From a virus: a DNA stretch of 64,000 nt. The notes under the pieces are model-generated. The model did not search any database. It saw nothing but the letters and a program-made list of their open reading frames with translations, and was not told the DNA's origin. How positions within the stretch are numbered: the first letter of the stretch is position 1; every line of letters begins with the position of its first letter. Positions 1 to 64,000 of this stretch are shown piece by piece. The stretch lies in IMG/VR virus record IMGVR_UViG_3300004369_000010, positions 1-64,000 of that record, one strand, 5' to 3'. A program made the position numbers and the translations under genes.

Positions 1-3000
1 AACATACTTTAAGAACTGACCATCGGATGGACTTCCTGCGGACACGTTACTTAAATTATCTAAAGTAGCGTTTAGAGCTACTGTTGCTGTTGAACCTTCC
101 GCTGGCGTATGCGAAACCGATATACCGGTACCAGCGCTCAAATCACTCACATAGTTGCCAGTTGTGTCAGTACCTAGATCTATTGTTCCCAACAGGGCAA
201 CAGTGCCTGAAGCGTCTGGGAGAACAATTGTTCGATCAGATGTGGGTTCTGTTACCTGGAGTACAGTCTCATTGTCGTCCGCTGTGTTGCCTTCAAACAC
301 GAGTGACGCATTGGTTGAAAGTGTGCTGGCAAAAATTGTTCCTGTTGTAGAAATATTTGCTGACACATTTGCTCGGGCATCAGTGATATGCAGGTATTGT
401 GTATGGTCATCATCTCCAAGTCCGGTCATCGTTCCGTGATCCGACACTGGCACAGATGGAATACCGGAACCAGCCGACAGAACAACACGAAGATCGATAA
501 CTCCACGGATAGCAGCTTTTACTGTGTTGGTAAATCCGTCGGATACGACGAATATAATCTTGTAGAGTGGTCTAATTTCAAAAATAGGTAGGCCCTCTAA
601 GTCAAGATCTTCCCATGTCCGTTCTTCAATAGTGCTCTGGTTTTCTGCACTGACCTGACCAAGAATCGCAATAACAGGCTCGTTAAGATTGTTTGTGGCA
701 ACAATCCACATGGCGCCATACTTATTGTTTTGAACATCGGCAGTTGTCCATGTGCCACCCGAGTAAAGGTTGTACTGTGCGCGAGCTGTACCAGCCTTAA
801 ACGGAAATGTAGTAGCTGTATCTTTTACCCATGCTGAGTTCGTCCGATAGAAAACAGGGATTTCAGCCGTTCCCTCAAGTACCTGCTCCCAAGAGTTCGC
901 AGTGGGTGATGCAGCATGGGTGATATCAACCTGCAAATCCTCATCAAAGAATGTTCCACCCGCTAAAGCAATCTGCGCATGTGAATCTGAATCACCATCT
1001 CCGTCAGTCACATATCCACTAGCACCGAACCCATTAGCAATTGCAGCACCGCGTGTTCGATGCAGGTATTCGTGAGTTTGCCAGTCAAGAACCACACCAT
1101 GACGCTCGTCTGCAAAAAACTCTGCCTTGCCTGTGGTGTTATTCCAATAAATATAAGCCGTTGGCGTGTCGTTTGCCCAATCAAAGTAGCTTGTACGATA
1201 TGAAAGAACACCCGAGCTGCTGTAATAGATATAGTAAAGACCTGTCGTTGAATCAATAGTGACTGTCTCGGAAGACGTCTTCACATATCGCTTTCCCTTA
1301 CACCAAACGGTGAATGACGACGACACAGGTGAGATTGTGAAAACCCGTGTACCGTCATTGAAGGACATCGTGCTTTCGCTCTTGTCCTCATGACCAATGG
1401 GTTCAGCACCAGCCTGTACTGTATTGACCCAATTGGTGCCGTCGTATTGAAGAATCTGACCGTTTGTTGCCGATGTCAGCACAACATCTGTCAGGTCTCC
1501 CGCGCCAATAGTCTCGGTGATTGCCGCCCACTCTACGCCGTTTGTGGCAGATGAATTGGCCTTCAGGAAATAACCGTTAGTACCTACTGCAAGTCGATCA
1601 ACAGTGTCTGCTCCACTGGCTACAACAAGATCACCTTTGGCGTCAACAACTGACTTGAGGATTGCCTGATCCCCAATTTCTGCGTCTACGAAAGCAGTTG
1701 TAGCAATTTGTGTAGAACTGTCTCCAACGGAGGCTGTTGGTGCTGTTGGCGTTCCGGTAAGAGCCGTATCGGCAAAATCAATAGAGGAGGTTTCTTTTCC
1801 TGTTACTCGACCATAAGAATCAACCGTAACATCAGTGACAAAGGTAGTTGTTGCGGAACCAGATGTATCACTTTGTGAAACAGTCGCTAAAGAGGAGGTT
1901 TCTTTTCCGGTTACACGACCATAAGAATCAACCGTAACATCAGTGACAAAGGTAGTTGCTGGGGAACCGGAGGTATCGCTTTGTGAAACAGTCGCTAAAT
2001 CAATATCATCTGCATTGACCACAATACGGGTTGCGCTGGCAGTGCCGACATTTATTGTGCTTCCGCTTTGCGACATTCCAGCACCGGCGGTAAACGCTGA
2101 TGTACCGGTGAACTGAGTGAATGCTAAATCGTCTGTATCAAGAACATGTGCCCCATCGGTTCCAGAGCCACTTGATGTCAGGACAAAACCCTGACGAACA
2201 TTAGTGGAACCAGATGTGACGAAAACCGCTTCACCACTTTTAATTTCGTTTGATGGACTGGCATCAAAATCGTTTGCCCGTGTCAAAATCCAATATGTGT
2301 CTACGGCGTTACCCTGTTCCGTTACGACATAAACACCGTTATGGGTTGCGGTTGATTGATCCTTTACTAGAACCCGATCACCAGTAGTGGTGTTCGCTCC
2401 GTCAATGAGAAGCCGAGAATAAGCGGTAGCCGTGAGTGTTGCGCCCACACCGCTGGTCCCATTGTCATATGCAGGTGAATTGGGTAGAGTTGTTGCGCTT
2501 GCTAACTTAACGGCCTGATGCCAATCAATGCCAGCGATGGCAGTATCAACATATGTTTTAGTGGCGGCATGGTTTGCCTGAGTGGGAGCGTTAGAGACTG
2601 TTACATTAGCGAATGTGACAGAGTCAGACGTGCCAACAGCCTGACCGATTGCAACAGACGCATTTGTTCCTTCGCCTGTGCCACCAAAAATCGTAACACC
2701 GGTACCTGCGTATATTCCTTGGACATAGTTTCCTGTTGTGTCGGTACCAAGTTCAAGCGAATCAGCAGTGATTGTGGTTGAGATTTCAACATCGCCAGAA
2801 CCATCAAAAGAAACAGAGCCAGTTACATCACCTGTTAACTCAATTGTTCGACCTGTAGCTAAAGCAGATGCGGTGTCGGCATTTCCTGTTAGGCCGCCGG
2901 TTACATCACCTGTAAATGTTGCATCCGTTCCGTCCGTACCAGAATCTAGGACTGTAGTTCCATTGGTTGATTTAACATCACCAATGATGTCGCTGGTTAC

Positions 3001-4575
3001 GCTGTTAAATGTAACATCATCTGTAGTAGCAACAGCCTGACCAATACTAATCGTTGGTGTTGCACTTTCTCCTGAATTATCGGCAAGTGTAACTCCGGTT
3101 CCAGCAACCAGACTTTCAACATAGCTACCGGTTGTGTCAGTACCTAGCGAAATTGAATCGGCACTAATAGTTGTGGAAATTTCAACATCGCCAGAACCAT
3201 TAAAAGAGACTGAACCGGTGACATCGCCTGTGAGTTCAATAGTGCGTGAGGTTTGAAGGGCGCTCGCCGTTGAGGCGTTACCCGTCAAGTCACCTGTTAC
3301 ATCACCAGTAAACGTGGCGTCAGTGCCATCTGTGCCAGAGTCAAGGACTGTAGTTCCATTAGTTGCTTTAACATCACCGATCAAGTTTCCTGTGACATCA
3401 CCAGTAAAGGTAGCGTCTGTTCCATCGGTTCCCGAGTCTAAAACGGTTGTCCCATCAGTGGACTTGACATCGCCAATCAGATTGCTAGAGACACTATTGA
3501 AAGTGACATCGTCGGTTGTCGCAACAGCCTGCCCAATGGCGACTGAGGCGTTAGTGCCTTCGCCAGTGCCTGCAAATATCGTGACACCCGTACCGGCGTA
3601 AAGTCCTTCAACATAATCACCAGTAGTATCGGTTCCCAATTCAAGAGAATCAATTCCAATTGTGGTACTGATCTCAATGTTGGCCGAACCGTCAAATGAT
3701 GCTGAGCCAGTTACATCTCCGGTAAGTTCAATAGTGCGAGAAGTTTCAAGGGCGCTCGCAGTAGAAGCATTTCCGGTTACAGCACCAGTAAAAGTTGCAT
3801 CTGTTCCGTCTGTGCCAGAGTCAAGGACAGTTGATCCGTCGGTGGACTTGACATCGCCTTTAAGGTTTGTTGTAACTGTATTAAATGTGACATCTGCGCT
3901 AGTGCTAACATCTTGCCCAATTAATACGGAGGCATTAGTGCCCTCACCACCATTGTCAAAGATTGTTACGCCCGTTCCAGCAGTCAGCGTAGAGATGTAG
4001 TCTCCGACTGTATCCGCACCCAATTCAATGGAGCCACTAATGGCGAAAACACCACTTTCATTAGGAAATGTCAGTGTTCGATCATCGGTCAGTGATTCAA
4101 AACCAAAACTAATATCGTATGGGCCACCATTAACGGTTTCATAAACCAAAGGACCAGTAAGTGTGAGTCCGTCAAATGTTGGCGTGTCGCTTGTCGCCAC
4201 TGGTTGACCAATTGCAACCGAAGCGCCTGCCCCCTCACCAGTGCCATTAAAAACAGTTACGCCAGTTCCAGCAGTAATACTTTCTATGTAATCGCCAACA
4301 GAATCAGTACCAAGATTTACAGCATCATTAATCCAGGCGACACCATTCCAGCGAAGAAAATCACCATCTTGAGCCGAAGATATGGTGACATCAGACAAGT
4401 CGGCTAGATCTGCAGTGAAGTAGTAATAACCTAGTGATGTCCACGACGTTGATCCGTCGCCCAACTTCATTTTGCCTGTGTCGGTTTCGTAACCCAATTC
4501 CCCAACTGCAAGAGTTGGATCTACGGACGTCCAGTTAGACGCCGTGTCACGCCGAAGTTGAATTCGTGTGGCCAT
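1..4575 (-). CDS. Long tail fibre protein (>=1525 aa, runs off the left window edge) with an Mtd_N-like N-terminus
   Basis: Absent from the ORF track, presumably because no stop lies in the window. ATG at 4575 overlaps the TGA of the upstream gene. It begins MATRIQLRRDTASNWTSVDPTLAVGELGYETDTGKMKLGDG, and the same frame reads LDNLSNVSAGSPSDGQFLKYV at the window edge. Many Gly/Thr/Asp fibre repeats. Confidence 0.85.
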   Translation of the reverse strand, partial: MATRIQLRRDTASNWTSVDPTLAVGELGYETDTGKMKLGDGSTSWTSLGYYYFTADLADLSDVTISSAQDGDFLRWNGVAWINDAVNLGTDSVGDYIESITAGTGVTVFNGTGEGAGASVAIGQPVATSDTPTFDGLTLTGPLVYETVNGGPYDISFGFESLTDDRTLTFPNESGVFAISGSIELGADTVGDYISTLTAGTGVTIFDNGGEGTNASVLIGQDVSTSADVTFNTVTTNLKGDVKSTDGSTVLDSGTDGTDATFTGAVTGNASTASALETSRTIELTGDVTGSASFDGSANIEISTTIGIDSLELGTDTTGDYVEGLYAGTGVTIFAGTGEGTNASVAIGQAVATTDDVTFNSVSSNLIGDVKSTDGTTVLDSGTDGTDATFTGDVTGNLIGDVKATNGTTVLDSGTDGTDATFTGDVTGDLTGNASTASALQTSRTIELTGDVTGSVSFNGSGDVEISTTISADSISLGTDTTGSYVESLVAGTGVTLADNSGESATPTISIGQAVATTDDVTFNSVTSDIIGDVKSTNGTTVLDSGTDGTDATFTGDVTGGLTGNADTASALATGRTIELTGDVTGSVSFDGSGDVEISTTITADSLELGTDTTGNYVQGIYAGTGVTIFGGTGEGTNASVAIGQAVGTSDSVTFANVTVSNAPTQANHAATKTYVDTAIAGIDWHQAVKLASATTLPNSPAYDNGTSGVGATLTATAYSRLLIDGANTTTGDRVLVKDQSTATHNGVYVVTEQGNAVDTYWILTRANDFDASPSNEIKSGEAVFVTSGSTNVRQGFVLTSSGSGTDGAHVLDTDDLAFTQFTGTSAFTAGAGMSQSGSTINVGTASATRIVVNADDIDLATVSQSDTSGSPATTFVTDVTVDSYGRVTGKETSSLATVSQSDTSGSATTTFVTDVTVDSYGRVTGKETSSIDFADTALTGTPTAPTASVGDSSTQIATTAFVDAEIGDQAILKSVVDAKGDLVVASGADTVDRLAVGTNGYFLKANSSATNGVEWAAITETIGAGDLTDVVLTSATNGQILQYDGTNWVNTVQAGAEPIGHEDKSESTMSFNDGTRVFTISPVSSSFTVWCKGKRYVKTSSETVTIDSTTGLYYIYYSSSGVLSYRTSYFDWANDTPTAYIYWNNTTGKAEFFADERHGVVLDWQTHEYLHRTRGAAIANGFGASGYVTDGDGDSDSHAQIALAGGTFFDEDLQVDITHAASPTANSWEQVLEGTAEIPVFYRTNSAWVKDTATTFPFKAGTARAQYNLYSGGTWTTADVQNNKYGAMWIVATNNLNEPVIAILGQVSAENQSTIEERTWEDLDLEGLPIFEIRPLYKIIFVVSDGFTNTVKAAIRGVIDLRVVLSAGSGIPSVPVSDHGTMTGLGDDDHTQYLHITDARANVSANISTTGTIFASTLSTNASLVFEGNTADDNETVLQVTEPTSDRTIVLPDASGTVALLGTIDLGTDTTGNYVSDLSAGTGISVSHTPAEGSTATVALNATLDNLSNVSAGSPSDGQFLKYV
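1783..1998. repeat. In-frame 108-bp tandem duplication inside the tail fibre gene
   Basis: Near-identical units at 1783-1890 and 1891-1998 encoding LATVSQSDTSGS(P/A)(A/T)TTFVTDVTVDSYGRVTGKETSS. Confidence 0.9.
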
Positions 4576-5216
4576 CAGCCTGATGCTCCTCCGCCGCTTA
4601 ATGCGACAATTCCACCATAATTAGACTCTGCGTCGCCGCCGTCAACATTGTGCGGGATCTCATACTCGTTAAACCAATAAGTATTGGTGCCGTCGTACTT
4701 TAATATTTGTCCGTCTTGTAACGATGACAGTGTCACATCACTCAAACCGGCAAGACTGGCTGATCCGGTTACGCTAATCCATGTGGTGTCATCAGTATCA
4801 AGGATGTAAAGGGTGTCATCGTCCGAGTCAAGCCACAGATCGCCCGCGCTACCTCCGGAAGGTGGATCTGCTTGAATGGTGACGGTCGCAGTACCAGCGC
4901 CACCAACTCCTGGAACAAACTTAGTTCCATCAAATTTGAGGATGTCGTCCAGGCTTGCACCAGCCGGGTCAATTTCTACACCATCAACAAATAATGCTGA
5001 CGCCTTAAAAGTGTCATCTGTTTTAAGAATGTTGGCATTCTCACGGTACAGATTGGTGTCAACCGTAGATGTGTCCCCGGCACCCCAATTGACTTTACCG
5101 CCAGCATCAATTTGAAAGCGGGGATTGGTTTCGTCTTTTAGACCAATATCAAACGCAGTGTCAGAAGCAGAGTTAAAAAACCGCGCACGGATTATCGAAA
5201 AAACCTTAAAAGCCAT
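4575..5216 (-). CDS. Tail fibre-associated structural protein
   Basis: GDLWLDSDDDTLY and LAGLSDVTLSSLQDGQILKYDG fibre-type motifs; lies in the tail operon. Confidence 0.65.
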   Translation of the reverse strand: MAFKVFSIIRARFFNSASDTAFDIGLKDETNPRFQIDAGGKVNWGAGDTSTVDTNLYRENANILKTDDTFKASALFVDGVEIDPAGASLDDILKFDGTKFVPGVGGAGTATVTIQADPPSGGSAGDLWLDSDDDTLYILDTDDTTWISVTGSASLAGLSDVTLSSLQDGQILKYDGTNTYWFNEYEIPHNVDGGDAESNYGGIVALSGGGASG

Positions 5217-5263
5217 AGAGCCTCAACTCTTATGTGAAACCGCCCCCGCAAGGGCTGTATGTG

Positions 5264-6541
5264 TTAGCCAGTGACGACCACTCGGTATGCGTTACTTCCA
5301 GGAGCTGAGGAGAACGCAACCGTGACATAACTGGTTGTGGAACGAACAGTATCAGCAATGACCGTCTCGTTAGTTGATGTGTCATAAACCTGAACAATTA
5401 CATCCCGAGTACCAAAGTTATGAGTAATTTGGAAAGACAGATCAACTGCGTTGCCAATTGTTTCAGAGGCAATACGTGCGAGGACAGGGGTTCCCGTTGA
5501 ATACCCAGCGCTGGTATCTGCCAAGTTGGTTCGTGCGTCTGCGGCCGTTGATGCGCCAGTACCACCATGGGCTACCCCAACATCTGTTGCTTCCCAGGTG
5601 CCGGTTGAGATTGTGCCCAGCGTGGTGATACTGGACTGACCAACATAGGTGCTAGCAATGTCAACCGTGTCAGCATTGACTGTGATGCGGTCGGCGGTGC
5701 CACCGACATCAAGTTGGTTTCCTGTCTTGGTGAGACCAGCGCCAGCAACAATTTGACCCGCACCAGAGAATTGAGCAAATGTCAGCGCTGTGGTATCAAT
5801 GGTGATTGACCCATTGGTTGTTAGAACCCAACCAGAATCAGCATTGGTGTCACCTTCTTCAACGAAGGTGAACATTCCGGGAGTTACTTCAGTGCCACTA
5901 TCGGCATCAGTAGCGCGTGTTGGTGCTCCTGACGCATTGACAACATAGATACCGTTTTCACTGCCAGTAGACTGGTTCTTGATAAGAACACGGTCACCGG
6001 TCGCCAGCACGATACCGTCAATGGTGTCGCCATCTTCAAAGTCAGTTGACAGTGTTTGAGCCTCTGTCGTGGCAACTCGAACAGATTGCTTAACATCAAG
6101 ACCAGACCGCTGAGCATCAACATATGACTTGGTTGCAACATCGGCGTCTGCCGAAGGGCTTGTTGCCTGGAACCGTCCACTTGCGTCACGAAGAACCAGC
6201 GTGTCATTGGTGTTTGTGGCCGTTGCGCCATTCAGGAGGCTATAAAACGCCGCTGACAGCAGACCGGCGTTGCTTCCGTCTGCGAGGTTCAATGTCAGGG
6301 TTATTGAACCATTGCTTTCACCAACAGTTAGCGCAGCAGAATTAGCTCCTGCCGATGAAACACCCTTGATAAGAGTTTCCCAAGCTGAGCCGTTATAATA
6401 CTTAATAGCATCTTCAGCGGTATGATAAAAAGTACGGCCCTCAAAAAGACCTGATGATGGATCAAGTGCTAGTTTCTCAAATGTACCGTTAAGAATTTGG
6501 TTCTGATTGAGATCTAGGTTTGTTACAAACTTTGTTGCCAT
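5264..6541 (-). CDS. Virion structural / tail fibre protein
   Basis: DVKQSVRVATT...GDRVLIKNQ...ENGIYVV module, also present in the 1-4575 fibre; HGGTGASTAADARTNL fibre motif. Confidence 0.75.
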   Translation of the reverse strand: MATKFVTNLDLNQNQILNGTFEKLALDPSSGLFEGRTFYHTAEDAIKYYNGSAWETLIKGVSSAGANSAALTVGESNGSITLTLNLADGSNAGLLSAAFYSLLNGATATNTNDTLVLRDASGRFQATSPSADADVATKSYVDAQRSGLDVKQSVRVATTEAQTLSTDFEDGDTIDGIVLATGDRVLIKNQSTGSENGIYVVNASGAPTRATDADSGTEVTPGMFTFVEEGDTNADSGWVLTTNGSITIDTTALTFAQFSGAGQIVAGAGLTKTGNQLDVGGTADRITVNADTVDIASTYVGQSSITTLGTISTGTWEATDVGVAHGGTGASTAADARTNLADTSAGYSTGTPVLARIASETIGNAVDLSFQITHNFGTRDVIVQVYDTSTNETVIADTVRSTTSYVTVAFSSAPGSNAYRVVVTG

Positions 6542-6554
6542 TTCTGCCGATCCT

Positions 6555-7016
6555 TTAGGTCAGATACGCGTACCCCGAAAAAGGTGCGGTGAATTCCACC
6601 ACAACTTGCGACGTGCTTACATATGATACCTCACCAATAACTGTGGTTAATGCAGAATCAACTACAGTTACTGCTGGATATCCACCAAGAGTGTGATTTA
6701 TAGTCCACACACTTGTGGCACTGGCCTGAGCGTGAACATGGCGCAATGTTTGGCCAGGGGTAAAAAACGGACTTGACGGCCAGCCCGACTCCGTCCGAGG
6801 ACCCCAAAATGAGTTGTCGGACAGATTTATGTAAATATCATTATTGCGACCATCAGATGTCGTCGGCTCCCCAACCCCACTGATGATGCTGTAACCCCTG
6901 GGGCCAGCAGCGCCCACCAACGAAACAACAACCTCAGTAGTTTCCGAGTCAACTGTTACCAGATTTTGAATGGGGTCATTCGTTACATTGACATTCAGAT
7001 TGACTGGAGTTGTCAC
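6555..7016 (-). CDS. Putative virion structural protein
   Basis: C-terminal WTINHTLGGYPAVTVVDS domain resembles the C-terminus of the adjacent 425-aa protein; operon context. Confidence 0.55.
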   Translation of the reverse strand: MTTPVNLNVNVTNDPIQNLVTVDSETTEVVVSLVGAAGPRGYSIISGVGEPTTSDGRNNDIYINLSDNSFWGPRTESGWPSSPFFTPGQTLRHVHAQASATSVWTINHTLGGYPAVTVVDSALTTVIGEVSYVSTSQVVVEFTAPFSGYAYLT

Positions 7017-7360
7017 CTCGTAACCTCCAGCTCAATCCGAACCTTGCCCCTCAACAATCGATAGACACGATCATCAGAATCAATTAACTCCAAGTCATAA
7101 ACGGCTTCATCATCAAAAGTTTCAGTGACATCTGCCGTCAACACCAATGTGACAGTACCCTGATCCCCACCAAGGACAATTCGTCCATTTTCGGTAGTCA
7201 ACTCAACCATCACATCATCTGCGTCAATCTCCGTACGCATCTGCATACGAGCAGTAAAATCCGTGAGGTCAAAAGCAGTACCATCCGGATTCGTTACCGT
7301 GATCAGTCTCTCAAAATGAGCGCCTTGATCTAAATTAATGTTATAGACTCCAGCGATCAC
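7013..7360 (-). CDS. Putative tail/baseplate accessory protein
   Basis: YNINLDQGA...DLTDFTARMQMR...AVYDLEL pattern of small beta-sandwich phage tail proteins; 4-bp overlap with the next gene. Confidence 0.55.
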   Translation of the reverse strand: MIAGVYNINLDQGAHFERLITVTNPDGTAFDLTDFTARMQMRTEIDADDVMVELTTENGRIVLGGDQGTVTLVLTADVTETFDDEAVYDLELIDSDDRVYRLLRGKVRIELEVTR

Positions 7361-7416
7361 AGTTCTTCCTCCAACCGCACTCTTGCCTAATTTTAGCCCA
7401 TATCAAGGCACCTAAA

Positions 7417-7454
7417 ACGGCAGATGGGGCAGGATAACCTGCCCCATCTGCCGT
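7417..7454. terminator. Perfect 17-bp inverted repeat (probable terminator)
   Basis: ACGGCAGATGGGGCAGG-ATAA-CCTGCCCCATCTGCCGT, intergenic. Confidence 0.7.
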
Positions 7455-7474
7455 CCTTGTCGGAGGATCCGTTA

Positions 7475-7696
7475 TCAGGCTTCTTCAGAGCCCTTCTTCG
7501 CATCAAAAAATGATGCAATGTCAGGATCACCAATCTTGGATGAAACGACTGCCATGACGCCCGCAATAAGCGGCATACAAATAGCTAGAAGCTCTGGGTC
7601 AATGTTGCCCTTGTTGGCGAAATAGACAACGAGTCCCATGACTCCGCCTTTTGCCATCTGGTCCCCGAGCTGTGACTTGCTCACTTGCTTCTTCAT
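7475..7696 (-). CDS. Small membrane protein (holin-like)
   Basis: 73 aa with two hydrophobic segments and charged termini. Confidence 0.4.
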   Translation of the reverse strand: MKKQVSKSQLGDQMAKGGVMGLVVYFANKGNIDPELLAICMPLIAGVMAVVSSKIGDPDIASFFDAKKGSEEA

Positions 7697-7932
7697 TCGT
7701 CAGTGTCCTCCATGTCAACGCCGTACCCTTGGTTGAGTACAATCTCGCTAGCACAGTTTAGCATTCCCATAGCCAACCATGAAGTCATACCTTCGCTTGT
7801 GGCTATATCTAATTCTCGGGTTTCAGTATTAATAGATTCAACAACAATAATCCAATTAGTGAGCATTTTGTCAGGAAATGCATCATTCAGCATTGCCATC
7901 AAATCTGCTTGGCTCTCTTCTTCTTCGGCCAT
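7693..7932 (-). CDS. Hypothetical acidic protein
   Basis: Start moved to ATG 7932 (MAEEEESQ) to avoid a long overlap; 4-bp overlap with the next gene. Confidence 0.55.
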   Translation of the reverse strand: MAEEEESQADLMAMLNDAFPDKMLTNWIIVVESINTETRELDIATSEGMTSWLAMGMLNCASEIVLNQGYGVDMEDTDE

Positions 7933-7942
7933 TTCGCCCCAA

Positions 7943-8299
7943 TCAATGTCCGCAGGCTTTACAGCCCTTTGACTTACCTCGTGAAAAGCGCCTTCCCTTC
8001 TTTCTGTCAGAATCATATTTCCCTGATTGAAAACCTTCTTGCTCTAAGCGCGCCTGAAATTGACGCAGTCCGTTTCGATGGTAAACGGCTTCAACATGTT
8101 CCATCAAAAAAATAACTAGACCACCACGAAATAACACATAGTCCTCAATCATATCGTCTCTGATTTTTACGACATTAAGAACATCCGCATATTTATGCCA
8201 GTCTGCAATATCAAAATCACTGAGTGTTAATCCGCGATATTCAGTGCGCTTATTTTCAAAAAGCATCAACGATGTTTCGTCGCTAACTTGAATATGCAT
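7943..8299 (-). CDS. Hypothetical protein
   Basis: TAATG coupling to the upstream ORF; same strand as the operon. Confidence 0.55.
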   Translation of the reverse strand: MHIQVSDETSLMLFENKRTEYRGLTLSDFDIADWHKYADVLNVVKIRDDMIEDYVLFRGGLVIFLMEHVEAVYHRNGLRQFQARLEQEGFQSGKYDSDRKKGRRFSRGKSKGCKACGH

Positions 8300-8577
8300 T
8301 ACTCATACCTTACTTTATATTCAGAACCATCAATGAATACCGTGTTTTTAGATCGATGCCACACCTCTTCAATATCCGAATATGGCAACTCCTTTTGTTT
8401 ATTAGCTGACGCTCCCTCTTTCGCCACGACGATATTCACACTCTGACCCGCGTCAATCCACTCCTGCTGGGAAATAAAGGATGCCAGTTTGCCAACTTTA
8501 AAAACCTTTACCTTAAGACCCCGCTTCAAGCGGCTGGCTTGGACATCATCTAGTTCGTACTTTTTTCCCATCATCAC
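8299..8577 (-). CDS. Hypothetical protein
   Basis: Translationally coupled ORF in the operon. Confidence 0.55.
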   Translation of the reverse strand: MMMGKKYELDDVQASRLKRGLKVKVFKVGKLASFISQQEWIDAGQSVNIVVAKEGASANKQKELPYSDIEEVWHRSKNTVFIDGSEYKVRYE

Positions 8578-9479
8578 AAACTTTCAATCCAAATATTATT
8601 TAGACCGCCACCCAAAGTCGTGTATCGTGGACTTAATGAACCAGCGCCAATACCGTGGTAAATGCCGGTTGTTGAAGTGATGCTGTCCGTATATGTGGAG
8701 TACAGCGACCAGGTGTTGGACGATACAGATCCAAAGTAAACCTCAATGGAGGATCCGCGAGCAACAACCCGCAAATCACCCACACTTCGATTAACGGTCG
8801 CAACATTCGTCCAGCTTGTACTGCCGTTACGATACTGGAGCGACCATCGCGTTGTATAGTTATCTACGCTAAATCCAGGTGAGTGCGATTCTGGAGTTCC
8901 TCCGGAACAAGAGTAATAACTTTGCCGTGTTTGCAAAAGGCATTGCGAATTGCAATGTGTGTCCGAACATGTTGAACCACAATTCGCGCTGTATTTTCCA
9001 CCCCAAAAGTTCTGATAGTCATAAGACGGGTTTGCTCCGGAATAAATAGTATGACCTGTATAGATGTCCGCACATTCACAAAAATTCTTGTTGCTGTGAG
9101 TTGAATAGCCAGACAAAACGCAATAAGCCGCACTCGCAGGAGTGTGAGAACCCGGATACGAATAAGTAGATGACACATAGTCGCCGAAGCCTAAACGCCA
9201 CATTTTCGTAGTTGACTGTCGACGAAAATAAATACATCCGCCGTCCGACCTATCGCAAGCAACTTTTATTTCAACATCAGGTGTACCCACCTGAAACATC
9301 CCTCTAGGGCTAGCAGTGTTAGAAGTAGCACAACTAAAACCAGATCCTGAACTGGTAAATGACGGTGTTCCAGAATCGGATTCAGCCAAATCTGGACTAA
9401 GTGATGAACCGCTTGACTTGATCACATAAAATGGGTGACGACCGCCCGTTCTTAGTGTCCCTCCCAGTCCAACTGTCAC
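8574..9479 (-). CDS. Putative virion protein with a Cys/Ser/Tyr-rich insert
   Basis: 301 aa, beta-rich flanks, central CECAD...NCGSTCSDTHCNSQC cluster; follows a fibre gene. Confidence 0.55.
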   Translation of the reverse strand: MTVGLGGTLRTGGRHPFYVIKSSGSSLSPDLAESDSGTPSFTSSGSGFSCATSNTASPRGMFQVGTPDVEIKVACDRSDGGCIYFRRQSTTKMWRLGFGDYVSSTYSYPGSHTPASAAYCVLSGYSTHSNKNFCECADIYTGHTIYSGANPSYDYQNFWGGKYSANCGSTCSDTHCNSQCLLQTRQSYYSCSGGTPESHSPGFSVDNYTTRWSLQYRNGSTSWTNVATVNRSVGDLRVVARGSSIEVYFGSVSSNTWSLYSTYTDSITSTTGIYHGIGAGSLSPRYTTLGGGLNNIWIESL

Positions 9480-10513
9480 GAGAATCCCCTGCCAGACAAG
9501 AACCCGAACCAGGTTGTACCACCGTTATAGGTCGTCAAAGTCCAAACATTTGTCTTGTTAGCGGCGGTGTCCTCGTTTGGTCGAACGGAATTAGGCCACT
9601 TTACTGATGCCGGGAATGTCAGAACACGACCAGCAGTTCCGTCATTGCGGACAATTAAAGTCAATGTAAAAACTTCGGTCGTCGGACCAGAACCACCCCA
9701 TGTTGGGTAAAGGAGATTTAGGGTGACATTAGTTCCGAGGGTGAAGGCTTCAACATTGTAGGAATCACCGAGAGAGAATGTTGAAGTAGAAATTGTTCCC
9801 GAATCACGCCCTTCCTCAGAATACTTTTTAAGAAGCGGCGAGTTTGCCCATGAGACACCATAAGTTTGAGTGCTGTCGGCAACTAAGACAGTTCTGTTTG
9901 AGCCAACCCCAAGGCGTGCTACCGTATCGTTTGATTGACCGACAAGAAGATCACCCTTGGCGTTGATGGTTGAGAGCGGAACATTTCCCGAGAGGCTGAC
10001 GGTCTTCCAGGCTACGCCCGTACTGGTCGTTGAGTCCGCTTGGAGAACCTGACCATCGGATCCAATTCCCTGAACTGTTGGTGTAGAAGGTGAGGAGGCA
10101 ACAATCAGGTCACCTTTGGCTGTCAGGATGTTCTTCGGAATCAAGCCGGTAGTATCAACCTCCGGTAGAGCGTGAACATGGTCAATGCGTGCCGTGGCAT
10201 CAACCACCCCGGCACTGTTCGCCTGCCCATAGGCCAGAGTTGCCATCTGTCCAGTTGAACCAAACTGGCCGACCGCAACCCACGAGCCAGTGTTATCTGT
10301 ACCGTTGAAGTAATAGAGCGTTGACGTGTCGGTCTTGAAGAAGAATGATCTAGCGTGTTCCGAAGCAGGGGCTGGTAGCGATGTGCCAGATGTGAAGATG
10401 GCACCCTTCGTCTCAATACTGGCATGGCTAGAATCCAGTTGTTGACGGGTGAAAGCATCAGAGTCTTCGCTCCATCGATAGATGCCGAAACGGTTTGTCT
10501 GTGTAACAGTCAT
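9476..10513 (-). CDS. Tail fibre / minor tail protein
   Basis: ARIDHVHALP motif, two AKGDL(I/L)V modules, C-terminal LTFPASVKWP...TTYNGGTTW fibre domain. Confidence 0.75.
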   Translation of the reverse strand: MTVTQTNRFGIYRWSEDSDAFTRQQLDSSHASIETKGAIFTSGTSLPAPASEHARSFFFKTDTSTLYYFNGTDNTGSWVAVGQFGSTGQMATLAYGQANSAGVVDATARIDHVHALPEVDTTGLIPKNILTAKGDLIVASSPSTPTVQGIGSDGQVLQADSTTSTGVAWKTVSLSGNVPLSTINAKGDLLVGQSNDTVARLGVGSNRTVLVADSTQTYGVSWANSPLLKKYSEEGRDSGTISTSTFSLGDSYNVEAFTLGTNVTLNLLYPTWGGSGPTTEVFTLTLIVRNDGTAGRVLTFPASVKWPNSVRPNEDTAANKTNVWTLTTYNGGTTWFGFLSGRGFS

Positions 10514-10545
10514 TGCTTGCGCCCTTATTCTTAGTTTGTGTGAAC

Positions 10546-10842
10546 TTACGGGTTGTTATGAAACAGGTCTCTCAAACCGCTTTTTGCCAAATATTCCCGA
10601 TCCATTTGTGAGATGTCTTTAATATTACTATCTACCAGTTCGTAAGAGGCATAGAGAACTCCGTTGACATCTTCCGGTTCTGCGAATATGGCACGTTTAC
10701 CAGGACTTTCAGGTACTGGCGTAGAGAGAACCTCGCGCCAACCTTTAGGAAGCGGAGAACCTGGCTCCCAACCCGGCTGCGCCAAGGCCACATCTCCCTT
10801 ATAGCGAGGAAATTTTCCATCAGGATCCATATAAAGATTCAC
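10546..10842 (-). CDS. Hypothetical protein (possible fibre assembly chaperone)
   Basis: Small ORF between fibre genes; FPRYKGDV...LPKGWREV. Confidence 0.45.
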   Translation of the reverse strand: MNLYMDPDGKFPRYKGDVALAQPGWEPGSPLPKGWREVLSTPVPESPGKRAIFAEPEDVNGVLYASYELVDSNIKDISQMDREYLAKSGLRDLFHNNP

Positions 10843-12416
10843 TTGATAAATCCCATCTCATGATTGAACGGCACATCTGTCTTACTAGGAGTACTTAAAT
10901 TCACTGTCGTGAAATCGTCAGTTGAATCTGCAGTGAAAACAGTTGGATTATCTGGCGTTTCTGAAGTAGGGCCAGCAAACACGATAGAACTTTCGGCGTA
11001 ATCCACTATCAAAGACTCTGTTTGAACGCTTCCACCATTAAAATTTCCAAAACTTAACTCGTGCGTTGACTCCAATGATCCGTCAAACGGAAAAGCCAGT
11101 GAGACGAAAATTTCTTCTGCTGTGGTACCCCAAAAACCGTCGGCATCAAACAGAGTAGCAACTATAAAGAAACTATCTTCACTTGCCCATTTGACACTAA
11201 ACGACGTTATCTGCAGATCTGTTTCAACACTTTCATGTTCATATCTAAAACTTATTCGTCTTTGCCAAATTATTTCCCCCAAATGATCCACTCTGACCAG
11301 AACGATTGAAGCCGTATAAAGTTCGTCATCTAGTTCGTAAAAAGGAAAAATCGCGCTTCCATCCGAAGGCACCTCAATAGCCCTTGGATAGGGCATCATT
11401 TCATAATTACTTGTTGAAAGAATTTTAGCTGACCCATAGTTGAAGGCCAGCGCCGCTATATAACTCAACGAGGTGCCGCCACCATCAAACGGTCGCCATC
11501 CCCATGCAACATACTGTCGATCCCAACTGGGTCGCGAAGAAACAACATGGGCAGGAGTTGATATTCCGCCCGACTCGGCTGAGCCTGTCCAAATTTTCCA
11601 TGGAAATGTTGAGTCCACTGTTCCGCCAGCCAGGTAACGGATCACCCAAACCTGTGGTTCGGACGCAGAAGAGTCCTGGAACGCAATCGGATAACTGACA
11701 TTCCCCGAATCGTAACCAGCCATCTGTCCCTGCACAAAAAAAGTAGCAGACGAACTGTAAGACAAACGCCTATGCCATATCAGAGTTCCTGACTGATTAT
11801 ATTTACGTAAATATATATGTTGGTTGCCATCGAATGTTGTGTTGCCAGAAAGACCCCAAAACACATAGGTTTGCCAATTGTCAAAATAGACCTGATTGTC
11901 AAAAAAGTCATTGCTACCGATATAGATTTTTTTCGCCCAGTTAAATGTCGGTGGACTAACCAAACCGTAGTACTCGTAACTTGACAATGAATTTGATGCT
12001 CCACCGAACTCATCAATTAGTTCAGCGACATACACATGTTCTGACTGGGATCCACCTAAAATTCTTTGCGTAGGTTCCGCTCCAGTCGCGTCATTCCATC
12101 GATAATATGGATTCTTTAACGTGGAGAACTCAGTAAATGTATATGGGAATATCCCACCTGGCTCCCCCGAGTACCCTCCAAGTAAGCTAGTGTAATCAAG
12201 GTAAACAGACCAATTATTGCTGGATGTGGTGGAATCAGTGACCCCAGATATAACCAGTCCGTAATAATCTTTTCCTGCGAACTGGATTGGGCCAACCTGA
12301 GCAACAGATAGAAACGGTACAGATGTAGATATGTCCGTCCGATGAAACAGCGAATAGTAGTAATCAATTTTTCCCTGAACTGCTTCGCAGGCTACATAAT
12401 ATTGGATATTAGGCAT
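10839..12416 (-). CDS. Putative receptor-binding / beta-propeller structural protein
   Basis: 525 aa, aromatic-rich; repeated LRKYNQSGTLIWHRRL / LVRVDHLGEIIWQRRI blade-like motifs. Confidence 0.55.
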   Translation of the reverse strand: MPNIQYYVACEAVQGKIDYYYSLFHRTDISTSVPFLSVAQVGPIQFAGKDYYGLVISGVTDSTTSSNNWSVYLDYTSLLGGYSGEPGGIFPYTFTEFSTLKNPYYRWNDATGAEPTQRILGGSQSEHVYVAELIDEFGGASNSLSSYEYYGLVSPPTFNWAKKIYIGSNDFFDNQVYFDNWQTYVFWGLSGNTTFDGNQHIYLRKYNQSGTLIWHRRLSYSSSATFFVQGQMAGYDSGNVSYPIAFQDSSASEPQVWVIRYLAGGTVDSTFPWKIWTGSAESGGISTPAHVVSSRPSWDRQYVAWGWRPFDGGGTSLSYIAALAFNYGSAKILSTSNYEMMPYPRAIEVPSDGSAIFPFYELDDELYTASIVLVRVDHLGEIIWQRRISFRYEHESVETDLQITSFSVKWASEDSFFIVATLFDADGFWGTTAEEIFVSLAFPFDGSLESTHELSFGNFNGGSVQTESLIVDYAESSIVFAGPTSETPDNPTVFTADSTDDFTTVNLSTPSKTDVPFNHEMGFIK

Positions 12417-12419
12417 TGA

Positions 12420-13160
12420 TTACCCCAGATCGCCTACAAGAATATAAAAATCATTGTCCGCATAATAAATGGCAGTTGCAGCCGCATACCTTCCCGACAT
12501 GGATTTATAGCCGCTCTTTGACCCCACCCCTGCACTTCCTGCTGCCTGGAAGATAATGTCATTTGAGCCAACTATGAGCATAAACATGAACTGCATTCCA
12601 TCTTGTAAACCCGAATCAGTGGCAATGTCGGGAAGTGTGATAGTCACATCACCAGCCAGGGTGTCAACATAAATGAGTTTTCCTGCGTCACCTGAGCTCA
12701 AGGTGAAACTAGATGATTCCGTTTGCGTCGGCAGGGGTGACTCAAACGAAAAAGGATCTGCCCATTCAACACCCGTGGCTTCAGATGAGTTCGCAAACAA
12801 TGCTTGCCCATCCGTTCCAATAGGCACCCGAGCCACCGTGTCGTTGGCGGTACCAACGAGTAAATCACCCTTCGCATCCACATTCAACGAAATTGTGAAC
12901 GACGAGGTTGACTCTGAGACTGAAATCCCTGAGCCACCCGTAATTTCGCCGATAGCCGTCCACAGCGTTCCGTCAAAGTATCGGATCACATTGTCATCTT
13001 TTGTGTAGCACACCATACCTTCAGAGGGTGTCGCTAACTCGGCATCACGTGTCGTGGTGTTATCAAACACCATTACACTCTGCTCCATCAAATATTGCAT
13101 GAGGTCAGCAGCATAAAATGCCTCCTCATCTACCCATGATCGATAACCGGCTCCAGCCAT
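12420..13160 (-). CDS. Minor tail protein / short fibre
   Basis: N-terminal MAGAGYRSW...YLMEQSVMVF...TPSEGMVCY attachment-type domain; AKGDLLVG module. Confidence 0.7.
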   Translation of the reverse strand: MAGAGYRSWVDEEAFYAADLMQYLMEQSVMVFDNTTTRDAELATPSEGMVCYTKDDNVIRYFDGTLWTAIGEITGGSGISVSESTSSFTISLNVDAKGDLLVGTANDTVARVPIGTDGQALFANSSEATGVEWADPFSFESPLPTQTESSSFTLSSGDAGKLIYVDTLAGDVTITLPDIATDSGLQDGMQFMFMLIVGSNDIIFQAAGSAGVGSKSGYKSMSGRYAAATAIYYADNDFYILVGDLG

Positions 13161-13169
13161 AATTACTCC

Positions 13170-14651
13170 TTACAACAAGCTGCTTGACAACAGACCATCT
13201 GTAGAACTTCCCAAGATAAAGAGACTGTCGGTACCCTCGGCATTGCATTCGTGCTCAATTTTAAAACCAGCCGGTTTGGTGTACTGCAACGCATCAATAA
13301 TTTCCTGAGATGATTCCCCATCCACACCACCAGGGGTTTCACTTGTCTTGGTAAAAACCTTAATCAGGAAAGGAACGCCTTGATGCTTGGGGTAGATTGT
13401 CACCGTCTTGCTGTCAGTCAAATAAAACTTTACGGTTTCTTCTAACGCTTCAAGAGTTCCCGCCCTTATCCCATAATACTGATTTGTTATCTGCCAGCGA
13501 AGAAACTCAATACGGTTGGTGATATCAATACGGAATGCCTCAATCTCAATCCACGACTGATCTATTAGCCCGACCTCTCCAACCGTGTCACTTTCATCTG
13601 CCTCAACTTGCTCCCATTCAAGCGTTGATGTACCTATATCCTGACTCGTTATCTCAAACTGACCGTCAAAAGTTCCTGCGTCACGAACCAAAACCGTCTG
13701 ACCAACCTCAAACGCGGTGACATCCCCATCAAGTACGGCAGTAACAATGTTTGATGCCCTATCAATAGTTATGACATCCAAATTGATTTGCGGCGTGGGA
13801 TCAATGTCCTCCATGAGTGCCAACCAATTGCTAGGAAGGTTGCCCCATGGTGTTGTTCGAATCGTTGGATCTACATATTGAGTCCCCGTAAACTGAGATA
13901 GCCATGGAAGAAAGCGGGGTTCGCAGACATTCCCATCAATAAGCGCACTTAAAGACGTTTCATCTGCGACATCTCGTCCACCTTCAATATCCCTATACCG
14001 ATAATGGACGTATTGACCGTAACCAAGTCCAGCGCCCGTTAGCCCTATTTCCATCATCCGATACATCGGAAACGACGGGTAGACTTGCGCTAAATCAAAA
14101 TCGTTAAAAACTGACGGTACGAGTGGCACACACTCACGCAGAAACCTGTTATTAGTAAACCCATACTCGGGCATTAATACCGGAATCGTCAATAAAATCG
14201 GCAACCCATTGTGCGCACTGATTGTTATCGTTACAGCAATAGCATAGGTTTCAGCAGTGTCGGGGATATCCAATGGTTCGGCCCTAACAATACGCCAAAC
14301 TCCAGCCGCCACCAGATTAGATCGCGAAGTGGAGTCCTCCCCATCTAAAGCGAGCGTGACTTCAACAACAGCATCGGCTTCAGCCTTTATCCGACAGTGA
14401 AAATCCATGTTATCGTTAGCATCAATAAGACGTGTTTCACTTGGATTAAAGGTCAGAACAATATCAGTATAATCTGTTGGTTGAATACGAAGTGAGTTAT
14501 AACCAGACGCCACTTTTGAGTCAAAATCAACGGACAATGTTGCGTTCGTCGCTGACCACGACCCGATTGTTGAAGCGAAAGAATGATCCTCTTCCTCAAT
14601 CAGATTGACCTGTAGTTCACCGGTCTGTAGGAAACTTTCTCCATGTGCCAT
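13170..14651 (-). CDS. Baseplate wedge protein (P2 gpI-like)
   Basis: FLPWLSQFTG, RAGTLEALE and TKPAG motifs; follows the baseplate J gene. Confidence 0.65.
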   Translation of the reverse strand: MAHGESFLQTGELQVNLIEEEDHSFASTIGSWSATNATLSVDFDSKVASGYNSLRIQPTDYTDIVLTFNPSETRLIDANDNMDFHCRIKAEADAVVEVTLALDGEDSTSRSNLVAAGVWRIVRAEPLDIPDTAETYAIAVTITISAHNGLPILLTIPVLMPEYGFTNNRFLRECVPLVPSVFNDFDLAQVYPSFPMYRMMEIGLTGAGLGYGQYVHYRYRDIEGGRDVADETSLSALIDGNVCEPRFLPWLSQFTGTQYVDPTIRTTPWGNLPSNWLALMEDIDPTPQINLDVITIDRASNIVTAVLDGDVTAFEVGQTVLVRDAGTFDGQFEITSQDIGTSTLEWEQVEADESDTVGEVGLIDQSWIEIEAFRIDITNRIEFLRWQITNQYYGIRAGTLEALEETVKFYLTDSKTVTIYPKHQGVPFLIKVFTKTSETPGGVDGESSQEIIDALQYTKPAGFKIEHECNAEGTDSLFILGSSTDGLLSSSLL

Positions 14652-14653
14652 GA

Positions 14654-16087
14654 CTACACCGCCGACACCGTTACTGTTGCTTGTGGCAACACACCCCTAT
14701 AGAGGAATGTTATGTCTCCGCCAACTCCTTGATAGGCAAGTAGTTCATCTGCATCCAGAGACATAGTCGTACTCTCCACATAGGCCACACCCTCGACTTG
14801 CGAAACCTGGTTTGTTACCGAACTTAAACGCACGGTGCCCCCCCAGTCCCAGAACTGTGGAGAGAGATAGTTAGTAATCGCAGTATCAACGGCGGTTCGC
14901 ACATCCAATTCCGAATAACCCGCCGTAAGACCAAAGGTAATTGACACATCAATTGGAACAATCAGAGCATTGACAATACCCAATTGGATACCCGCAACCA
15001 TTTTAGAACTGACCCCAACCTGAATTTCATCCCGCACACTCGCCGAAATATCTGTCCCCTCAGACGATGTCACAGCGATTGTTACTGCCCCTAGTTCGTC
15101 AGCTGTTGTGTACTTCAACCCTTCCAGTAGTTCAACGGTGAAAGGAGATGATGATGTTTCGCCACTTGATGCCCCAACAGTATTCGTAAAATACACTGCC
15201 GAACCGGGGTAAGGCTCTACTGAATCCACCTCAAAGATGCCGTTAAAATAATCTGGCGTCGCTCCATAGATACGAATAACATCACCTGCGTTGGCAGGCG
15301 GATCAACGGAAGTCAAATTTGGTGTAAGGGATGCCCCAATCAGACCGCCTGATTCAAAAATCTGGATTCCATCTAGTTCGTCAACTTCAACTAAATCAAG
15401 TGTTTTTGCTCGGTACGCCTCAGCGTGATTTGTCAAGACATATGAATTAATCTGTGTAGCTGTTGCAAGTCCGGATGACAGACTTTGAATAAAGGCTACG
15501 CCACGAGTGAAATATTCCGCATCTGATTCACCGACAACTCCTTGCGTTAATGAGCCAGAGAATGTTACGGAAAAAACTTTGTTTGATGCACTCAAAATGA
15601 TGAGACTGTCGCCATCAGCGATAGCCGGTTTTTCGCCTGTTTCAATGGCAATAATTGATACTGGGTCAGATGTAGTTGATCCAACATCAATTTGACCACC
15701 AACAGTAGTTTCAAATATATGCTGTATGGATCCTGTTTCTGTTGTTTCCGTGTACGCAACTTGTGTGCCGATAGGAATACTTAAACCCGTATCATCAATT
15801 GATGTAAAAATAACTGAACCGCTTGCATAGTCATTCTCTACGCGGTTGAAGCCCATCAAGCCAAGAACGCCTTCCATTAAACCATTAGGAAGTCGATTAA
15901 TTGCACCTGTTACCAATCCAGTCACATACGACATGGCTTGAAGCATTGCGTCTTCAACGGTTCCAGTTCGTGGACTAAACTCTGGTAGAGCCGTTGTGGC
16001 GTACTCAACAGCAGCAGTGTAAATGTCCGCTGGTTGAGAATCATTGATTGTCAGGTCAATGTATTCGCTGAAGTCAGGTGAAGCCAT
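14654..16087 (-). CDS. Baseplate J-like protein
   Basis: IPIGTQV, GESDAEY and VSQVEGVAYV motifs; myovirus gene order. Confidence 0.8.
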   Translation of the reverse strand: MASPDFSEYIDLTINDSQPADIYTAAVEYATTALPEFSPRTGTVEDAMLQAMSYVTGLVTGAINRLPNGLMEGVLGLMGFNRVENDYASGSVIFTSIDDTGLSIPIGTQVAYTETTETGSIQHIFETTVGGQIDVGSTTSDPVSIIAIETGEKPAIADGDSLIILSASNKVFSVTFSGSLTQGVVGESDAEYFTRGVAFIQSLSSGLATATQINSYVLTNHAEAYRAKTLDLVEVDELDGIQIFESGGLIGASLTPNLTSVDPPANAGDVIRIYGATPDYFNGIFEVDSVEPYPGSAVYFTNTVGASSGETSSSPFTVELLEGLKYTTADELGAVTIAVTSSEGTDISASVRDEIQVGVSSKMVAGIQLGIVNALIVPIDVSITFGLTAGYSELDVRTAVDTAITNYLSPQFWDWGGTVRLSSVTNQVSQVEGVAYVESTTMSLDADELLAYQGVGGDITFLYRGVLPQATVTVSAV

Positions 16088-16089
16088 TA

Positions 16090-16386
16090 TCAGGTCCTTC
16101 TTGCAAAAGATATTGCTATGCCTACTTGCCCGGCATCGTCTTGATTTATGTCAACTGATGTGAGAGCTATTTCAGGGATGAAAGCCCCTGCGGTAAAGGC
16201 AAGTTGCTTTTTGCCTTCTTCGCTGAAAACTGGATCTGCAGCACCATAGTCTGGAGTAAGTGGCAATTCACCAGGCCTGATTTGGCATGTCAACGCCAAT
16301 AGTTGAGCGTAATACTCGTCCGTGTCAGTACTGACAGTTTCTACCCTGCCAGCCTTAAAACTGATGGGTATACGCATTGAGTCCAT
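16090..16386 (-). CDS. Baseplate wedge subunit (gp25/gpW-like)
   Basis: RPGELPLTPDYG motif; 98 aa, just upstream of baseplate J. Confidence 0.75.
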   Translation of the reverse strand: MDSMRIPISFKAGRVETVSTDTDEYYAQLLALTCQIRPGELPLTPDYGAADPVFSEEGKKQLAFTAGAFIPEIALTSVDINQDDAGQVGIAISFARRT

Positions 16387-16412
16387 TATCTAATTTTGCC
16401 ATGCCTGAGAGG

Positions 16413-16844
16413 TCAAGACAGAATGGATCCTAAAACAATAATTTCATCCAAACTGCTATTCAAAAAGCCACAAAGTACCTGGGTTCCAATTGGTGGAGTC
16501 ACCATCTGAACATCAACCAAAACTACGAAGTCGTTAGTTTCATCACTCACAGATTTAACGAAAGTACTGGTCGTGTAGGTGACTGGAGTAGAATTACCTC
16601 CAGAAACCGTCACGACGGCACTACCTGTCGTCTCAACAGTTTCAGTTACAGCGGCAGCTCGGGTTACATCAACTTGGAGAGTGTTTGAAATTACCAGACA
16701 AGGTCCGTAGCTGAAACCTGGCGTAAGTTGCGGTATTTCCACATAAACCTGGTTTCCTTCCACATTAGTTACCGTACCTAGGTATAGGCCATTTTTCTCC
16801 AACTCAACGGAGGCTGTTTTCTGTGGCGAGATGTAATTAAACAT
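16413..16844 (-). CDS. Baseplate spike (gpV-like OB fold)
   Basis: GLYLGTV...VEIPQL...PPIGTQVLCGFLNS...IVLG; position after the hub. Confidence 0.6.
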   Translation of the reverse strand: MFNYISPQKTASVELEKNGLYLGTVTNVEGNQVYVEIPQLTPGFSYGPCLVISNTLQVDVTRAAAVTETVETTGSAVVTVSGGNSTPVTYTTSTFVKSVSDETNDFVVLVDVQMVTPPIGTQVLCGFLNSSLDEIIVLGSILS

Positions 16845-16852
16845 TCAGTTCA

Positions 16853-18397
16853 CTACCTGTAGTTGACATTGCCTAGACGGGGGAAATTAAGTTCTAAAGT
16901 TTGTGTCGGCTGTTTCGTAATCTGGCTTCTAACTCGAACTAACACCATGTATTGAGCTGAACCAGATCCATACTCCGACCTAAATTGATCAAACAGTTTG
17001 TTTGCTTGCGCCACTGTAGTTGCCTTGTAAATGCGTGAGGCATCAACTCTGGCCCTGGCAATAAAGGACTCCCTCGCCACCACCCCAAGATTTAGCGTAT
17101 TGGCATAGTTAGTTATGGAACGAGTTACACCAGCGGGTAAACCGGCAGTCAAAGCAGTCGCTACACCCAATTCTGTATTATTTCGCAGCAGAACCCTTAC
17201 ATGATTCAGCGCTTTATAGCGGACATTGCTGTTACCACCAGGAAGAGAGTTTCGGTAATTTTCAATGGCCGTATTTTGTCCAGCTACTGTTTTGATATTG
17301 AACCAAATTTGTGATGCCTTCTGAACAACTTCATCCCCAGCGGCTTTCACTTTGGCAGCAAATGTGTCAGCATTAGTGAATTCGCTTCGTGGATAGTTCC
17401 TATTAACATAGTCGCGGATTTTATTGGCTATATCAATAGGTAGATTTGACGGCGTCGTATTGTTTGACCTATTATTTCCACCGCCTGTTCCGGTTGTTTG
17501 CGTCTCTTCAGGTTTGATCGGCGTTCGGAAAGTTATTTGAACAGGATCCGGTTTACCTTCACTAAACTCAACTGCTGTAATCAAATAAAAAGCCTCAAAA
17601 TCAGGAATACCAACCAAACACAAAGTCATACCTGGCCTCAAAAGTCGACCATTAGTACGCTCAACAACCATCGTCCCATCAGCGTCCATAGGATCGTCAT
17701 CCGAGCGACGGACATTTGGAATATCCAGCAAAACATATTTATTAGATGCACCAGGAAATGTTTCCTCGGACGGCACAGGCCACCCGTACGGCACAAAAGC
17801 CGACGTCCCAAACTTATAGTTTGGGTCACCCCACTTCCCCATCAAAAATTGCTGTGAACAAAAAAACAAAATATTATTAACTTCAAAACAAATAAACTGA
17901 GCGTCATTCGCCGAGCGTTGTAGAACATCCCAGACAGATTCATCTGTCTTGCCACTACGTCCCTTAACAATAGATTGCTTTTTAGATGTCTCTTCAACCA
18001 CGATGTCCATGTTGAACCGTTTAGCGACAGTTCGCGCATAATCCGATGCTGATGTTCCACGATAAGCCTCTGGCGTTTTATCGCGTTTCATCATCTGGAC
18101 ATTTTTATTACGACAGGACAATCGATAGACAGGATGAATTGACTCGCTACGTTGCACCTCAACGGCCGCAATTTCAAAAATCAGATCTTGATAGAAAACA
18201 TCACGTCGAATCTGAAAATAATTTGCACTGGCAAAATTAAAATTCACATCTAAAATTTCTAGCGTTAACTCTGATGCACCATCCATTGTTAACGAAACAT
18301 CAAATGTCAACAACGAATCAGAGATATCTCGCATCTCATTCGTAGCAAGATCACCAATACGGATAAGTTCACTATCAATGGGTATAAAACTAGGCAT
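16853..18397 (-). CDS. Baseplate hub protein (gpD/gp27-like) with a C-terminal extension
   Basis: ESVWDVLQR, LRPGMT and YLITAVEF motifs; position in the tail operon. Confidence 0.65.
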   Translation of the reverse strand: MPSFIPIDSELIRIGDLATNEMRDISDSLLTFDVSLTMDGASELTLEILDVNFNFASANYFQIRRDVFYQDLIFEIAAVEVQRSESIHPVYRLSCRNKNVQMMKRDKTPEAYRGTSASDYARTVAKRFNMDIVVEETSKKQSIVKGRSGKTDESVWDVLQRSANDAQFICFEVNNILFFCSQQFLMGKWGDPNYKFGTSAFVPYGWPVPSEETFPGASNKYVLLDIPNVRRSDDDPMDADGTMVVERTNGRLLRPGMTLCLVGIPDFEAFYLITAVEFSEGKPDPVQITFRTPIKPEETQTTGTGGGNNRSNNTTPSNLPIDIANKIRDYVNRNYPRSEFTNADTFAAKVKAAGDEVVQKASQIWFNIKTVAGQNTAIENYRNSLPGGNSNVRYKALNHVRVLLRNNTELGVATALTAGLPAGVTRSITNYANTLNLGVVARESFIARARVDASRIYKATTVAQANKLFDQFRSEYGSGSAQYMVLVRVRSQITKQPTQTLELNFPRLGNVNYR

Positions 18398-18408
18398 ACG
18401 GGATCACC

Positions 18409-19128
18409 TCAGATGCGTGGCTTTCCGAAGGTTTCCCACGTTTCGGTGTACTCCATGAAATCCTGTTCCTTGGATTTGCTACTCCCGCTTGACGGATTCT
18501 GCTCCTTAACATCTTCGCTGTAAGTAATAGTCGGCAGATCCGCAACGACAATACTTGGATTGTTATTTTCAATGATCGTCATTGTCATATCCGCCTGAAC
18601 AATTCGTTGAGCGCTATTACGCCTCAACGAGTCGAAGTTAAGATCTGAAATAGTCCAAAAGAATGTGGTCGCATCTGTTGTAGTGCGACCTATCGGGTTA
18701 CCCAAAAACCGGTCAAAATTATAAAACCAGACAGGACGTCCAGACGACGCAATAATCTGAAGTGTTGCGATATCGTTTTCAATATCCAATTGAAGACCAT
18801 CAAAAGGCACAGCCAACAAGAACTGCAATGTTACCTGTCGGGCTTTATACCGAGTGAAGGCGACAATAGGTGTTTTTCCAGCGCGCTCAATCTGAGCAAT
18901 TTCCGGTGCTAAATCTGAGTATGAAACTTGCTGAGGTGGGAACGGAAACTCAAATTCCAGGTTGTCCTGTTCCGTTTTATTTTTAGCAGCAATCATCGCA
19001 GGATAACGAACTGCCGACTGTTGAGTTGCGATTGTTCCTGCCGCAACATTTTGAGGAATCGCATTACTGAGTCGAGCGTTAGAAGGCGTAACCCGAATAC
19101 TTCTAATTCGTGAAATCTGGTCAGCCAT
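18409..19128 (-). CDS. Tail tube initiator-like protein
   Basis: Directly after the tape measure gene; IERAGKTPIV...QADMTMTIIE pattern. Confidence 0.5.
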   Translation of the reverse strand: MADQISRIRSIRVTPSNARLSNAIPQNVAAGTIATQQSAVRYPAMIAAKNKTEQDNLEFEFPFPPQQVSYSDLAPEIAQIERAGKTPIVAFTRYKARQVTLQFLLAVPFDGLQLDIENDIATLQIIASSGRPVWFYNFDRFLGNPIGRTTTDATTFFWTISDLNFDSLRRNSAQRIVQADMTMTIIENNNPSIVVADLPTITYSEDVKEQNPSSGSSKSKEQDFMEYTETWETFGKPRI

Positions 19129-19130
19129 AA

Positions 19131-22100
19131 TTAGTACCTTTCACGAGCATTTCGTTGCGCGCGCTGAATGCGGCTCATTACCTCATCCGCTATCTGCGCA
19201 GCATCTTGTCCTGGAGCAGCGTTTACCACGATGCTGTAGGAGTCGTTAGTGGTCACCATTGAACTCGTACCACCAGATCCGCCCATATACGGAACTGCTG
19301 TATCTCCAATAGCATTTGTGTTAGGTACCACGTGCAAGTGTCGTGACCCGCCAGCACCGTGGAAGTCGGCAAAACCGCCAGCAGCCTCAACAGCCGACTT
19401 ATACATGCCAAGATTTTGCCCAACGATATCCAGAGCACGACCAGTTGTGTGATCCGACGACATTGAACCCAAACCATAATTACGCAAACCAGAGGACACA
19501 GTGCGCTTGCCCGAAATGCCTCCCGAGATTGAAGCGTGCGCATTCATGGAATCCAGAAGGCGGCTTCGCGGAGATGCAGAGTCCCCAAAAAAGATATCAC
19601 CAACAAAATTCTTTGCTGCGTTCCATCCACCTTCTAAAAACTTGCCACCCTCTTGACCAAAGTTCCATATACCACCCAGTGCGCCCTTGAACCAACTTTC
19701 GTCTTTACCAAGAGCCGAGACAAGTTCGCTTTTCATGTTATTGATGGCGGTTCTTACCTCTTCAAGTTTTGTCAATTGATCCTTCGTTGAGGTATCAATT
19801 GACATCAGATAGTCGATCTGCTCTGGCGCAGTCTCCAAAATCGATGCGACAATATTAGTCAGGCCAATACTTTCAAACGCCCCAGTAGTCAGACCTACCG
19901 CGTCCACCCTCCCACGCCGCGTCCTACTTTGCGCATCAGAGACAATATCGGAAAGGAACGTACCACTCCTCAATGTGTCAATGATTGACAAGAACCTTTC
20001 CTGATCCGTGGCCGAGGTAGAAGTACGCAGAGACTCAAGGGCGGAAGTGAGTTGCGCTGAATCCAAACCAACGCCAACACCGGCTGCTTGTGCCACAGCA
20101 TTAGCTACAGTCTGATCAATCAGCGCCCCACCCTGTTGCGCCAATACTTGATTAATCAATTCTTGACCACCGGCCATGGCGAATGCTTCACCGTAACCGT
20201 ATCCGCGAGTTCCGGGTTCAGAAAACGCTAATCCCTCACCAAGCATCTGCTTCAGTTGGTCATAATTCTTGAGCGGGTCACCCTCCGAATACGCGGCGGA
20301 AGCAAACATCGCAGACTCAATAAAGTCAAGCATCGTACCGCGCTCAAAACCGCTATCAATCATGGCTCTCAATGCTTCATCAACCGCGGCGCTAGTATTA
20401 AGTTTATCTTGTTCGGTTTGAATGATGCCCAACGAGTCAGCAAACGCTTGGTTCATCGCCGCATTAAAGTCGTCACCAAAGCGACCCACAGCAATACCCA
20501 TATCTGCAAGAATGTCCTGCAGACTTCTCAACGGATTACCTAAATCAATTTCCAAGGACTGCGCAAGTTTTTCAATTTCAGTCGTACTCATACCACTGAT
20601 CTTGGCCAAATCCCTTGTTCTGCGCTGAGCAAGATCTAAGCGCTTGCCCATTTCCTGCATATTTTTAGCCATTTTCTCAAAGGCACCACTGCGAAACTTT
20701 CCATCATTAGCGAACTCGCCAGAAAGTTCCTGCACCTCAGCGTTGAAACCGTCTAAAAGTTCCTGTGCTTCAGTGATGTATCCAGAAGAAACAAGATCGT
20801 CAACGCCAGCACTAAAACCATCCGCAAAAGCGCGTCCTGCTTCTTTGGTTTTTTCCTCCATCTCCTTGCCCTTGAGGAAACCAGTAATTCCACCAATAAT
20901 GCCACCGATTACTGCACCTGCCACCGTACCAATACCCGGAATTATTGAGCCGACGGCCGCTCCAGTTGCAGCTCCACCAGCCACTCCGACAAGCGTTGAA
21001 GCCGCAGTACCGCCATAGCCTTGTGCTGCACTGCCAGCAGCAGAGCTAGTTGCAGAAAAACCTAAAAGACCAAGTCCGACTGCGGGTATCAACTTGCCAC
21101 CCGCCGCAGCGTTAGCTGCCGCTCCACCTTTGCGAAGACCCTTGCGACCTGTCTTTGAACTCAAAGCCAAAAGGCCCGCCATGGTAGCGGCACTCCCAAC
21201 GGAGCCGCCAAAACCAGGAATTGCGCGAATAAGTGCTAGAAGACTGGTGAAACCTTCAATCAATAGACCAATCGCATCCAAGAAACCACTAATTGCTGGC
21301 ATCGCATCAAAAAACACTCGTCGAATCTCACCAAAGAGATTAAAGATGTCACGAATCAGATCACCCAATGCCTCACCAAAACGCATTAAGTCGTCTTCAC
21401 GGTCAACCACCATCTTGGCAAAAGAGTTAAAGTTGTCGGCAATACCCCCGCCAATGGCCCGAAAGACGGTGCCAAAGAACTTATTGATAACCGTTGAAGC
21501 GTCCTTGAACTTGTTTAGGAACTTATTAAACTTCTCAAAACCGCCACTAACAGCAGACGAAAAACGCTTCCAGCCATTAATAAAGTTATTCAATACCTCT
21601 TCCGTCTTCGGAAGGTACTCATTAAACAACTTCGCTAGAAAACCAGCAATCTTTTCAGTTGCGCCAACAGTGGCATCAATAAACGGACCCTTAGCAAAAC
21701 CAACTAGCTGGCCCGTAATCGCCATCATTGTTCGCTTGAAAATAAACGTTATTTGTTCAAATGCTTCCTGGAGTGGCCCCAACATGTAGCCACCAATATC
21801 GCCGAATAGAACCTGAGCCTCTGTAGCAAAACTCTTCAACTGGCCCATCAGGCTTCCACGAACAGCAGACGCTGCTCCACTCACTCCTGCGGCTTCAGCC
21901 AACTCACCTGAGGAAATAATCTTGATTAGTTCCTCGTTAGTTTTCTTTCCGCCCTTAGTAATTTCCTTGAACGCTTTCTCAAACTCTGGGCCAAGTTCAC
22001 CAGCGGCTTTAAGAACCGAATCACTTCCAGCACCCTTACCTGACTGCAACAAAGAAACTAAATTGGCTGCCGCTAAAAGACCCTTTTCCATGTCGCCAGA

Positions 22101-22763
22101 GGTAACAGCAAAATCGGCCAGTCCACGAAGGCCAGCAACTGTTTTTCCGGTTACTTGAGCATTCTTGGAGGCGGCGGCGAAGGCTCCCGTGAGGGCTTCC
22201 AACCCAAAGACCGCCAACTGTGAATCTGCCTGCATGGCCCTTAGGCCATTGCTAGCACTTTTGAAACTTCCGCCGTATCGACCAACCTGCTGAGCGGCCG
22301 CAAATTGACGCTGAGCAGCCATAAAGGCTGATACCAAAGTCAGAACGCCAGCTGCCGCGTTAGCAGATGCAACACCAATACCCCTGACAGACGCATTCCA
22401 AGCACGGGCCAGAAGTTGACCAGTCTTCAACAGAAGGTTGACAGAAGAGAGCGCAACAGCGAAAGCGGCGGTTTCAATAGCCGAACCAATCATCGCCAAC
22501 TTGAATGTCTTCCCAAAGACTTTGGCGGCTGTGTTGCCAACCTTCTGTAGGCCGTTCAGTTTATTTCTGGTCTTGTCATACGACTTTCCAGCACGACGGG
22601 TACTCTTGTCGTTATCATCAAAACGCCTTCCTAGATTCTGGAAAGTGTCATGACAATCATCTGCCTGCTTGCAGAGTGCCGCCAACTGGGCCTGAACCCT
22701 GGCCAGTTCTTTGGTATCCGCCCTAACCCGGATCCGAATAGTGACATTCTCGTTGTCTGCCAT
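19131..22763 (-). CDS. Tape measure protein with a C-terminal M15-type peptidase domain
   Basis: 1210 aa, Ala/Gly-rich and helical, after the chaperone gene; C-terminal SDHTTGRALD...RHLHV motif. Confidence 0.85.
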   Translation of the reverse strand: MADNENVTIRIRVRADTKELARVQAQLAALCKQADDCHDTFQNLGRRFDDNDKSTRRAGKSYDKTRNKLNGLQKVGNTAAKVFGKTFKLAMIGSAIETAAFAVALSSVNLLLKTGQLLARAWNASVRGIGVASANAAAGVLTLVSAFMAAQRQFAAAQQVGRYGGSFKSASNGLRAMQADSQLAVFGLEALTGAFAAASKNAQVTGKTVAGLRGLADFAVTSGDMEKGLLAAANLVSLLQSGKGAGSDSVLKAAGELGPEFEKAFKEITKGGKKTNEELIKIISSGELAEAAGVSGAASAVRGSLMGQLKSFATEAQVLFGDIGGYMLGPLQEAFEQITFIFKRTMMAITGQLVGFAKGPFIDATVGATEKIAGFLAKLFNEYLPKTEEVLNNFINGWKRFSSAVSGGFEKFNKFLNKFKDASTVINKFFGTVFRAIGGGIADNFNSFAKMVVDREDDLMRFGEALGDLIRDIFNLFGEIRRVFFDAMPAISGFLDAIGLLIEGFTSLLALIRAIPGFGGSVGSAATMAGLLALSSKTGRKGLRKGGAAANAAAGGKLIPAVGLGLLGFSATSSAAGSAAQGYGGTAASTLVGVAGGAATGAAVGSIIPGIGTVAGAVIGGIIGGITGFLKGKEMEEKTKEAGRAFADGFSAGVDDLVSSGYITEAQELLDGFNAEVQELSGEFANDGKFRSGAFEKMAKNMQEMGKRLDLAQRRTRDLAKISGMSTTEIEKLAQSLEIDLGNPLRSLQDILADMGIAVGRFGDDFNAAMNQAFADSLGIIQTEQDKLNTSAAVDEALRAMIDSGFERGTMLDFIESAMFASAAYSEGDPLKNYDQLKQMLGEGLAFSEPGTRGYGYGEAFAMAGGQELINQVLAQQGGALIDQTVANAVAQAAGVGVGLDSAQLTSALESLRTSTSATDQERFLSIIDTLRSGTFLSDIVSDAQSRTRRGRVDAVGLTTGAFESIGLTNIVASILETAPEQIDYLMSIDTSTKDQLTKLEEVRTAINNMKSELVSALGKDESWFKGALGGIWNFGQEGGKFLEGGWNAAKNFVGDIFFGDSASPRSRLLDSMNAHASISGGISGKRTVSSGLRNYGLGSMSSDHTTGRALDIVGQNLGMYKSAVEAAGGFADFHGAGGSRHLHVVPNTNAIGDTAVPYMGGSGGTSSMVTTNDSYSIVVNAAPGQDAAQIADEVMSRIQRAQRNARERY

Positions 22764-22798
22764 TCAAGGACTCCAGGGCGATGATCAAAAAGGACTAC

Positions 22799-23002
22799 CT
22801 ATTTCTGAGCGGATTTCTTCTCCCGCTCAGCGTTATCCCTCTCAATAACTTTAGCACAGGCATACCTGATCAGCCATTCTTCATCACTGCATTCAAGTAA
22901 CCTAATGGGGTCAGTACCCCATAATTCGCCTAGCCTTGCGGCCGTCTGAATTCTTGAGTCCTCAACGAGTTCGTCTAGGACCTCTTGGTAGGGTCCACGG
23001 TT
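22799..23002 (-). CDS. Tail assembly chaperone frameshift extension (gpT-like, -1 frame, no ATG/GTG/TTG start)
   Basis: -1 frame open between TGA 23003-23005 and TAG 22799-22801: ...GPYQEVLDELVEDSRIQTAARLGELWGTDPIRLLECSDEEWLIRYACAKVIERDNAEREKKSAQK. Confidence 0.7.
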   Translation of the reverse strand, partial: NRGPYQEVLDELVEDSRIQTAARLGELWGTDPIRLLECSDEEWLIRYACAKVIERDNAEREKKSAQK

Positions 23003-23496
23003 TCAACGGTGTCGGAATACCCCGCAGCCTCCAAGATCGCCAGAGCGGCGGCCTCAATATGTGGATCAATACCAAAGAAAGCCCGAACACAATCCGGAGT
23101 AGGACGAGTGGTGCCAGTCATCTCCAGGATCGCATCCGAACCAAATGTCAACGGAATCCCATCCTCATTGAATGCCTGTTCCTCTTCAACAAAGATCCCG
23201 ACTGTCGTGTGAGCCACGACAGCGCAAGCAAACTTTGTTGCATCCATACCATTTTTAGTGTCCTCACCAGCGTTTTTACGCCAGGAACGGATCTGGTGCT
23301 GAGTGATATTCGGTGAAACTTCAATTGTGATACCAGGACGTTCCGGTACCTCAACAAAAACTCTGGGTCGCTCAACCTTCTTGCTCAAAGAAGTCTTCAA
23401 CTGATCCAAAACTGACGGCGCAGGATCGGTGGCCTTGGCTGAGGACGACTTTTTAGGGGTTGACTCGTCGGTCATTTCATAGAGGTTTTCTGCCAT
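22975..23496 (-). CDS. Tail assembly chaperone (gpG-like)
   Basis: Between the tube and tape measure genes; ends VDPTKRS; TATGGT -10 lies 7 nt before ATG 23496. Confidence 0.7.
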   Translation of the reverse strand: MAENLYEMTDESTPKKSSSAKATDPAPSVLDQLKTSLSKKVERPRVFVEVPERPGITIEVSPNITQHQIRSWRKNAGEDTKNGMDATKFACAVVAHTTVGIFVEEEQAFNEDGIPLTFGSDAILEMTGTTRPTPDCVRAFFGIDPHIEAAALAILEAAGYSDTVETVDPTKRS

Positions 23497-23517
23497 GGCG
23501 AGAACCATAGCATGACA

Positions 23518-23542
23518 GAGGGGGTGCCAGTGGCACCCCCTC
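23518..23542 (-). terminator. Hairpin after the tail tube gene
   Basis: GAGGGGGTGCCA-G-TGGCACCCCCTC inverted repeat. Confidence 0.55.
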
Positions 23543-23566
23543 TCATAACCGGGTTATTGCTTTTAA

Positions 23567-24022
23567 TCAGGGAGCGATTGTTGACACGCTGAATGTCAGG
23601 GAGTAGGTTGCTGGCGCTCCAGAAGCCGCGTCACCCTCCGGTTCCGTCAAGCCAACCAGCAGACACATTGGATAGTTACGAGTCGCTTCTGGAACTTTAA
23701 TATCGCAGTTGAACTCGTTAATCTCCACGTCGTAGTAGGCGCGGCCCACCATCTGACGCAACTGTCGAAGGAATGATGAGTCAACATCCCGGTCGTAGTG
23801 GCGTGTAATGGTGATATCGCCAATTTCCGAAGGAGCGCAAAGAACCTCAGGGAACAACTTGCCACCCACGTAAATCTTTTCAACAGAAGCAGTGATTTCG
23901 CCTCCGCTTACCTGAGCGAAATACAGATTGCCGTTGTCCGAACCTGGGTCGGGAGGAGTCTCTGTATTTCCTGAAGGTGAAGGATTGATTGAAGCGACAA
24001 TTTGGCGCTGTGCTAGTTTCAT
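23567..24022 (-). CDS. Tail tube protein
   Basis: 151 aa directly after the sheath; FAQVSGGEI...IGDITITR pattern. Confidence 0.75.
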   Translation of the reverse strand: MKLAQRQIVASINPSPSGNTETPPDPGSDNGNLYFAQVSGGEITASVEKIYVGGKLFPEVLCAPSEIGDITITRHYDRDVDSSFLRQLRQMVGRAYYDVEINEFNCDIKVPEATRNYPMCLLVGLTEPEGDAASGAPATYSLTFSVSTIAP

Positions 24023-24035
24023 ATCTGGCTCCTAA

Positions 24036-25484
24036 TCAGACGACTGATGCCGTAAGGTTGGACTTTGTCACGTCGACCTGAATCTGGTCACCAATGCTGG
24101 AAACCCGGATTCCGACCTTCGCACGGACGAGACCGCCAGCCAACTGAGTCAGCGGGTTAATTGTCTCGTTCACCTGGACTGAATATCCATAGTCAATTCG
24201 CTTCCCAGTTGCGTCAAACGCCTCGTAGAGGCCGCCCGCGATGCGAACCGGCTCCAACATGGCCGTGAGCCGTGCCTCAACCTTGGAGAAAAGCGATGAG
24301 CGACCATCAATTGGCGAGAACACCAGATCTTCCAGCACGACCTTTGAGCGATCAACAACATAGTTGAGCATTTCCCGTGCAGTAAGGAAGCGATAGTTGT
24401 CCTCGTCGCTGGACAGCGATCGAGCACCATAAACTCGGATCTTGCCACTAAACAGACGCAGAGCGTTAACTCGCGCCTCATCCAGAAGATCGCCGTTCAA
24501 TCGGCTGATGGGTGTAACCAAACCGGTAATGAACTTGGATTCGCTCACCTTGCCAGCGTAAGCAGTCCAAGGGCCAACCTCGTTATGTGCTACCGACCGC
24601 TTGGCTGCAACATAACCCTCTGGAGAAATGTTGATGGTTGTTCCAGCATCATTCACCATCTTCACCCACGGGTAGAACATTCCGCCATATTCAGTGTTGG
24701 AGGAAGAAGCAAGTCCCTGACCATCACCAATCGCAGTTGTAACATCCGCATTCTCTGCCGATGCGAGCAATGCCATGCGGTTGTTCTCAGCGGCATGGTT
24801 AAGCAAAGAGTTCCAAATGGTGGATCCGCTCAAGCCTGGGATAGCAACTGCCCCCGCACCAAGTTCTTCGCCAAATGCTGAAAGAGCGTTAATGTAACTC
24901 GCATCGGTGATGCTGGCTCGATCGTCGTCGCCTGCGCTGAACGCTGTTGCGGTAACCACTGCTGGACGAAGGTTCTCTTCATCAACTGCAGTCGCGTACT
25001 TTGTGGCTACAGCCGATGCATTGATGACCGCTACCGCTGCTGCCGCTGTCTGACGCTCACCAGTGTTGTATACCAGATCACCGTTCAAGTAGAACTTGAT
25101 TTGGAATCCAGTACCGGCGTCCTCAACTGCGACCTCAAGATTCTCTGACCAATCTCCTGCGCCAACGGCAGTTAAGGTGATGGAAGGATCTGTGTTTGAG
25201 TCTACGAGTTCAAGCGTGCCAGCGGTTGCGCTTGCACCAACTGTGCGAGACACATAGACCTGCGCTCCACCCTCCTCAAAGAATGTCTGAACCTGCTGGT
25301 GAGTGTGTCCATAACTCACATAATCGCCGAAGATGCTTTCATAGTCAGCGATGCTGGTGACAAGTTTGGCGGTTGATGCTGGACCACGCTCAGTTTGGCC
25401 AACGACGAAAAATGTCGCCGTGGGAGCCTGATTAGCTGATGTGGGTCCGGTACGAACCGAAGTATTTACGACAATGCCCGGCAT
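24036..25484 (-). CDS. Tail sheath protein
   Basis: MPGIVV start; TFFEEGGAQVYVSR, GMFYPWV, RVYGARSLS and LVFSPID sheath motifs. Confidence 0.92.
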   Translation of the reverse strand: MPGIVVNTSVRTGPTSANQAPTATFFVVGQTERGPASTAKLVTSIADYESIFGDYVSYGHTHQQVQTFFEEGGAQVYVSRTVGASATAGTLELVDSNTDPSITLTAVGAGDWSENLEVAVEDAGTGFQIKFYLNGDLVYNTGERQTAAAAVAVINASAVATKYATAVDEENLRPAVVTATAFSAGDDDRASITDASYINALSAFGEELGAGAVAIPGLSGSTIWNSLLNHAAENNRMALLASAENADVTTAIGDGQGLASSSNTEYGGMFYPWVKMVNDAGTTINISPEGYVAAKRSVAHNEVGPWTAYAGKVSESKFITGLVTPISRLNGDLLDEARVNALRLFSGKIRVYGARSLSSDEDNYRFLTAREMLNYVVDRSKVVLEDLVFSPIDGRSSLFSKVEARLTAMLEPVRIAGGLYEAFDATGKRIDYGYSVQVNETINPLTQLAGGLVRAKVGIRVSSIGDQIQVDVTKSNLTASVV

Positions 25485-25619
25485 GTGGATTCCTCCGCTC
25501 CCAAGAGTTGGTTATCCTGAGACTTCTTAGATTGTACTCAATTACTGTGTAGTTCTTTTGGAACTAAGCAGTGTCTTGTTGATATTTTCCCTTATTTCAT
25601 GGCTCCGTAGTGGAACTAC

Positions 25620-26216
25620 CTATTGCAGATCCCTCAACAGGGGTAGAAGTGGATTAATTTCCGTATCAATCTGCGAAACAGTACCAATTGTGTCAACACG
25701 AACAACCTCATTAATTCGTAGGTTGTACGACAAATATGAACCAGCCATCACTCTTTCACCCTTGAGAAGAGTCAATTCTGAATACTCTTCCCGAATTGAT
25801 GTTTCATCTACCTGAACATCCAAATCGTCTGCCGCTCCGCAAAGACTTAGGCTTGGCGAGTCCAGTATTGAGGCGCGAACAACTGTTGTTAGTCGATCCC
25901 GCTTGGCTGTACATTGCTCTGAATCATCGTCTTTCACCCACACATAAGTACGCATTGAGTAATTGACGAAATACATGGGATCCAATAATCCCGTGTAGTC
26001 GTCTCGCTCCAATCCAGTCATGGAGATGGCCACAGTGATGATCGTCGGCCAATGGTCAATCGCGATTGGCTCATATACCAGGTACTTCAGTGGATCTGGA
26101 AGATTCTCGTCATCCAAATTCCATGAATTTCTGTATTTGATTAACCTGCCTGGTAAATCACTTTGGAGATAGTTATTTACGAAGTTTTTTGCCTTATAGG
26201 CCCCTTGCATTGTCAT
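25620..26216 (-). CDS. Tail completion/terminator protein (putative)
   Basis: Position between the neck gene and the sheath. Confidence 0.5.
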   Translation of the reverse strand: MTMQGAYKAKNFVNNYLQSDLPGRLIKYRNSWNLDDENLPDPLKYLVYEPIAIDHWPTIITVAISMTGLERDDYTGLLDPMYFVNYSMRTYVWVKDDDSEQCTAKRDRLTTVVRASILDSPSLSLCGAADDLDVQVDETSIREEYSELTLLKGERVMAGSYLSYNLRINEVVRVDTIGTVSQIDTEINPLLPLLRDLQ

Positions 26217-26650
26217 GTCATTCTCCCCCTAACCACATATTTAGCGGCCTTCTCGGAGATTTCACGCGAAAAGCCTGGAGGATCAAAAACGATCTTTCTT
26301 GCTGGCATTTTGGTGGTTCCGTACTGATGAAACTTTGCGTACTCAACATTTGTACCGAACTGAGCCCACGAAGGGGTGATCACATTTGGCGCACCCCGCA
26401 AAGATGCGAGGCTACTAAATAACTTACCTGTGCGTATCATGAGTGGCCACGCATAAAAATCACGTCGGGGTTTCCACCCGCCCACAGGAAGACCCCCAGT
26501 AGTAAAGTTTTCCGAATTAGCCCGTTCCAACATGCGGCGGGCCTCTGAAAATACAGGCATAAAATTCTTGGATCGATTCTGCATGGCCTCTAGCCGAGCC
26601 AAGGCTTTGCCTGCGTCACAATCAATCTCAACACGAACAGATTTAGCCAT
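26213..26650 (-). CDS. Virion morphogenesis / neck protein (Mu gpG, P2 gpS-like)
   Basis: LMIRTGKLFSSL...FGTNVEYAKFHQYGTTKMPAR. Confidence 0.8.
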   Translation of the reverse strand: MAKSVRVEIDCDAGKALARLEAMQNRSKNFMPVFSEARRMLERANSENFTTGGLPVGGWKPRRDFYAWPLMIRTGKLFSSLASLRGAPNVITPSWAQFGTNVEYAKFHQYGTTKMPARKIVFDPPGFSREISEKAAKYVVRGRMT

Positions 26651-27279
26651 CAGGAAACTCTGACCCTCCTCCATCGGCGGAATGAGGCTATTTCTTCTGG
26701 CGTAAAGCCGGTTGTCAAAGGTGCAGTATTGCGTGTCTCCAGATCCCTGATACCCACGACATCATCATGCATATTCTGCATTTCTCGTGCTGCTGCACGC
26801 AAAATTGCCAATCGCATCATCTTGATAGCAGATCCGTCCAATCCAGCCGAATATACGATCTGAACCGTGTCGTTCGCAAAAGTACGATAAATGTCAACAC
26901 CGTAACGACGAACGATAAAGTCAGTACCTTCAGTCAACGTCACGGGATCTCCGCCTGGAGTCGGGCCAGTAACAACAATTGAAGAGACGCTATGAACTGG
27001 AGAATTTCTCAAATACACCGTGTACGGAGGCTGAAGAAACGAAAGCACATTGCCAGTCGTATCCAAAGAGTAGTCATAGAAAAACGATGAGTTGGGAATG
27101 CCTACATTATTTGATTCAACTTTATAAGACTCGTTAAATGTTTCTATTTCAACAGGTCGGCGAAGGTAGGCTTCAAGTTCACTTTGCAAGCCCTCCAACA
27201 CATACCCGGCTGCGTGACCTTGCCGATTGCTGAACTTGATGTCCATATACCGTTCAAGTTCTTGGCTTGTTACCAGCAT
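26650..27279 (-). CDS. Head-tail adaptor protein
   Basis: MLVTSQELERYM...LEAYLRR...VQIVYSAG...FRRWRR pattern; position. Confidence 0.65.
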   Translation of the reverse strand: MLVTSQELERYMDIKFSNRQGHAAGYVLEGLQSELEAYLRRPVEIETFNESYKVESNNVGIPNSSFFYDYSLDTTGNVLSFLQPPYTVYLRNSPVHSVSSIVVTGPTPGGDPVTLTEGTDFIVRRYGVDIYRTFANDTVQIVYSAGLDGSAIKMMRLAILRAAAREMQNMHDDVVGIRDLETRNTAPLTTGFTPEEIASFRRWRRVRVS

Positions 27280-27298
27280 TTTTTCGTCCTCAGAAAGC

Positions 27299-27331
27299 AA
27301 GATAGGAAGGGCATTTTGCCCTCCCTATCTT
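27299..27331 (-). terminator. Hairpin downstream of the ARH-phosphatase gene
   Basis: AAGATAGGAAGGGCA-TTT-TGCCCTCCCTATCTT. Confidence 0.6.
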
Positions 27332-27352
27332 ACAACTTTGCTAAGTGCCTAA

Positions 27353-28906
27353 TCAGAAGGTGTTCAGAAAAGCCGTAAATTGCTCGTTACCTGCGGGATC
27401 ATACAGGGGCCATTGCTCAGCAAGCCAACTATGCGCCTCCGCATGAGTCTTGCCATAACGCTTCATATACCAGGCTTTCAGGATGAAGCCAGTTCGGCTA
27501 CGGCCAGCATGGCAATGAACAAGAACATCACGACCCTCACTCAACCAAGCATCAATAGTCTGAAGACAATCCCAAACAACCAGACCCAACTCGTGGTTGT
27601 CAACAGAGTTATCAATCAAGTAGATCTCTCGCCTAACAGGAACATGATCAATATGCCCGAATGTTCGGCACAATGACAAAACAGCCGTATCCGGGCTAAC
27701 AGTTTTTGCTCCCCCCAAATTTGACGCGTAGACTCCAGTAGCGTCCACCTTGGCAGGTAGAGCAACAGGCTCTTCCAATGTCTGAGGAACAACGTTTAAG
27801 TTGATCAGGCTTCTAGCAATATCACTTAACTTGGCGTAATTATATGCAAGCCGCGAAGGACGCTTATCCCCCTTTTCATTGAATGGAGAATCAACATGAC
27901 CATTCAGATATGTCGTGAAACGAGAAGGGATCGCTTGAATCCCGTACAGCGATCCAGCCAGCGCGCCAGCAACACACGCTACAGTATCGGTATCTCCGCC
28001 CAAGTTAATTGCTGACACGACTGCATTTTCAAATCTTTCACTGAGCGGTATACCAAATTCGGAATTTTTTACAGCCCAGTACGCTTGCGCAAGACAAACC
28101 CACGCTGAACCATTTGAACCTTCAAGCAAGGCTGAATTGGGTTCATCAGGTGAATAATCTTCTAGGATTGAATACGCAAAGGTGATCGGATCACAATCAA
28201 CCGATTCCTCAATGTAGTCGTATGTTTTAGATTGGGTCATTGCATCAATTGCGGCTTCCATCATTCCGTATGCTGAAACCGCATCTCCAACAATTGCTGA
28301 TCGAATCATGGTCGCAGCAAGACCGGCACACAGCGCTCCGCGGACGTCATAATGAGTCAAGCGCGCTTGGCGAAACGCAACAGAAAATGTGTCTGCAGCG
28401 CTGTAACGGGAACCCCAAATTCCAATTGGGCTTACTCGCATCACCGATCCGTTGCCTCCACTTGCACCACGCTTTGCGTGACCTATGGCAGCAGCGTCTA
28501 TATAGTTGTGTCCACTGTACAAAGCGCTGGCTGTAGTCGTTCCAACATCGCGCGCTGTTTTCGCCCAATGAACAAACCGGTTAAATATGTCATCAGGGCT
28601 GTAGGAAAGATTATTGGCAATCAATGATTCGGCAATACACAATGCCATCTGCGTATCATCAGTGAACTCGGCGGGTTTCCAGCCGAAACCGCCACCGCCA
28701 ACCATCTGCCCAATACCACCGTGTTTTCCTAATCCGGGGAATTTGTCATATTGGTTTGCTGGACCAAACTCAAACGGTGCGCCCAGAGCATCGCCAACAG
28801 CTTGACCCACTAAAGCGCCTATCGCAAAGGGCTTGTACTCATGTAGGTCATCATTAGTAATTCGTTTTGGGGATGGGGATTTAAATGTAGTTTCAAGTAA
28901 TGTCAT
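27353..28906 (-). CDS. ADP-ribosylglycohydrolase (DraG/ARH family) fused to a CX5R dual-specificity-type phosphatase
   Basis: GDALGAPFEF, FTDDTQM, GNGSVMR and GGDTDTVACVAGALAG ARH motifs; C-terminal VLVHCHAGRSRT P-loop. Confidence 0.92.
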   Translation of the reverse strand: MTLLETTFKSPSPKRITNDDLHEYKPFAIGALVGQAVGDALGAPFEFGPANQYDKFPGLGKHGGIGQMVGGGGFGWKPAEFTDDTQMALCIAESLIANNLSYSPDDIFNRFVHWAKTARDVGTTTASALYSGHNYIDAAAIGHAKRGASGGNGSVMRVSPIGIWGSRYSAADTFSVAFRQARLTHYDVRGALCAGLAATMIRSAIVGDAVSAYGMMEAAIDAMTQSKTYDYIEESVDCDPITFAYSILEDYSPDEPNSALLEGSNGSAWVCLAQAYWAVKNSEFGIPLSERFENAVVSAINLGGDTDTVACVAGALAGSLYGIQAIPSRFTTYLNGHVDSPFNEKGDKRPSRLAYNYAKLSDIARSLINLNVVPQTLEEPVALPAKVDATGVYASNLGGAKTVSPDTAVLSLCRTFGHIDHVPVRREIYLIDNSVDNHELGLVVWDCLQTIDAWLSEGRDVLVHCHAGRSRTGFILKAWYMKRYGKTHAEAHSWLAEQWPLYDPAGNEQFTAFLNTF

Positions 28907-28941
28907 GTCAACATGATAGTTGCGAGGACAGGCTTTGACAA
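28907..28941 (-). promoter_or_regulatory. SigmaA-type leaderless promoter for the ARH-phosphatase gene
   Basis: TTGTCA-17 bp-TATCAT, then 6 nt to ATG 28906. Confidence 0.65.
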
Positions 28942-28945
28942 CTTT

Positions 28946-30019
28946 TTAGAGATAATTATCAAACACATTTGACCAGGTAGAAGCCATATTTTTGACATCC
29001 AGCTCATTTTTTACGATTTCCAGTTGCTCTTTGGCTTCCTTGGATCGCACACCTATATGGCACAACTCCTCCAGGTGTTCCGTCCACTCTTCTTTTGTTG
29101 ACGCGAGTCTGCCGATTCCGTACTCGTCCTTTAGGCGTCTATATTCTCCGACATCTGACGCAACAAAGGGGATTCCAGCTGATGCGTATTCAATCCCTTT
29201 AATCCATGACTTGGCCCAGTTGAAAGGAATGTCGTTCAGCGGAGCTAAACCAATGTCAAACTGAAACGACAGTTTCGCGTATTTCTGGGGATGATGCATG
29301 GGTGTTTTGCTAACTTTGTCCCGAGGTATGCCAACTCGATCAGCGAACCAAACTGCTGAGTCAACATGGCCAGAGTGGTGACAGCGAAATCCCTTACTAC
29401 CTAGAACACCCTGAAGAAGTTCCAGGTCGCCTGAACGGTGAGAAGTTGATCCGACCCAACCGACAACAGGTTTTTTATTACGGAAATATCGCTTATCGAA
29501 ATCAGCGACCGTTACACAATTATGAACTAGATGAACATTTTTGCAATTGAATTCATTTTTCATCTTGTTGAACAAAAAAGGAGTAGACGATATTACCCCG
29601 TCACCCAATTGAATTATTTTTTTGTAATGTTCAATATTTTCGTCTTTATTGAAGTCGGGGTGCGTCAGTTTGTATGCATGGTTATCCTCATGTAAACCCC
29701 AGTACCAGTCATCAATATCGTTAAGAATTACTGGTCCATTTGGATTTCTGTTCTCCAGCTTTTCTACGAGCGCACCAAACATCAACCGCTGTAACACAAT
29801 AATGTCGCAGTCGTAATGGGTGTTACCGAACCAGTCAATAACGCCCATTCCCTTGTCTTTATGATGCACTAGCAAACCCGTTACAGACGGATGCTTAAGG
29901 TGTGGCCTATTTTGTTGTAGTCGAACCCAATTAGACCCACCTGGAACTGGACCCTGATCCGTTGTAAGCGTGCGCGACCAATCAGTTGAAGCGATACCAA
30001 TTTTTACTCTTTTGCCCAT
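28946..30019 (-). CDS. Glycosyltransferase (GT-B fold, GT4-like)
   Basis: VGWVGSTSH and FDIGLAPL...FNWAKSWIKGIEYASAGIPFVASDV motifs. Confidence 0.85.
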   Translation of the reverse strand: MGKRVKIGIASTDWSRTLTTDQGPVPGGSNWVRLQQNRPHLKHPSVTGLLVHHKDKGMGVIDWFGNTHYDCDIIVLQRLMFGALVEKLENRNPNGPVILNDIDDWYWGLHEDNHAYKLTHPDFNKDENIEHYKKIIQLGDGVISSTPFLFNKMKNEFNCKNVHLVHNCVTVADFDKRYFRNKKPVVGWVGSTSHRSGDLELLQGVLGSKGFRCHHSGHVDSAVWFADRVGIPRDKVSKTPMHHPQKYAKLSFQFDIGLAPLNDIPFNWAKSWIKGIEYASAGIPFVASDVGEYRRLKDEYGIGRLASTKEEWTEHLEELCHIGVRSKEAKEQLEIVKNELDVKNMASTWSNVFDNYL

Positions 30020-30084
30020 CAATTAATCTCCAAGCGTTACCAACGCTGAGACTATAGCAAATCCATGTCAAACGGTATTTGGTG

Positions 30085-30255
30085 TTAGTTATTGTTATTG
30101 CCCTGGCGGCCACGCAAGCGACGACCAACTCCGCGTGAGCCACGAGCCAAAGCCCTCAACATTGCCGCCAAAGCACGACGCCACCACGACGGTCGACGAC
30201 CATCACGTGCATCTGGGCTAATTTCCTCATCAGGCAAGTTATTAGGGGTGGGCAT
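30085..30255 (-). CDS. Small Arg-rich basic protein (56 aa, not in the ORF track)
   Basis: GGAGAAG RBS then MPTPNNLPDEEISPDARDGRRPSWWRRALAAMLRALARGSRGVGRRLRGRQGNNNN. Confidence 0.6.
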   Translation of the reverse strand: MPTPNNLPDEEISPDARDGRRPSWWRRALAAMLRALARGSRGVGRRLRGRQGNNNN

Positions 30256-30306
30256 TTCTTCTCCGTCCGACTGAACAAGAATAGCATCTCAGCACCAACA
30301 AGAATT

Positions 30307-30867
30307 TTACCGATCTGGATTGGGTGGCCTTTCAATGAATCCCGCCTGCTCGGTAAGGCTGGCTGGGGCTTCAACCGGAACCCATGCTTGTGAGTACTTG
30401 TGTTGGGCAACTTTCCGGTTCTTAATGAGAGTGCCATCAATCATTAGATCAATTTCATCATTCCTCATGACAAGCATCCTCTTTAAATCGGTTTCCGCAT
30501 AGCGGCCCGACATAATGATGTCCCTAAAAATGCGAGACATCCTTTTCGCCTGAGTTGCCCCCTTGGCCCTATTCAGGCGGAGATGCAGAAGCATCGCATC
30601 AATATCGCCACAGTCTTCATAGATCACTGGAACTAAGCCCTTGTATGTTTTTCTAATGGACTTTATTGAACCCGCAATCTCCCAGCGATAGTGACCATCA
30701 ATGATGACACCCTTGGACTTCTGAACCACAATAGGTTGCAGCCATCCATAGTCGTCCATGGAGCGTGCGAGTACCTCCAAGTCGGGGGCCAACACATATG
30801 ATGCCCGCCACGAAGCAGGCTTTAAAGTTGAGCCATCAACCCACACAATATTTTCATTCGGCTTCAC
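30307..30867 (-). CDS. ParB/Srx-like domain protein (IbrB-like)
   Basis: YGWLQPIVV...IIDGHYRW...RLNRAKG; adjacent to the IbrA-like gene. Confidence 0.8.
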   Translation of the reverse strand: MKPNENIVWVDGSTLKPASWRASYVLAPDLEVLARSMDDYGWLQPIVVQKSKGVIIDGHYRWEIAGSIKSIRKTYKGLVPVIYEDCGDIDAMLLHLRLNRAKGATQAKRMSRIFRDIIMSGRYAETDLKRMLVMRNDEIDLMIDGTLIKNRKVAQHKYSQAWVPVEAPASLTEQAGFIERPPNPDR

Positions 30868-30869
30868 AT

Positions 30870-32033
30870 TTACCTCAAATCATCAACGGAATCAAGGGCA
30901 TCCAAACTAGCCATTTCCTGTGCCTCTTCCATCTGAATCGTATACGCACGAGTCTTCGGCCCAATCGGATTGACAGAAGTGATATTAAACTCGTTTAACA
31001 AAATATTTCTAATCAGCCAATGTATCGGATACGAATTCGGATCCTTGGCATGCTTCTTCCTAAACTCCGCTGCGAATGCCATAGCCCGTTTCTTTAAGCC
31101 AGGCGTTAGCACATTATCGTCAATGCACAGACGTACGCCCTTCCACCCATCACGAGCGTACATCTTGATCATTTGTTCAACGTCAAACTCCGCCCAGCAT
31201 CTCCTCTGCGCATCAATTTGCGGAAAGCATTCGTACAGTCGGTCATAAAACTCAGGCTCCGTAGCAACAACATCACCAATACGGCGAATGGCAACAGCGT
31301 GCAAAGGAATACCCACTCTGGTATTTGAGCCAGTAATCGCTGCGAGGTCATAGTACTCGCAGTATGAGGCGTTGTGTTCTTCCGTGATGAACTTGAGAAC
31401 ATCGTCAGTCGTCCAGTCATAAATCACCTTCGCAAATCTCAGCGGAATTGACTTCTTCATACGAAACGGTACATTGATGTAGTTCTCATGCAACTTTTGA
31501 ACACACGACCGATATCGGATCATTGACTCATTTGCTCTAACGCCAGTAATAAACGCCGTTCTACCCTTCTTGCCCTGCATTGTGTAATAGTCAATTGATT
31601 CGGGAATTGCTTGGGACGGATTTAAACCGAAATGTTCAGCCGTAATCGCCCAATGTGGCATATCTCGATAAAGACGCCCCTCTTTTGCTCGTTTCGGAGA
31701 CCAGAGAAGACAATACTCCCTCCTACCCAGCACCCAGATTTCTTGGCCCTGAGGAAGGCAATACCACTCCATATCAACCCAGTCGTAGTTTCGCACCTCC
31801 TCAATAAATGACAACACCGCTGGAGAAACCATCTCTTCATCACGGAAAATAACCTTCACAGGTCCGAGGTTCCGTTCCTCGTGAATTTCCTTGGCTAGGT
31901 ACAAGATCGCTGTTGAATCTTTGCCTCCAGAAAACTGCACGCAAACGGTATCAAATGTGTCGTAAACATGGCGCATTCGCTCGCGCGCCGCATCAACACA
32001 GTTGATATCAAGAAACATACGTTGCCGAGTCAT
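30870..32033 (-). CDS. PAPS reductase-fold protein (IbrA/DUF3440-like)
   Basis: FSGGKDS PP-loop, ITGVRANESMIR and IYDWTTDDV motifs. Confidence 0.85.
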   Translation of the reverse strand: MTRQRMFLDINCVDAARERMRHVYDTFDTVCVQFSGGKDSTAILYLAKEIHEERNLGPVKVIFRDEEMVSPAVLSFIEEVRNYDWVDMEWYCLPQGQEIWVLGRREYCLLWSPKRAKEGRLYRDMPHWAITAEHFGLNPSQAIPESIDYYTMQGKKGRTAFITGVRANESMIRYRSCVQKLHENYINVPFRMKKSIPLRFAKVIYDWTTDDVLKFITEEHNASYCEYYDLAAITGSNTRVGIPLHAVAIRRIGDVVATEPEFYDRLYECFPQIDAQRRCWAEFDVEQMIKMYARDGWKGVRLCIDDNVLTPGLKKRAMAFAAEFRKKHAKDPNSYPIHWLIRNILLNEFNITSVNPIGPKTRAYTIQMEEAQEMASLDALDSVDDLR

Positions 32034-32581
32034 AAGGCTTCTTTGGGCATCAAATTTTTGTGGATTTTACGTAGCCGCTCTAGACGCTCAACACGAATGT
32101 TTTTCTTGATGTTAATATGCGATCCCGGTTTTGCTCCGAGCATCTCAGCAATTTCTGTTTTTTTGAAACCAATATCAACTAGATCCTTCACAAGTTGCTT
32201 GGCTTCGCCTGCTGGAACCCACGAATACGGGTGCGGATCAATTGCAGCAACACCAAGTATGCGGTCACTTGTATTTTTACGAATCTGGTCGCACTTGCCC
32301 TGTCGAATTCGTAGAAGCCTAGATACAGCAACTCCTGAGCGTTCAGAAATCGTTCGTAACCCGATCTTCTTTTGCCCCAAAAACAGTAAGTGAATTCTGG
32401 CATTCCTAGCATTTACCATTCGTACGGGTCGAGCCTCAATGCCTAATTTTTCTCTACGCCGTTCGCGAGACATGTTCAATTCATACACTCGGTGCGCCTC
32501 TTTGCACTCATTACACCTACATCCACTTGCATAGGTTGAATGTCTGCCATGAGTGACAGGCTTCCGACTATTTGCTGTCAT
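32030..32581 (-). CDS. Zn-motif + HTH DNA-binding protein
   Basis: HGRHSTYASGCRCNEC; GLRTISERSGV and KKTEIAEMLG HTH-like segments. Confidence 0.65.
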   Translation of the reverse strand: MTANSRKPVTHGRHSTYASGCRCNECKEAHRVYELNMSRERRREKLGIEARPVRMVNARNARIHLLFLGQKKIGLRTISERSGVAVSRLLRIRQGKCDQIRKNTSDRILGVAAIDPHPYSWVPAGEAKQLVKDLVDIGFKKTEIAEMLGAKPGSHINIKKNIRVERLERLRKIHKNLMPKEAL

Positions 32582-32590
32582 ATTTAATCC

Positions 32591-33361
32591 TCAGAAGTCA
32601 GCGTGCGCGTCAATAAAATTCATAAGCCGTTGCGCTGTTGTATCACCATCAATTGATGGCTCCGTTCTCAACCAACGAATAAACGAATACCATTTAGCCT
32701 GCTGGTCAGCATCATCAAAAACCAAAGAGTATTGAACGACGGCTTTAGTTGATCCAGACGCACCAATACCAGTGCTTCCCGTCGCCGCAACAGAACGAGC
32801 GTCAACATTCATTGATGGAACAATCTTCGCCCCATCTTCAGTCTGCTCTACAGCAATGTTTTGAATTGGTGCGGAATCTGGGTTAACAATCACGGGCGCT
32901 ACATATCCCGACTCTTCAAGCGAGTCCAATCTGCTTGCCTGAATATCCAACGCTGCTAGCTCAAACTCATCCCACTGAAGATCAACGAGCAGATCTGAAT
33001 ACGACTCAACTACCGTACCCAGCATGTCGTTCAGAAGTTGAGGGTCGGTATAACCCAACTCAGTCGTGCGATTATCTGCCAGAGCAAAAGCTACAGCCTC
33101 CTGTTCGGACGAATCAAAAATAACAGCAGCTATCTTTGACCATCCCAACTGCCTTGCAGCCCGCACCTGATGATTGCCCGCAATGACCGTATAGGTCCCA
33201 TCAGTATTATCCCGAACTACAATTGGTCGAAGTTGTCCGAATTGCTCATAGGACGCAACAATTGCATCAACATTGCCCTTTCGAGGGTTGCCCTCAAGAT
33301 GAACCAGTTTGTTTAAATCTATTGTTAACGCCTCTAGCGATTTATCAATTTTTTCCGTCAT
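32591..33361 (-). CDS. ParB N-terminal domain protein
   Basis: NPRKGNV...FGQLRPIVV...VIAGNHQVRAA...ALADNRT. Confidence 0.85.
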   Translation of the reverse strand: MTEKIDKSLEALTIDLNKLVHLEGNPRKGNVDAIVASYEQFGQLRPIVVRDNTDGTYTVIAGNHQVRAARQLGWSKIAAVIFDSSEQEAVAFALADNRTTELGYTDPQLLNDMLGTVVESYSDLLVDLQWDEFELAALDIQASRLDSLEESGYVAPVIVNPDSAPIQNIAVEQTEDGAKIVPSMNVDARSVAATGSTGIGASGSTKAVVQYSLVFDDADQQAKWYSFIRWLRTEPSIDGDTTAQRLMNFIDAHADF

Positions 33362-33362
33362 G

Positions 33363-33830
33363 TCATACTCCTAGTTCCATGTCCGAAACTTCAACAATGT
33401 CAACTTTAGCGCTGAACAGAAACTCTCGCACCCTGTTCCAATCCTTGTAGGACGAGTCCGAAAAGCACACCACTTTACGAACGCCAGAACTCGCAATTTG
33501 TTTAGCACATCCAAAACATGGAGGTCCGTTGACTATCAATGTCGCCCCTGCTCTTTGGGCAGGATCAGTCCACAATAGAGCATTAGCCTCTGCGTGCTGA
33601 GCGATGCAATTATCGTAAACACTACCGTTAGCCGAATTCATACTTAACCTTGGGCAGAAACCTTCCGAGCAATGGCCCATCCCTGGGGGCGAACCGTTAT
33701 AGCCGAAACCAATTACTCGCCCAGTTTCTTCCAAAACAACAGCGGCATATTGCTTTTTGGAACAGGTTGAAAACTGATGGGCCATCACCGGCAACACCTT
33801 CAACCAATTCCGTTCACGACGCAAAATCAT
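33363..33830 (-). CDS. dCMP deaminase-like protein
   Basis: GYNGSPPG, HAEANAL and PPCFGCAK zinc deaminase motifs. Confidence 0.88.
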   Translation of the reverse strand: MILRRERNWLKVLPVMAHQFSTCSKKQYAAVVLEETGRVIGFGYNGSPPGMGHCSEGFCPRLSMNSANGSVYDNCIAQHAEANALLWTDPAQRAGATLIVNGPPCFGCAKQIASSGVRKVVCFSDSSYKDWNRVREFLFSAKVDIVEVSDMELGV

Positions 33831-34171
33831 GAACTTACTTGCTGTCTCACATTTGCCGCCAATGTCCGCAACGCATCAATACTCGTCCTCAATGAAGACA
33901 ACTTCTCGCGTTTTGCTTTCACCAAGGCCTCGGACACCTTCCAAGCAAAAATTTCGCTCTCTAACTTATAATCCGACCAGGCTTCCCGTTCCCGAATTGA
34001 CCCCTTCGCCGACAAGTACTCTTTCGCCCAAGCCGACTTATAGGTCGCTTCCTTGTTCGCTGCATCCTGTGCAAGAACCTCAAAGGTTTCGGTTTCATCT
34101 TCTAACATGCCCGTCAAGCGAAGAATTTCTTCTTCAATCTCAACTTGGCTAATAGGTGCGGATCGACGCAT
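33827..34171 (-). CDS. Hypothetical coiled-coil protein
   Basis: Coupled ORF with a GGAG RBS. Confidence 0.6.
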   Translation of the reverse strand: MRRSAPISQVEIEEEILRLTGMLEDETETFEVLAQDAANKEATYKSAWAKEYLSAKGSIREREAWSDYKLESEIFAWKVSEALVKAKREKLSSLRTSIDALRTLAANVRQQVSS

Positions 34172-34190
34172 ACTTCTCCCTCAAACTTAG

Positions 34191-34418
34191 TTAGTTGATA
34201 ATTTTAAAAATTGTTGACCACAACATTGGCCACTCAGTTGAATGTCTCACCAAGATTCGTCGATGCCACGTTGGGTTAGAACCCTCTTCTAGAACCCTCA
34301 TACGAAGTTCATCAATCAGCAACTCTAATTCGTTGACCTTCTCCCGAGTCATACAAAGTTCTTCCTCCAACCGCATCCGCGACACTTGAAGGTCACCAAT
34401 AATTGCATCATGTTCCAT
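34191..34418 (-). CDS. Hypothetical protein
   Basis: Likely start MEHDAII, overlapping the end of the RuvC-like gene. Confidence 0.5.
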   Translation of the reverse strand: MEHDAIIGDLQVSRMRLEEELCMTREKVNELELLIDELRMRVLEEGSNPTWHRRILVRHSTEWPMLWSTIFKIIN

Positions 34419-34935
34419 AGCGTTCCTCCACAACCGACCAGTCAACTTTGTCCAAGGCCAACCTGTTACCACTTGGCCACTGAAACCGTTCCGTTCCCAT
34501 TAAGCATCGCCCCATTTCCTCCAAAATCCAGGCATCACACATATCATCTGCACCGGAACCTGACCAAACAATTCCCGTTCTGGCTGATACAGCAGAAAGC
34601 ACCTCGGCCTTACTTGAGTTCCCCTTCCCCGTAGCAAACTTCGCCCTAGCCGTAGGGGCCACCTCGGTAAACGGGATCCCTGCACGCCACAAACTCACCC
34701 TCACAACACCACCAAGTTCTCCGATGGAATGCGCTTGACTATTGCGACTGGAAAAAGAGTAACCCTCCACGACAACTGCTGGATTCTCGGCCTGCCTTAC
34801 GACACCTAATATTTCTTCGGACATGATATGAAGCCGTTCAGCTCCCTTTTTGTTAGTTGAGATACAGGTAGTTGTATCGTTACCCGAAATGCCCGTTGAT
34901 GTCAACGACAAATCCAAACCAAAAACTGTAATCAC
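34408..34935 (-). CDS. ruvC: RuvC-like Holliday junction resolvase
   Basis: FGLDLSLTSTG, VVVEGY, KFATGKGNSSKAEV and DDMCDA catalytic motifs. Confidence 0.85.
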   Translation of the reverse strand: MITVFGLDLSLTSTGISGNDTTTCISTNKKGAERLHIMSEEILGVVRQAENPAVVVEGYSFSSRNSQAHSIGELGGVVRVSLWRAGIPFTEVAPTARAKFATGKGNSSKAEVLSAVSARTGIVWSGSGADDMCDAWILEEMGRCLMGTERFQWPSGNRLALDKVDWSVVEERYGT

Positions 34936-35633
34936 TACGAATCCTTCAAAAAGTTCAGAACATGTTTGGGGCGACGACGCCTATTGAATGCCCAAACTTC
35001 TTTCCATCTTTGGGGTCCCGTAATTACATGAAGTTGCCCATATCGCTCTCTTTCGCTAATTAGTGGAGTCTTCTCAATTTCACCAACGCTGAACCGAGTC
35101 TCAGAAGGATGGTAAAACTTCACCTGATAAATAGGTGAGTCTTGAGATATCCGCACCCACTGGTTAAACTCAACCCTAAACGCATACGATGTTCCGCGAA
35201 ACCACTCGTAAATATTGAACTGACCTCGAATGGGTTCTGGATTGGTCTGACCCTGGGCGGATTGAACCGTCATCACAACATCAGGATCATCCGAAATAAA
35301 TATCCAAAACGGCAACAAACCTAACTGAACAATCCCATGTTCAATGTCTGCGGTATTCAGCACTCTGCCCAAAGAGGCTGAAGGGAGGGAGCAGTTTTCC
35401 TCATCAAACTCCACATACATATGCCCGTGATCGTCTTGCACCACCCTAAAGCGCAAATCGTAATTAACCGAAATGTTAAACGCTGACAATACATAGTCAT
35501 TGAATGCTGGACATCGCCGCGCATCCCCATCAACAGGGATCGTTTCTCTCACGGGGTGAAAAGCGGGATGAGCCGCCAATGTGGCCCCAATGTCTGTTGA
35601 GCCTCCCGCTGCACAGTAACCGACCCTAATCAT
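34935..35633 (-). CDS. Hypothetical protein
   Basis: Coupled ORF; RRCPAFNDY motif. Confidence 0.55.
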   Translation of the reverse strand: MIRVGYCAAGGSTDIGATLAAHPAFHPVRETIPVDGDARRCPAFNDYVLSAFNISVNYDLRFRVVQDDHGHMYVEFDEENCSLPSASLGRVLNTADIEHGIVQLGLLPFWIFISDDPDVVMTVQSAQGQTNPEPIRGQFNIYEWFRGTSYAFRVEFNQWVRISQDSPIYQVKFYHPSETRFSVGEIEKTPLISERERYGQLHVITGPQRWKEVWAFNRRRRPKHVLNFLKDS

Positions 35634-35976
35634 CGCCTTGTTCTTCCCAGCCATGAATAGACAGCCCTAGTTCAAATGCCAATGCTGGATGATCACCTAT
35701 CCGTCTATGGCACGGCCTACACACCGCCAACAGGTTGCGTTCATCAAGAATTGATCCACCTTGTGAACGTCGTTTGAGTTCATGAATATCTACCGACGGT
35801 TGAGCTACATATGTCACCAAGCCGTCATACTTGGCAAATATTGGACACGCCTGACACATAGGGCGCTCCTTGAGGAGACGCTCTACCAACGGACGACGTT
35901 CCCGATACTTTTTTTCTGTCTTCTTGGAGCGAGGTCGCAAGGGACCTGATCGTCTTAATCCCTTTTTCCGCTCCAC
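35626..35976 (-). CDS. HNH endonuclease-like protein
   Basis: CQAC...DIHE...RSQGG...NLLAVCRPCH. Confidence 0.75.
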   Translation of the reverse strand: MERKKGLRRSGPLRPRSKKTEKKYRERRPLVERLLKERPMCQACPIFAKYDGLVTYVAQPSVDIHELKRRSQGGSILDERNLLAVCRPCHRRIGDHPALAFELGLSIHGWEEQGDD

Positions 35977-35979
35977 TTT

Positions 35980-36177
35980 TTAGGATTCCGTTGGTGAACT
36001 AGCTTCTGGCGAACCACGACGCTTGTTGCGCCATTCCTTCATATAGGTTCGCTGATATTCCTTATTGCCCTCAATGCACGGTTGACAGCGACAACCGCGT
36101 ACATAACCTGTTCGGTTGTGTACAAGCTTTCTCGCTGTTTTCACTTCAGTGCTTTCGGGGTTTGTGGCGGTGTTCAA
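35980..36177 (-). CDS. Small Zn-motif protein
   Basis: HNRTGYVRGCRCQPC, the same motif as in 32030-32581. Confidence 0.6.
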   Translation of the reverse strand: MNTATNPESTEVKTARKLVHNRTGYVRGCRCQPCIEGNKEYQRTYMKEWRNKRRGSPEASSPTES

Positions 36178-36677
36178 CTGAAATCCTCCGGTGTGATATT
36201 TTCAAAGTCCCAGTGGCCATCTAGCGTAGACCAAAGAGCCCTGTCAATGACGGTGTCTTCCAGATCATACTCGTACATGAGTTCTTTGTGTCGCCGAATC
36301 GCCCTTTGGAGGGTGAGCAATTTTGTCATTGCATCATCTTCAATTTCAACACCTGTGTCAATCATCAAAGTTACTTGATTTAGCCGATTTTCAACATGGA
36401 AACGAAAACGATCAATTTTCTTTTTCCTCATTTCGTAACTAGCCAATGATTCGGTGAGTAGGATACTGCCCCCGTCAATGGCGGAGTATCGTTCCGTATC
36501 CATCTCCGCATCAGCCTCAATTCGCTCCAACTGCCCATCCAGGTTCTCAATTAGAGCAAGAAGCGCCTGTTGCCATCTGTGCCAGTTTGTTTTCTGCAAC
36601 AAAAACGCTCGACTATCTCTCGTTGCCCTGTTCTTGACTTCTTCGGCAACCAATTTGGCAAAAGCGTCATCATTCAT
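36174..36677 (-). CDS. Hypothetical protein
   Basis: Likely start MNDDAFAK just after the exonuclease stop. Confidence 0.55.
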   Translation of the reverse strand: MNDDAFAKLVAEEVKNRATRDSRAFLLQKTNWHRWQQALLALIENLDGQLERIEADAEMDTERYSAIDGGSILLTESLASYEMRKKKIDRFRFHVENRLNQVTLMIDTGVEIEDDAMTKLLTLQRAIRRHKELMYEYDLEDTVIDRALWSTLDGHWDFENITPEDFS

Positions 36678-36684
36678 GGCTGGC

Positions 36685-37452
36685 TCACTTACCCCACGCT
36701 GGGCATGCTGATTTGAACGCACACCAATTGCAAAGCGTTGATTTGACTGGCTCAAAATTTCCTGTCTCACAGCGATGATCTATTCCTTCTTTTGTTTTAA
36801 GAATTACCTGTGTGGCATCTTCTATTCGTTTTGTTGTGACTTGCCTAGATAATACGACCGGCTTTTTAAGGTATATGAGATCAAGTCGTTTTGCTTCACC
36901 TATACCCATGCTTAGCATCAGCGCGGCATAAACCGAAAGTTGGAAAAACTTATCCTCTTCCCACTTAGCCGCTGGAACCTTGCCCGTTTTGTAGTCGGAA
37001 ATAACAATTTTCCCATCAGTTTCATCAACTGTAAACCTATCAATGAAACCCTTGAGTTGAACTCCTTCTACCGACCCATTAAGTTCAAACTCAATGCCGT
37101 CTAATTCTGTTTCAGTAGGCTTTTCTACTTTCCACAAGTTTTCAATACAAAACCAAGCGTTCCACCGAAAATTGTTAAAAGCAGTCGGATGGACATAGCC
37201 TTCTACCTCCATTACATACTTGTCATCCCAGATTTTTCTAGCAATGTTTCGTGCCGTCTGCTGATCGCGCATATCTGGATCAGTTGCATATAAAACTTCT
37301 AGCACTTCATGAACGAAATTTCCAAGCAAACTTGCCTCGCTGGGCGGCTCTGGAAGTCGATCAATACGCGAATATTTAAACCGCAATGGACACTGTTTGA
37401 AGGTGTTGATAGACGACGGCGACAAATATTCAGGCGCTTTAAGTGCTGACAC
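36685..37452 (-). CDS. RecB/Cas4-like PD-(D/E)XK exonuclease
   Basis: LSPSSI..FKQCPL, GNFVHEVLE, GFIDR, ISDYKTGK, QLSVYA and CNWCAFKSAC. Confidence 0.9.
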   Translation of the reverse strand: MSALKAPEYLSPSSINTFKQCPLRFKYSRIDRLPEPPSEASLLGNFVHEVLEVLYATDPDMRDQQTARNIARKIWDDKYVMEVEGYVHPTAFNNFRWNAWFCIENLWKVEKPTETELDGIEFELNGSVEGVQLKGFIDRFTVDETDGKIVISDYKTGKVPAAKWEEDKFFQLSVYAALMLSMGIGEAKRLDLIYLKKPVVLSRQVTTKRIEDATQVILKTKEGIDHRCETGNFEPVKSTLCNWCAFKSACPAWGK

Positions 37453-38138
37453 TACTCAGACACCTCTTCATTTTCAATGATTTCCATTCCACCCAGAATC
37501 AACCGAGTCGTTTCAATCGTAACCGCCTCCAAGTCCGTCAATGTCCACTCGCCAACATTCTTCGGCACTGGACGGCCTCCGCTGTATGACAACCAAAATT
37601 GCTTAAGTTTGGGTTTGTCATCATCGGGAAGTTCGTTTCGGAGTTCCATAAACCGCTCGTATGCGCTGGTGACAGCAGGATCCACGGGGAGAGGAGCAGA
37701 TTCCATCGCTAACTCAATTTCCATCGCTTCAATATCCCGAGCCAAATAAAGACCTACACCGAACTGTTGGAGGGCTTTCTTCGTAGCATCCGAAACAGCG
37801 CCCTTGAACTCGTCACCCAAATCAACGATCTCATTGTCTTTACGAGAACGCTTGATTTTTTGCCCACCAAAACCATCATGAATGACATGACGACCATCAA
37901 TATGCGCGCTAACACGAACATGAGCAACAACCCAGTCGGGATCTGACTGATCTCGTTCGCAACGAAGAATCTCGCTTGACCACCCACCGACACCAAGAAC
38001 ACGGTTCATTCGATTCGTTACTTCCGCAATTGGAAGGTATGTAAGTGATGCTCCACCCTTACTGACCGTGCGCTCCATCTCCTGAGGAAACGGCTCACTC
38101 AAACGCTCATACACCTGATCCATGACTTTTCCTTTCAC
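37452..38138 (-). CDS. Rad52/Rad22-family (Sak-like) ssDNA annealing protein
   Basis: LTYLPIAEVTNRMNRVLG...KGAVSDATKKALQQFGVGLYL; paired with the exonuclease. Confidence 0.85.
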   Translation of the reverse strand: MKGKVMDQVYERLSEPFPQEMERTVSKGGASLTYLPIAEVTNRMNRVLGVGGWSSEILRCERDQSDPDWVVAHVRVSAHIDGRHVIHDGFGGQKIKRSRKDNEIVDLGDEFKGAVSDATKKALQQFGVGLYLARDIEAMEIELAMESAPLPVDPAVTSAYERFMELRNELPDDDKPKLKQFWLSYSGGRPVPKNVGEWTLTDLEAVTIETTRLILGGMEIIENEEVSE

Positions 38139-38638
38139 TTAGCCTTCCGCAGGCTGATTTTGGGTACAGATTCGCCAGACTCACAATAATCATCGGCATC
38201 TACGCCAATTTCTCGCAACGTTGTTACTTTCCAATACGAAATTCCTGCGAACTGAAGTAGTTTCGTAATCATCTCTTTTGTTGACAACTTGATTTCTCCA
38301 GTATCAAGATCAACAGCCATACGCTCAATGCGCTCTGCGACAACCTCGGCAATCTCAGCATGACGCCAAGCTTTTCGTGACTTGTCATAAATCTTTTCAA
38401 CGACGGATCCATCTTCTCCAACAATCGGATCTCTGTCCGCCAGTAGTTGAATCAGAATCTTTTCCATTTCGCCATACGCCTCAGCCAGGTCAGATTTCAG
38501 GTGGCTGATTGCGATCAGAAGTTCACAAGCTGCTTTTTCGCTTAATGATTCGTCTTCTTTAAGGGCTGAAACTCGATCATAAAAGTCAAGCACTTGCTTA
38601 TTGAAATCAATAACCCAATCGGGTAGGTTTTCTTGCAA
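38135..38638 (-). CDS. Hypothetical protein
   Basis: Coupled ORF with a GGAG RBS. Confidence 0.6.
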   Translation of the reverse strand: MQENLPDWVIDFNKQVLDFYDRVSALKEDESLSEKAACELLIAISHLKSDLAEAYGEMEKILIQLLADRDPIVGEDGSVVEKIYDKSRKAWRHAEIAEVVAERIERMAVDLDTGEIKLSTKEMITKLLQFAGISYWKVTTLREIGVDADDYCESGESVPKISLRKAK

Positions 38639-38678
38639 CAGTATCTCCTGACCTAAACGGGTAGTAACCCCGGTTTTG

Positions 38679-39983
38679 TCAGACGATAATAGCCGCCCGC
38701 TTTCTCTGAGGCAACCCTAGACCAGCAAGAAAAGTAAAGGCACTAACCGCCGAGTCAACTTGGTCATCATGATTAGCGGCTTCTGGGAAGGAAGCAAACT
38801 CATCCATCCATTCCGTCAACCAATGCCCTCTAACGACTCGCACATTTCCGTTCGCAACCGCTGCCGCAAAAGGACGCGCCCTGGTTAGCTTGTCTCCAGT
38901 GGATCGGATACCACTGAAATCGTACCCTGGTACGACATAACGGGCGTATTGGTCGCAAAGCGCCTTACCAGATGATCCTGGTTCCTGTTCCATTCGAATA
39001 GAAACAGCCGGTCCATCTTCGTAGGCGGTTTGGGCTATTAGTTGTTCAACTTTGTCACCTTTAGCACGTATTTTTTTTACATCTAAGATATAAGCAATTC
39101 CTTGGTCAAACAGCATGAGGGTCCCGACAGTCCAGTCAGGATCAGGATTGCTCTGAGAAGGTTCAGTGGCCGCCAAGTCCCAAAACCGTACAATTCGGGC
39201 AGAAGAACTGATCTGGGGAACCTCGTGACCGTCAATGATGATAAAAGACTCCCGCTCGAAGAGCGATCCAAGTGTCGTTGACCACCAATCACCTTCCTCT
39301 AGACGGCGGCGCTCAACCGGATCCAAGGCTTGCAGGGACTGTCGATAGGATTCAGCGTCAATACCTGGGTTGTCGGTCAGTTTAGAGGGTACAAAAATTC
39401 TGCCGGTGGAATGTCCTTCCACGATGAAGCGTTGTCGAACCCAGTTGGGGGCTGGGTTTGAGGCAGCCCTCATGCGCAGTGGCACCTTGGCTAACGGTCC
39501 GGATGCTGGACGGCGAAGTCGAGAGAATAGGTAACGATAATCGTTCTCCCGTATTTCTGTAACTTCATCCATGCCTATGAATTGAAATTCAGCACCCTTA
39601 TATCGAAGATAGTCCTGGCTGTTGTTCAAATATCCGAATGAAATACGAGCTCCCGATGGAAACATGGCTGTATAATTATTCGCGTTCCATCTAATATCAT
39701 CATACTGAGCAACCCACGACTGAAAGCGATCCATGATCGCTCCAGGGAGTGCCAGGTCTGCATAAGTGCGACGGAAAAGAATAGCCGAATAACCAGGCGT
39801 GTCAACAAACTGCAATGCCGCCATAAGGAGAGCACTTGACTTGCCACCACCAGCGGCACCCCCAAACAAAGCCTCCAAAGAATTTGTCCTCAGAAACACT
39901 TTTTGAGTGACGGATGCTTCCTCTGGACAAAATAAAGGTTTCTTGGGTTCCAGAAATTCTAAAACCTGTTTCCAGTCAGCCAT
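38679..39983 (-). CDS. terL: Terminase large subunit
   Basis: GGAAGGGKS Walker A, FIGMDEVTE Walker B, ASNP, nuclease RFWDLAAT and HDDQVDSA. Confidence 0.93.
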   Translation of the reverse strand: MADWKQVLEFLEPKKPLFCPEEASVTQKVFLRTNSLEALFGGAAGGGKSSALLMAALQFVDTPGYSAILFRRTYADLALPGAIMDRFQSWVAQYDDIRWNANNYTAMFPSGARISFGYLNNSQDYLRYKGAEFQFIGMDEVTEIRENDYRYLFSRLRRPASGPLAKVPLRMRAASNPAPNWVRQRFIVEGHSTGRIFVPSKLTDNPGIDAESYRQSLQALDPVERRRLEEGDWWSTTLGSLFERESFIIIDGHEVPQISSSARIVRFWDLAATEPSQSNPDPDWTVGTLMLFDQGIAYILDVKKIRAKGDKVEQLIAQTAYEDGPAVSIRMEQEPGSSGKALCDQYARYVVPGYDFSGIRSTGDKLTRARPFAAAVANGNVRVVRGHWLTEWMDEFASFPEAANHDDQVDSAVSAFTFLAGLGLPQRKRAAIIV

Positions 39984-40039
39984 AAGCCCTCCGGTTTACA
40001 CAATTAGGTTAGTATAAATCTAGAAAGATGAGGTAGACG

Positions 40040-40240
40040 TTGAAACGACTGGCAAATCGGACACGAAAAACAGCTTTTTGGATCAAAAATCGCAATTGGC
40101 GAGGTATAACCGCCAATATCATGATGCTTTCATTTATAATTTTTACATCGGTTGGTGCGGCTTTGCTGTTGCCTGCCGCAGGTTTTATAACCGCAGGCAT
40201 TGCTTGTGGCATGTTCGGCTACCTACTGGGGTCTGATTAA
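40040..40240 (+). CDS. Small membrane protein upstream of the portal
   Basis: Two hydrophobic helices; stop lies 2 nt before the portal ATG. Confidence 0.55.
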   Translation: MKRLANRTRKTAFWIKNRNWRGITANIMMLSFIIFTSVGAALLLPAAGFITAGIACGMFGYLLGSD

Positions 40241-40242
40241 AG

Positions 40243-42483
40243 ATGGCATGGAACTCTCGGCAGACCAAGAACCTCGGTAGCGACACCAGTTCAAAAGCGA
40301 TGCCACTAGGTCCTGGAGCGCCAGTATCCGTAAACACGGGTCTAGCAGGTCGTGCCTATCGTGACTCCTGGGATATTGAACGCGCATATCGCGAGGGTAT
40401 GCAAAAGGTTGTCTGGGTAAATCGATGCATTGATGCAATCGCTGGAAACCAAGCCCGACTTCCAATGATCCTCCGTAAGGACAACAGCCCAAACGGTCAA
40501 GTAATAGATCGCAAACATGCCCTACTAGACATCTTCAACTCAAAAGCCAATATTGGCGAAAACGCTTTCGTCTTCCGATACAGAGTTTCCAGCCAGTTAC
40601 TTATGTCATCTCGTGGCGTTTTTATTGAAAAAGTCTACGGACGCGATGGTGGAATCATCGCACTAAACCTGCTACCACCACAGCACACATCGCCAATCCC
40701 AGATCCAAAGCGTTTCGTTGCTGGATACCAGGTTGATCTCCCCTCTGGACACAAGCAAATCGTCAAAGCCGAAGATGTGGTGTGGATTCGTCGTCCACAC
40801 CCGTTAGATCCGTACCTATCTCTTACGCCCATGGAATCAGCGGGTATTGCAATTGAGATTGAAAACCTGGCTCGGATCTACAACCGAAACTTCCTTCTCA
40901 ACGATGGTCGGCCTGGAGGACTACTCGTTCTCCGAGGTGAAATTGACGACGACGATAAAGACGAACTCAAGAGCCGTTTTAGAGGAAACCTCAATCGGGC
41001 TGGTTCCGTATCGGTTATCTCATCAGACGACGGCGCTGATTTCATTGACACCGCTTCCAACCCCAGAGATGCCGCCTATGTACAAATGCGTCAACTCACC
41101 AAGGAAGAAATCCTCGCAGCTTTCGGTGTACCCGAATCGGTAATTGGCAACGCATCTGGTCGAACATTCTCAAACGCCAATGAAGAAATGCGTGTCTTTT
41201 GGATGGAAACCATGATGCCCCATCTGGAGCCAATCGCGCGAGCCTATGATGAACTTGACCCCAAGTACTACATTGATTTCGATACCAGTGATGTTCCAAT
41301 CCTGATCATGGCCAAACAGGAGCGGGAACGCTACCTCATGGACGAATTCAACAATGGTCTAATTTCAGCAAACGAATATCGTGAAGGTAGCGGGCGCAAA
41401 ACGCTTGACTCCGAAATTGCCGATCAACTACTCAATAGCCCACAATTGGTTCCAATTGCCAACACAGAAAAACCTTTCAGTATTGAAGAGCAAACCCCCA
41501 TTGCTGAGGCAGGAGCAATACCTGGCGGGCCAGATCAAATGCCCCCCAGAGGAGAACAAGCACCTCCCCCTGGCCCTGGCGGTGAACCAGGTGGCCCAGG
41601 AACAGCGCCTGGCGGTAGCCCCACCTCACCAGCCGCCGAAACACCCGCTACCGCAATTGAACCAGTTCCCGAAGGTCAACTATCTGCTGGCTACGGTGGC
41701 ATAGAAACCAAAACTGCTGATACAGCGGCTTACTACGATGAATGGGACACGAAGGCCGAACAAAGCGTAGATCGTTGGACAGAGATCCTGGATGCGTCAC
41801 TTGAACGAATCTTTCAGCGTCAGCAACGGGTAGTTCTTGAAAAGGCTTTTGGCGCAAAAGCACGCAAGGCGATGAAGGACAACTCACTCACTGTTGAAAC
41901 AGTCTTTGACATTGACGCATGGAATCGTCAGTTGCGAGATGACATCACGCCAGTGATCAACGGAATCATCGCTGATGCGTCCGAAAATGTTTCGTTAGAA
42001 GCCAAAATGGACTCAACGCCCGATCCAGTTGAAGCGGCTGAATATGTTGAGTCTCAAATGACTCGCATGGAAAAAGTGAACGAAACCACCAAGGAAGAAA
42101 TCTCTGCAGCTCTTCTCGTCGCTATGGCGCTCGGCGCAGAGGAAGACGAACAGAGGAACAGTCTTCTTCGAGCAGCGCTAGCAGCAATCTTCGCCAACCT
42201 TCTCGGTAAGAGGCGCCGCATTATTGCCGAACACGAATCATCAACGGCTTTCAATGCTGGAACATATCTTGCTGGTCGGCAAATTGGCTCTTTGTCAAAG
42301 CGTTGGGTTAGCCGACGAGATGAACGTGTACGCGACGCTCACCGTGTTCTAAACGGCCAAAAGGTTGGATTGACAGAAACCTTCAATGTTGGTGGTTTTC
42401 CTCTCCGCTTTCCTGGTGATCCCTTGGCTCCGCCGTCGCTCACCATCAACTGCCGTTGCCGTCTACGGTTCACTAATGACTAA
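40243..42483 (+). CDS. Portal protein (HK97-type) fused to a MuF (Mu gpF) head morphogenesis domain
   Basis: Portal motifs FLLNDGRPGG, EILAAFGVPESVIG, ISANEYR; Pro/Gly linker; MuF motifs KRWVSRRDERVRDAH...FPGDP...INCRC. Confidence 0.9.
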   Translation: MAWNSRQTKNLGSDTSSKAMPLGPGAPVSVNTGLAGRAYRDSWDIERAYREGMQKVVWVNRCIDAIAGNQARLPMILRKDNSPNGQVIDRKHALLDIFNSKANIGENAFVFRYRVSSQLLMSSRGVFIEKVYGRDGGIIALNLLPPQHTSPIPDPKRFVAGYQVDLPSGHKQIVKAEDVVWIRRPHPLDPYLSLTPMESAGIAIEIENLARIYNRNFLLNDGRPGGLLVLRGEIDDDDKDELKSRFRGNLNRAGSVSVISSDDGADFIDTASNPRDAAYVQMRQLTKEEILAAFGVPESVIGNASGRTFSNANEEMRVFWMETMMPHLEPIARAYDELDPKYYIDFDTSDVPILIMAKQERERYLMDEFNNGLISANEYREGSGRKTLDSEIADQLLNSPQLVPIANTEKPFSIEEQTPIAEAGAIPGGPDQMPPRGEQAPPPGPGGEPGGPGTAPGGSPTSPAAETPATAIEPVPEGQLSAGYGGIETKTADTAAYYDEWDTKAEQSVDRWTEILDASLERIFQRQQRVVLEKAFGAKARKAMKDNSLTVETVFDIDAWNRQLRDDITPVINGIIADASENVSLEAKMDSTPDPVEAAEYVESQMTRMEKVNETTKEEISAALLVAMALGAEEDEQRNSLLRAALAAIFANLLGKRRRIIAEHESSTAFNAGTYLAGRQIGSLSKRWVSRRDERVRDAHRVLNGQKVGLTETFNVGGFPLRFPGDPLAPPSLTINCRCRLRFTND

Positions 42484-44408
42484 TGGCCCCACGCAGACCT
42501 CTTCGTATAGAGCCGTACAATAACGATGCGGTAGATGCCGACAATGACGGCATCGTCCAAGAAGACACAGCCTGGGAACGCCCAGCAGGAACTCGCCTCC
42601 TTGATGCGCTAGGTCAAGCAATCCGCAACGGGATGACTTCCCAAAGTCGCCCATCGGGAATACGAGTCGTTGACCGAGACGGTAATCCTGTGGCCTACAA
42701 GCCACGAGCAACCCCGGTTGGCAAAACACCCAAACCTAGAAGTCCGCTTGGCCCCACATTGGGTGATAGGCAAAGAACTCTGGGAGAAATGATCCCGTCA
42801 CTAGGACAAACCATCGGCACTCTTGAAGATCGACGCAAGCCGAAACCAATCAGAGTCAGTCAGGAAGATGCCAAACCGCGTCAGGCTGAACCCCCAAGAA
42901 AGTTCACTGTTCCAACATTTACCGCGCCTCTGCTTGGCGAGCAACTCATGTCCAAACCTGGATTCACATCGAAAGATCTGTTTGATAAGGACACTGGACG
43001 GTACATCAAGGAACGACGCAAACTTCATCGTTCAATTGTTGGGTTTTATCTGCAGAAGGCAAAGCCCAGATCTCCAGAATCGCAAGAAGAAAAAACTGTT
43101 TGGTTTTTGGGTGGTGGCGCTGGTTCAGGTAAATCTAGCGCGATCAAGAGCGGCGCTATTGGTGTCCCGTCCGACCTGCTTCGCGTAGATCCAGACGAAA
43201 TAAAAGATTTCATTCCCGAATATCGCACATGGCTATCTGGTGGCGACGGACGAGCGGCAGAGTTCGTCCACGAAGAATCAAAACACATTTTTGAGCACAC
43301 CGTTCACGGTTTGGTGCAGCTCAACGCCGACTTTGTGTATGACACAACCGGTAATGGTTCTTACGACAAAATGGCAAAGAAGGTTCAAGACCTTCGGCGC
43401 AACGGCCATGTCATCAAAGCCCGATATATGACCATCAGCATTGACGAAGCGATTCGACGCGCAGAACTCCGTGAACAAACGACTGGCCGTCGTGTTCCAC
43501 GACATCAAATCATTCACAACCACCAAGAAGTATCCACCAATGTGATTCGTGGTATTGCTGACGGACTATTTGATGAACTTGAGTTATACGATAACGACGG
43601 ATCGCAACCAACAAAGATCCTTGAAGTTAAGAATGGCAAAGTCAAGATCCTTGACCCGCAAGCCGTTGACCGATTCATGGCGAAATCCCCTTCGTTGAGT
43701 CGATCCCCTGGCAAGACTCCAGCAGGAGTTCATGAAGATCTTGAAAAAGGAAAGTCAGCTTCCAATGTTCTGGGACAAACTTCCAGGGTCGATGCCAGAA
43801 CCGCGTGGGCTGGATACCTTGCAGATGACTACAAAGAAATGAACTATGTGCTTCGTGAAGGTGGAGACGGTCTATCCGACGAGGAATACAACGAGGTAGC
43901 ACAGAAAATCAACGATTTTGATGAGTACTTTGACCACGCAAGTTTTTCACTGATCCAGCCTGTGAAGGTGTACAGAGGAACTCAGGAATACCTTTCGGAT
44001 GACATTGATGTTTCTGAACTTGCCCCTGGTGAGGTGTACAAACTTTTATCCGCTCCTGAGATCGGAACCAAGTTTCGCGAAGATGCCTACTCCTCGGCTA
44101 CTGAAAGTCTTGATATTGCCGAAGACTTTGCACTCGGGAAGGCCGATGTGGAATCCCTGAGCTATTCGGAAGGGCCATCTATTCCCGTTGTGATGGAAAT
44201 TAATATTCCTCCCGGTCTCAGGATGCTTCCAGGAACCACATATGAGAAAGAAGTGATCCTTGAGCGGGAAACACGGTTCAAAGTTGTTGACTACATCACG
44301 CAATACACAGAAAGTGGCGATTCCTATCAGTTGTTGAAAGTTGTTGCAATTCCTCCTCGCAAAAAGCAACAGCCACTAGAACTAGCGGAGATTGATGATG
44401 ACTACTAA
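42483..44408 (+). CDS. Zeta-toxin-like P-loop kinase fused to an R-S-E ADP-ribosyltransferase (VIP2/Alt-like)
   Basis: Kinase motifs GGGAGSGKS, VDPDEIK, VYDTTG, TGRRVP; ART motifs VKVYRG, AYSSAT, YEKEVILERETRFKV; TAATG-coupled to portal-MuF. Confidence 0.85.
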   Translation: MAPRRPLRIEPYNNDAVDADNDGIVQEDTAWERPAGTRLLDALGQAIRNGMTSQSRPSGIRVVDRDGNPVAYKPRATPVGKTPKPRSPLGPTLGDRQRTLGEMIPSLGQTIGTLEDRRKPKPIRVSQEDAKPRQAEPPRKFTVPTFTAPLLGEQLMSKPGFTSKDLFDKDTGRYIKERRKLHRSIVGFYLQKAKPRSPESQEEKTVWFLGGGAGSGKSSAIKSGAIGVPSDLLRVDPDEIKDFIPEYRTWLSGGDGRAAEFVHEESKHIFEHTVHGLVQLNADFVYDTTGNGSYDKMAKKVQDLRRNGHVIKARYMTISIDEAIRRAELREQTTGRRVPRHQIIHNHQEVSTNVIRGIADGLFDELELYDNDGSQPTKILEVKNGKVKILDPQAVDRFMAKSPSLSRSPGKTPAGVHEDLEKGKSASNVLGQTSRVDARTAWAGYLADDYKEMNYVLREGGDGLSDEEYNEVAQKINDFDEYFDHASFSLIQPVKVYRGTQEYLSDDIDVSELAPGEVYKLLSAPEIGTKFREDAYSSATESLDIAEDFALGKADVESLSYSEGPSIPVVMEINIPPGLRMLPGTTYEKEVILERETRFKVVDYITQYTESGDSYQLLKVVAIPPRKKQQPLELAEIDDDY

Positions 44409-44679
44409 AAAAGATCCGCGCCAACCGCACCGCTATCATTTTTCACTAAGTGAACTAAAGCGCGATCGATCATCGGCGCCCTCATTTCAGCAACCGGTAT
44501 CACAGGACAGATTCCTTGACATGATGAAAGGCGACACGCCTATTACTCCAGGTAGTCAAGAAGAAACAGATATAAATCAAGCAAAAAACGGCGAAGTTAT
44601 ATTAGATAACATATGGACGCCTGGCGATACTTACACCACAGAAGAATGGCGAAAAAATTTGGATGATTCCCTTGACTAA
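44392..44679 (+). CDS. Hypothetical protein overlapping the toxin stop (candidate immunity protein)
   Basis: Small ORF with a GGAG RBS immediately after the toxin-like gene. Confidence 0.5.
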   Translation: MMMTTKKDPRQPHRYHFSLSELKRDRSSAPSFQQPVSQDRFLDMMKGDTPITPGSQEETDINQAKNGEVILDNIWTPGDTYTTEEWRKNLDDSLD

Positions 44680-44776
44680 CTAAAAACTTCGGTTAGTATG
44701 CATATCGCCACCCCCGCAGCTCGGGTCGCTCTAGGCTGCTGGAGGTGGCACTTCACTCTCTAACCGAAAGTTAATT

Positions 44777-45232
44777 ATGAAACAGTTACTAGCAAGCATC
44801 GGCTTCGTATCTATTATGGGAATTTCAGCGTGTGGTGGCGATACCGTATATGTAATTCAGGAACCCACAACAACAGTTCCCAAAAGCACAACAACAGTCA
44901 CTGAAGCGCCAGCAGAAACTCGACCCCCTGTGAGTTTGCCGTCTGGAGGCGGACACAACTCCAGTTACGATCCTGACGCCTACGACGACGCAATCTGGAG
45001 TGAAGCCAACGACTTCTGGTGGTTGTTCTCCACGGAACAACTCCTTCAGATGGGTTTGATTATCTGTGAAGAGTTTGACCGAGGGCAAACACTTGATCAG
45101 GTGACTGCCAGCATGGTTGAAATCCTCATCAATACCGGAACTGCTGACCTGATGGAAGGCACAGCCGTCATGATGGCCTCCGCGTTGTTCCACCTATGTC
45201 CCGAGCATAGTTGGTGGGTTTCCACCATCTAG
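44777..45232 (+). CDS. Lipoprotein with a DUF732-like domain
   Basis: Lipobox ISAC, Thr/Pro linker, GLIICEEFDRG...ASALFHLCPEH. Confidence 0.7.
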   Translation: MKQLLASIGFVSIMGISACGGDTVYVIQEPTTTVPKSTTTVTEAPAETRPPVSLPSGGGHNSSYDPDAYDDAIWSEANDFWWLFSTEQLLQMGLIICEEFDRGQTLDQVTASMVEILINTGTADLMEGTAVMMASALFHLCPEHSWWVSTI

Positions 45233-45293
45233 TAATGCTTGACATGATCAGTGAAATGTTGGATCATGTACGCACATAACTGAAGGGACGCTC

Positions 45294-45929
45294 ATGACAT
45301 TGACCTATGGGTCACTTTTCTCGGGAGTTGGCGGCTTTGACCTCGGCTTTGACCAGGCTGGCTACGAATGCCAATGGCAAGCCGAGTGGGATAAACACTG
45401 CCAACAAACACTCGCACACCATTGGCCCAACACCAAACTTTATGGCGATGTGCGTGAAATCTCCGGGAAAGAACTCACCCCCGTTGATGTGATCACCTAC
45501 GGATCGCCATGCCAGGATCTTTCCGTCGCAGGAAAACGAGCCGGTATTGAGGGCGGTCGATCCTCAATGTTCTTTGAAGCCACACGAATCATCCAAGAAA
45601 TGCGAGATGCAACACATGGAACCTATCCAAGAATCACTATTTGGGAAAATGTCCCCGGAGCTCTCAGTTCCAACAAAGGAGAAGACTTCCGGGCCGTCCT
45701 CCAAAAATTGGATGACATCGGGGCATTGGCGCAATGGTGGAGTGTCCTGGACGCACAATACTTCGGAGTCCCCCAAAGGCGTCGACGAGTGTTCGTCGTC
45801 TCTGTCTTTGATCCTGCAGTCGCAGAACGAGCCGGGTCTGGAGAAATATTCCCTCTCGGGGAAGGCCGCCGAAGGAATCTTAAGAAGAGCAACAAGACGA
45901 GGGAAGACTCTTCCTCCCCTCTTGGATGA
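45294..45929 (+). CDS. C5 cytosine DNA methyltransferase, N-terminal part (motifs I-VIII)
   Basis: SLFSGVGG, GSPCQDLS, WENVPG and PQRRRRVF. Confidence 0.92.
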   Translation: MTLTYGSLFSGVGGFDLGFDQAGYECQWQAEWDKHCQQTLAHHWPNTKLYGDVREISGKELTPVDVITYGSPCQDLSVAGKRAGIEGGRSSMFFEATRIIQEMRDATHGTYPRITIWENVPGALSSNKGEDFRAVLQKLDDIGALAQWWSVLDAQYFGVPQRRRRVFVVSVFDPAVAERAGSGEIFPLGEGRRRNLKKSNKTREDSSSPLG

Positions 45930-45975
45930 GGCGCTAAGAAATGTGGTGGACAAAGCGGCGGAGAGCCCAAAGTGA
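45547..45975 (+). CDS. Alternative-frame methyltransferase-associated subunit (M.EcoHK31I beta-like); start probably 45607 or 45616
   Basis: Nested in the +1 frame; ends SSLSLILQ...KYSLSGKAAEGILRRATRRGKTLPPLLDEAL. Confidence 0.6.
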   Translation: MRAVDPQCSLKPHESSKKCEMQHMEPIQESLFGKMSPELSVPTKEKTSGPSSKNWMTSGHWRNGGVSWTHNTSESPKGVDECSSSLSLILQSQNEPGLEKYSLSGKAAEGILRRATRRGKTLPPLLDEALRNVVDKAAESPK

Positions 45976-46855
45976 CTCTGATTTTGAAACTTGGATAGAG
46001 GGTGGGGTGTGTCCAACATTGAACGCATTTGATAACACTGGAGACAGCCGAGCCACCGTGCTTATCTTCACCGCCCAACGAGTCGGTGAACCTCCCCGAA
46101 TTTATGAAGATGTCACCCCTGCTTTGCTAAGCCGAATGGGAACTGGAGGGAATAACACTCCAATGATTGTTTTTAGTCATACGCAAGGTTTGGATGCTCA
46201 GCCGTCAGAAGTGGCTAGCCCAACACTTCGAAGCAATGGAGGTGGCATGGCTGTGGCCTACAACTTTGATGAATTTAACTTCACTGGTGGTGAAGAAGTT
46301 CATCACTCAATCCGTTCTGGGACACGACAGTCAACGGGTGTGGTTGTTTATCCTGATCCTGCTGGTTCCGGGATTGTTGACAATGATGGGATTACTGTGG
46401 TTGCTCCCATTCAGGATGGCCGTGATATAGATAAACATCAGAACGGTTTGGGTGTGGGTGGCGTTGGCGATCCTATGTACACCTTGGATACTACTGGCGG
46501 TCAGGCTGTTGCTATTGGGCATGATCCGATTGTGTTCACTCAGAATCAGCGTGATGAGGTTCGTGATTTGAACGGGGTTGCTGGCGGTTTGCAGGCATCT
46601 CAGGGTTCGCATCAAACTAATTATGTTGCAACTCAGGATGGTTCGGATCAAGCGGTTCGTACCACTGTGGTAAGAAGGTTGACTCCGGTTGAGTGTGAGC
46701 GTCTGATGGGTTGGCCTGATAATCACACTTTGTATCGTGCCGACGGTAAAACGAATAGTGATTCCACCCGATACAAGATGTGCGGTAATGGTGTTGCAAC
46801 ACCGGTTGCCCAATGGATCGCTGAGCAGATTAAACCGTTATTGGAGGAAAACTGA
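45941..46855 (+). CDS. C5 methyltransferase C-terminal part (TRD modules + motifs IX/X)
   Basis: Repeated PTL/PAL/YTL TRD-like segments; RRLTPVECERLMGWPD...RYKMCGNGV. Confidence 0.88.
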   Translation: MWWTKRRRAQSDSDFETWIEGGVCPTLNAFDNTGDSRATVLIFTAQRVGEPPRIYEDVTPALLSRMGTGGNNTPMIVFSHTQGLDAQPSEVASPTLRSNGGGMAVAYNFDEFNFTGGEEVHHSIRSGTRQSTGVVVYPDPAGSGIVDNDGITVVAPIQDGRDIDKHQNGLGVGGVGDPMYTLDTTGGQAVAIGHDPIVFTQNQRDEVRDLNGVAGGLQASQGSHQTNYVATQDGSDQAVRTTVVRRLTPVECERLMGWPDNHTLYRADGKTNSDSTRYKMCGNGVATPVAQWIAEQIKPLLEEN

Positions 46856-46935
46856 TGGGCGGCTGGGGATATCTATTGACCTTACCTGTTCTACTTGCAC
46901 TCATTCTTGTAGTCGGCTCTCTACACGATGATTAG
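46855..46935 (+). CDS. Tiny membrane peptide (26 aa)
   Basis: GGAGG RBS and TGATG coupling; MGGWGYLLTLPVLLALILVVGSLHDD. Confidence 0.45.
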   Translation: MGGWGYLLTLPVLLALILVVGSLHDD

Positions 46936-47023
46936 ATAAATCTAACCGACCGGGAGTTCTGTTATATAAAACTTTAAACAACCAACAACGAAACCCCCAA
47001 AAAAAAATTTTTGAGAGGACCCT

Positions 47024-47197
47024 ATGCACGAATTAGTATTTCAACCAACAAACAACATCAACAACCTCATTGAAACATTAAAAAACAGCGAACAAACAAT
47101 CTGCCACCAAGCAGCAAACATGCTCCAACAACTACAAACAGAACTAGCTCACACACAACACCAATACAAACAACTACAACAAAAACTCACTCAATGA
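47024..47197 (+). CDS. Hypothetical protein (57 aa, A+C-skewed)
   Basis: GAGGA RBS; ATGA overlap with the next gene. Confidence 0.5.
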   Translation: MHELVFQPTNNINNLIETLKNSEQTICHQAANMLQQLQTELAHTQHQYKQLQQKLTQ

Positions 47198-47970
47198 CCA
47201 GTTACCACGAAGCCACACAGCACTACACCCTACGATCCAACAACGCCCACAACGAACTACAACGCTGGCTCAACCTCCCCAACAAACAACCCGTCATCAA
47301 CACCCTCCAAAACCACAACAGCGAAATCTTCGAAAACCTCCAACCCAAAGACATACAACACGTCGTACAACACACCGAAAACGCCCTCGGACCATCATCC
47401 AGACGCATCGGAGAAACAGTCACACCCATCCGAGACTGGAACCCCAACTATGCGTTCAACCACGTACTACACCACGTAACCGCACAACTACAACACCTAC
47501 CCACCTGGCAAGAATTCCGAAACTACGCCTCCCAAGACCCCCACACCCGCACCATGCTCTGGGAACCAGCCCAACAAATCAGCCAACACGCCCACACCGC
47601 AGGCTGGACCACCACACACATCAAAAACGCCATGCAATGGCGCATCGGCAACGCCTACTACTCATTCATCCGAGAAGCCTACATCGTCGCCCAACTCAAC
47701 AACGCAGGACTCACCCCCAAATACCACCCACTCGTCGACTCCCTCTTCAAAGTAGACCTCTGGGTCAACAACACCAACATCAACCTCTACATCGGCAACC
47801 ACATCTACCGACACAACCAAACCGGACGCAAAACCACCTCCACACAACTCCTCAACGACGCCACACCCCCCTACAAAAACATAGACATCCAACTACCCAC
47901 ACAACACACCTACGGCAACGTACACCTACCAAAACAAGACGCCATCAACACCCTCCTCAACCAACTCTAA
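47194..47970 (+). CDS. Hypothetical protein, possibly a PD-(D/E)XK nuclease
   Basis: 258 aa; MQWRIGNAYYSFIRE...YHPLVDSLFKVDLWV; nearly all codons end in A or C. Confidence 0.55.
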   Translation: MTSYHEATQHYTLRSNNAHNELQRWLNLPNKQPVINTLQNHNSEIFENLQPKDIQHVVQHTENALGPSSRRIGETVTPIRDWNPNYAFNHVLHHVTAQLQHLPTWQEFRNYASQDPHTRTMLWEPAQQISQHAHTAGWTTTHIKNAMQWRIGNAYYSFIREAYIVAQLNNAGLTPKYHPLVDSLFKVDLWVNNTNINLYIGNHIYRHNQTGRKTTSTQLLNDATPPYKNIDIQLPTQHTYGNVHLPKQDAINTLLNQL

Positions 47971-48008
47971 AAAACAGCGGCCAACAAACAAAAACACCCC
48001 AACACACA

Positions 48009-48293
48009 ATGGCAAACCACAACTACATCACCCAACTCCTAGAAAAAATACAACAACAAGAAAAAACAATCCAACAACAACACAACAGACTCACCACCCA
48101 AGAAAAAACCATACTCAACCTCATGCAAGAAATACAAGAAGCCGAAACAACAACAAAACAACTCACACACCACACACAACAACTCATCGACCACATCATC
48201 AAAACCAAACCCCCCATCCCCACACAAACCCTCCACAACCTCCAACAAACACTCACCGAAACAGAAACAATCCCCATCTACCAACACCCCTAA
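48009..48293 (+). CDS. Hypothetical Gln/Thr-rich coiled-coil protein
   Basis: MANHNYITQLLEKIQQQE...; lies in the A+C island. Confidence 0.4.
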   Translation: MANHNYITQLLEKIQQQEKTIQQQHNRLTTQEKTILNLMQEIQEAETTTKQLTHHTQQLIDHIIKTKPPIPTQTLHNLQQTLTETETIPIYQHP

Positions 48294-48296
48294 ACA

Positions 48297-48392
48297 ATGA
48301 CCAACAAAACCATCGACATCGCCCTCACCATCATCAGCGCCACCATCACACTCGCCATCCTCGTCACCATCGCAATCACCGGACGAGACTAA
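48297..48392 (+). CDS. Tiny membrane peptide (31 aa)
   Basis: MTNKTIDIALTIISATITLAILVTIAITGRD. Confidence 0.4.
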   Translation: MTNKTIDIALTIISATITLAILVTIAITGRD

Positions 48393-48519
48393 ACACACCC
48401 CACCCCAAACCAGATAAATCTAAACAGAATAAGCCCATAAGGGGCTGTAATTACTCCCCCCCATAGGTTGACGGCGGGTCGGAAGTCCCGTGACGTCGTT
48501 GGGTTGTTGGCTGCTGTTG

Positions 48520-48609
48520 TGTCGATGTTCCTGTCGATGTTCCTGTCGATGCTGCCTGTCGATGCTGCTGCTTGTTGCTGCTGCCCGTGTTGTGGCTGCC
48601 CGTGTTGTG
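48520..48609. repeat. Short direct repeats in the G+T-rich non-coding tract
   Basis: TGTCGATG x4 (48520, 48532, 48544, 48557); GCTGCCCGTGTTGTG x2 (48580, 48595). Confidence 0.8.
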
Positions 48610-48672
48610 TTGGTTGGTGTGTGGTTCGGGGGCGTGTTTGGGGAGGGTGTTTTTGGGTAGGGGTTGGTTGTG

Positions 48673-48701
48673 AGTGTATCCGCTCAGATGCGTCATGTCA
48701 A
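48673..48701 (-). promoter_or_regulatory. Leftward sigmaA-type promoter
   Basis: TTGACA-17-TACACT on the minus strand. Confidence 0.6.
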
Positions 48702-48737
48702 CTCGTTGGGGTGTGACATTGTTGACATGACTGGGGG

Positions 48738-48766
48738 TTGACATGGCTAGGGTGGTTTTGTAGTAT
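48738..48766 (+). promoter_or_regulatory. SigmaA-type promoter
   Basis: TTGACA-17-TAGTAT, followed by a hairpin, an RBS and ATG 48815. Confidence 0.7.
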
Positions 48767-48814
48767 CAATGTTGTTGGGAGAGAGGCTCCCCGAGAGGCA
48801 GAAAGGACAGTGCC

Positions 48815-49096
48815 ATGAAGGTCAATCTCAGAGAGTGGAAGGAGGGCGAGTTGATGGTCGGGTATCAGCAGTTTGAGAAGGACCTGGCCGACCTTGCTCG
48901 CCACGTGGAGCATTACCAGGGTCTCATCAAGGAGTGGGGCATTGAGCAGGTGGTCGCCCACTTCGCAGGCCTGGGCGCGGCCTCAGGGACCATCGGGTCG
49001 GAGTTCCATCGCATGGTGGCCGACGCAAATCGCCTGGTGGGAACCAAGTTCCTGGTCGGAGTCCTCCGAAACCAGGAAGAGCAGGCCGAGGCCTGA
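48815..49096 (+). CDS. Hypothetical protein
   Basis: Own promoter, AAAGGA RBS and downstream hairpin. Confidence 0.7.
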   Translation: MKVNLREWKEGELMVGYQQFEKDLADLARHVEHYQGLIKEWGIEQVVAHFAGLGAASGTIGSEFHRMVADANRLVGTKFLVGVLRNQEEQAEA

Positions 49097-49163
49097 GCGA
49101 CCGAGGGGGTCGGCCCGAAAGGGTCGGCCCTCGTCAGTTCCCCCCCAAAAAACCCAACAGGAG

Positions 49164-49192
49164 TTGACATGGACTGTGGGGTGGGGTACAGT
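49164..49192 (+). promoter_or_regulatory. SigmaA-type promoter
   Basis: TTGACA-17-TACAGT. Confidence 0.7.
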
Positions 49193-49240
49193 GAAACACA
49201 TCGGGAACACAAGGTTCCCACCGACACAAGGAGGCAACCA

Positions 49241-49408
49241 ATGAGCGGAACAGCAGACGGATGGCGTGACCCCGCACGAGACCACGCCCTCGCATTCACC
49301 CTGAAATGGGCAGAGCGAACAGGCAAAGACCCGCATGGGACAGAAGCCGAAGAAGTGTACGAGCAAGCGTTCCTGGATGCTTGTGACGCAATGGACGCAA
49401 GCCGATGA
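49241..49408 (+). CDS. Hypothetical protein
   Basis: AAGGAGG RBS; MSGTADGWRDPARDHAL... Confidence 0.65.
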   Translation: MSGTADGWRDPARDHALAFTLKWAERTGKDPHGTEAEEVYEQAFLDACDAMDASR

Positions 49409-49575
49409 GATACGACATCAAACAGAACTACGACACCGGTCTCTACCATGTCGTGGACACAGCCTGTGGCAACGCCCCCCTGTGGGGTGAAGAGTACGCC
49501 GACCGAAGCGAAGCCGTGAAGCGAGCCAAGCAGTTGGATCGGACAGCATTACCGATTCCGAGAAGGAGTCGTTGA
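49405..49575 (+). CDS. Hypothetical protein (56 aa, not in the ORF track)
   Basis: ATGA overlap; MRYDIKQNYDTGLYHVVDTACG... Confidence 0.55.
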   Translation: MRYDIKQNYDTGLYHVVDTACGNAPLWGEEYADRSEAVKRAKQLDRTALPIPRRSR

Positions 49576-49787
49576 GTCTCACAGCGTAAGGGCGACACGT
49601 CGTCAGGCACTGGCGTCAAACCATGGAGCGGCTCTCATACCGTCCCTGTACCCCTCAGAGCGGGGTCTCCTAATGCCAGAAGCGTCACCCTCCGCCTCTC
49701 ACCCTATGCCTCGGGGTGAAGACGGCGACATGACGACACCACCTCCATGGGACGCACCCCTCGCCGCAAGGCGGGGGGTGTTCTCAT

Positions 49788-50039
49788 TCACAGACCGAAA
49801 CGACGGAACAGATCAGCCCTCTCCGGAAGCCACCGAAACAAGTGACCCGTCAGATACGCCCAGAACAACACCAAGCCAGGACGCCCCAACCGCCGAAGCG
49901 ACATCCGATGGAACGACGCCGACATCGTCGGCTGCCCAACCCGGATCGCAACCAGATCGTAGATGGCGATGTAGACAGCCAACCCACCCCAAGCCAACAA
50001 GCCCACATCGACAGGGGCGGGACTCTTACCTTGCGTCAT
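49788..50039 (-). CDS. Small membrane protein
   Basis: LAWGGLAVYIAIYD...TMS...WAYLTGHL. Confidence 0.6.
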   Translation of the reverse strand: MTQGKSPAPVDVGLLAWGGLAVYIAIYDLVAIRVGQPTMSASFHRMSLRRLGRPGLVLFWAYLTGHLFRWLPERADLFRRFGL

Positions 50040-50184
50040 GCGTGCGAAGAGGATGGCCCGGAGGGAGCAGCTGACGTTTCTTCCCGGCTTTCGTACCGGC
50101 AACAGTTTCGACTTCACCGGTTTGCGGGTTGACCCGAGTGCGGCCACCACCGGAGCCGCCATTGCCTTTCCTGCTCTTACCCAT
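50026..50184 (-). CDS. Small basic protein (52 aa, not in the ORF track)
   Basis: GGAGG before ATG; MGKSRKGNGGSGGGRTRVNPQTGEVE... Confidence 0.5.
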   Translation of the reverse strand: MGKSRKGNGGSGGGRTRVNPQTGEVETVAGTKAGKKRQLLPPGHPLRTHDAR

Positions 50185-50223
50185 GCCTCCCAGTATGACG
50201 CATCACATCAGGAGTCCCGTGGA

Positions 50224-50553
50224 TCATCGATTGTCTCCATCGCCGCTGATCGTCCCAGCAGCTTGTCGAGCAGCTAGTTTCGACAAGTTGAATCGAGCGA
50301 TGTCGTTGAGATCGACACCGAGTTGTTCGGCAAGTTGAGCGCAATACCAGAGAACATCACCGATCTCAGCGCAGATGCGGGTTTGTTGATCCTCATCGAA
50401 GACGCTGTTGTTGTCTCGGATCGTTTTCTTGACTTTCCCAGCGACCTCTCCAGCCTCGGACACCAAGCCAAGTGCCAGATAGTAGATGCCTTCGTTCCCT
50501 TTCGGGTAGTGGGCTGTTGTGTTTGACGCGCTTTGGTACACACTGAAGTCCAT
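50224..50553 (-). CDS. MazG-like nucleotide pyrophosphohydrolase
   Basis: LGLVSEAGEVAGKVKK...EIGDVLWY...NLSKL; start MDFSVYQ. Confidence 0.88.
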   Translation of the reverse strand: MDFSVYQSASNTTAHYPKGNEGIYYLALGLVSEAGEVAGKVKKTIRDNNSVFDEDQQTRICAEIGDVLWYCAQLAEQLGVDLNDIARFNLSKLAARQAAGTISGDGDNR

Positions 50554-50570
50554 ATTGATCCTTTTGACAG

Positions 50571-50645
50571 TCCCCAGACAGGGAGTTGAACCCTGAAAGC
50601 GGGTGTTTATAAGACACCCCGCCCCAACCGGGAGCACCCCTGGGG
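50571..50645 (-). tRNA. Atypical tRNA-Ile(UAU)
   Basis: Acceptor CCCCAGG/TCTGGGG-A; D stem GCTC/GGGC; anticodon arm GGTGT-CTTATAA-ACACC; T arm CAGGG-TTCAACT-CCCTG; no encoded CCA. Confidence 0.75.
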
Positions 50646-50651
50646 GCGGGT

Positions 50652-51305
50652 CTACTGTAGCCCAAATCTCCAGTTGAGGAAAACGCCTGCTTCATCAGAC
50701 AAGCCCATTGACAGGGCGAGATGGGCGGCGTCAGGGTCATCCCAGTCGGTGGTGTCGTCAAGTAGTGCTCCGGTGAGTACCTCAACATATTCGTTGTTTC
50801 TGAGCGTTTCTGGGCCTTCTGAGTGAAGAAGTGTGCCCCAAATCAACGACTTTCGGGATTTAGCAGTAAATGGCAAGCCGCAGATGTGAAGTCCATCACC
50901 CCCATCTTCAACATGAACCACCGACACACACTCGGTCACCCGCCCCTTCTTGTCCTCCAAATACGCTTCAGCCAGATCCTTCCCTTTTGAGAACTCCGGA
51001 TCGCTCGACATCCAGCCCTCCGCCAAAATACTGAACGCATCACACCCCCAACCTTTGCGCATCACAGCAGCAGCAGTCCCGATGCGCCACACCTTCTCCT
51101 CTTCATCAGTTGAATCCCCCCACGCTTCATCGAGCTGAGCAACAACCTTCAAATAGTCGCCCCTCCAGCCCATCACGTTGATTGACAGTTGCTCCCCGAT
51201 CCCAAACTCGGACAACAAATGCTCTTTTGCTGATTTGCCGACAGCCACAGCCAGGGAAACCTTGGCAACAGAGTCCGGATAGATGCCTTCCACACGACGC
51301 ACCAT
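50652..51305 (-). CDS. Hypothetical protein
   Basis: 217-aa ORF with a GAAAGGG RBS. Confidence 0.6.
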   Translation of the reverse strand: MVRRVEGIYPDSVAKVSLAVAVGKSAKEHLLSEFGIGEQLSINVMGWRGDYLKVVAQLDEAWGDSTDEEEKVWRIGTAAAVMRKGWGCDAFSILAEGWMSSDPEFSKGKDLAEAYLEDKKGRVTECVSVVHVEDGGDGLHICGLPFTAKSRKSLIWGTLLHSEGPETLRNNEYVEVLTGALLDDTTDWDDPDAAHLALSMGLSDEAGVFLNWRFGLQ

Positions 51306-51372
51306 ACCCTTTCAGATGGATTTACAGTGGACTTCCACTATCGAGTCCGTAGAAGTGACTAAGGTGTACCTC

Positions 51373-51621
51373 ATGGTTGACAAGAACACCCCCAAGAAGA
51401 AGGCTGCTCCGAAGAAGGCAGCCGCCAAGAAGAAAGCCGCTCCAAAGAAAGTAGCCCCCAAGAAGGCTGAGTTCAAGGAGAACGCCAAAGATGGAGACGG
51501 CGATGGTCTCGTTCAGGACGGAACAATCCATGAACGCCCCTCCTCCAATGTGATTCGAACCAATGATGTGAAGAAGGCTTCGCTTCGAACACGTATGGCG
51601 AAGTGGTTCAAGCGCGGCTGA
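51373..51621 (+). CDS. Histone H1-like Lys/Ala-rich protein with a DGDGDG..ERP motif
   Basis: KKKAAPKKAAAKKKAAPKKVAPKK followed by NAKDGDGDGLVQDGTIHERP. Confidence 0.7.
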   Translation: MVDKNTPKKKAAPKKAAAKKKAAPKKVAPKKAEFKENAKDGDGDGLVQDGTIHERPSSNVIRTNDVKKASLRTRMAKWFKRG

Positions 51622-52048
51622 GAATCAAACGGATCTCGTCAGCTGACAGCAGCACAACCGCATAGGACAGGTTGAGAGTCCCGTCGTCGTCTTCTAACAC
51701 AACATCAACAGCTTCTGGAGAAACTCCGAATGTCGATACCAACGCGGCTTTGATCACCGCGGCTTCTCGTTCGGACATCGCCACCTGATGTGCGAGTTGA
51801 TCCAGAATTGAGGAATACTCATCGAATTGGTCGTTGTCAACCTGTTCATTGAGATTTTTTTGATGTTTTTCGGCGAGAACACAGCCCGTACACGCCATTT
51901 CTTCAGTTGAAGCAGCTCTTTTGCGTCGTTCAATGTGGCCGCAGTCAAGTCGATGCTCGTATTCAACTCGACCCCATGATCCCGTGCGGCTGATCTCAAC
52001 AACGCGGCGTCGAGGAGCAGCTTTTCGACTTATTGGCTCGCCAGCCAC
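51608..52048 (-). CDS. Hypothetical Zn-binding protein (start uncertain)
   Basis: LDCGH...ACTGC. Confidence 0.55.
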   Translation of the reverse strand: MAGEPISRKAAPRRRVVEISRTGSWGRVEYEHRLDCGHIERRKRAASTEEMACTGCVLAEKHQKNLNEQVDNDQFDEYSSILDQLAHQVAMSEREAAVIKAALVSTFGVSPEAVDVVLEDDDGTLNLSYAVVLLSADEIRLILSRA

Positions 52049-52383
52049 GCTTTGCCTTCTCGAACAGCGTCCGCAAGTCCCGCTCCCCAAGGGAATGCGA
52101 GTTGGATCGCCCACTTCTTTCCCATCCATCCTGGCAGCTCATTGTTCCCTTCGATAAACGGGGGTAGTTCAGCTGCGAGTTGTTCAGCTGCTTGTTGGAT
52201 GCGTTGTTGCTCAGCGATCCAGCTTTTGAGGAGGGGGGTGGGTTCTGTGTCCGGTAGCGAGTTTGCTATTTCGTTGGCGATCTCTTTCGGTGGGAACAGC
52301 ATTTGTCCTTCCTCCGAGGTCGGATCTACACCGGCTTGCTCCATAGCCATCAGGTTGAACAGGACTTCCATAACTTCATTCAT
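52030..52383 (-). CDS. Hypothetical protein
   Basis: TAAGGT -10 lies 7 nt before the ATG. Confidence 0.55.
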   Translation of the reverse strand: MNEVMEVLFNLMAMEQAGVDPTSEEGQMLFPPKEIANEIANSLPDTEPTPLLKSWIAEQQRIQQAAEQLAAELPPFIEGNNELPGWMGKKWAIQLAFPWGAGLADAVREGKAWLASQ

Positions 52384-52455
52384 AGTGTCTACCTTAGTCA
52401 AAAAAGTTTGAGGGTAATGCTTGACACCGGATGTCGTTCTTCATATGTTGAGGTC

Positions 52456-52716
52456 ATGACCTACTACCACACATCACATCCGCCGATTTACTACAAGATA
52501 CGAACAGTTGTTCGTTGCGTCTTTTGGGGTTCCGTTGGTGCTGGCTTGATGGCCTTCGCCTCCTGGTTCTCCCAGTTGGATGACAAGCCTGCTTGTCCGA
52601 TCACTCTGAACAGCGACTTCACATATGAGGCATCCCAGTCGTTTGAGGTTGCCTCGTGTGACCCCGGCAGGAATGTTGTTCTGGTGGATAACACCAGGTG
52701 GGAATGGGAAATCTAA
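52456..52716 (+). CDS. Membrane-anchored hypothetical protein
   Basis: Leaderless promoter TTGACA(52421)-17-TATGTT-6-ATG; one TM segment. Confidence 0.6.
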   Translation: MTYYHTSHPPIYYKIRTVVRCVFWGSVGAGLMAFASWFSQLDDKPACPITLNSDFTYEASQSFEVASCDPGRNVVLVDNTRWEWEI

Positions 52717-52792
52717 AAAGTTTTCTTTCTGAGTTGTATTCTTACACCTAACGCATTACTATCTTTCCCATACCTACTATCAAAGGAATGGA

Positions 52793-52966
52793 ATGACGCT
52801 CAACCAGAACGACATCAACAAAGAAGCAAAGAAACTCATCGACGAAGCACTTGCCGACTACTCCGGTGTGAACTTCGTAGAGGCAGGAGACATCACGAAC
52901 CTTCTCCTTGACCTCCGACTTCTATTCGCCGAGGAGGTGACAACAGTTGGAAACACAGACGCTTGA
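52793..52966 (+). CDS. Hypothetical protein (57 aa, not in the ORF track)
   Basis: AAAGGA RBS; MTLNQNDINKEAKKLIDEAL... Confidence 0.55.
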   Translation: MTLNQNDINKEAKKLIDEALADYSGVNFVEAGDITNLLLDLRLLFAEEVTTVGNTDA

Positions 52967-53183
52967 TTACGGCGGGTTCCTACGACTCGTCGCCGACATC
53001 CACGGACAACTCCGCCACGAGGTCGGCCCGGACATTCGATACGGACAAACACTCTTCAATGTCCTCACCAAGGTACGACCTGACATCGCAGAAGAACTGA
53101 GGGGAACGAAACTAGACCCCTTCCACAAGACGGGCGAACACATCCTGCCCGAAACATACAAGTTCATCCATGATCTCTGGTAG
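52947..53183 (+). CDS. Hypothetical protein
   Basis: GGAGG RBS; IRYGQTLFNVL...DPF motif. Confidence 0.6.
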   Translation: METQTLDYGGFLRLVADIHGQLRHEVGPDIRYGQTLFNVLTKVRPDIAEELRGTKLDPFHKTGEHILPETYKFIHDLW

Positions 53184-53203
53184 GTAGTAGGTACCCCAGA
53201 AAA

Positions 53204-53244
53204 GAAGAACCCCCCGTCGAACCCTTGCCGACGGGGGGTTTCTT
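53204..53244. terminator. Bidirectional terminator between convergent genes
   Basis: GAAGAACCCCCCGTCG...CGACGGGGGGTTTCTTC. Confidence 0.7.
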
Positions 53245-53260
53245 CATCTCCGACAAGAGA

Positions 53261-53695
53261 TCAGAACGGCTCCGAGTCCTCCAGAACCTGACTCGGACGA
53301 CCCTTCGTCGGAACTCGACGAGCCTGACCGCCTTCGGCTGCCCGACGACTACGAACAATTGACTCCAAAGCCCTGGTCGAGATCGCAACATCATCGGCGA
53401 CAAGTTCAACAACCGACCGGTTCTGGCCTTCCTTGTCCTGATAGGTACGCTGCTCCAAGCGGCCAGTCACAATGACTCGAATGCCCTTCTCCAGAACATT
53501 CGCCGCCTCCTCAGCAAGGTTTCGCCAAGCAACCACATTGAAAAACGAGGTTTTCTCCTGCTTTTCACCGGACTGATCCGTCCAATAGTGATTACAAGCG
53601 ATACTGAACGACAACTTTGCCGCTCCAGTCGACGTGAACTTCAAATCGGGGTCCTGAGTGACATTCCCGGTAAGTGTGGTGGGACTAGCTGACAT
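53261..53695 (-). CDS. ssb: Single-stranded DNA-binding protein
   Basis: LTGNVTQDPDLKFT...FFNVVAWRNLAE...VTGRLEQR; acidic C-terminus ending EPF. Confidence 0.93.
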   Translation of the reverse strand: MSASPTTLTGNVTQDPDLKFTSTGAAKLSFSIACNHYWTDQSGEKQEKTSFFNVVAWRNLAEEAANVLEKGIRVIVTGRLEQRTYQDKEGQNRSVVELVADDVAISTRALESIVRSRRAAEGGQARRVPTKGRPSQVLEDSEPF

Positions 53696-53803
53696 TATCT
53701 ACGGATCCTCCGTGTTTCATGCCCCAACGGGACTGCTGGGGTCTGAGGGACAGACTAGCCGATGTTCCACCCCGGCAGCAACAGTTCTGGTAGATTTCTC
53801 AAC

Positions 53804-54025
53804 ATGGACGCAGACCTTGAAGCCGAGATTCGACTGTGGGCGATCACCAAAATCGCTGAAGTTCTCACAGATTTGGCTGACGACCCTGATGAAGACGAAC
53901 CCATCGACCGGGAAGAACTATTTGACCAGTTGAAGTCCGTCGGCGAAATGATCTTTGATGCGTTGAACATCGAAATCTTGTCATCCGACGGGCGGCGGGC
54001 AACAGCCACATTCGGTGATGACTAA
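53804..54025 (+). CDS. Hypothetical acidic protein
   Basis: TAGATT -10 lies 7 nt before the ATG. Confidence 0.55.
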   Translation: MDADLEAEIRLWAITKIAEVLTDLADDPDEDEPIDREELFDQLKSVGEMIFDALNIEILSSDGRRATATFGDD

Positions 54026-54078
54026 CCGGAAATGCCCTGAATGCGACGGGGTATACGACCCCGATCATGAGGATCACA

Positions 54079-54477
54079 TCACAGTAGAGGGTCGCCCGCT
54101 CCAGACCTGCCTTCGCCTCGAACAACCTGCTCGATCGCCTTCGATGCCGCCAGACCAGACTTCTCGATAGTGTCCTGAACGAACTCATCCCAAGCTTCGG
54201 TCATCTGAATCTTCGTCATAATGTCGTCGTCAAAAGTCCCGTGCTTCTCAAAGAGGTAGTTGTCGACTTCGTTTCGTTCGAGAACGATCAAGGATGCGAA
54301 CTTCTCAACGTTGTCGACGGCGACCAGGAGATCGACGAGGGCCATGTCTCCGAACTTCTTGTGGAACTCTCGTACGAGACCGGCTGCTGCTTGTCGACGG
54401 AATACGGCTTCCGGGTCAATAGCCGCATACACCAAAGCGTTGATTTGTTCCGGTGTCAAAGCCTCATCGTCATCCAT
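54079..54477 (-). CDS. Hypothetical protein
   Basis: ORF with coding-like composition. Confidence 0.55.
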   Translation of the reverse strand: MDDDEALTPEQINALVYAAIDPEAVFRRQAAAGLVREFHKKFGDMALVDLLVAVDNVEKFASLIVLERNEVDNYLFEKHGTFDDDIMTKIQMTEAWDEFVQDTIEKSGLAASKAIEQVVRGEGRSGAGDPLL

Positions 54478-54545
54478 TATTGCCCCTAAACGACAAAGTG
54501 GGGTGGTTTCCCACCCCAACATTGTAGTTCAGTTTTGTTGTTCGG

Positions 54546-55574
54546 TCAGACGAGTGACAGTACCGCTTCCTGAGCGGTGATTTTGGTTCGTGTGACCCAA
54601 CTGTTGTCATCCAAAGAGGCCATAGCCCGATCCTTCGGGTCGGCTTCCCGGTGATGATCCAGGTATTCGCCAATAGCGTTGTAGATCGCCCAACCGTTGT
54701 AGCCGAAACCACCAGCGTTCTTATCTGACGAGTAAATCGCTCGAATCAGCAAGTTCTGGTCATCTCGGTTCTTTTTCTGACGCTCGGTCTCACCCTTCTT
54801 CGCAGGGAACACCTTGTTGAGGACTGTGTCCAACTGGGGGGATGATGCCGGTACAGGCACACGGAGCATCTGCTCGGCCATCACCTTGAATGACTTCGCC
54901 CATTCCGTGGAAATGTGAAGAACTTCCTGAGCGTCATCAAATGCTGAGTCAATGTTCTTGGTGTGGCGTGCCACGAACACACGTTCGGCGTTGTGGAGAC
55001 CCAGTCGGACTGTGTTGTTACACACCGCCCTGATGTCTGTGTTGGCGTAACGAACCGGCCATACGCCGTCGTGACCCGTGGACACAACGAGGTAACGGGC
55101 GATCCGGTCGTTCACGCCGGTCGGGTCAATGACGAGGGGGCCGAGATCAAGGGTCATGAAGAACCGCTTGCCATCTAGGAGCACACCGGCTGTGTCAACG
55201 ACGGCATCTCCAGCGGATGCTCCGACGACGGCGAGAGCACGCTCGGCGACCTCCATGTTCTGTTTCACGGTGTATCGGGTTCCGACCGTTGCCAATCCGT
55301 CGAATGTTCCGTCGGTGTTGGCTCGGATGGTGGCCCGACTGTCGTCAATCAGGACGGGTGTGCCGTCGGGGTTGCGGAGAATGTTGCCGTCTTCATCGCA
55401 GGCGACGACCCGGACGATCCGGACCTCGTAGTCGGCTTCGGCGGCCTTCAGCATCTCCTCGGCGGTTGCCAACCCTTTCAGGGGTGTTCCTAGGCGATGC
55501 CAGGGAACTCCTCCGGTGGCGGCGTAGGCGAACTTGGCTGTGCCGTCGGCCTTTATTTCTAGTTCGTGACTCAT
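54546..55574 (-). CDS. DUF932/DUF945 phage-plasmid protein (TIGR03299-like)
   Basis: PWHRLG, YTVKQN, TAGVLLDGKR, GHDG, RAVCNNT, RHT and WAIYNAIGEYLDH. Confidence 0.85.
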   Translation of the reverse strand: MSHELEIKADGTAKFAYAATGGVPWHRLGTPLKGLATAEEMLKAAEADYEVRIVRVVACDEDGNILRNPDGTPVLIDDSRATIRANTDGTFDGLATVGTRYTVKQNMEVAERALAVVGASAGDAVVDTAGVLLDGKRFFMTLDLGPLVIDPTGVNDRIARYLVVSTGHDGVWPVRYANTDIRAVCNNTVRLGLHNAERVFVARHTKNIDSAFDDAQEVLHISTEWAKSFKVMAEQMLRVPVPASSPQLDTVLNKVFPAKKGETERQKKNRDDQNLLIRAIYSSDKNAGGFGYNGWAIYNAIGEYLDHHREADPKDRAMASLDDNSWVTRTKITAQEAVLSLV

Positions 55575-55714
55575 GTGTCCTCCTTCAGAGGTCTAGTAGG
55601 TAAATCTATCGGAGCCGAGTGTACCCTCTCCTCTCCCCTAAATCAAACCAGAAAGTCAGAAAGATTTCTGAGAAAACAGTTGACATGGATACACAGGGTG
55701 GGTATGCTCCACTC

Positions 55715-56992
55715 ATGGATCAAATCACCTCCATCAACAACGCCATCAGCGCGCAGGCAAACCGAGTGGATGCCATCCGTCGTGCCCTACAGCCCCTGCC
55801 TGGCAAACTTCACCAACTAGATGTCAACAACATCACACGCTCTGCATTTGAAGACAAATGCGGGAAAGCAGCGGTTGCCATCGAATCCGGAAAAGTCATC
55901 CCGGCACATCTCCTCCAGCAGACAGCCAACGTGATCGCACCCATCATTGAATGGACTGGCAAAATGAGCGAATACGGCAAAGGCGACCTCAAAGCCAACC
56001 CCGACGGGATGACAACCAGCATCCTCAGAAGCAAGCGCCTGGATAGATCGTCAGACAACTACTACGACAACATCTTCCACGCAATCTCAACAAACCTTGC
56101 CGAAACGGGACTGTTGAGCCACGATGTCACATTCATCAACAGCGACATCATCGACCTCCTGCTCCATGCGTCATCTTCCCTGGAGCCTGAAGCGATTCAC
56201 TATGAAGACCTCATCGCACCCAGCGGGTTCTGCTACCTAGAGAAGCCGATCATTGTCGGTGACTACCATCCTGATACCGGCGAGTTCGACACTTCCATCA
56301 CGTTTGGATGGCGAGCATTCGCTTGGTGTGTCACGGAAGGCGGCCTGAACTTCTACATCTACTCCGACTGGGGTTGCTACCGATACCTGTATCTTCCCAG
56401 CACCGAGGATCACGACCCCGTGGCCCCTTCGCTTCGACTGTCCGAGGTCGCTGCTTGGCGCGATGACGACATCTTCATCTGCGACGTACAGCGATGGGAC
56501 CTTGACAAGCCGTGGAGTGCTTCACGTATGACTGCTGACGAACAGCAGGAGGCTCTAATTTTTTCGGGCAGTTCCGGTGTTGTTGTGAACCCGCACGTTG
56601 AACTGTTTCGCAAGTTCTTCTTGACCATGATGCGTTTCTGTTGGCAGGAACTTCTTGTATCGGAAAGAGCAACTGTGACCCGCCAGATTCGCCGTGCCGC
56701 CGTCCGAGACCTCGGCAAGGACTTCACGATGAACGTCCTTCGTTTGCGTCGCATCAAGAAGAAGAAGTCAGGCGAAGACGACGAACCCGGTGAAGGCCAT
56801 CGGCTTGACCATCGAATCGTCGTCCGAGGGCATTGGGTGAACCAGTACTACTCAAGTCGTGGACCTTGCCTTCTGGAAGACGGCACCACGAACCCTGCCT
56901 CGCATCAACGCATCTGGAAAGATCCGTACGTGAAAGGTCCGGAAGACGCACCCTTCGTCCGCAAACATAAGATCAATGCCCTTGTCCGCTAG
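55715..56992 (+). CDS. Hypothetical protein
   Basis: Leaderless promoter TTGACA(55680)-17-TATGCT-6-ATG; C-terminal VRGHW..Q..IW...YVKGP motif. Confidence 0.7.
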   Translation: MDQITSINNAISAQANRVDAIRRALQPLPGKLHQLDVNNITRSAFEDKCGKAAVAIESGKVIPAHLLQQTANVIAPIIEWTGKMSEYGKGDLKANPDGMTTSILRSKRLDRSSDNYYDNIFHAISTNLAETGLLSHDVTFINSDIIDLLLHASSSLEPEAIHYEDLIAPSGFCYLEKPIIVGDYHPDTGEFDTSITFGWRAFAWCVTEGGLNFYIYSDWGCYRYLYLPSTEDHDPVAPSLRLSEVAAWRDDDIFICDVQRWDLDKPWSASRMTADEQQEALIFSGSSGVVVNPHVELFRKFFLTMMRFCWQELLVSERATVTRQIRRAAVRDLGKDFTMNVLRLRRIKKKKSGEDDEPGEGHRLDHRIVVRGHWVNQYYSSRGPCLLEDGTTNPASHQRIWKDPYVKGPEDAPFVRKHKINALVR

Positions 56993-57050
56993 CGAACTAA
57001 CTGGTCGTGCTAGGTTCCGTTCACCGCTCCACGGCGGTCCCCACCACGGC

Positions 57051-57079
57051 AAGAGCCTCCGGTTCATCCGGGGGCTTTT
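57051..57079 (+). terminator. Rho-independent terminator
   Basis: AAGAGCCTCCGG-TTCAT-CCGGGGGCTTTT. Confidence 0.6.
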
Positions 57080-57091
57080 GCTTATAAGGCC

Positions 57092-57508
57092 ATGACTACT
57101 CGCATCGTTCTTCCTCCCGAAAACGCTCGATCTACTTCGCTAAGTTCAACAGACTTCTCTCGAATCGCTCGGGCCATCAAAGTCGCTCGACTTTCTCGTC
57201 TTCGTGTACGGGTTGGAGCCGTTGTCGCATCTGGCAAGCATCTGAGCGGGGCTTGTAACCGTGAACGCAACGACCCTCGATTCGGCTACCTAGATGCGTC
57301 GGTCCATGCGGAGATCGGTGCGTTGCGGCGGATGAGTTCAGCTGCTGGTGGGACGATCTATGTGGCTCGACTTGGGAAGAATGGTCGACTGCTGTCCTCC
57401 TTTCCGTGTCCTCGTTGTGTACCAGCCCTGGTGTCCCATCGGATTCGGAGGATTGTTTGGTGGGATGGCTCTCGGTGGGTTTCCACTAAAATCTCACAAA
57501 TCCAATAG
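57092..57508 (+). CDS. Second zinc-dependent (cytidine/dCMP-type) deaminase
   Basis: RVGAVV, VHAEIGAL, IYVAR and FPCPRC. Confidence 0.8.
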   Translation: MTTRIVLPPENARSTSLSSTDFSRIARAIKVARLSRLRVRVGAVVASGKHLSGACNRERNDPRFGYLDASVHAEIGALRRMSSAAGGTIYVARLGKNGRLLSSFPCPRCVPALVSHRIRRIVWWDGSRWVSTKISQIQ

Positions 57509-57609
57509 TGCTTTGACCTGGTGTTTTATTGTGTTAGGCGGCTACTGGCTTGCCCTTTTGTAACACAATGGTAAACTAGATACACCTCAAAAGCGGTGGG
57601 GACCGCAGC

Positions 57610-58278
57610 TTGGAGATACCCATGTACATCAAAGGCTTATTTGCGTTCATACTTACAGCCACCGGCATCGTCGGTGCGGGCAAAGTCGCAACCGAGGTTG
57701 TTGACACCGTCGGCCCAAAGGTATCCGTGGAATCAGTTGTTCGACGGGTTGATCCGCCCGCAGCACCGGTTCGACAGGAGCAGCCGCCCGCATCAACATC
57801 GACAACGACAACGACCACTCTCCCCGATCTGTCACATGTTGACTTCACGGGACTGCTGGCCCTAGAAGCTCAGGCTGCGTCGCTTGAGCCGCGGATCGAA
57901 TACGGCAAGTGCGGCGAATGGCGGGAGTTGGCCCTCATGGTGGGTTGGCCCGTCGAAGAATGGCCGACTTTGTCCCATGTTCTGTATCGAGAAAGTCGAT
58001 GCTCTGTTGGCAGCCATAATCGAACCGATCCGATGTCGGGCAGCCGTGGGCTTCTTCAGATCAACGGGTTCTGGTGTCGACCGTCCCGCTACAGTCCCGC
58101 AGGGTGGCTTCAGGAGCGGGGTATCTTGTCGAACTGCGATGACCTGTACGATCCGGTGATCAACCTCCGGGCTGGGCTTGCTATCTGGCTCTATGGCGAG
58201 GACAAGCACGGGTGCGGTTGGCGTGGCCCGTGGGCGACACCCTGCGACAAGTACACAAAGATTCAGCCACATCCCTGA
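57610..58278 (+). CDS. Secreted lytic transglycosylase (SLT/lysozyme-like)
   Basis: N-terminal signal, Thr-rich linker, YRESRC, SRGLLQING and LYDPVINLRAG. Confidence 0.8.
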   Translation: MEIPMYIKGLFAFILTATGIVGAGKVATEVVDTVGPKVSVESVVRRVDPPAAPVRQEQPPASTSTTTTTTLPDLSHVDFTGLLALEAQAASLEPRIEYGKCGEWRELALMVGWPVEEWPTLSHVLYRESRCSVGSHNRTDPMSGSRGLLQINGFWCRPSRYSPAGWLQERGILSNCDDLYDPVINLRAGLAIWLYGEDKHGCGWRGPWATPCDKYTKIQPHP

Positions 58279-58298
58279 CGGACTGTTCCGTAGATAGC

Positions 58299-58337
58299 GA
58301 AGAACCCCACCGAAGGGGGAGTACGGTGGGGTTCTTC
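58299..58337. terminator. Terminator hairpin
   Basis: GAAGAACCCCACCG...CGGTGGGGTTCTTC. Confidence 0.65.
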
Positions 58338-58931
58338 TGTTTGTGAGGTTCAGCCGTTCGCTACAGCGTGGCTGGCTTCATCGCTCGGGAATGGCCCCTC
58401 GCTCGGCTCGCCTCACGCTCTAGTTACTCACCTCTTTTATTCGTCGACTAAACAGGTCGACGGCCTCACAAATCTTGTGAGATTTTGTTTGCTAGCCAGA
58501 TGACGACGTTGGCGAACAGTAGTCCGCTGGCGGCTCCGATCAGCATAGCGAGTGTTGTGTTCATGGTTTCACCTCCCAAGTTCTCCATGATCGTCCCCAT
58601 CGGGGGCTTGTCGTTCGCAAGTATGCCGCCCAGACCGGATGCTTTTCGTACAGCATCTCGGGCAGGATGACATGAACCCACTTATCAAGTGTTCTGACGA
58701 AGCGGCACGGTGAACCGAACCAGAATCGACTGGTCGGCTTGCTCTGTCCCACGGTGAATGCCTGGACGAATGCCCAGTCAATGTCCCACGGGTCAATGCC
58801 TATGGTGTCAGCCAATTTCCTCACGACTAAGATAGTACCCAGGTGTGATCGTAATGTCAACTTTCTAAATGTGACATTTTTCACCGCCTACCGTGTTGAC
58901 ATTGCTGTTCGGCTATGCCTACAATGTAGAC

Positions 58932-59105
58932 ATGACAACGGAACATTGGACAGACACACTCAACTACGATGACAAAGTCAGGGTCACCTGCTACCAGTGC
59001 TACCAGGACTACACGGTCACCGTCAGCCAGTACGAAGACAACTACCGCAAGTACGGCAACCGGTTCTACTGCTCCAGCACTTGTATCATGGGCGACTTCT
59101 ACTAA
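58932..59105 (+). CDS. Small zinc-finger protein
   Basis: Leaderless promoter TTGACA-18-TACAAT-6-ATG; CYQC...YCSSTC. Confidence 0.65.
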   Translation: MTTEHWTDTLNYDDKVRVTCYQCYQDYTVTVSQYEDNYRKYGNRFYCSSTCIMGDFY

Positions 59106-59123
59106 CCAGGGGGCAACCCCTGG

Positions 59124-61067
59124 TTACAGTCGATCCATAAACAAATCAAACACATCCTGACCCGACCCATCGGTCGGCATCTCACCCTCAATAGCGGCCG
59201 TGACAACACCACGCTTTCTCTCAATGATGTTGTAAATCTGTTCGTCAATAGTCTCGGCACACAACAAGTAAGTCGCCGTCACCGAACCCTTCTGACCCAA
59301 CCGATGACACCGTGAATAAGTCTGATCGACATCGGACGGGGTCCACGGAAGCTCCACGAACAACACATCCTCAGCAGCCGTCAAAGTATGCCCAGTCTTC
59401 GCCGCTTGGATTGACAAAACCATCGCAGGCGCATCTTCGACCGGTTCATTCTGGAAACGGGACTTCTGAGCCTCCACATCCGACACATCCATGCCACCTT
59501 GGATCTTCAGATTTCCGTACTTTGATGCGAGATCATCGACGATCTCTCGGTGATGAGCGGCGATAACAACCTTCTTCCCCGCCTCCAAATGCGACTCAAC
59601 CCACTCGGTGACCGCAGGCATCTTTGCCCTGGCAGCCAACTTGCGAAGAACACCGATGCGAACAAGGTGCTCATTCCTTTCCGCCCGCATCTTTGCCCGA
59701 ACAGCAGCAGACTTCGGTGACTCGCCCAGTTCGATGGCGATCTCCGCGGCTCGTTCCGCCAAATACTTCACGATGTCGTCTTCAGCCTTCCGGTACTCCT
59801 TCATCCCCGCAGAAGTCCCGTCAACAATCACTTTGGCGTGTCGAACGGGCGGCAGTTCCTCCAAAACTTGCTCCTTTGTTCGACGGATGTAGCAGTTGCC
59901 GCGGAGTCGATCATTGAGTTCGTCTAGATTTGAGTGGCCGCTGATGTTCCATTGACCGAATCGATCCCTGAACGCTGCGCAATACCGTCGATAAAACCCC
60001 CATTTTCCTCCAAATTCACCCAATTTGCCCAAAATGTCCAGCTGCGGTGCGTACTCAGCTGGTCGATTCGTTACCGGTGTACCGGTGAGACAGAGAACAA
60101 TGCTCTCCTTGGCTGCTGAGCGAGACATCTTGATGGCTGCTTTGGTTCGCTGCGCATCGGGGCTTTTACAGTAGTGGGACTCGTCGAAGATGTACGACCT
60201 GAAGCCGCGGAGCTGGTTCTCCCATGCTTTGATGTTTGAGTAGCCGACAACAAGGACATCAAAGCCTCCCTCTGGGAAGTCCTTTCGGTTCTTCACGGTG
60301 GCAACTTTGCGGTGCGGCAACCACTTTTCGTACTCTTTCGCCCAGTTCAGCACCAAAGTTGGGGGGCAAACCACTACGGCAGGGTACGGATCAGCATTTT
60401 CACCAAATTTGTCTAAATTCGACTTGACAAATTCCAGCGTCGCAATAGCCTGCAGCGTCTTCCCCAAACCCATGTCATCGGCAATGAAGCATCGACGAGC
60501 AGCTGAAGCGTACTGAACGCCCGCTTTCTGGTAGCCGAGCAGCGGGACTCCCGAGACTTCGATGTCCGGTGCGTCGGTTTTGCGGCTGGATTCGACAAGA
60601 GCAGCTGTTTTTTGTTGGTTTTCCTTGACAAGCTGACGTGTTTCTGCTGCTATGGGCAGCCCGAATTGATCCGCCCAGTTGACAGCTTCGCCCAAACTGG
60701 AGATCGGCGCGACCCAAGCCATCGACTTTTTGTCCCAAGTGACCGCCGGTATCGACTTCACGGCCCGAACCATCACCGGATCCCAGCTGAACTCCAGTTG
60801 GATGGTAGCCCCGCCCGGTTTGATGGTTAGTCCTTTGCGTTCTTCGGGGATGTCGAACTCAATGCGGGCTATCTCTGGCTGGATCCACCAATTCAGCTGG
60901 AGTGCGAGTTGCTGCGCCGCTTTACATTGTTTGAAGGGGATACGCCAGACTTTGGCCGATGGATCCCACTTTGCTCCCCGTATCTCTTTGATAGCGGTCA
61001 CGGTGTCTTTGTCGTAGTCGAAGGTAGCGACGAGTGTGTCGTCGCCGAGTAGTAGTTGTCCGTTCAT
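59124..61067 (-). CDS. SNF2-family helicase (HARP/SMARCAL1-like)
   Basis: ADDMGLGKT, DESH, LTGTP and QTYSRCHRLGQ; two N-terminal WD...W repeats. Confidence 0.92.
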   Translation of the reverse strand: MNGQLLLGDDTLVATFDYDKDTVTAIKEIRGAKWDPSAKVWRIPFKQCKAAQQLALQLNWWIQPEIARIEFDIPEERKGLTIKPGGATIQLEFSWDPVMVRAVKSIPAVTWDKKSMAWVAPISSLGEAVNWADQFGLPIAAETRQLVKENQQKTAALVESSRKTDAPDIEVSGVPLLGYQKAGVQYASAARRCFIADDMGLGKTLQAIATLEFVKSNLDKFGENADPYPAVVVCPPTLVLNWAKEYEKWLPHRKVATVKNRKDFPEGGFDVLVVGYSNIKAWENQLRGFRSYIFDESHYCKSPDAQRTKAAIKMSRSAAKESIVLCLTGTPVTNRPAEYAPQLDILGKLGEFGGKWGFYRRYCAAFRDRFGQWNISGHSNLDELNDRLRGNCYIRRTKEQVLEELPPVRHAKVIVDGTSAGMKEYRKAEDDIVKYLAERAAEIAIELGESPKSAAVRAKMRAERNEHLVRIGVLRKLAARAKMPAVTEWVESHLEAGKKVVIAAHHREIVDDLASKYGNLKIQGGMDVSDVEAQKSRFQNEPVEDAPAMVLSIQAAKTGHTLTAAEDVLFVELPWTPSDVDQTYSRCHRLGQKGSVTATYLLCAETIDEQIYNIIERKRGVVTAAIEGEMPTDGSGQDVFDLFMDRL

Positions 61068-61116
61068 GCCGGTCAGTCTACCCCGAAAAAAAATCTCAAA
61101 AATCTCCCCCGGTGAG

Positions 61117-61145
61117 TTGACATGGCTAGTTTTATGCGATACCTT
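61117..61145 (+). promoter_or_regulatory. SigmaA-type promoter
   Basis: TTGACA-17-TACCTT, then a GGGAAC/GTTCCC hairpin and a GGGAGG RBS. Confidence 0.7.
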
Positions 61146-61193
61146 TATGTATGTCAACGGGAACGAGAGTTCCCCCGTCAATAGGGAGGTTCA

Positions 61194-61493
61194 ATGTCAA
61201 AGACAAAGAACAAGTCCGAAGCGTGGGTATGCGTGGACTGCTACTTCGCTCACCACTACGGCGTGGATAGTGTGGAGAACCCGGATCCCCGGTGGAATTC
61301 CGCAGCATTCACCGAGTCAATGACTAAGGGTGAATACACCGACTGGTCATGCCCGGATCACAACTACACCGAGTCTTGGTGCTACGAGTGCGATAGCGAT
61401 GACGATGGAACGACAACGTTCTCTAAGTCGTCTTGCGATACTTGCCACTCCATCATCGCCGGTAGTCGTCACCGGCTTTGCTACTGGAACTAA
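61194..61493 (+). CDS. Cys-rich hypothetical protein
   Basis: CVDC, CYEC and FSKSSCDTC...GSRH. Confidence 0.65.
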   Translation: MSKTKNKSEAWVCVDCYFAHHYGVDSVENPDPRWNSAAFTESMTKGEYTDWSCPDHNYTESWCYECDSDDDGTTTFSKSSCDTCHSIIAGSRHRLCYWN

Positions 61494-61556
61494 TCAGTTA
61501 CGGGGGGTTACCTACGGGTGACCCCCCGTGCTACACCCCTACACTAAGGTCGAACT

Positions 61557-61778
61557 ATGACAACTAAATCAGTAAAGAACTCACCTACATTCTTATCAAC
61601 CGGTGAACAAGTCAACGCTCCGAAGGCTACCGCTATCACTTACCGTGACCGTGGAGTTCGCACACTTGACGACATCACACTCAACCGGGCAAGGTTCGTC
61701 GCCCACTTCATCAACGACAACTGTCAATGCCGTGACTGCTCCCGTCGACGAGAACTACTGACCGACTTACTACTGTAA
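61557..61778 (+). CDS. Hypothetical protein
   Basis: TAAGGT -10 lies 6 nt before the ATG; CQCRDC. Confidence 0.55.
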   Translation: MTTKSVKNSPTFLSTGEQVNAPKATAITYRDRGVRTLDDITLNRARFVAHFINDNCQCRDCSRRRELLTDLLL

Positions 61779-61788
61779 ACTCCACGGA

Positions 61789-62082
61789 ATGGCCCGAGTA
61801 TCGCCGTTCCGACTACTACTACCCCGAAGAACGAGTCGTGCTACGCAAGTGGCACGACTCTCTCTTTGTAACGACTGCCCCCACTACGCCCCAACAAGTC
61901 AACGTTGCGGAGTGTGCGGGTGCTTTATGAAACTCAAAGTGTCGATCCCCGAAGCCGAGTGTCCTATTGGCAAGTGGGGGGAAGCCGAGTCGCTCAGAAC
62001 AACTGGCCGTTTTCGTATTGCGGCACTCTTCGACTCTCAAAGCAAATCCGATGAGCGTACTGACGGAGATCAACGGGACTGA
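61789..62082 (+). CDS. Cys-rich protein (DUF6171-like)
   Basis: RLSLCNDC...CGVCGCFMKLK...CPIGKW. Confidence 0.6.
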   Translation: MARVSPFRLLLPRRTSRATQVARLSLCNDCPHYAPTSQRCGVCGCFMKLKVSIPEAECPIGKWGEAESLRTTGRFRIAALFDSQSKSDERTDGDQRD

Positions 62083-62197
62083 TGATCCGGGCGGGCCGCC
62101 CGTTCTTGCCGTTTTCGGCCCAGCAGCTGATTTTTCGAACTACTCCAGCTGAGTCGATTCGAAGCTGCTCGCCGCAGATCTCACATTTTGCGTACAC
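61994..62197 (-). CDS. Small Zn-ribbon protein
   Basis: CEICG...AHRIC; convergent overlap with the previous ORF. Confidence 0.4.
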   Translation of the reverse strand: MYAKCEICGEQLRIDSAGVVRKISCWAENGKNGRPARIISPVDLRQYAHRICFESRRVPQYENGQLF

Positions 62198-62458
62198 ATC
62201 GACAGGGTATCAGGAGTCCCGTGTGAAGTTGCCGCTACTTCTCACGGTGGTGGAAGACAAAGCTGCTGCCGACATTTTTGTGGTGTGCGGGGTTTTTGAC
62301 GGGTTGTCGTTGTGTTGTCGACGAGCTGGTGCTGCGGGTTGTCGATGAGCTCGTTCTTTTCTTCGGGTTGCGGGGGTAGTGCCGAGAGTGAGGGGTTCGG
62401 GAATAGCAAAACCCCCTCCGCTGGGGAGGGGGTCGTCGCTAGGGGGTGGGGGAGGTGA

Positions 62459-62761
62459 TTAGGGGAGGTCAACCCCGACGATGATCGCGTAGTAGGTGGC
62501 GATTAGTCGGCGGTCGGCGGTGTGGCTGTCCTCGCCCATCAGCATTTTGAGGGCGTGTCGAATAAAGCGGTAGGGGGGAACCGGCAGGTCTCGCCCTCTC
62601 GCTCTGAATTCGTCCATCTGGGCGAGGATGTTAGTGGCAAGGTCGGCAGCCAGGTCTAGGCACTCCTGGGCGGTGGCCTCGCTGGTGCTTTCGGCGTGTC
62701 GCTTTTCGGCCTCCGCTAGTTTTGCGAATACCGGCGGTTCGCCGTTTACTTTGATTTCCAT
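62459..62761 (-). CDS. Hypothetical protein
   Basis: Promoter TTGACA(62828)-17-TACACT and an AAGGAGG RBS. Confidence 0.6.
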   Translation of the reverse strand: MEIKVNGEPPVFAKLAEAEKRHAESTSEATAQECLDLAADLATNILAQMDEFRARGRDLPVPPYRFIRHALKMLMGEDSHTADRRLIATYYAIIVGVDLP

Positions 62762-62907
62762 AGGAACCTCCTTAGGTTCGATTAGTAGGTACAAGGGAGA
62801 GTGTAACCCCTCCCCCGTACCGTGTCAACTTTTTCGGTTAGATTTTTCTGATTTCTTTGTGGCGATCATCCCGGACATAGGAACGATCACCCCCACGACC
62901 GACGAGG

Positions 62908-63267
62908 TCATCCGTACCGTCTCATGGATGCCTGGTATGCCTCTTCGCCCACCTGATCGCAATAGATGCCGAAGTTCCGGTATTCGTTCACGATGCGGCC
63001 CTTATTGTCGCCCTTCGTGATGATCCGGTTCTGGCTCACAATGTAGGTGTCATCCCAATTTAGGACGATGTCGACACACCGACCGGTTCCGCACGGCAGG
63101 CGCAACCCGACGGTCTCGTCGTTCTCGTCGTAGATGGCGAACGCTTGCCCGCCCGAAATGGCATAGATGGTCATCTTGCCGATTTGCTGCGCGATGACAT
63201 TCGGATCACACGGGCGACCCTCTGCCTTCTCGCTCATCAATTTGATCTTGCTAATACTTGCGGTCAT
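62908..63267 (-). CDS. Hypothetical protein
   Basis: GAAAGGG RBS; upstream promoter TTGACA(63445)-17-TACGAT. Confidence 0.65.
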   Translation of the reverse strand: MTASISKIKLMSEKAEGRPCDPNVIAQQIGKMTIYAISGGQAFAIYDENDETVGLRLPCGTGRCVDIVLNWDDTYIVSQNRIITKGDNKGRIVNEYRNFGIYCDQVGEEAYQASMRRYG

Positions 63268-63283
63268 CGTTTCCCTTTCGTTC

Positions 63284-63325
63284 GATGTGTACGAGGTGTG
63301 TATGGATGTGTACGAGGTGTGTATG
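63284..63325. repeat. 21-bp perfect tandem repeat
   Basis: GATGTGTACGAGGTGTGTATG x2. Confidence 0.9.
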
Positions 63326-63561
63326 GGGGAGCCGTCCGGTTTCCCTTGCCCGGCTCCCCCCGCCATAATGGCGGCGGTGTTTCCATAACCTCCTCCTTCC
63401 TTCCTAACTACTAGAGATCGTACTGACTAAATTTATCCATGTCAACCTCAAAGGTGGATTTTTTCAGAAATCTTTTTTTTTAGATTTATTCGATCACAGG
63501 TTGCTTTTGCTACACCTATCGGTTAGAGTCATCCATACCTACTACAGAAAAGGAGAAAGCA

Positions 63562-63663
63562 ATGACCGCCACCTGCCAAGAATGCGGCCAGACATTTGAT
63601 CTTCTGAACGAAGAAGAGGCCAACGAATTCCATTACGGTCACGACTGCGAGGAGGAGCAATGA
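63562..63663 (+). CDS. Tiny Zn-ribbon peptide (33 aa)
   Basis: AAGGAG RBS; MTATCQECGQTFDLLNEEEANEFHYGHDCEEEQ. Confidence 0.55.
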   Translation: MTATCQECGQTFDLLNEEEANEFHYGHDCEEEQ

Positions 63664-63878
63664 CCACTAACTACCGACACCTCGTCAATACGGGGTACAT
63701 CGACAGGGCCGATGCCGTAGCGATGATGTACCCCGAACGGGCCAAAGCACTACATCCCATCCCCTACCCGTGGGAGGACTGGTGTCAGGCCACCGACAAA
63801 GAGGCCGACACCGACTGCCGCCTCGTTACCGGCAAAGGGCAGCACTACTGCTACCCCTGCTGGCTAAAGAACGTCTAG
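63660..63878 (+). CDS. Hypothetical protein
   Basis: GGAGG RBS and ATGA overlap. Confidence 0.55.
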   Translation: MTTNYRHLVNTGYIDRADAVAMMYPERAKALHPIPYPWEDWCQATDKEADTDCRLVTGKGQHYCYPCWLKNV

Positions 63879-63926
63879 CCAACAGCTAGCAAAGCGTTCC
63901 TTGCCTGTCCCCCACTAGCAAGGACA

Positions 63927-63966
63927 AGGAAGAACCCGTCGACCGAAAGGTTGGCGGGTTCTTCCT
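63927..63966 (+). terminator. Terminator hairpin
   Basis: AGGAAGAACCCGTCGACC-GAAA-GGTTGGCGGGTTCTTCCT. Confidence 0.7.
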
Positions 63967-64000
63967 TTACCCCCATCGACCGGGAAAATCGCTAGTAAGG

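Follow-up and report, generated by a model that had tools for sequence, protein, structure and literature searches.

An environmental phage encodes two multidomain proteins whose predicted chemistries oppose each other: a 641-aa protein, here called the writer, that carries a P-loop kinase and an ADP-ribosyltransferase (ART), and a 517-aa protein, here called the eraser, that carries an ADP-ribosylhydrolase (ARH) and a dual-specificity phosphatase. Both domain assignments are solid. The writer gene (42483-44408, plus strand) and the eraser gene (27353-28906, minus strand) lie 13.5 kb apart on opposite strands of the window, the 64,000 nt analysed here from IMG/VR record IMGVR_UViG_3300004369_000010, the full record being 72 kb and ~49 % complete. 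We tentatively favour a reading in which the writer is a head-associated effector and the eraser an immunity-like enzyme that would remove the arginine-linked ADP-ribose set by the phage's own ART. A functional pairing of the two proteins is plausible, and reversal of the writer's marks by the eraser is no more than a reasonable guess.

Reversible ADP-ribosylation is central to the conflict between phages and their hosts, and the ways in which phages control their own injected ARTs are poorly known. The locus offers a concrete pair: one member is an ART associated with the phage head, the other a homologue, from a phage clade, of the enzyme with which bacteria are predicted to counter viral ARTs. 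Should the eraser act on marks set by the phage itself, the logic of effector plus immunity would reach beyond adjacent MuF-ART/ARH modules to dispersed genes in large environmental phages. Were the kinase and phosphatase halves also linked, the pair would point to a new form of modified ADP-ribosylation and suggest a function for the many bacterial ARH-phosphatase fusions; if these halves are unlinked, it is an ordinary case of polyvalent phage effectors. The ARH-phosphatase family itself has already been described in section 3.8 of PMC9503650.

Domains, catalytic residues and folds

A preliminary description of this DNA had proposed a kinase-ART fusion and an ARH-phosphatase fusion of matching chemistry. 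Both open reading frames are present, and the motifs on which the proposal rested are all found in the translations (GGGAGSGKS, DPDEIK, DTTG, YRG, SSA and EKE in the 641-aa protein; TDDTQM, DTDT and HCHAGRSR in the 517-aa protein). The two fused architectures are upheld by Pfam scores far beyond chance, and the match in chemistry also stands, the ART of the writer having an R-S-ExE triad and the ARH of the eraser being closest to Tri1 and DraG.

The writer opens with an N-terminal module (residues ~1-77; 42483-42713, plus strand) with the core EPYN-DA-DADNDGIVQE-TAWERPAGT, which corresponds to no Pfam family, has no usable Atlas match and forms a low-confidence part of the AF2 model. The same module starts proteins that have very different C-terminal domains and is present twice in longer relatives. 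A second, weaker version of its core motif lies in a 112-aa lysine-rich open reading frame at 51283-51621 on the plus strand (tblastn E 0.009; HMM built from the module, E 7e-8).

The module is followed by a P-loop kinase domain of the zeta toxin/AvrRxo1 fold (residues ~158-404; 42954-43694, plus strand). Residues 193-373 match Zeta_toxin in Pfam (E 5e-24, 85.3 bits, cut-off 22.3), the Walker A and DxD motifs GGGAGSGKS and DPDEIK align with GGQPGSGKT and DNDTFK of zeta toxin, and G210, G211, K217, D236 and D238 are each at least 90 % conserved. With a Pfam score above cut-off, both motifs and the fold, the domain belongs among the zeta/AvrRxo1 kinases. Structural comparison with VIA-align gave Z 19.9 to AvrRxo1 (4z8q_A; rmsd 3.4, 238 aligned), 18.4 to zeta (1gvn_B) and 17.2 to PezT (2p5t_B), and since these scores are nearly tied the kinase is not placed in one sub-family. 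Zeta phosphorylates UDP-GlcNAc, and AvrRxo1 NAD+, at the sugar 3'-OH. Unlike these proteins, with which it has the kinase fold, Walker A and DxD motif in common, the writer kinase is embedded in a larger effector, and no antitoxin gene of the epsilon/PezA or Arc1 type was recognised.

The ART domain of the writer (residues ~418-628; 43734-44366, plus strand) carries the catalytic set R498, S538 and E588-x-E590. Residues 439-619 match ADPrib_exo_Tox in Pfam (E 2.2e-12, 47.2 bits, cut-off 23.4), and across 10 sequences conservation is 90 % or more at R498, G499, S538, E588 and E590, the last motif reading E588-K-E590 here. The closest folds by VIA-align are CPILE-a (Z 16.2), C2-I (15.5), Vis (15.5) and VIP2 (15.4), followed by a Listeria ART (8za7_B, 15.2) and Tre1 (6drh_B, 12.3); PHROG gives a weak match to Alt-like ARTs (5e-4). 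Motifs, a Pfam score above cut-off and fold together place the domain in the R-S-E ARTs of the C2/C3/VIP2/Alt group. An ExE motif in such enzymes points to arginine as acceptor, which is accordingly the predicted acceptor of the writer. Both 8za7_B and 6drh_B come from solved toxin-immunity pairs, in which they are the ART partner of an ARH.

The eraser begins with a DraG/Tri1-type ARH domain (residues ~19-370; 27797-28852, minus strand), within which residues 30-329 match ADP_ribosyl_GH in Pfam (E 3.7e-63, 214 bits). Its best match in a PDB profile search is Tri1 (6dre_A, 4.3e-43), and in VIA-align the model is again closest to Tri1 (Z 37.1, rmsd 2.1, 282 aligned, 33 % identity), ahead of ARH3 (35.9), DraG (34.5), Lmo0067 (8za7_A, 34.1) and ARH1 (31.5). 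Tri1 and DraG strip arginine-linked ADP-ribose (PMC8120803). Eraser residues 19-370 align to Tri1 63-360, and because the alignment starts only at Tri1 residue 63, the N-terminal extension of ~60 residues with which Tri1 plugs its toxin is missing.

The C-terminal part of the eraser is a Cys-based dual-specificity phosphatase domain (residues ~377-517; 27356-27778, minus strand), with a DSPc match in Pfam at residues 449-499 (E 1.1e-9, 38.7 bits, cut-off 33.5). Its model is nearest in VIA-align to MKP-2 (3ezz_A, Z 18.5) and DUSP5 (18.4), then to PTPMT1 (15.7) and a baculovirus RNA 5'-phosphatase (15.6), a fold that does not fix the substrate. Across 54 eraser sequences E46, D83, D84, D305 and D307 of the ARH and D432, C465 and R471 of the phosphatase are invariant; D432 is the putative general acid, from its position ~30 residues before HCHAGRSR. 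The first domain thus has the Pfam match, acidic metal-binding residues and fold of DraG/ARH enzymes, and the second the HCX5R P-loop, upstream Asp and fold of Cys-based dual-specificity phosphatases. We take the eraser to be a catalytically intact hydrolase joined to a Cys-phosphatase.

Head association and probable delivery of the writer

The writer adds a member to an established class, the effectors associated with phage heads. The gene before it (40243-42483, plus strand) encodes a 746-aa portal protein fused to a MuF domain at residues 644-741 (Pfam: Phage_portal 2.1e-50, Phage_Mu_F 1.6e-9; PHROG: portal 1.1e-103), and the TAA stop of this gene shares one base with the writer ATG (TAATG). 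In the phage collection the sole match to the writer is a 1499-aa 'minor head protein' of cyanophage PSS2, present as three copies of one phage's record. Among 62 sampled relatives of the kinase domain, Phage_Mu_F is found in 16, and there are six matches to portal families and two to minor capsid protein 2. A related genome, G003, has its kinase and ART genes on either side of the major capsid gene. The coupling of the writer to portal-MuF and its injection with the DNA had both been proposed earlier. The first holds here as the TAATG overlap but is not kept in relative G001 (92 % complete), where the writer is not beside the portal and comes after a primase-helicase and an HTH gene. The second, possible injection of a head-associated writer, is plausible from the overlap, the MuF domains of kinase relatives and the arrangement in G003, the missing adjacency in G001 arguing against it.

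Jamet 2017 (PMC5576092), Iyer 2017 (PMC5512222) and Iyer 2022 (PMC9503650) report MuF fusions of Alt/VIP2-type ARTs and of zeta-like kinases, and propose delivery with the DNA as the route of MuF and polyvalent effectors. Like these proteins the writer has enzymatic effector domains tied to portal/MuF head proteins. In MuF polymorphic toxins, however, MuF is N-terminal on the toxin's own polypeptide and an immunity gene lies directly downstream. Here MuF is part of the preceding polypeptide, as a portal fusion, and Pfam finds no MuF match within the 641-aa writer, which opens with a different N-terminal module and holds kinase and ART in a single chain. Nothing immunity-like lies directly downstream: the next open reading frame (44777-45232) has only a weak DUF732 match and no homologue in relatives, and the ARH gene is the distant eraser. 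Another parallel is T4 Alt, a head-packaged, injected, arginine-specific R-S-E ART that PMC5512222 and PMC9503650 also cite; unlike the present phage, T4 is not known to have an ARH eraser, nor Alt a kinase domain.

In the mechanism that we envisage, the writer is probably translated together with portal-MuF, is packaged and then reaches the cell along with the DNA, its N-terminal module, common to other effectors, carrying the kinase and the arginine-type ART. The ART would modify host proteins using NAD+, and the kinase would have a separate activity on a sugar nucleotide (UDP-GlcNAc or NAD+, for example). Partners of the kinase domain in the 62 sampled relatives include Nudix, 2H, Acb1, SAM lyase and GNAT domains, and an ART in only four. 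Being joined to so many unrelated effectors, the kinase fits independent, co-delivered activities better than a two-step mark.

Possible pairing of the eraser with the writer

Pairs of a head ART and an ARH are known from other phages. Of 46 other ARH-bearing viral records 21 contain a PF03496 ART, of the same family as that of the writer, and in 19 of those 21 the ART and ARH domain matches are less than 0.5 kb apart, 15 of the 19 adjacent pairs being near-identical relatives. Five adjacent pairs were checked: four have a MuF-ART fusion and one a portal gene followed by an ART gene, each adjoining a stand-alone ARH, with no kinase domain on the ART protein and no phosphatase domain on the ARH. 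Streptomyces phage Bogota encodes, after its portal, a protein of 1186 aa with a C-terminus homologous to the writer ART (hhalign 97 %), and it too has a distal ARH gene. Outside phages, in Tre1-Tri1 of Serratia proteamaculans (PDB 6DRE/6DRH) and the Listeria pair (8ZA7), an R-S-E ART is countered by a DraG-like hydrolase that removes Arg-ADP-ribose, and the halves of these pairs are among the best structural matches of writer and eraser. Those pairs are adjacent secretion-system genes without kinase or phosphatase. Counting against a pairing here, the writer and eraser genes, in contrast to all these adjacent pairs, are 13.5 kb apart on opposite strands, and the eraser has no extension with which to plug its toxin as Tri1 does.

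On our preferred reading, the eraser is made from the phage genome and removes arginine-linked ADP-ribose set by the phage's ART; it would limit effector action in time, or shield the cell while the effector is made for packaging. Co-occurrence of the two genes, which the preliminary description had put forward as a check, is scorable in very few records; these all belong to a single phage lineage, so that the co-occurrence may reflect shared ancestry. G001, the one nearly complete relative, has both, and the adaptor and tail genes next to its eraser are the same as those in the window. Two fragments under one metagenome number are each collinear with the window, one having the writer and the other the eraser. 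G003 (58 % complete) encodes kinase and ART, and no eraser was found at its syntenic site or elsewhere in its 86 kb. Two further relatives carry the eraser at a different genomic site; as neither a portal match nor a kinase or ART turned up in these, they are uninformative on pairing. With regard to a temperate lifestyle, expected for phages with MuF polymorphic toxins, one tyrosine integrase was found in G003; searches of the 72-kb record (at 49 % completeness) and of G001 (at 92 %) yielded none.

It is possible, though in our judgement doubtful, that the eraser is unrelated to the writer and serves in counter-defence or exclusion, having been captured from a host ARG-phosphatase system and acting on ADP-ribose from host ART defences or from the injected ARTs of competing phages. 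The caution that ARH-phosphatase fusions also occur alone is strongly borne out. A search gave 2371 matches at E<=0.001 among 8000 scored candidates, a large and overwhelmingly bacterial family without kinase or ART; its 535 genome loci are mainly actinobacterial and chromosomal, and the actinobacterial fusions are 36-44 % identical to the phage eraser. The one bacterial neighbourhood checked with Pfam lacks an ART but includes a VWA protein along with an NrtR-type Nudix regulator. It thereby resembles the systems of section 3.8 of PMC9503650, in which ARG enzymes with rhodanese/PTP-superfamily phosphatases are predicted to defend the host against viral ADP-ribosylation. The capture of such an enzyme would also suit the two different sites of the eraser in relatives, independent of the writer, its absence from the syntenic site in G003, and the distance between the two genes here. 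Against it, the phage copies form one clade of their own (SH-aLRT 98), old rather than recently captured, both genes are kept in G001, and adjacent head-ART and ARH pairs are common in other phages. We know of no host ART defence against this phage. The eraser has the same ARG-phosphatase fusion as the systems of Iyer 2022, which have no coupled ART and have a Nudix/WYL regulator and chaperone nearby. In that section of PMC9503650 the bacterial systems are chromosomal, regulated and without coupled ART; the phage eraser differs in having an ART in its own genome, a separate clade and no adjacent regulator.

The kinase and phosphatase halves and the flanks of the eraser

Rather unlikely is an action of the eraser on small molecules, in which the ARH would cleave a free ADP-ribose derivative and the phosphatase remove a sugar phosphate (from ADPR-1''-phosphate, 3'-NADP or UDP-GlcNAc-3-phosphate, for example), so protecting the NAD+ pool or disarming immune signals. 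The structure nearest to the writer kinase is AvrRxo1, an NAD kinase, which would suit this reading. So would NAD+-centred defence and the phage phosphatases on ADPR-1''-phosphate documented in bioRxiv 10.64898/2026.01.28.702374, and the proposal in section 3.8 of PMC9503650 that coupled phosphatases further process released ADP-ribose. The structural evidence points elsewhere: the ARH is nearest to the protein-Arg-ADPr hydrolases Tri1 and DraG, and the phosphatase to protein dual-specificity phosphatases (Z ~18) over PTPMT1 and the RNA 5'-phosphatase (~15.6). A scan of the 72-kb record (~49 % complete) for Macro domains gave no match.

We consider it very unlikely that kinase and ART work one after the other to build a single mark, the kinase phosphorylating NAD+ before transfer or protein-bound ADP-ribose after it. 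The resulting phospho-ADP-ribosyl mark would resist plain ARH or macro erasers, and the phage and the widespread bacterial ARH-phosphatase fusions would both be its dedicated erasers. Such a mark would explain the frequent phosphatase coupling of bacterial ARG systems.

Also unlikely is a full mirror-image switch, timed and reversible, in which phosphatase and ARH would erase the marks of kinase and ART respectively. In its favour, an ART with a kinase and an ARH with a phosphatase coincide in one phage lineage, and the five adjacent pairs checked have neither addition. That lineage is a single one (n = 1), however, and the kinase domain is joined to many other effector domains. The ARH-phosphatase fusion is moreover widespread without any kinase, which indicates that the phosphatase needs no kinase partner. 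Timing had been linked to a promoter and terminator of the eraser's own. A promoter-like TTGTCA-17-TATCAT (28913-28941, minus strand) does end 6 nt 5' of the eraser ATG, so close that it would yield a leaderless or near-leaderless mRNA, and a GC-rich hairpin with a weak T tail (27304-27325, minus strand) lies between the eraser stop and the TTG start of the next gene. Neither kind of site is above chance for the region: its 19.5 kb hold 24 promoter-like sites against 23.7 in shuffles, and 25 terminator-like sites against 19.7. The neighbours of the eraser in the window are a glycosyltransferase gene and a head-tail adaptor gene.

Domains and predicted folds of the two proteins

The 641-aa protein encoded at 42483-44408 (+) is referred to here as the writer and the 517-aa protein encoded at 27353-28906 (-) as the eraser. 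Both reading frames are present at these positions, and all the motifs quoted for them in the preliminary description were found in their translations. Pfam places Zeta_toxin at writer residues 193-373 (E 5e-24) and ADPrib_exo_Tox at 439-619 (E 2.2e-12), ADP_ribosyl_GH at eraser residues 30-329 (E 3.7e-63) and DSPc at 449-499 (E 1.1e-9), and all four domains pass the curated Pfam cut-offs. Catalytic residues R498, S538, E588 and E590 of the writer are conserved among its relatives, while E46, D83, D84, D305, D307, D432, C465 and R471 of the eraser are invariant across 54 sequences.

AlphaFold modelled the whole eraser (pLDDT 93, pTM 0.93) and writer residues ~140-635 with confidence. The kinase fold is matched best by AvrRxo1 (Z 19.9), zeta (Z 18.4) and PezT (Z 17.2), and because these matches are effectively tied the fold does not fix the substrate class of the kinase. 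The ADP-ribosyltransferase (ART) domain matches CPILE-a, C2-I, Vis, VIP2 and Certhrax at Z 15-16; it also resembles the ART halves of two solved toxin-immunity pairs of an ART with an ADP-ribosylhydrolase (ARH), namely Listeria 8za7_B (Z 15.2) and Tre1 (Z 12.3). For the ARH domain of the eraser, Tri1 is the top match both by sequence profile (E 4.3e-43) and by structure (Z 37.1), with DraG, ARH3, Lmo0067 and ARH1 as close matches behind it; our literature search found nothing on Lmo0066/Lmo0067. According to PMC8120803, Tri1 hydrolyses arginine-ADP-ribose and confers immunity against Tre1. Tri1 plugs the toxin by an N-terminal extension whereas, judging from the alignment ranges, the eraser has no such extension. 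The phosphatase domain adopts a standard dual-specificity fold that does not fix its substrate (MKP-2 at Z 18.5, PTPMT1 and baculovirus RNA 5′-phosphatase lower at ~15.6). When residues 425-641 (the ART domain) were modelled together with the complete ARH-phosphatase, without controls, the score of 0.00 gave no verdict and counts neither for nor against an interaction.

The writer among phage effectors

The writer belongs among known phage effectors and fits the pattern of the head-packaged polyvalent effectors and MuF toxins of Iyer 2017, Iyer 2022 and Jamet 2017. MuF fusions of zeta-like kinases and of Alt/VIP2-type ARTs are already recorded in passages of these works (PMC5512222, PMC9503650, PMC5576092), and no paper combining the terms 'MuF', 'zeta toxin' and 'ADP-ribosyltransferase' was found in the literature. 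The kinase-ART combination itself is rare, with ~10 full relatives among 5.8 billion clustered proteins. An exhaustive search returned 3803 proteins matching the writer at E<=0.001, nearly all via the kinase domain; the reference phage collection yielded one match only, a 1499-aa 'minor head protein' from cyanophage PSS2. Among 62 longer proteins sampled from the best 150 relatives, Phage_Mu_F is present in 16 and an ART in 4; portal families account for 6 matches and minor capsid protein 2 for two, and Nudix, 2H, Acb1, pyrophosphatase, SAM lyase and GNAT occur once each.

The gene directly upstream of the writer (40243-42483, +) encodes a portal-MuF fusion according to Pfam, and the preliminary description had regarded the two as coupled. 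In the window the portal-MuF TAA overlaps the writer ATG by a single base (TAATG), without a recognizable Shine-Dalgarno sequence ahead of the writer start; this suggests translational coupling of the two genes. The association does not hold in G001, a related viral record, where the writer homologue (1344 aa) follows primase-helicase and HTH genes and lies 60 kb from the portal. Two adjacent DNA methyltransferase genes (45294-46855, +) lie 3′ of the writer in the window, and this downstream synteny is maintained in G001 despite the different upstream neighbour. In G003, another related record, kinase (734 aa) and ART (298 aa) are separate genes on either side of the major capsid gene. Two giant ORFs of 2154 and 1600 aa, one with the motif of the writer's N-terminal module, stand between the G003 portal and capsid genes (L003, 2495-8959; G003:27754-32553) and probably constitute a polyvalent head protein array.

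That N-terminal module (residues ~1-77, window 42483-42713) is previously undescribed. It matched no Pfam family, gave no usable match in an Atlas search and was modelled at low AF2 confidence. Copies of the module with 44-67 % identity are found at the N-terminus, or close to it, in proteins whose C-terminal parts differ greatly. Pfam applied to 21 module-bearing proteins identified PI3/PI4-kinase-like domains in three, RNase_T exonuclease in two, DUF3626 in two and DUF7178 in one; 13 are without a Pfam family, and one of these 13 has an HExxH-like metalloprotease motif recognized by eye. Longer relatives carry the module in two copies around a hydrophobic segment. A weaker copy is found in a lysine-rich 112-aa ORF at window 51283-51621, a further one in the 1600-aa ORF immediately 3′ of the G003 portal, and others in ORFs of G001 and the related record G007. 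The module behaves as though it were the invariant portion, used for delivery, in a family of polymorphic effectors that this phage group carries, and it may serve as a packaging or ejection signal.

The eraser and its relation to the writer

The eraser represents a phage clade within a family known from earlier work on bacteria. The ARH-phosphatase fusion family is large: of 8000 scored candidates, 2371 match at E<=0.001, and species-representative genomes contain 535 loci. The 80 top-ranking loci are almost all from Actinomycetota, with 34-44 % identity, and their contigs reach 1.28 Mb. Within 6 kb of the bacterial loci, no structural or packaging genes in common with the phage were found, and just two weak matches to phage non-structural genes occur, at L099 and L123. 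At L081, from Ilumatobacteraceae, an NrtR-type Nudix regulator and a VWA protein adjoin the fusion gene. This neighbourhood corresponds to the 'ARG-centric' system of Iyer 2022 (PMC9503650), which section 3.8 of that work predicts to defend hosts from ADP-ribosylation by viruses. The fusion was therefore already known and needs no kinase partner; as the preliminary description had cautioned, ARH-phosphatase fusions also occur alone. They are widespread in bacteria without kinases.

In a quick IQ-TREE analysis with long branches and a midpoint root only, five phage-record erasers and their five closest metagenome proteins split with an SH-aLRT of 98 from 59 further sequences, of which 54 come from contigs of bacterial genomes and 5 are metagenome proteins. 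In the window, G001 and G004 the gene is flanked by ParB-like/glycosyltransferase genes on one side and the head-tail adaptor on the other; in G006 (56722-58119) and G007 (8844-10178) it lies within the replication module, so it has moved within the lineage. The separate branch and the two sites point to an old mobile resident of these phages and not a recent capture.

The eraser had also been credited with a promoter and terminator of its own. A TTGTCA-17-TATCAT element ends 6 nt upstream of the eraser ATG and a GC-rich hairpin lies 3′ of the stop; candidates for both are present, but promoter- and terminator-like sites in the region are no commoner than in shuffled sequence. A transcript from this element would be leaderless. 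Leaderless transcripts are common in Actinomycetota.

A head-associated ART with an accompanying ARH is a recurrent phage design analogous to Tre1-Tri1, as adjacent pairs and one dispersed example indicate. From 58 ARH loci, less 8 short ones, 46 of the remaining 50 gave the other ARH-bearing IMG/VR records covered here, 21 of which contain a PF03496 ART. In 19 of the 21 the ART and ARH matches are <0.5 kb apart, as computed from match coordinates; 15 of these close pairs are near-identical relatives and the remaining four are distinct, and the argument rests on adjacency, not on enrichment of ART among ARH-bearing records. No PF03496 ART was found among the searched records of at least 350 kb. 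Of five pairs analysed with Pfam, four have a MuF-ART fusion (780-873 aa) and one has an ART gene placed after a portal gene, in each case beside a stand-alone ARH (271-322 aa). Such arrangements are seen at IMG/VR loci L016, L023, L041, L048 and L057, on phage or provirus contigs of 20-70 kb. The dispersed example is Streptomyces phage Bogota. Its gp9 (1186 aa), encoded after the portal and protease genes, shows C-terminal homology to the writer ART (hhalign 97 %), visible by profile comparison only, with no Pfam domain in gp9 at E<=0.001; 43 kb further downstream, close to the opposite genome end, Bogota carries an ARH gene. A passage of Iyer 2022 (PMC9503650) notes an ART-ARG pair in Aeromonas phages, and the main text of Jamet 2017 (PMC5576092) contains no occurrence of glycohydrolase immunity.

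Because the many adjacent phage ART-ARH pairs are analogous, we tentatively favor action on the writer's marks as the single most likely role of the eraser. Nearly as likely, the eraser may be a counter-defence or exclusion enzyme that works independently of the writer.

Distribution within the lineage is compatible with a link between the two genes. Both are present in the window and in G001 (92 % complete), while G002 and G004, which share one metagenome number and are each collinear with the window, carry one of the two apiece. In G003 (58 % complete), kinase and ART are present and the eraser was found neither at the syntenic site nor anywhere in the 86 kb; G003 is also without the replication module, the location of the alternative eraser site. 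No portal match was found in G005, G006 or G007, so these records are uninformative on the writer. All these records represent a single lineage, so shared ancestry is an equally good explanation for the co-occurrence that the preliminary description proposed to follow across related phages. Viral-contig scans with either single protein returned nothing, alignment-based scans gave matches, and a metagenome scan gave four loci, none informative on co-occurrence.

The preliminary description had gone further, proposing that phosphatase and ARH reverse the marks of kinase and ART as a timed, two-mark switch. A kinase-bearing ART and a phosphatase-bearing ARH do coincide in one lineage, and none of the ART proteins or ARHs of the five adjacent pairs examined shows a kinase or a phosphatase domain, respectively. 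This correlation, however, has n = 1, the bacterial fusions manage without kinases, and the kinase domain is joined to a wide range of unrelated effector domains, the pattern that separate, co-delivered activities would give. We consider the two-mark switch unlikely, and its stronger version, a serial chemistry creating a phosphorylated ADP-ribosyl mark, more doubtful still.

The phage genome

The record is a single viral contig of 72,255 bp whose first 64 kb form the window. It is collinear with G001 (137 kb, IMG/VR) and G003 (86 kb) and is therefore part of the genome of a large tailed phage from the environment rather than a prophage of a bacterial chromosome. GC content rises from ~0.49 to ~0.55 from 48 kb onward; a prophage reading based on this rise was rejected, as the whole record is viral and collinear with G001 across 48 kb. 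CheckV estimates the record to be ~49 % complete, and the longest contig listed with the window's own two proteins is 124,825 bp (122,867 bp with the listed protein P0006). From the completeness and the 124,825-bp contig, the window is part of a phage of ~125-140 kb.

A reading frame of >1525 aa at 1-4575 (-) is cut off by the left edge of the window, and a single tRNA-Ile with anticodon TAT lies at 50570-50645 (-). The best-conserved genes are the terminase and a PAPS-reductase-domain gene (86 % identity to G001 and 74 % to G003), the latter adjoined by a weak ParB_N protein in a conserved pair (30307-32033, -) possibly concerned with DNA modification. In the region 36685-39983 (-) the large terminase is divergent from the portal gene starting at 40243 (+), and is followed on its own strand by Rad52-like and PD-(D/E)XK recombination genes and then by tail genes, an unusual module order that is kept in G001 and G003.

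What the first reader, a model, noticed from the sequence alone, without database searches (positions are those of the whole stretch)
46200..48780. Extreme alternating keto/amino strand skew (GT-rich, then AC-rich, then GT-rich) overriding coding sequence
Seen: the plus strand is G+T-rich across the methyltransferase 3' half. It becomes almost purely A+C from about 46960 to 48420 (54 of 60 nt at 48061-48120), then flips at about 48450 to G+T (55 of 60 nt at 48601-48660). ORFs inside the island use almost only A/C-ending codons and are enriched in Q/T/N/H. The switch points carry CCCCC-A10-T5 (about 46994-47013) and C7-ATAGG (about 48456). Established: C-to-T and A-to-G deamination of persistently single-stranded DNA gives this type of skew, as on the mitochondrial heavy strand. 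Inference: this marks a replication origin or packaging/genome-end region with prolonged ssDNA exposure, or selection for a terminase or translocase signal.
Basis: partly seen in the sequence, partly recalled or inferred. Interest (0 to 1): 0.7.

Follow-up and report, generated by a model that had tools for sequence, protein, structure and literature searches.

The report
Two-letter strand-skew island in a phage
A 1.5-kb block of four real genes in an uncultured phage is written almost only in A and C on one DNA strand and flips to G and T at a fixed non-coding point, a compact example of a known but unexplained kind of strand bias.

Summary
From 46968 to 48463 the + strand is A 0.40, C 0.38, G 0.10, T 0.12. 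That is 9.6 sd below equal-length windows of the rest of the 72-kb phage contig. Free third codon positions carry G or T in 0 of 270 codons between 47503 and 48389. G+T-rich tracts flank the island.

It is not an artefact. Contigs from three samples hold it with 0-1 differences. Orthologues from other data sets have the same A/C-type amino-acid make-up.

The nearest described thing is GRINS (PMC8256042), but no second copy exists here. This scan has noted similar point-anchored skews on other phage DNA.

Three findings are specific to this window:
- The state switched at least twice among close orthologues.
- Changes in biased lineages are one-directional and include transversions, so deamination alone is not enough.
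- The skew is purest next to a non-coding repeat and promoter region and has origin-like polarity there.

I favour a position-anchored, strand-specific mutation pressure linked to DNA synthesis that starts at about 48.46 kb (confidence 0.45). I found no evidence for a packaging site or genome end.

The parts
45294..45929 (+). C5 cytosine methyltransferase, N-terminal ORF, normal composition
   Evidence: PF00145 at E 2.1e-49, profile positions 4-161. Third-position A+C is 0.64.
45941..46855 (+). C5 methyltransferase, C-terminal ORF; its 3' part carries the left G+T-skewed tract
   Evidence: PF00145 profile positions 228-323. Many homologues of 210-330 aa cover the whole ORF, and P0009 has the same start, so the split is shared. 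Third-position G+T is 0.56, 0.70, 0.80, 0.82 and 0.57 in 50-codon bins from 46103.
46934..46945 (+). Left copy of the 12-bp direct repeat AGATAAATCTAA
   Evidence: Only two exact copies exist in the 72-kb contig, one at each edge of the island.
46968..48463 (+). A+C island (the minus strand is G+T-rich)
   Evidence: Change points. Composition is A 0.40, C 0.38, G 0.10, T 0.12. Mean GC skew is -0.60 and mean TA skew -0.55.
46994..47012 (.). C5-A9-T5 run at the left switch
   Evidence: Read directly. The A/T hairpin is weak: -3.5 to -4.3 kcal/mol, z -2.6 to -3.1. A terminator-like site lies on the minus strand.
47024..47197 (+). 57-aa ORF, helical, no family
   Evidence: Third-position A+C is 0.89. 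No Pfam hit. A GAGAGGA ribosome-binding-like site lies upstream.
47194..47970 (+). 258-aa protein of an uncharacterised family, restriction-endonuclease-like (PD-(D/E)XK-like C-terminal part)
   Evidence: Six homologues at 40-71% identity; 298 family representatives. AlphaFold model pLDDT 91. Weak fold matches, Z <= 5.5, almost all PD-(D/E)XK nucleases. Third-position A+C is 0.95.
48009..48293 (+). 94-aa coiled-coil-like ORF
   Evidence: Third-position A+C is 0.99. One homologue, P0278, at 73% identity on the same 3766-bp contig as P0002.
48297..48392 (+). 31-aa hydrophobic ORF
   Evidence: Third-position A+C is 0.97. The membrane-peptide reading comes from its sequence only.
48412..48423 (+). 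Right copy of the 12-bp direct repeat
48432..48462 (.). 5-bp hairpin (48432-48446) and C7 run (48456-48462) at the flip
   Evidence: Terminator-like on the minus strand. The fold is no better than shuffles, z -0.2 to -0.5.
48464..48800 (.). Non-coding G+T-rich tract with tandem arrays and promoter-like sites; candidate anchor
   Evidence: Keto fraction is 0.65-0.82. Arrays lie at 48520-48564 (12 nt x 3.7), 48550-48584 and 48580-48609. Promoter-like sites lie at 48701-48673 (-) and 48738-48766 (+). No codon periodicity.
48815..49096 (+). First gene to the right of the flip, where the skew fades
   Evidence: Third-position G+T is 0.58, then 0.42; the next genes show 0.32-0.37.

Best explanation
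This is a single-copy skew domain of the GRINS type, anchored at one point, in an uncultured actinophage-like myovirus.

A strong, lasting mutation pressure that acts on one strand replaces G and T with A and C on the + strand to the left of about 48463. It does the mirror image to the right. Purifying selection keeps G and T only where proteins, start codons or signals need them. The four-gene accessory cassette stays functional but is recoded.

I infer that the pressure comes from DNA synthesis that repeatedly starts in the non-coding repeat and promoter region at 48.46-48.8 kb and runs outward for about a kilobase. That synthesis would be error-prone or would leave the DNA poorly repaired. 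The strand running away from the start point ends up rich in G and T. A cassette that sits beside the start point is recoded, and one that moves away relaxes.

Shown: the skew, its purity, its polarity, its persistence, its reversibility and its substitution spectrum. Inferred: the link to a DNA-synthesis start and the enzyme responsible.
For: Real and inherited:
- The island appears in contigs of three samples with 0-1 differences. A contig from sample S2 spans 46073-47666 across the left junction.
- Codon periodicity of the bias shows real genes.
- The A/C-type residue fraction is 0.46-0.56 in P0001, P0002, P0004, P0005 and P0280. It is 0.223, sd 0.031, max 0.292, in 149 other family representatives.

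Pressure on nucleotides, not codons:
- The intergenic spacer at 47971-48008 and the 3' end are as A/C-rich as third positions.
- The left flank changes composition in the middle of a gene.

Very strong:
- 0 of 270 free third positions are G or T from 47503 to 48389.

Anchored:
- Purity is total near 48463 and drops to 4-6% G/T beyond about 960 nt.
- The right arm fades from 0.58 to 0.42 to 0.36.
- Polarity is mirror-image at the flip.
- Tandem arrays and divergent promoter-like sites lie 10-300 nt to the right of the flip.

Persistent:
- Divergence between biased orthologues is 45-73% A<->C, against 17-22% in unbiased pairs.

Reversible:
- Unbiased P0003/P0279 and P0006 each fall inside a well-supported clade with biased members: 100/99 and 99/94.

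Fits the published phenomenon:
- Correlated GC and TA skews, r 0.94 over 46200-48780.
- Strongest at third positions, with T/Q/H enrichment, as described in sections 5 and 11 of PMC8256042.
Against: - No replication function is shown for the anchor. It is not AT-rich: GC is 0.58 in 48601-49200. Its hairpins are no better than shuffles. No initiator or polymerase gene was recognised among 18 right-arm ORFs scanned, though the contig is probably incomplete.
- The model does not explain the G+T hump inside the methyltransferase gene (46103-46850). That hump would need a second start, or import by recombination.
- The left end of the island is abrupt rather than fading.
- The gradient rests on few sites: 7 G/T among 150 codons against 0 among 270.
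- I could not see the DNA of any orthologue, so position dependence is untested.
- The ML placement of P0003 beside P0001 is not backed by raw site patterns, 19 against 30. The firm count of state changes is therefore 2, not 3.
- The earlier scan notes with the same reading are unchecked AI notes, not independent evidence.
Confidence: 0.45

Rival explanations
1. Selection on the nucleic acid. The cassette is kept free of G and U in its transcript, or free of self-complementarity in its DNA. This would give an unstructured mRNA that escapes nucleases, or DNA with no palindromic restriction sites.
For: - All four kinds of keto-to-amino change are one-directional, transversions included.
- The bias persists across 45% protein divergence.
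- The sense RNA is predicted almost structure-free: -0.005 to -0.156 kcal/mol per nt, against -0.232, sd 0.043, elsewhere.
- Three of the four ORFs lack a ribosome-binding-like site and may depend on an open leader.
- The cassette carries a restriction-endonuclease-like gene next to a methyltransferase.
Against: - Positions 1 and 2 still carry 14-34% G/T. The gain from removing one more third-position G or T would be tiny, yet 0 of 270 remain.
- On the same coding strand, the methyltransferase 3' part has the opposite skew.
- The mirror tract to the right is non-coding.
- GRINS show both signs on one coding strand.
- It is unclear why only this cassette would need such a property.
Confidence: 0.15
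2. Modules that were skewed before import, or GRINS proper. The blocks gained their skew elsewhere, or by gene conversion with a copy that the 72-kb contig does not hold. Recombination then placed them here in their present orientations. No pressure acts at this site now.
For: - A 12-bp exact direct repeat sits at both edges of the island.
- Composition changes in the middle of the methyltransferase gene.
- The same 258-aa protein is on record on a 124,825-bp contig, so the genome probably extends beyond the contig.
- The GRINS authors describe single-copy skewed regions as a possible early or late stage.
Against: - No second copy exists in the 72 kb.
- Third positions are still 100% A/C over 270 codons, which leaves no time for decay since import.
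- The mirror polarity and the purity gradient around one point would be a coincidence.
- About 12 chance pairs of 12-mers at 200-3000 nt spacing are expected in 72 kb, so the repeat is only suggestive.
Confidence: 0.2
3. Spontaneous C>T and A>G deamination of a strand left single-stranded for long periods at a genome replication origin or packaging end, as on the vertebrate mitochondrial heavy strand.
For: - The polarity at 48463 fits.
- Transitions dominate the derived changes: G>A 11-24.
- A C7 run sits at the flip. I recall that G-rich transcript elements mark primer formation in ColE1 and in mitochondrial DNA.
Against: - One-directional transversions make up 26-38% of keto-to-amino changes at codon positions 1 and 2.
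- The purity is far beyond what I recall for mitochondrial DNA.
- The domain is 2 kb long, not genome-wide.
- There is no terminal repeat and no evidence of a genome end.
- Deamination followed by bypass of abasic sites could add transversions, so this rival shades into the best explanation.
Confidence: 0.1
4. Assembly or sequencing artefact.
For: In sample S1 the contigs break at 46859-46879, near the left edge. In samples S2 and S3 nothing listed covers about 48451-48568 and 48359-48620 respectively.
Against: - Three samples hold the island with 0-1 differences.
- An S2 contig crosses the left junction, and an S1 contig runs from 46859 to 49500.
- The bias has codon periodicity.
- Orthologues from other archives share it.
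Confidence: 0.01

Closest known systems
[quoted passage not shown]
   Same: - Intense GC and TA skews that are positively correlated.
- Abrupt sign flips on one coding strand.
- Strongest at third codon positions.
- Thr/His/Gln enriched and Gly/Val/Cys/Trp depleted.
- Functional proteins are still encoded.
- Reported in Actinobacteria, in endonuclease genes and in phage genes.
- The cause is stated to be unknown.
   Different: - No second copy at over 80% identity in the contig, so there is no sign of gene conversion.
- The skew is about four times the defining threshold.
- It covers a whole four-gene cassette with its spacers.
- It is mirror-symmetric about a non-coding point.
- The authors propose a transition-only tautomer mechanism, whereas here transversions are also directional.
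Replication-associated strand asymmetry (bacterial leading strand rich in G and T; skew jump at origins); from my own knowledge
   Same: - The polarity at 48463.
- Independence from gene borders.
- A nearby non-coding region that carries repeats.
   Different: - Orders of magnitude stronger.
- Confined to about 2 kb.
- A second flip of terminus polarity lies 1.5 kb away.
- No genome-wide extreme in the skew curves.
Heavy/light strand asymmetry of vertebrate mitochondrial DNA; from my own knowledge
   Same: - One strand is A+C-rich and carries the sense of the genes.
- Attributed to damage of a strand exposed during one-directional synthesis from a fixed start.
- A G/C run lies near the start.
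   Different: - Here the free sites are completely pure.
- Transversions take part.
- The domain is short.
Earlier notes of this scan on point-anchored A/C|G/T flips in uncultured phages (e1-6044702, e1-5350835, e1-5989732, e1-5390568); unchecked AI notes
   Same: - Same polarity rule.
- Same independence from gene direction.
- Hosts are actinobacterial or freshwater.
   Different: - No sequence likeness to this window.
- The domain here is much shorter, and it comes with orthologue evidence on spectrum and reversibility.

Membership tests
GRINS (definition in PMC8256042, section 5) | Region longer than 500 bp | tested here: met
   The island is 1,496 nt.
GRINS | Mean absolute GC skew and TA skew above 0.15 (150-nt windows, step 30) | tested here: met
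   0.60 and 0.55 in 46946-48411. The rest of the contig gives 0.12 and 0.13.
GRINS | More than 80% DNA identity to another region of the same cluster or genome | tested here: not met
   A self-BLAST of 46200-48780 against the 72,255-bp contig finds only itself. The contig may be incomplete.
GRINS | GC and TA skews correlated, strongest at third codon positions, with a shift in amino-acid make-up | tested here: met
   r is 0.64 inside the island and 0.94 over 46200-48780. Third-position A+C is 0.89-0.99. T, Q, N and H are raised; Pro is not clearly raised.
Iteron-type replication origin | Array of direct repeats in a non-coding region | tested here: met
   Three short arrays lie at 48520-48609. 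The TGTCGAYG core also occurs at 54312, 54392, 62316 and 62340.
Iteron-type replication origin | Easily melted AT-rich element and a neighbouring initiator gene | tested here: inconclusive
   The region is 58% GC. No initiator was recognised among the ORFs scanned, and most small ORFs have no family.
Iteron-type replication origin | Replication starts there | not testable with these tools
   The runs are kept as contigs only.
Type II restriction endonuclease / PD-(D/E)XK nuclease (258-aa protein) | PD-(D/E)XK fold with catalytic Asp, Glu/Asp and Lys | tested here: inconclusive
   Best Z is 5.5 (PspGI), and the list is dominated by restriction enzymes, Vsr and Hjc. Foldseek finds nothing at E <= 0.001. 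The ESM Atlas points to MjaI/TaqI at TM 0.54-0.61. E161, D182, D188 and K213 are invariant, but I did not map them to an active site.
Type II restriction-modification system | Nuclease gene next to a cognate methyltransferase gene | tested here: inconclusive
   A C5 methyltransferase lies upstream here and next to the Nocardia homologue, L009. In L001 and L003 the neighbour is a NaeI or NgoMIV enzyme instead. The other loci show unrelated neighbours. I scanned 10 chosen neighbour ORFs in 8 of the 9 loci.

The most novel reading that the evidence does not exclude
A fixed site in this phage starts a short-range, error-prone DNA synthesis, or a strand-specific repair failure. Every base that selection does not protect is rewritten within about 1.5 kb: to G/T on the outgoing strand and to A/C on its partner. 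Genes are recoded when they land beside the site and relax when they leave. If so, this 2.5-kb stretch is a minimal, single-copy, phage-borne system in which the unknown cause of GRINS-type skews could be found. The directional transversions would rule out the transition-only mechanisms proposed so far.
Probability: 0.3. Interest if true: 0.8.

Novelty: new variant of a known kind. Interest (0 to 1): 0.6.

Why it matters
Intense two-letter strand skews were described in 2021 and are still unexplained. The authors stated no known mechanism, and my two literature searches found no paper that gives one.

This window offers an unusually clean case:
- One copy, 1.5 kb, four small genes, and total purity at free sites.
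- A sharp mirror flip beside a candidate start site.
- Orthologues in both the biased and the unbiased state.

It adds two constraints that any mechanism must meet. The pressure also drives G>C and T>A. The state is gained or lost faster than about 35% protein divergence.

If the anchor is a start site for DNA synthesis, such skews could serve as sequence-only markers of phage origins. They would also show how a local mutation process can reshape protein composition.

Tried and rejected
DNA of the orthologues:
- The look-up of encoding contigs is closed.
- Two scans of viral contigs found no relative.
- The metagenome and genome scans returned only distant homologues of 33-43% identity with normal composition, keto 0.45-0.53.
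- Phage records hold no DNA or protein match to the island.
- As a result, I could not make nucleotide-level comparisons or test synteny.

Relatives and RNA evidence:
- Relatives of the genome cannot be drawn for a virus record.
- No RNA holder is listed among the sequencing runs.
- Read ends and depth cannot be used because all three runs are kept as contigs.
- Rfam finds nothing in 44000-51000 at E <= 1.

Function of the island proteins:
- Pfam, PHROGs (one search failed on a coordinate slip, and I did not repeat it for the small ORFs), NCBIfam and PADLOC give no family for the 258-aa protein.
- A profile search of PDB sequences gives nothing.

Ideas I dropped:
- Codon or tRNA adaptation: rejected because the spacers are as biased as third positions. 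The single phage tRNA, Ile-UAU, reads a codon used twice in the 258-aa ORF.
- A rule that the sense strand is always A/C-rich: rejected because the methyltransferase 3' part is G/T-rich on its sense strand.
- Using derived changes in the unbiased sisters as a control: dropped because choosing sites where the biased sequence keeps the ancestral residue enriches for A/C-type residues.
- The 12-bp flanking repeat as proof of a mobile cassette: not claimed, since chance pairs are common.
- The hairpins at both switch points are weak.
- The other mildly skewed patches (52.1, 57.3, 62.2 and 69.1 kb) are far weaker and show no mirror partner.
Full report
**What the window is.** The window is the first 64 kb of a single 72,255-bp virus contig with no terminal repeat.
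- PHROGs names a large terminase (38679-39983, minus strand), a portal fused to a head-morphogenesis domain (40243-42483, plus strand), a tail sheath and a tape measure protein. This is a contractile-tailed phage.
- The closest terminases in phage records are from Gordonia phages, at 44% identity.
- The runs that hold the DNA are labelled aquatic metagenome.
- The same 258-aa protein is on record on a 124,825-bp contig, so the contig is probably not the whole genome.

**The observation.** It holds in every respect that matters.
- Outside the region, the G+T fraction of 100-nt windows is 0.475, sd 0.063. Inside it falls to 0.09-0.32 and then rises to 0.80-0.82.
- The cumulative skew gives change points at 46967 and 48463. 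Between them the + strand is A 0.40, C 0.38, G 0.10, T 0.12.
- The island's G+T fraction is 0.216. Windows of 1,496 nt in the rest of the genome give 0.476, sd 0.027, minimum 0.409.
The left motif has nine A, not ten.
- Nothing else in the contig comes close.

**The ORFs are real genes.**
- Third-position A+C is 0.89, 0.95, 0.99 and 0.97 in the four plus-strand ORFs (57, 258, 94 and 31 aa). Positions 1 and 2 are at 0.48-0.86.
- Leaving out ATG and TGG, not one of the 270 codons from 47503 to 48389 ends in G or T. The three bins further left show 4-6%.
- The spacer before the 94-aa ORF and the 3' end are equally A/C-rich. The pressure therefore acts on nucleotides, not on codon choice.
- The open minus-strand frame in the G+T tract (48454-48744) has no periodicity, so I read it as non-coding.

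**Not an artefact.**
- Contigs from three samples of one study hold the island with 0-1 differences.
- A 1,594-bp contig from the second sample runs from 46073 to 47666 across the left junction. A 7,848-bp contig from the first sample, which may be the source of this DNA, runs from 46859 past 49500.
- Only that possible source sample bridges the right junction. The other two samples have low depth and gaps there, over the tandem arrays.

**Orthologues.** The 258-aa protein has six homologues at 40-71% identity, two more cluster members, and a family of 298 representatives at E <= 0.001.
- The fraction of residues whose first two codon letters are A or C (K, N, T, Q, H, P) is 0.46-0.56 in P0001, P0002, P0004, P0005 and P0280.
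- It is 0.20-0.27 in P0003, P0279, P0006, P0007 and the eight homologues translated from loci (L005 was left out). In the 149 listed representatives it is 0.223, sd 0.031, max 0.292.
- Distant homologues whose DNA I could read have normal composition. The bias is therefore not a property of the family.
- The 94-aa ORF has one homologue, at 73% identity, on the same 3,766-bp contig as P0002. It is equally A/C-type, with a fraction of 0.60. The neighbouring phage has therefore kept both the cassette and the bias.

**The state is labile.**
- In trees of 15 and 30 sequences, the eight closest proteins form one clade (100/97) with two subclades (100/99 and 99/94).
- Each subclade contains biased and unbiased members.
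- The ML trees need three changes of state. Raw site patterns do not favour the placement of P0003 beside P0001 (19 sites against 30 for P0001+P0002). I therefore claim at least two changes.
- The long branches leading to the unbiased members would fit one gain and two losses. A stationary model cannot be trusted on that point.

**Substitution spectrum.** I inferred base changes at codon positions 1 and 2 from the amino-acid differences.
- From unbiased P0003 to biased P0001: G>A 28 against A>G 2, T>C 9:1, G>C 10:0, T>A 13:0.
- From P0006 to P0004: 59:1, 18:0, 14:2, 13:1.
- The unbiased pair P0003/P0006 is symmetric.
- Polarised with the outgroup, the derived changes in the four biased proteins are G>A 11-24, T>C 1-6, G>C 4-6 and T>A 3-6, with 0-1 changes in any reverse direction.
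- Transversions make up 26-38% of the keto-to-amino changes. F>Y, S>T, E>Q and D>H recur.
- A transition-only process does not predict this. That covers plain deamination and the tautomer idea of the GRINS authors.
- Between biased proteins, 45-73% of inferred changes are A<->C, against 17-22% in unbiased pairs. The pressure therefore lasted through their divergence.
- These are protein-level inferences. The four comparisons are not independent.

**Closest known.**
- By its metrics, the island has a mean GC skew of -0.60 and a mean TA skew of -0.55, against a threshold of 0.15.
- The two skews correlate at r 0.94 across 46200-48780.
- The third-position and amino-acid features match.
- The defining repeat is missing: a self-BLAST finds no second copy in the contig.
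- The authors mention single-copy skewed regions, endonuclease and phage genes among GRINS, and state that the mechanism is unknown.
- Two further searches found no paper on a mechanism.

**Anchor and polarity.**
- To the left of 48463 the minus strand is G+T-rich, and to the right the plus strand is. On both sides, then, the strand that runs 5'->3' away from the flip is keto-rich, which is the polarity of a replication origin.
- The skew is purest beside the flip. Going left, third-position G+T is 0.00 for about 960 nt, then 0.04-0.06. Going right it is 0.58, 0.42, 0.36.
- Immediately to the right lie 340 nt without a gene. They hold three short tandem arrays, a cluster of GTTGACATG promoter-like sites, and a C7 run at the flip itself.
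- Earlier notes of this scan describe the same polarity rule in other uncultured phages. They gave me this reading but are unchecked, and none resembles this window in sequence.
- Against an origin: the stretch is GC-rich, its hairpins are weak, and I recognised no initiator or polymerase.
- Also against: the skew is local, and the cumulative curves of the contig have no extreme here.

**What remains unexplained.**
- The G+T hump inside the methyltransferase gene peaks at 0.80-0.82 between 46412 and 46720 and meets the island with terminus polarity at 46967. It needs a second start, or import by recombination.
- The 12-bp repeat AGATAAATCTAA sits at both edges of the island and nowhere else in the contig. 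About a dozen chance 12-mer pairs at this spacing are expected in 72 kb, so I treat it as a hint of modular exchange only.

**Gene content.**
- The 258-aa protein folds with confidence: pLDDT 91.0, pTM 0.88.
- Foldseek finds nothing at E <= 0.001.
- The wide structural search gives only weak matches, Z <= 5.5. Nearly all are PD-(D/E)XK nucleases: PspGI, AvaII, EcoRII, Vsr, Bse634I, Ecl18kI, Hjc and NgoMIV.
- The ESM Atlas points to MjaI/TaqI-like enzymes.
- Homologues sit next to a C5 methyltransferase in Nocardia and next to NaeI or NgoMIV genes in two metagenome loci.
- Upstream here lies a C5 methyltransferase in two ORFs. Many homologues share this split.
- I read the cassette as a restriction-type or repair-type nuclease module. 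This reading is a lead, not a result.

**Weighing the mechanisms.**
- Selection for a transcript without G and U would explain the transversions and the near absence of predicted RNA structure.
- It fits poorly in three ways. Purity is total at free sites while 14-34% G/T remain at constrained ones. The opposite skew sits on the same coding strand 300 nt upstream. The mirror tract on the right is non-coding.
- A very strong, strand-specific and position-dependent mutation pressure fits more of the data.
- A polymerase that starts at a fixed site and over-inserts G and T would give all four observed changes with the observed polarity. So would bypass of damaged or abasic sites on one strand. 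This step is inference.
- Confidences: anchored mutation model 0.45; pre-skewed imported modules or GRINS proper 0.20; selection 0.15; deamination-only origin or end 0.10.

**Verdict.** This is a real and striking feature, and a new single-copy, point-anchored variant of an already described but unexplained phenomenon. This scan has met that phenomenon before on other DNA.

Noticed in passing
window 45294-46855: The C5 methyltransferase is in two ORFs (211 and 304 aa). Between them, a third frame (the end of 45547-45975) encodes a GILRRA...LPPLL stretch that I recall as typical of phage C5 methylases. Many homologues are stand-alone C-terminal halves, and one has the same start, so this may be a natural two-subunit enzyme rather than a broken gene.
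   Followed up: partly
window 40243-44408: A portal fused to a head-morphogenesis domain is followed by a 641-aa protein with Zeta-toxin kinase and ADP-ribosyltransferase domains. I recall this layout from the phage head-borne polymorphic toxins.
   Followed up: no
window 50570-50645 (-): The only tRNA gene in the window is tRNA-Ile with anticodon TAT, which reads ATA.
   Followed up: no
window 48520-48557, 54312, 54392, 62316, 62340: The 8-mer TGTCGAYG recurs in several non-coding, G+T-rich stretches of the right arm. GTTGACATG occurs at 7 plus-strand and 5 minus-strand sites, mostly in the right arm. These may be a regulator site and an early-promoter -35 motif.
   Followed up: partly
L009 9001-10200 and 15001-15900 (Nocardia anaemiae): Just downstream of the homologue, a P450-like gene on the plus strand has G+T fractions of 0.58-0.70 in 300-nt windows. 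A second patch reaches 0.60-0.67. This may be an unrelated GRINS-like tract.
   Followed up: no
window 49291-49404: Contigs of all three runs show a joint that skips 112 nt (table 5). Only 28 nt lie on the shorter side, so it may come from a repeat or a related phage.
   Followed up: no
window 1-4575 (-): A gene of more than 1,525 aa that runs off the contig end carries internal direct repeats at a spacing of about 396 nt and others. This is probably a repetitive tail fibre.
   Followed up: no
window 27353-28906 (-) and 36685-37452 (-): An ADP-ribosylglycohydrolase-like gene lies among the structural genes. A Cas4-like PD-(D/E)XK nuclease lies near the terminase.
   Followed up: no
window 46856-46936 (+): A possible 26-aa hydrophobic ORF overlaps the methyltransferase stop and ends at the left 12-bp repeat. 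The 31-aa hydrophobic ORF ends 20 nt before the right repeat. I read this from the sequence only.
   Followed up: no
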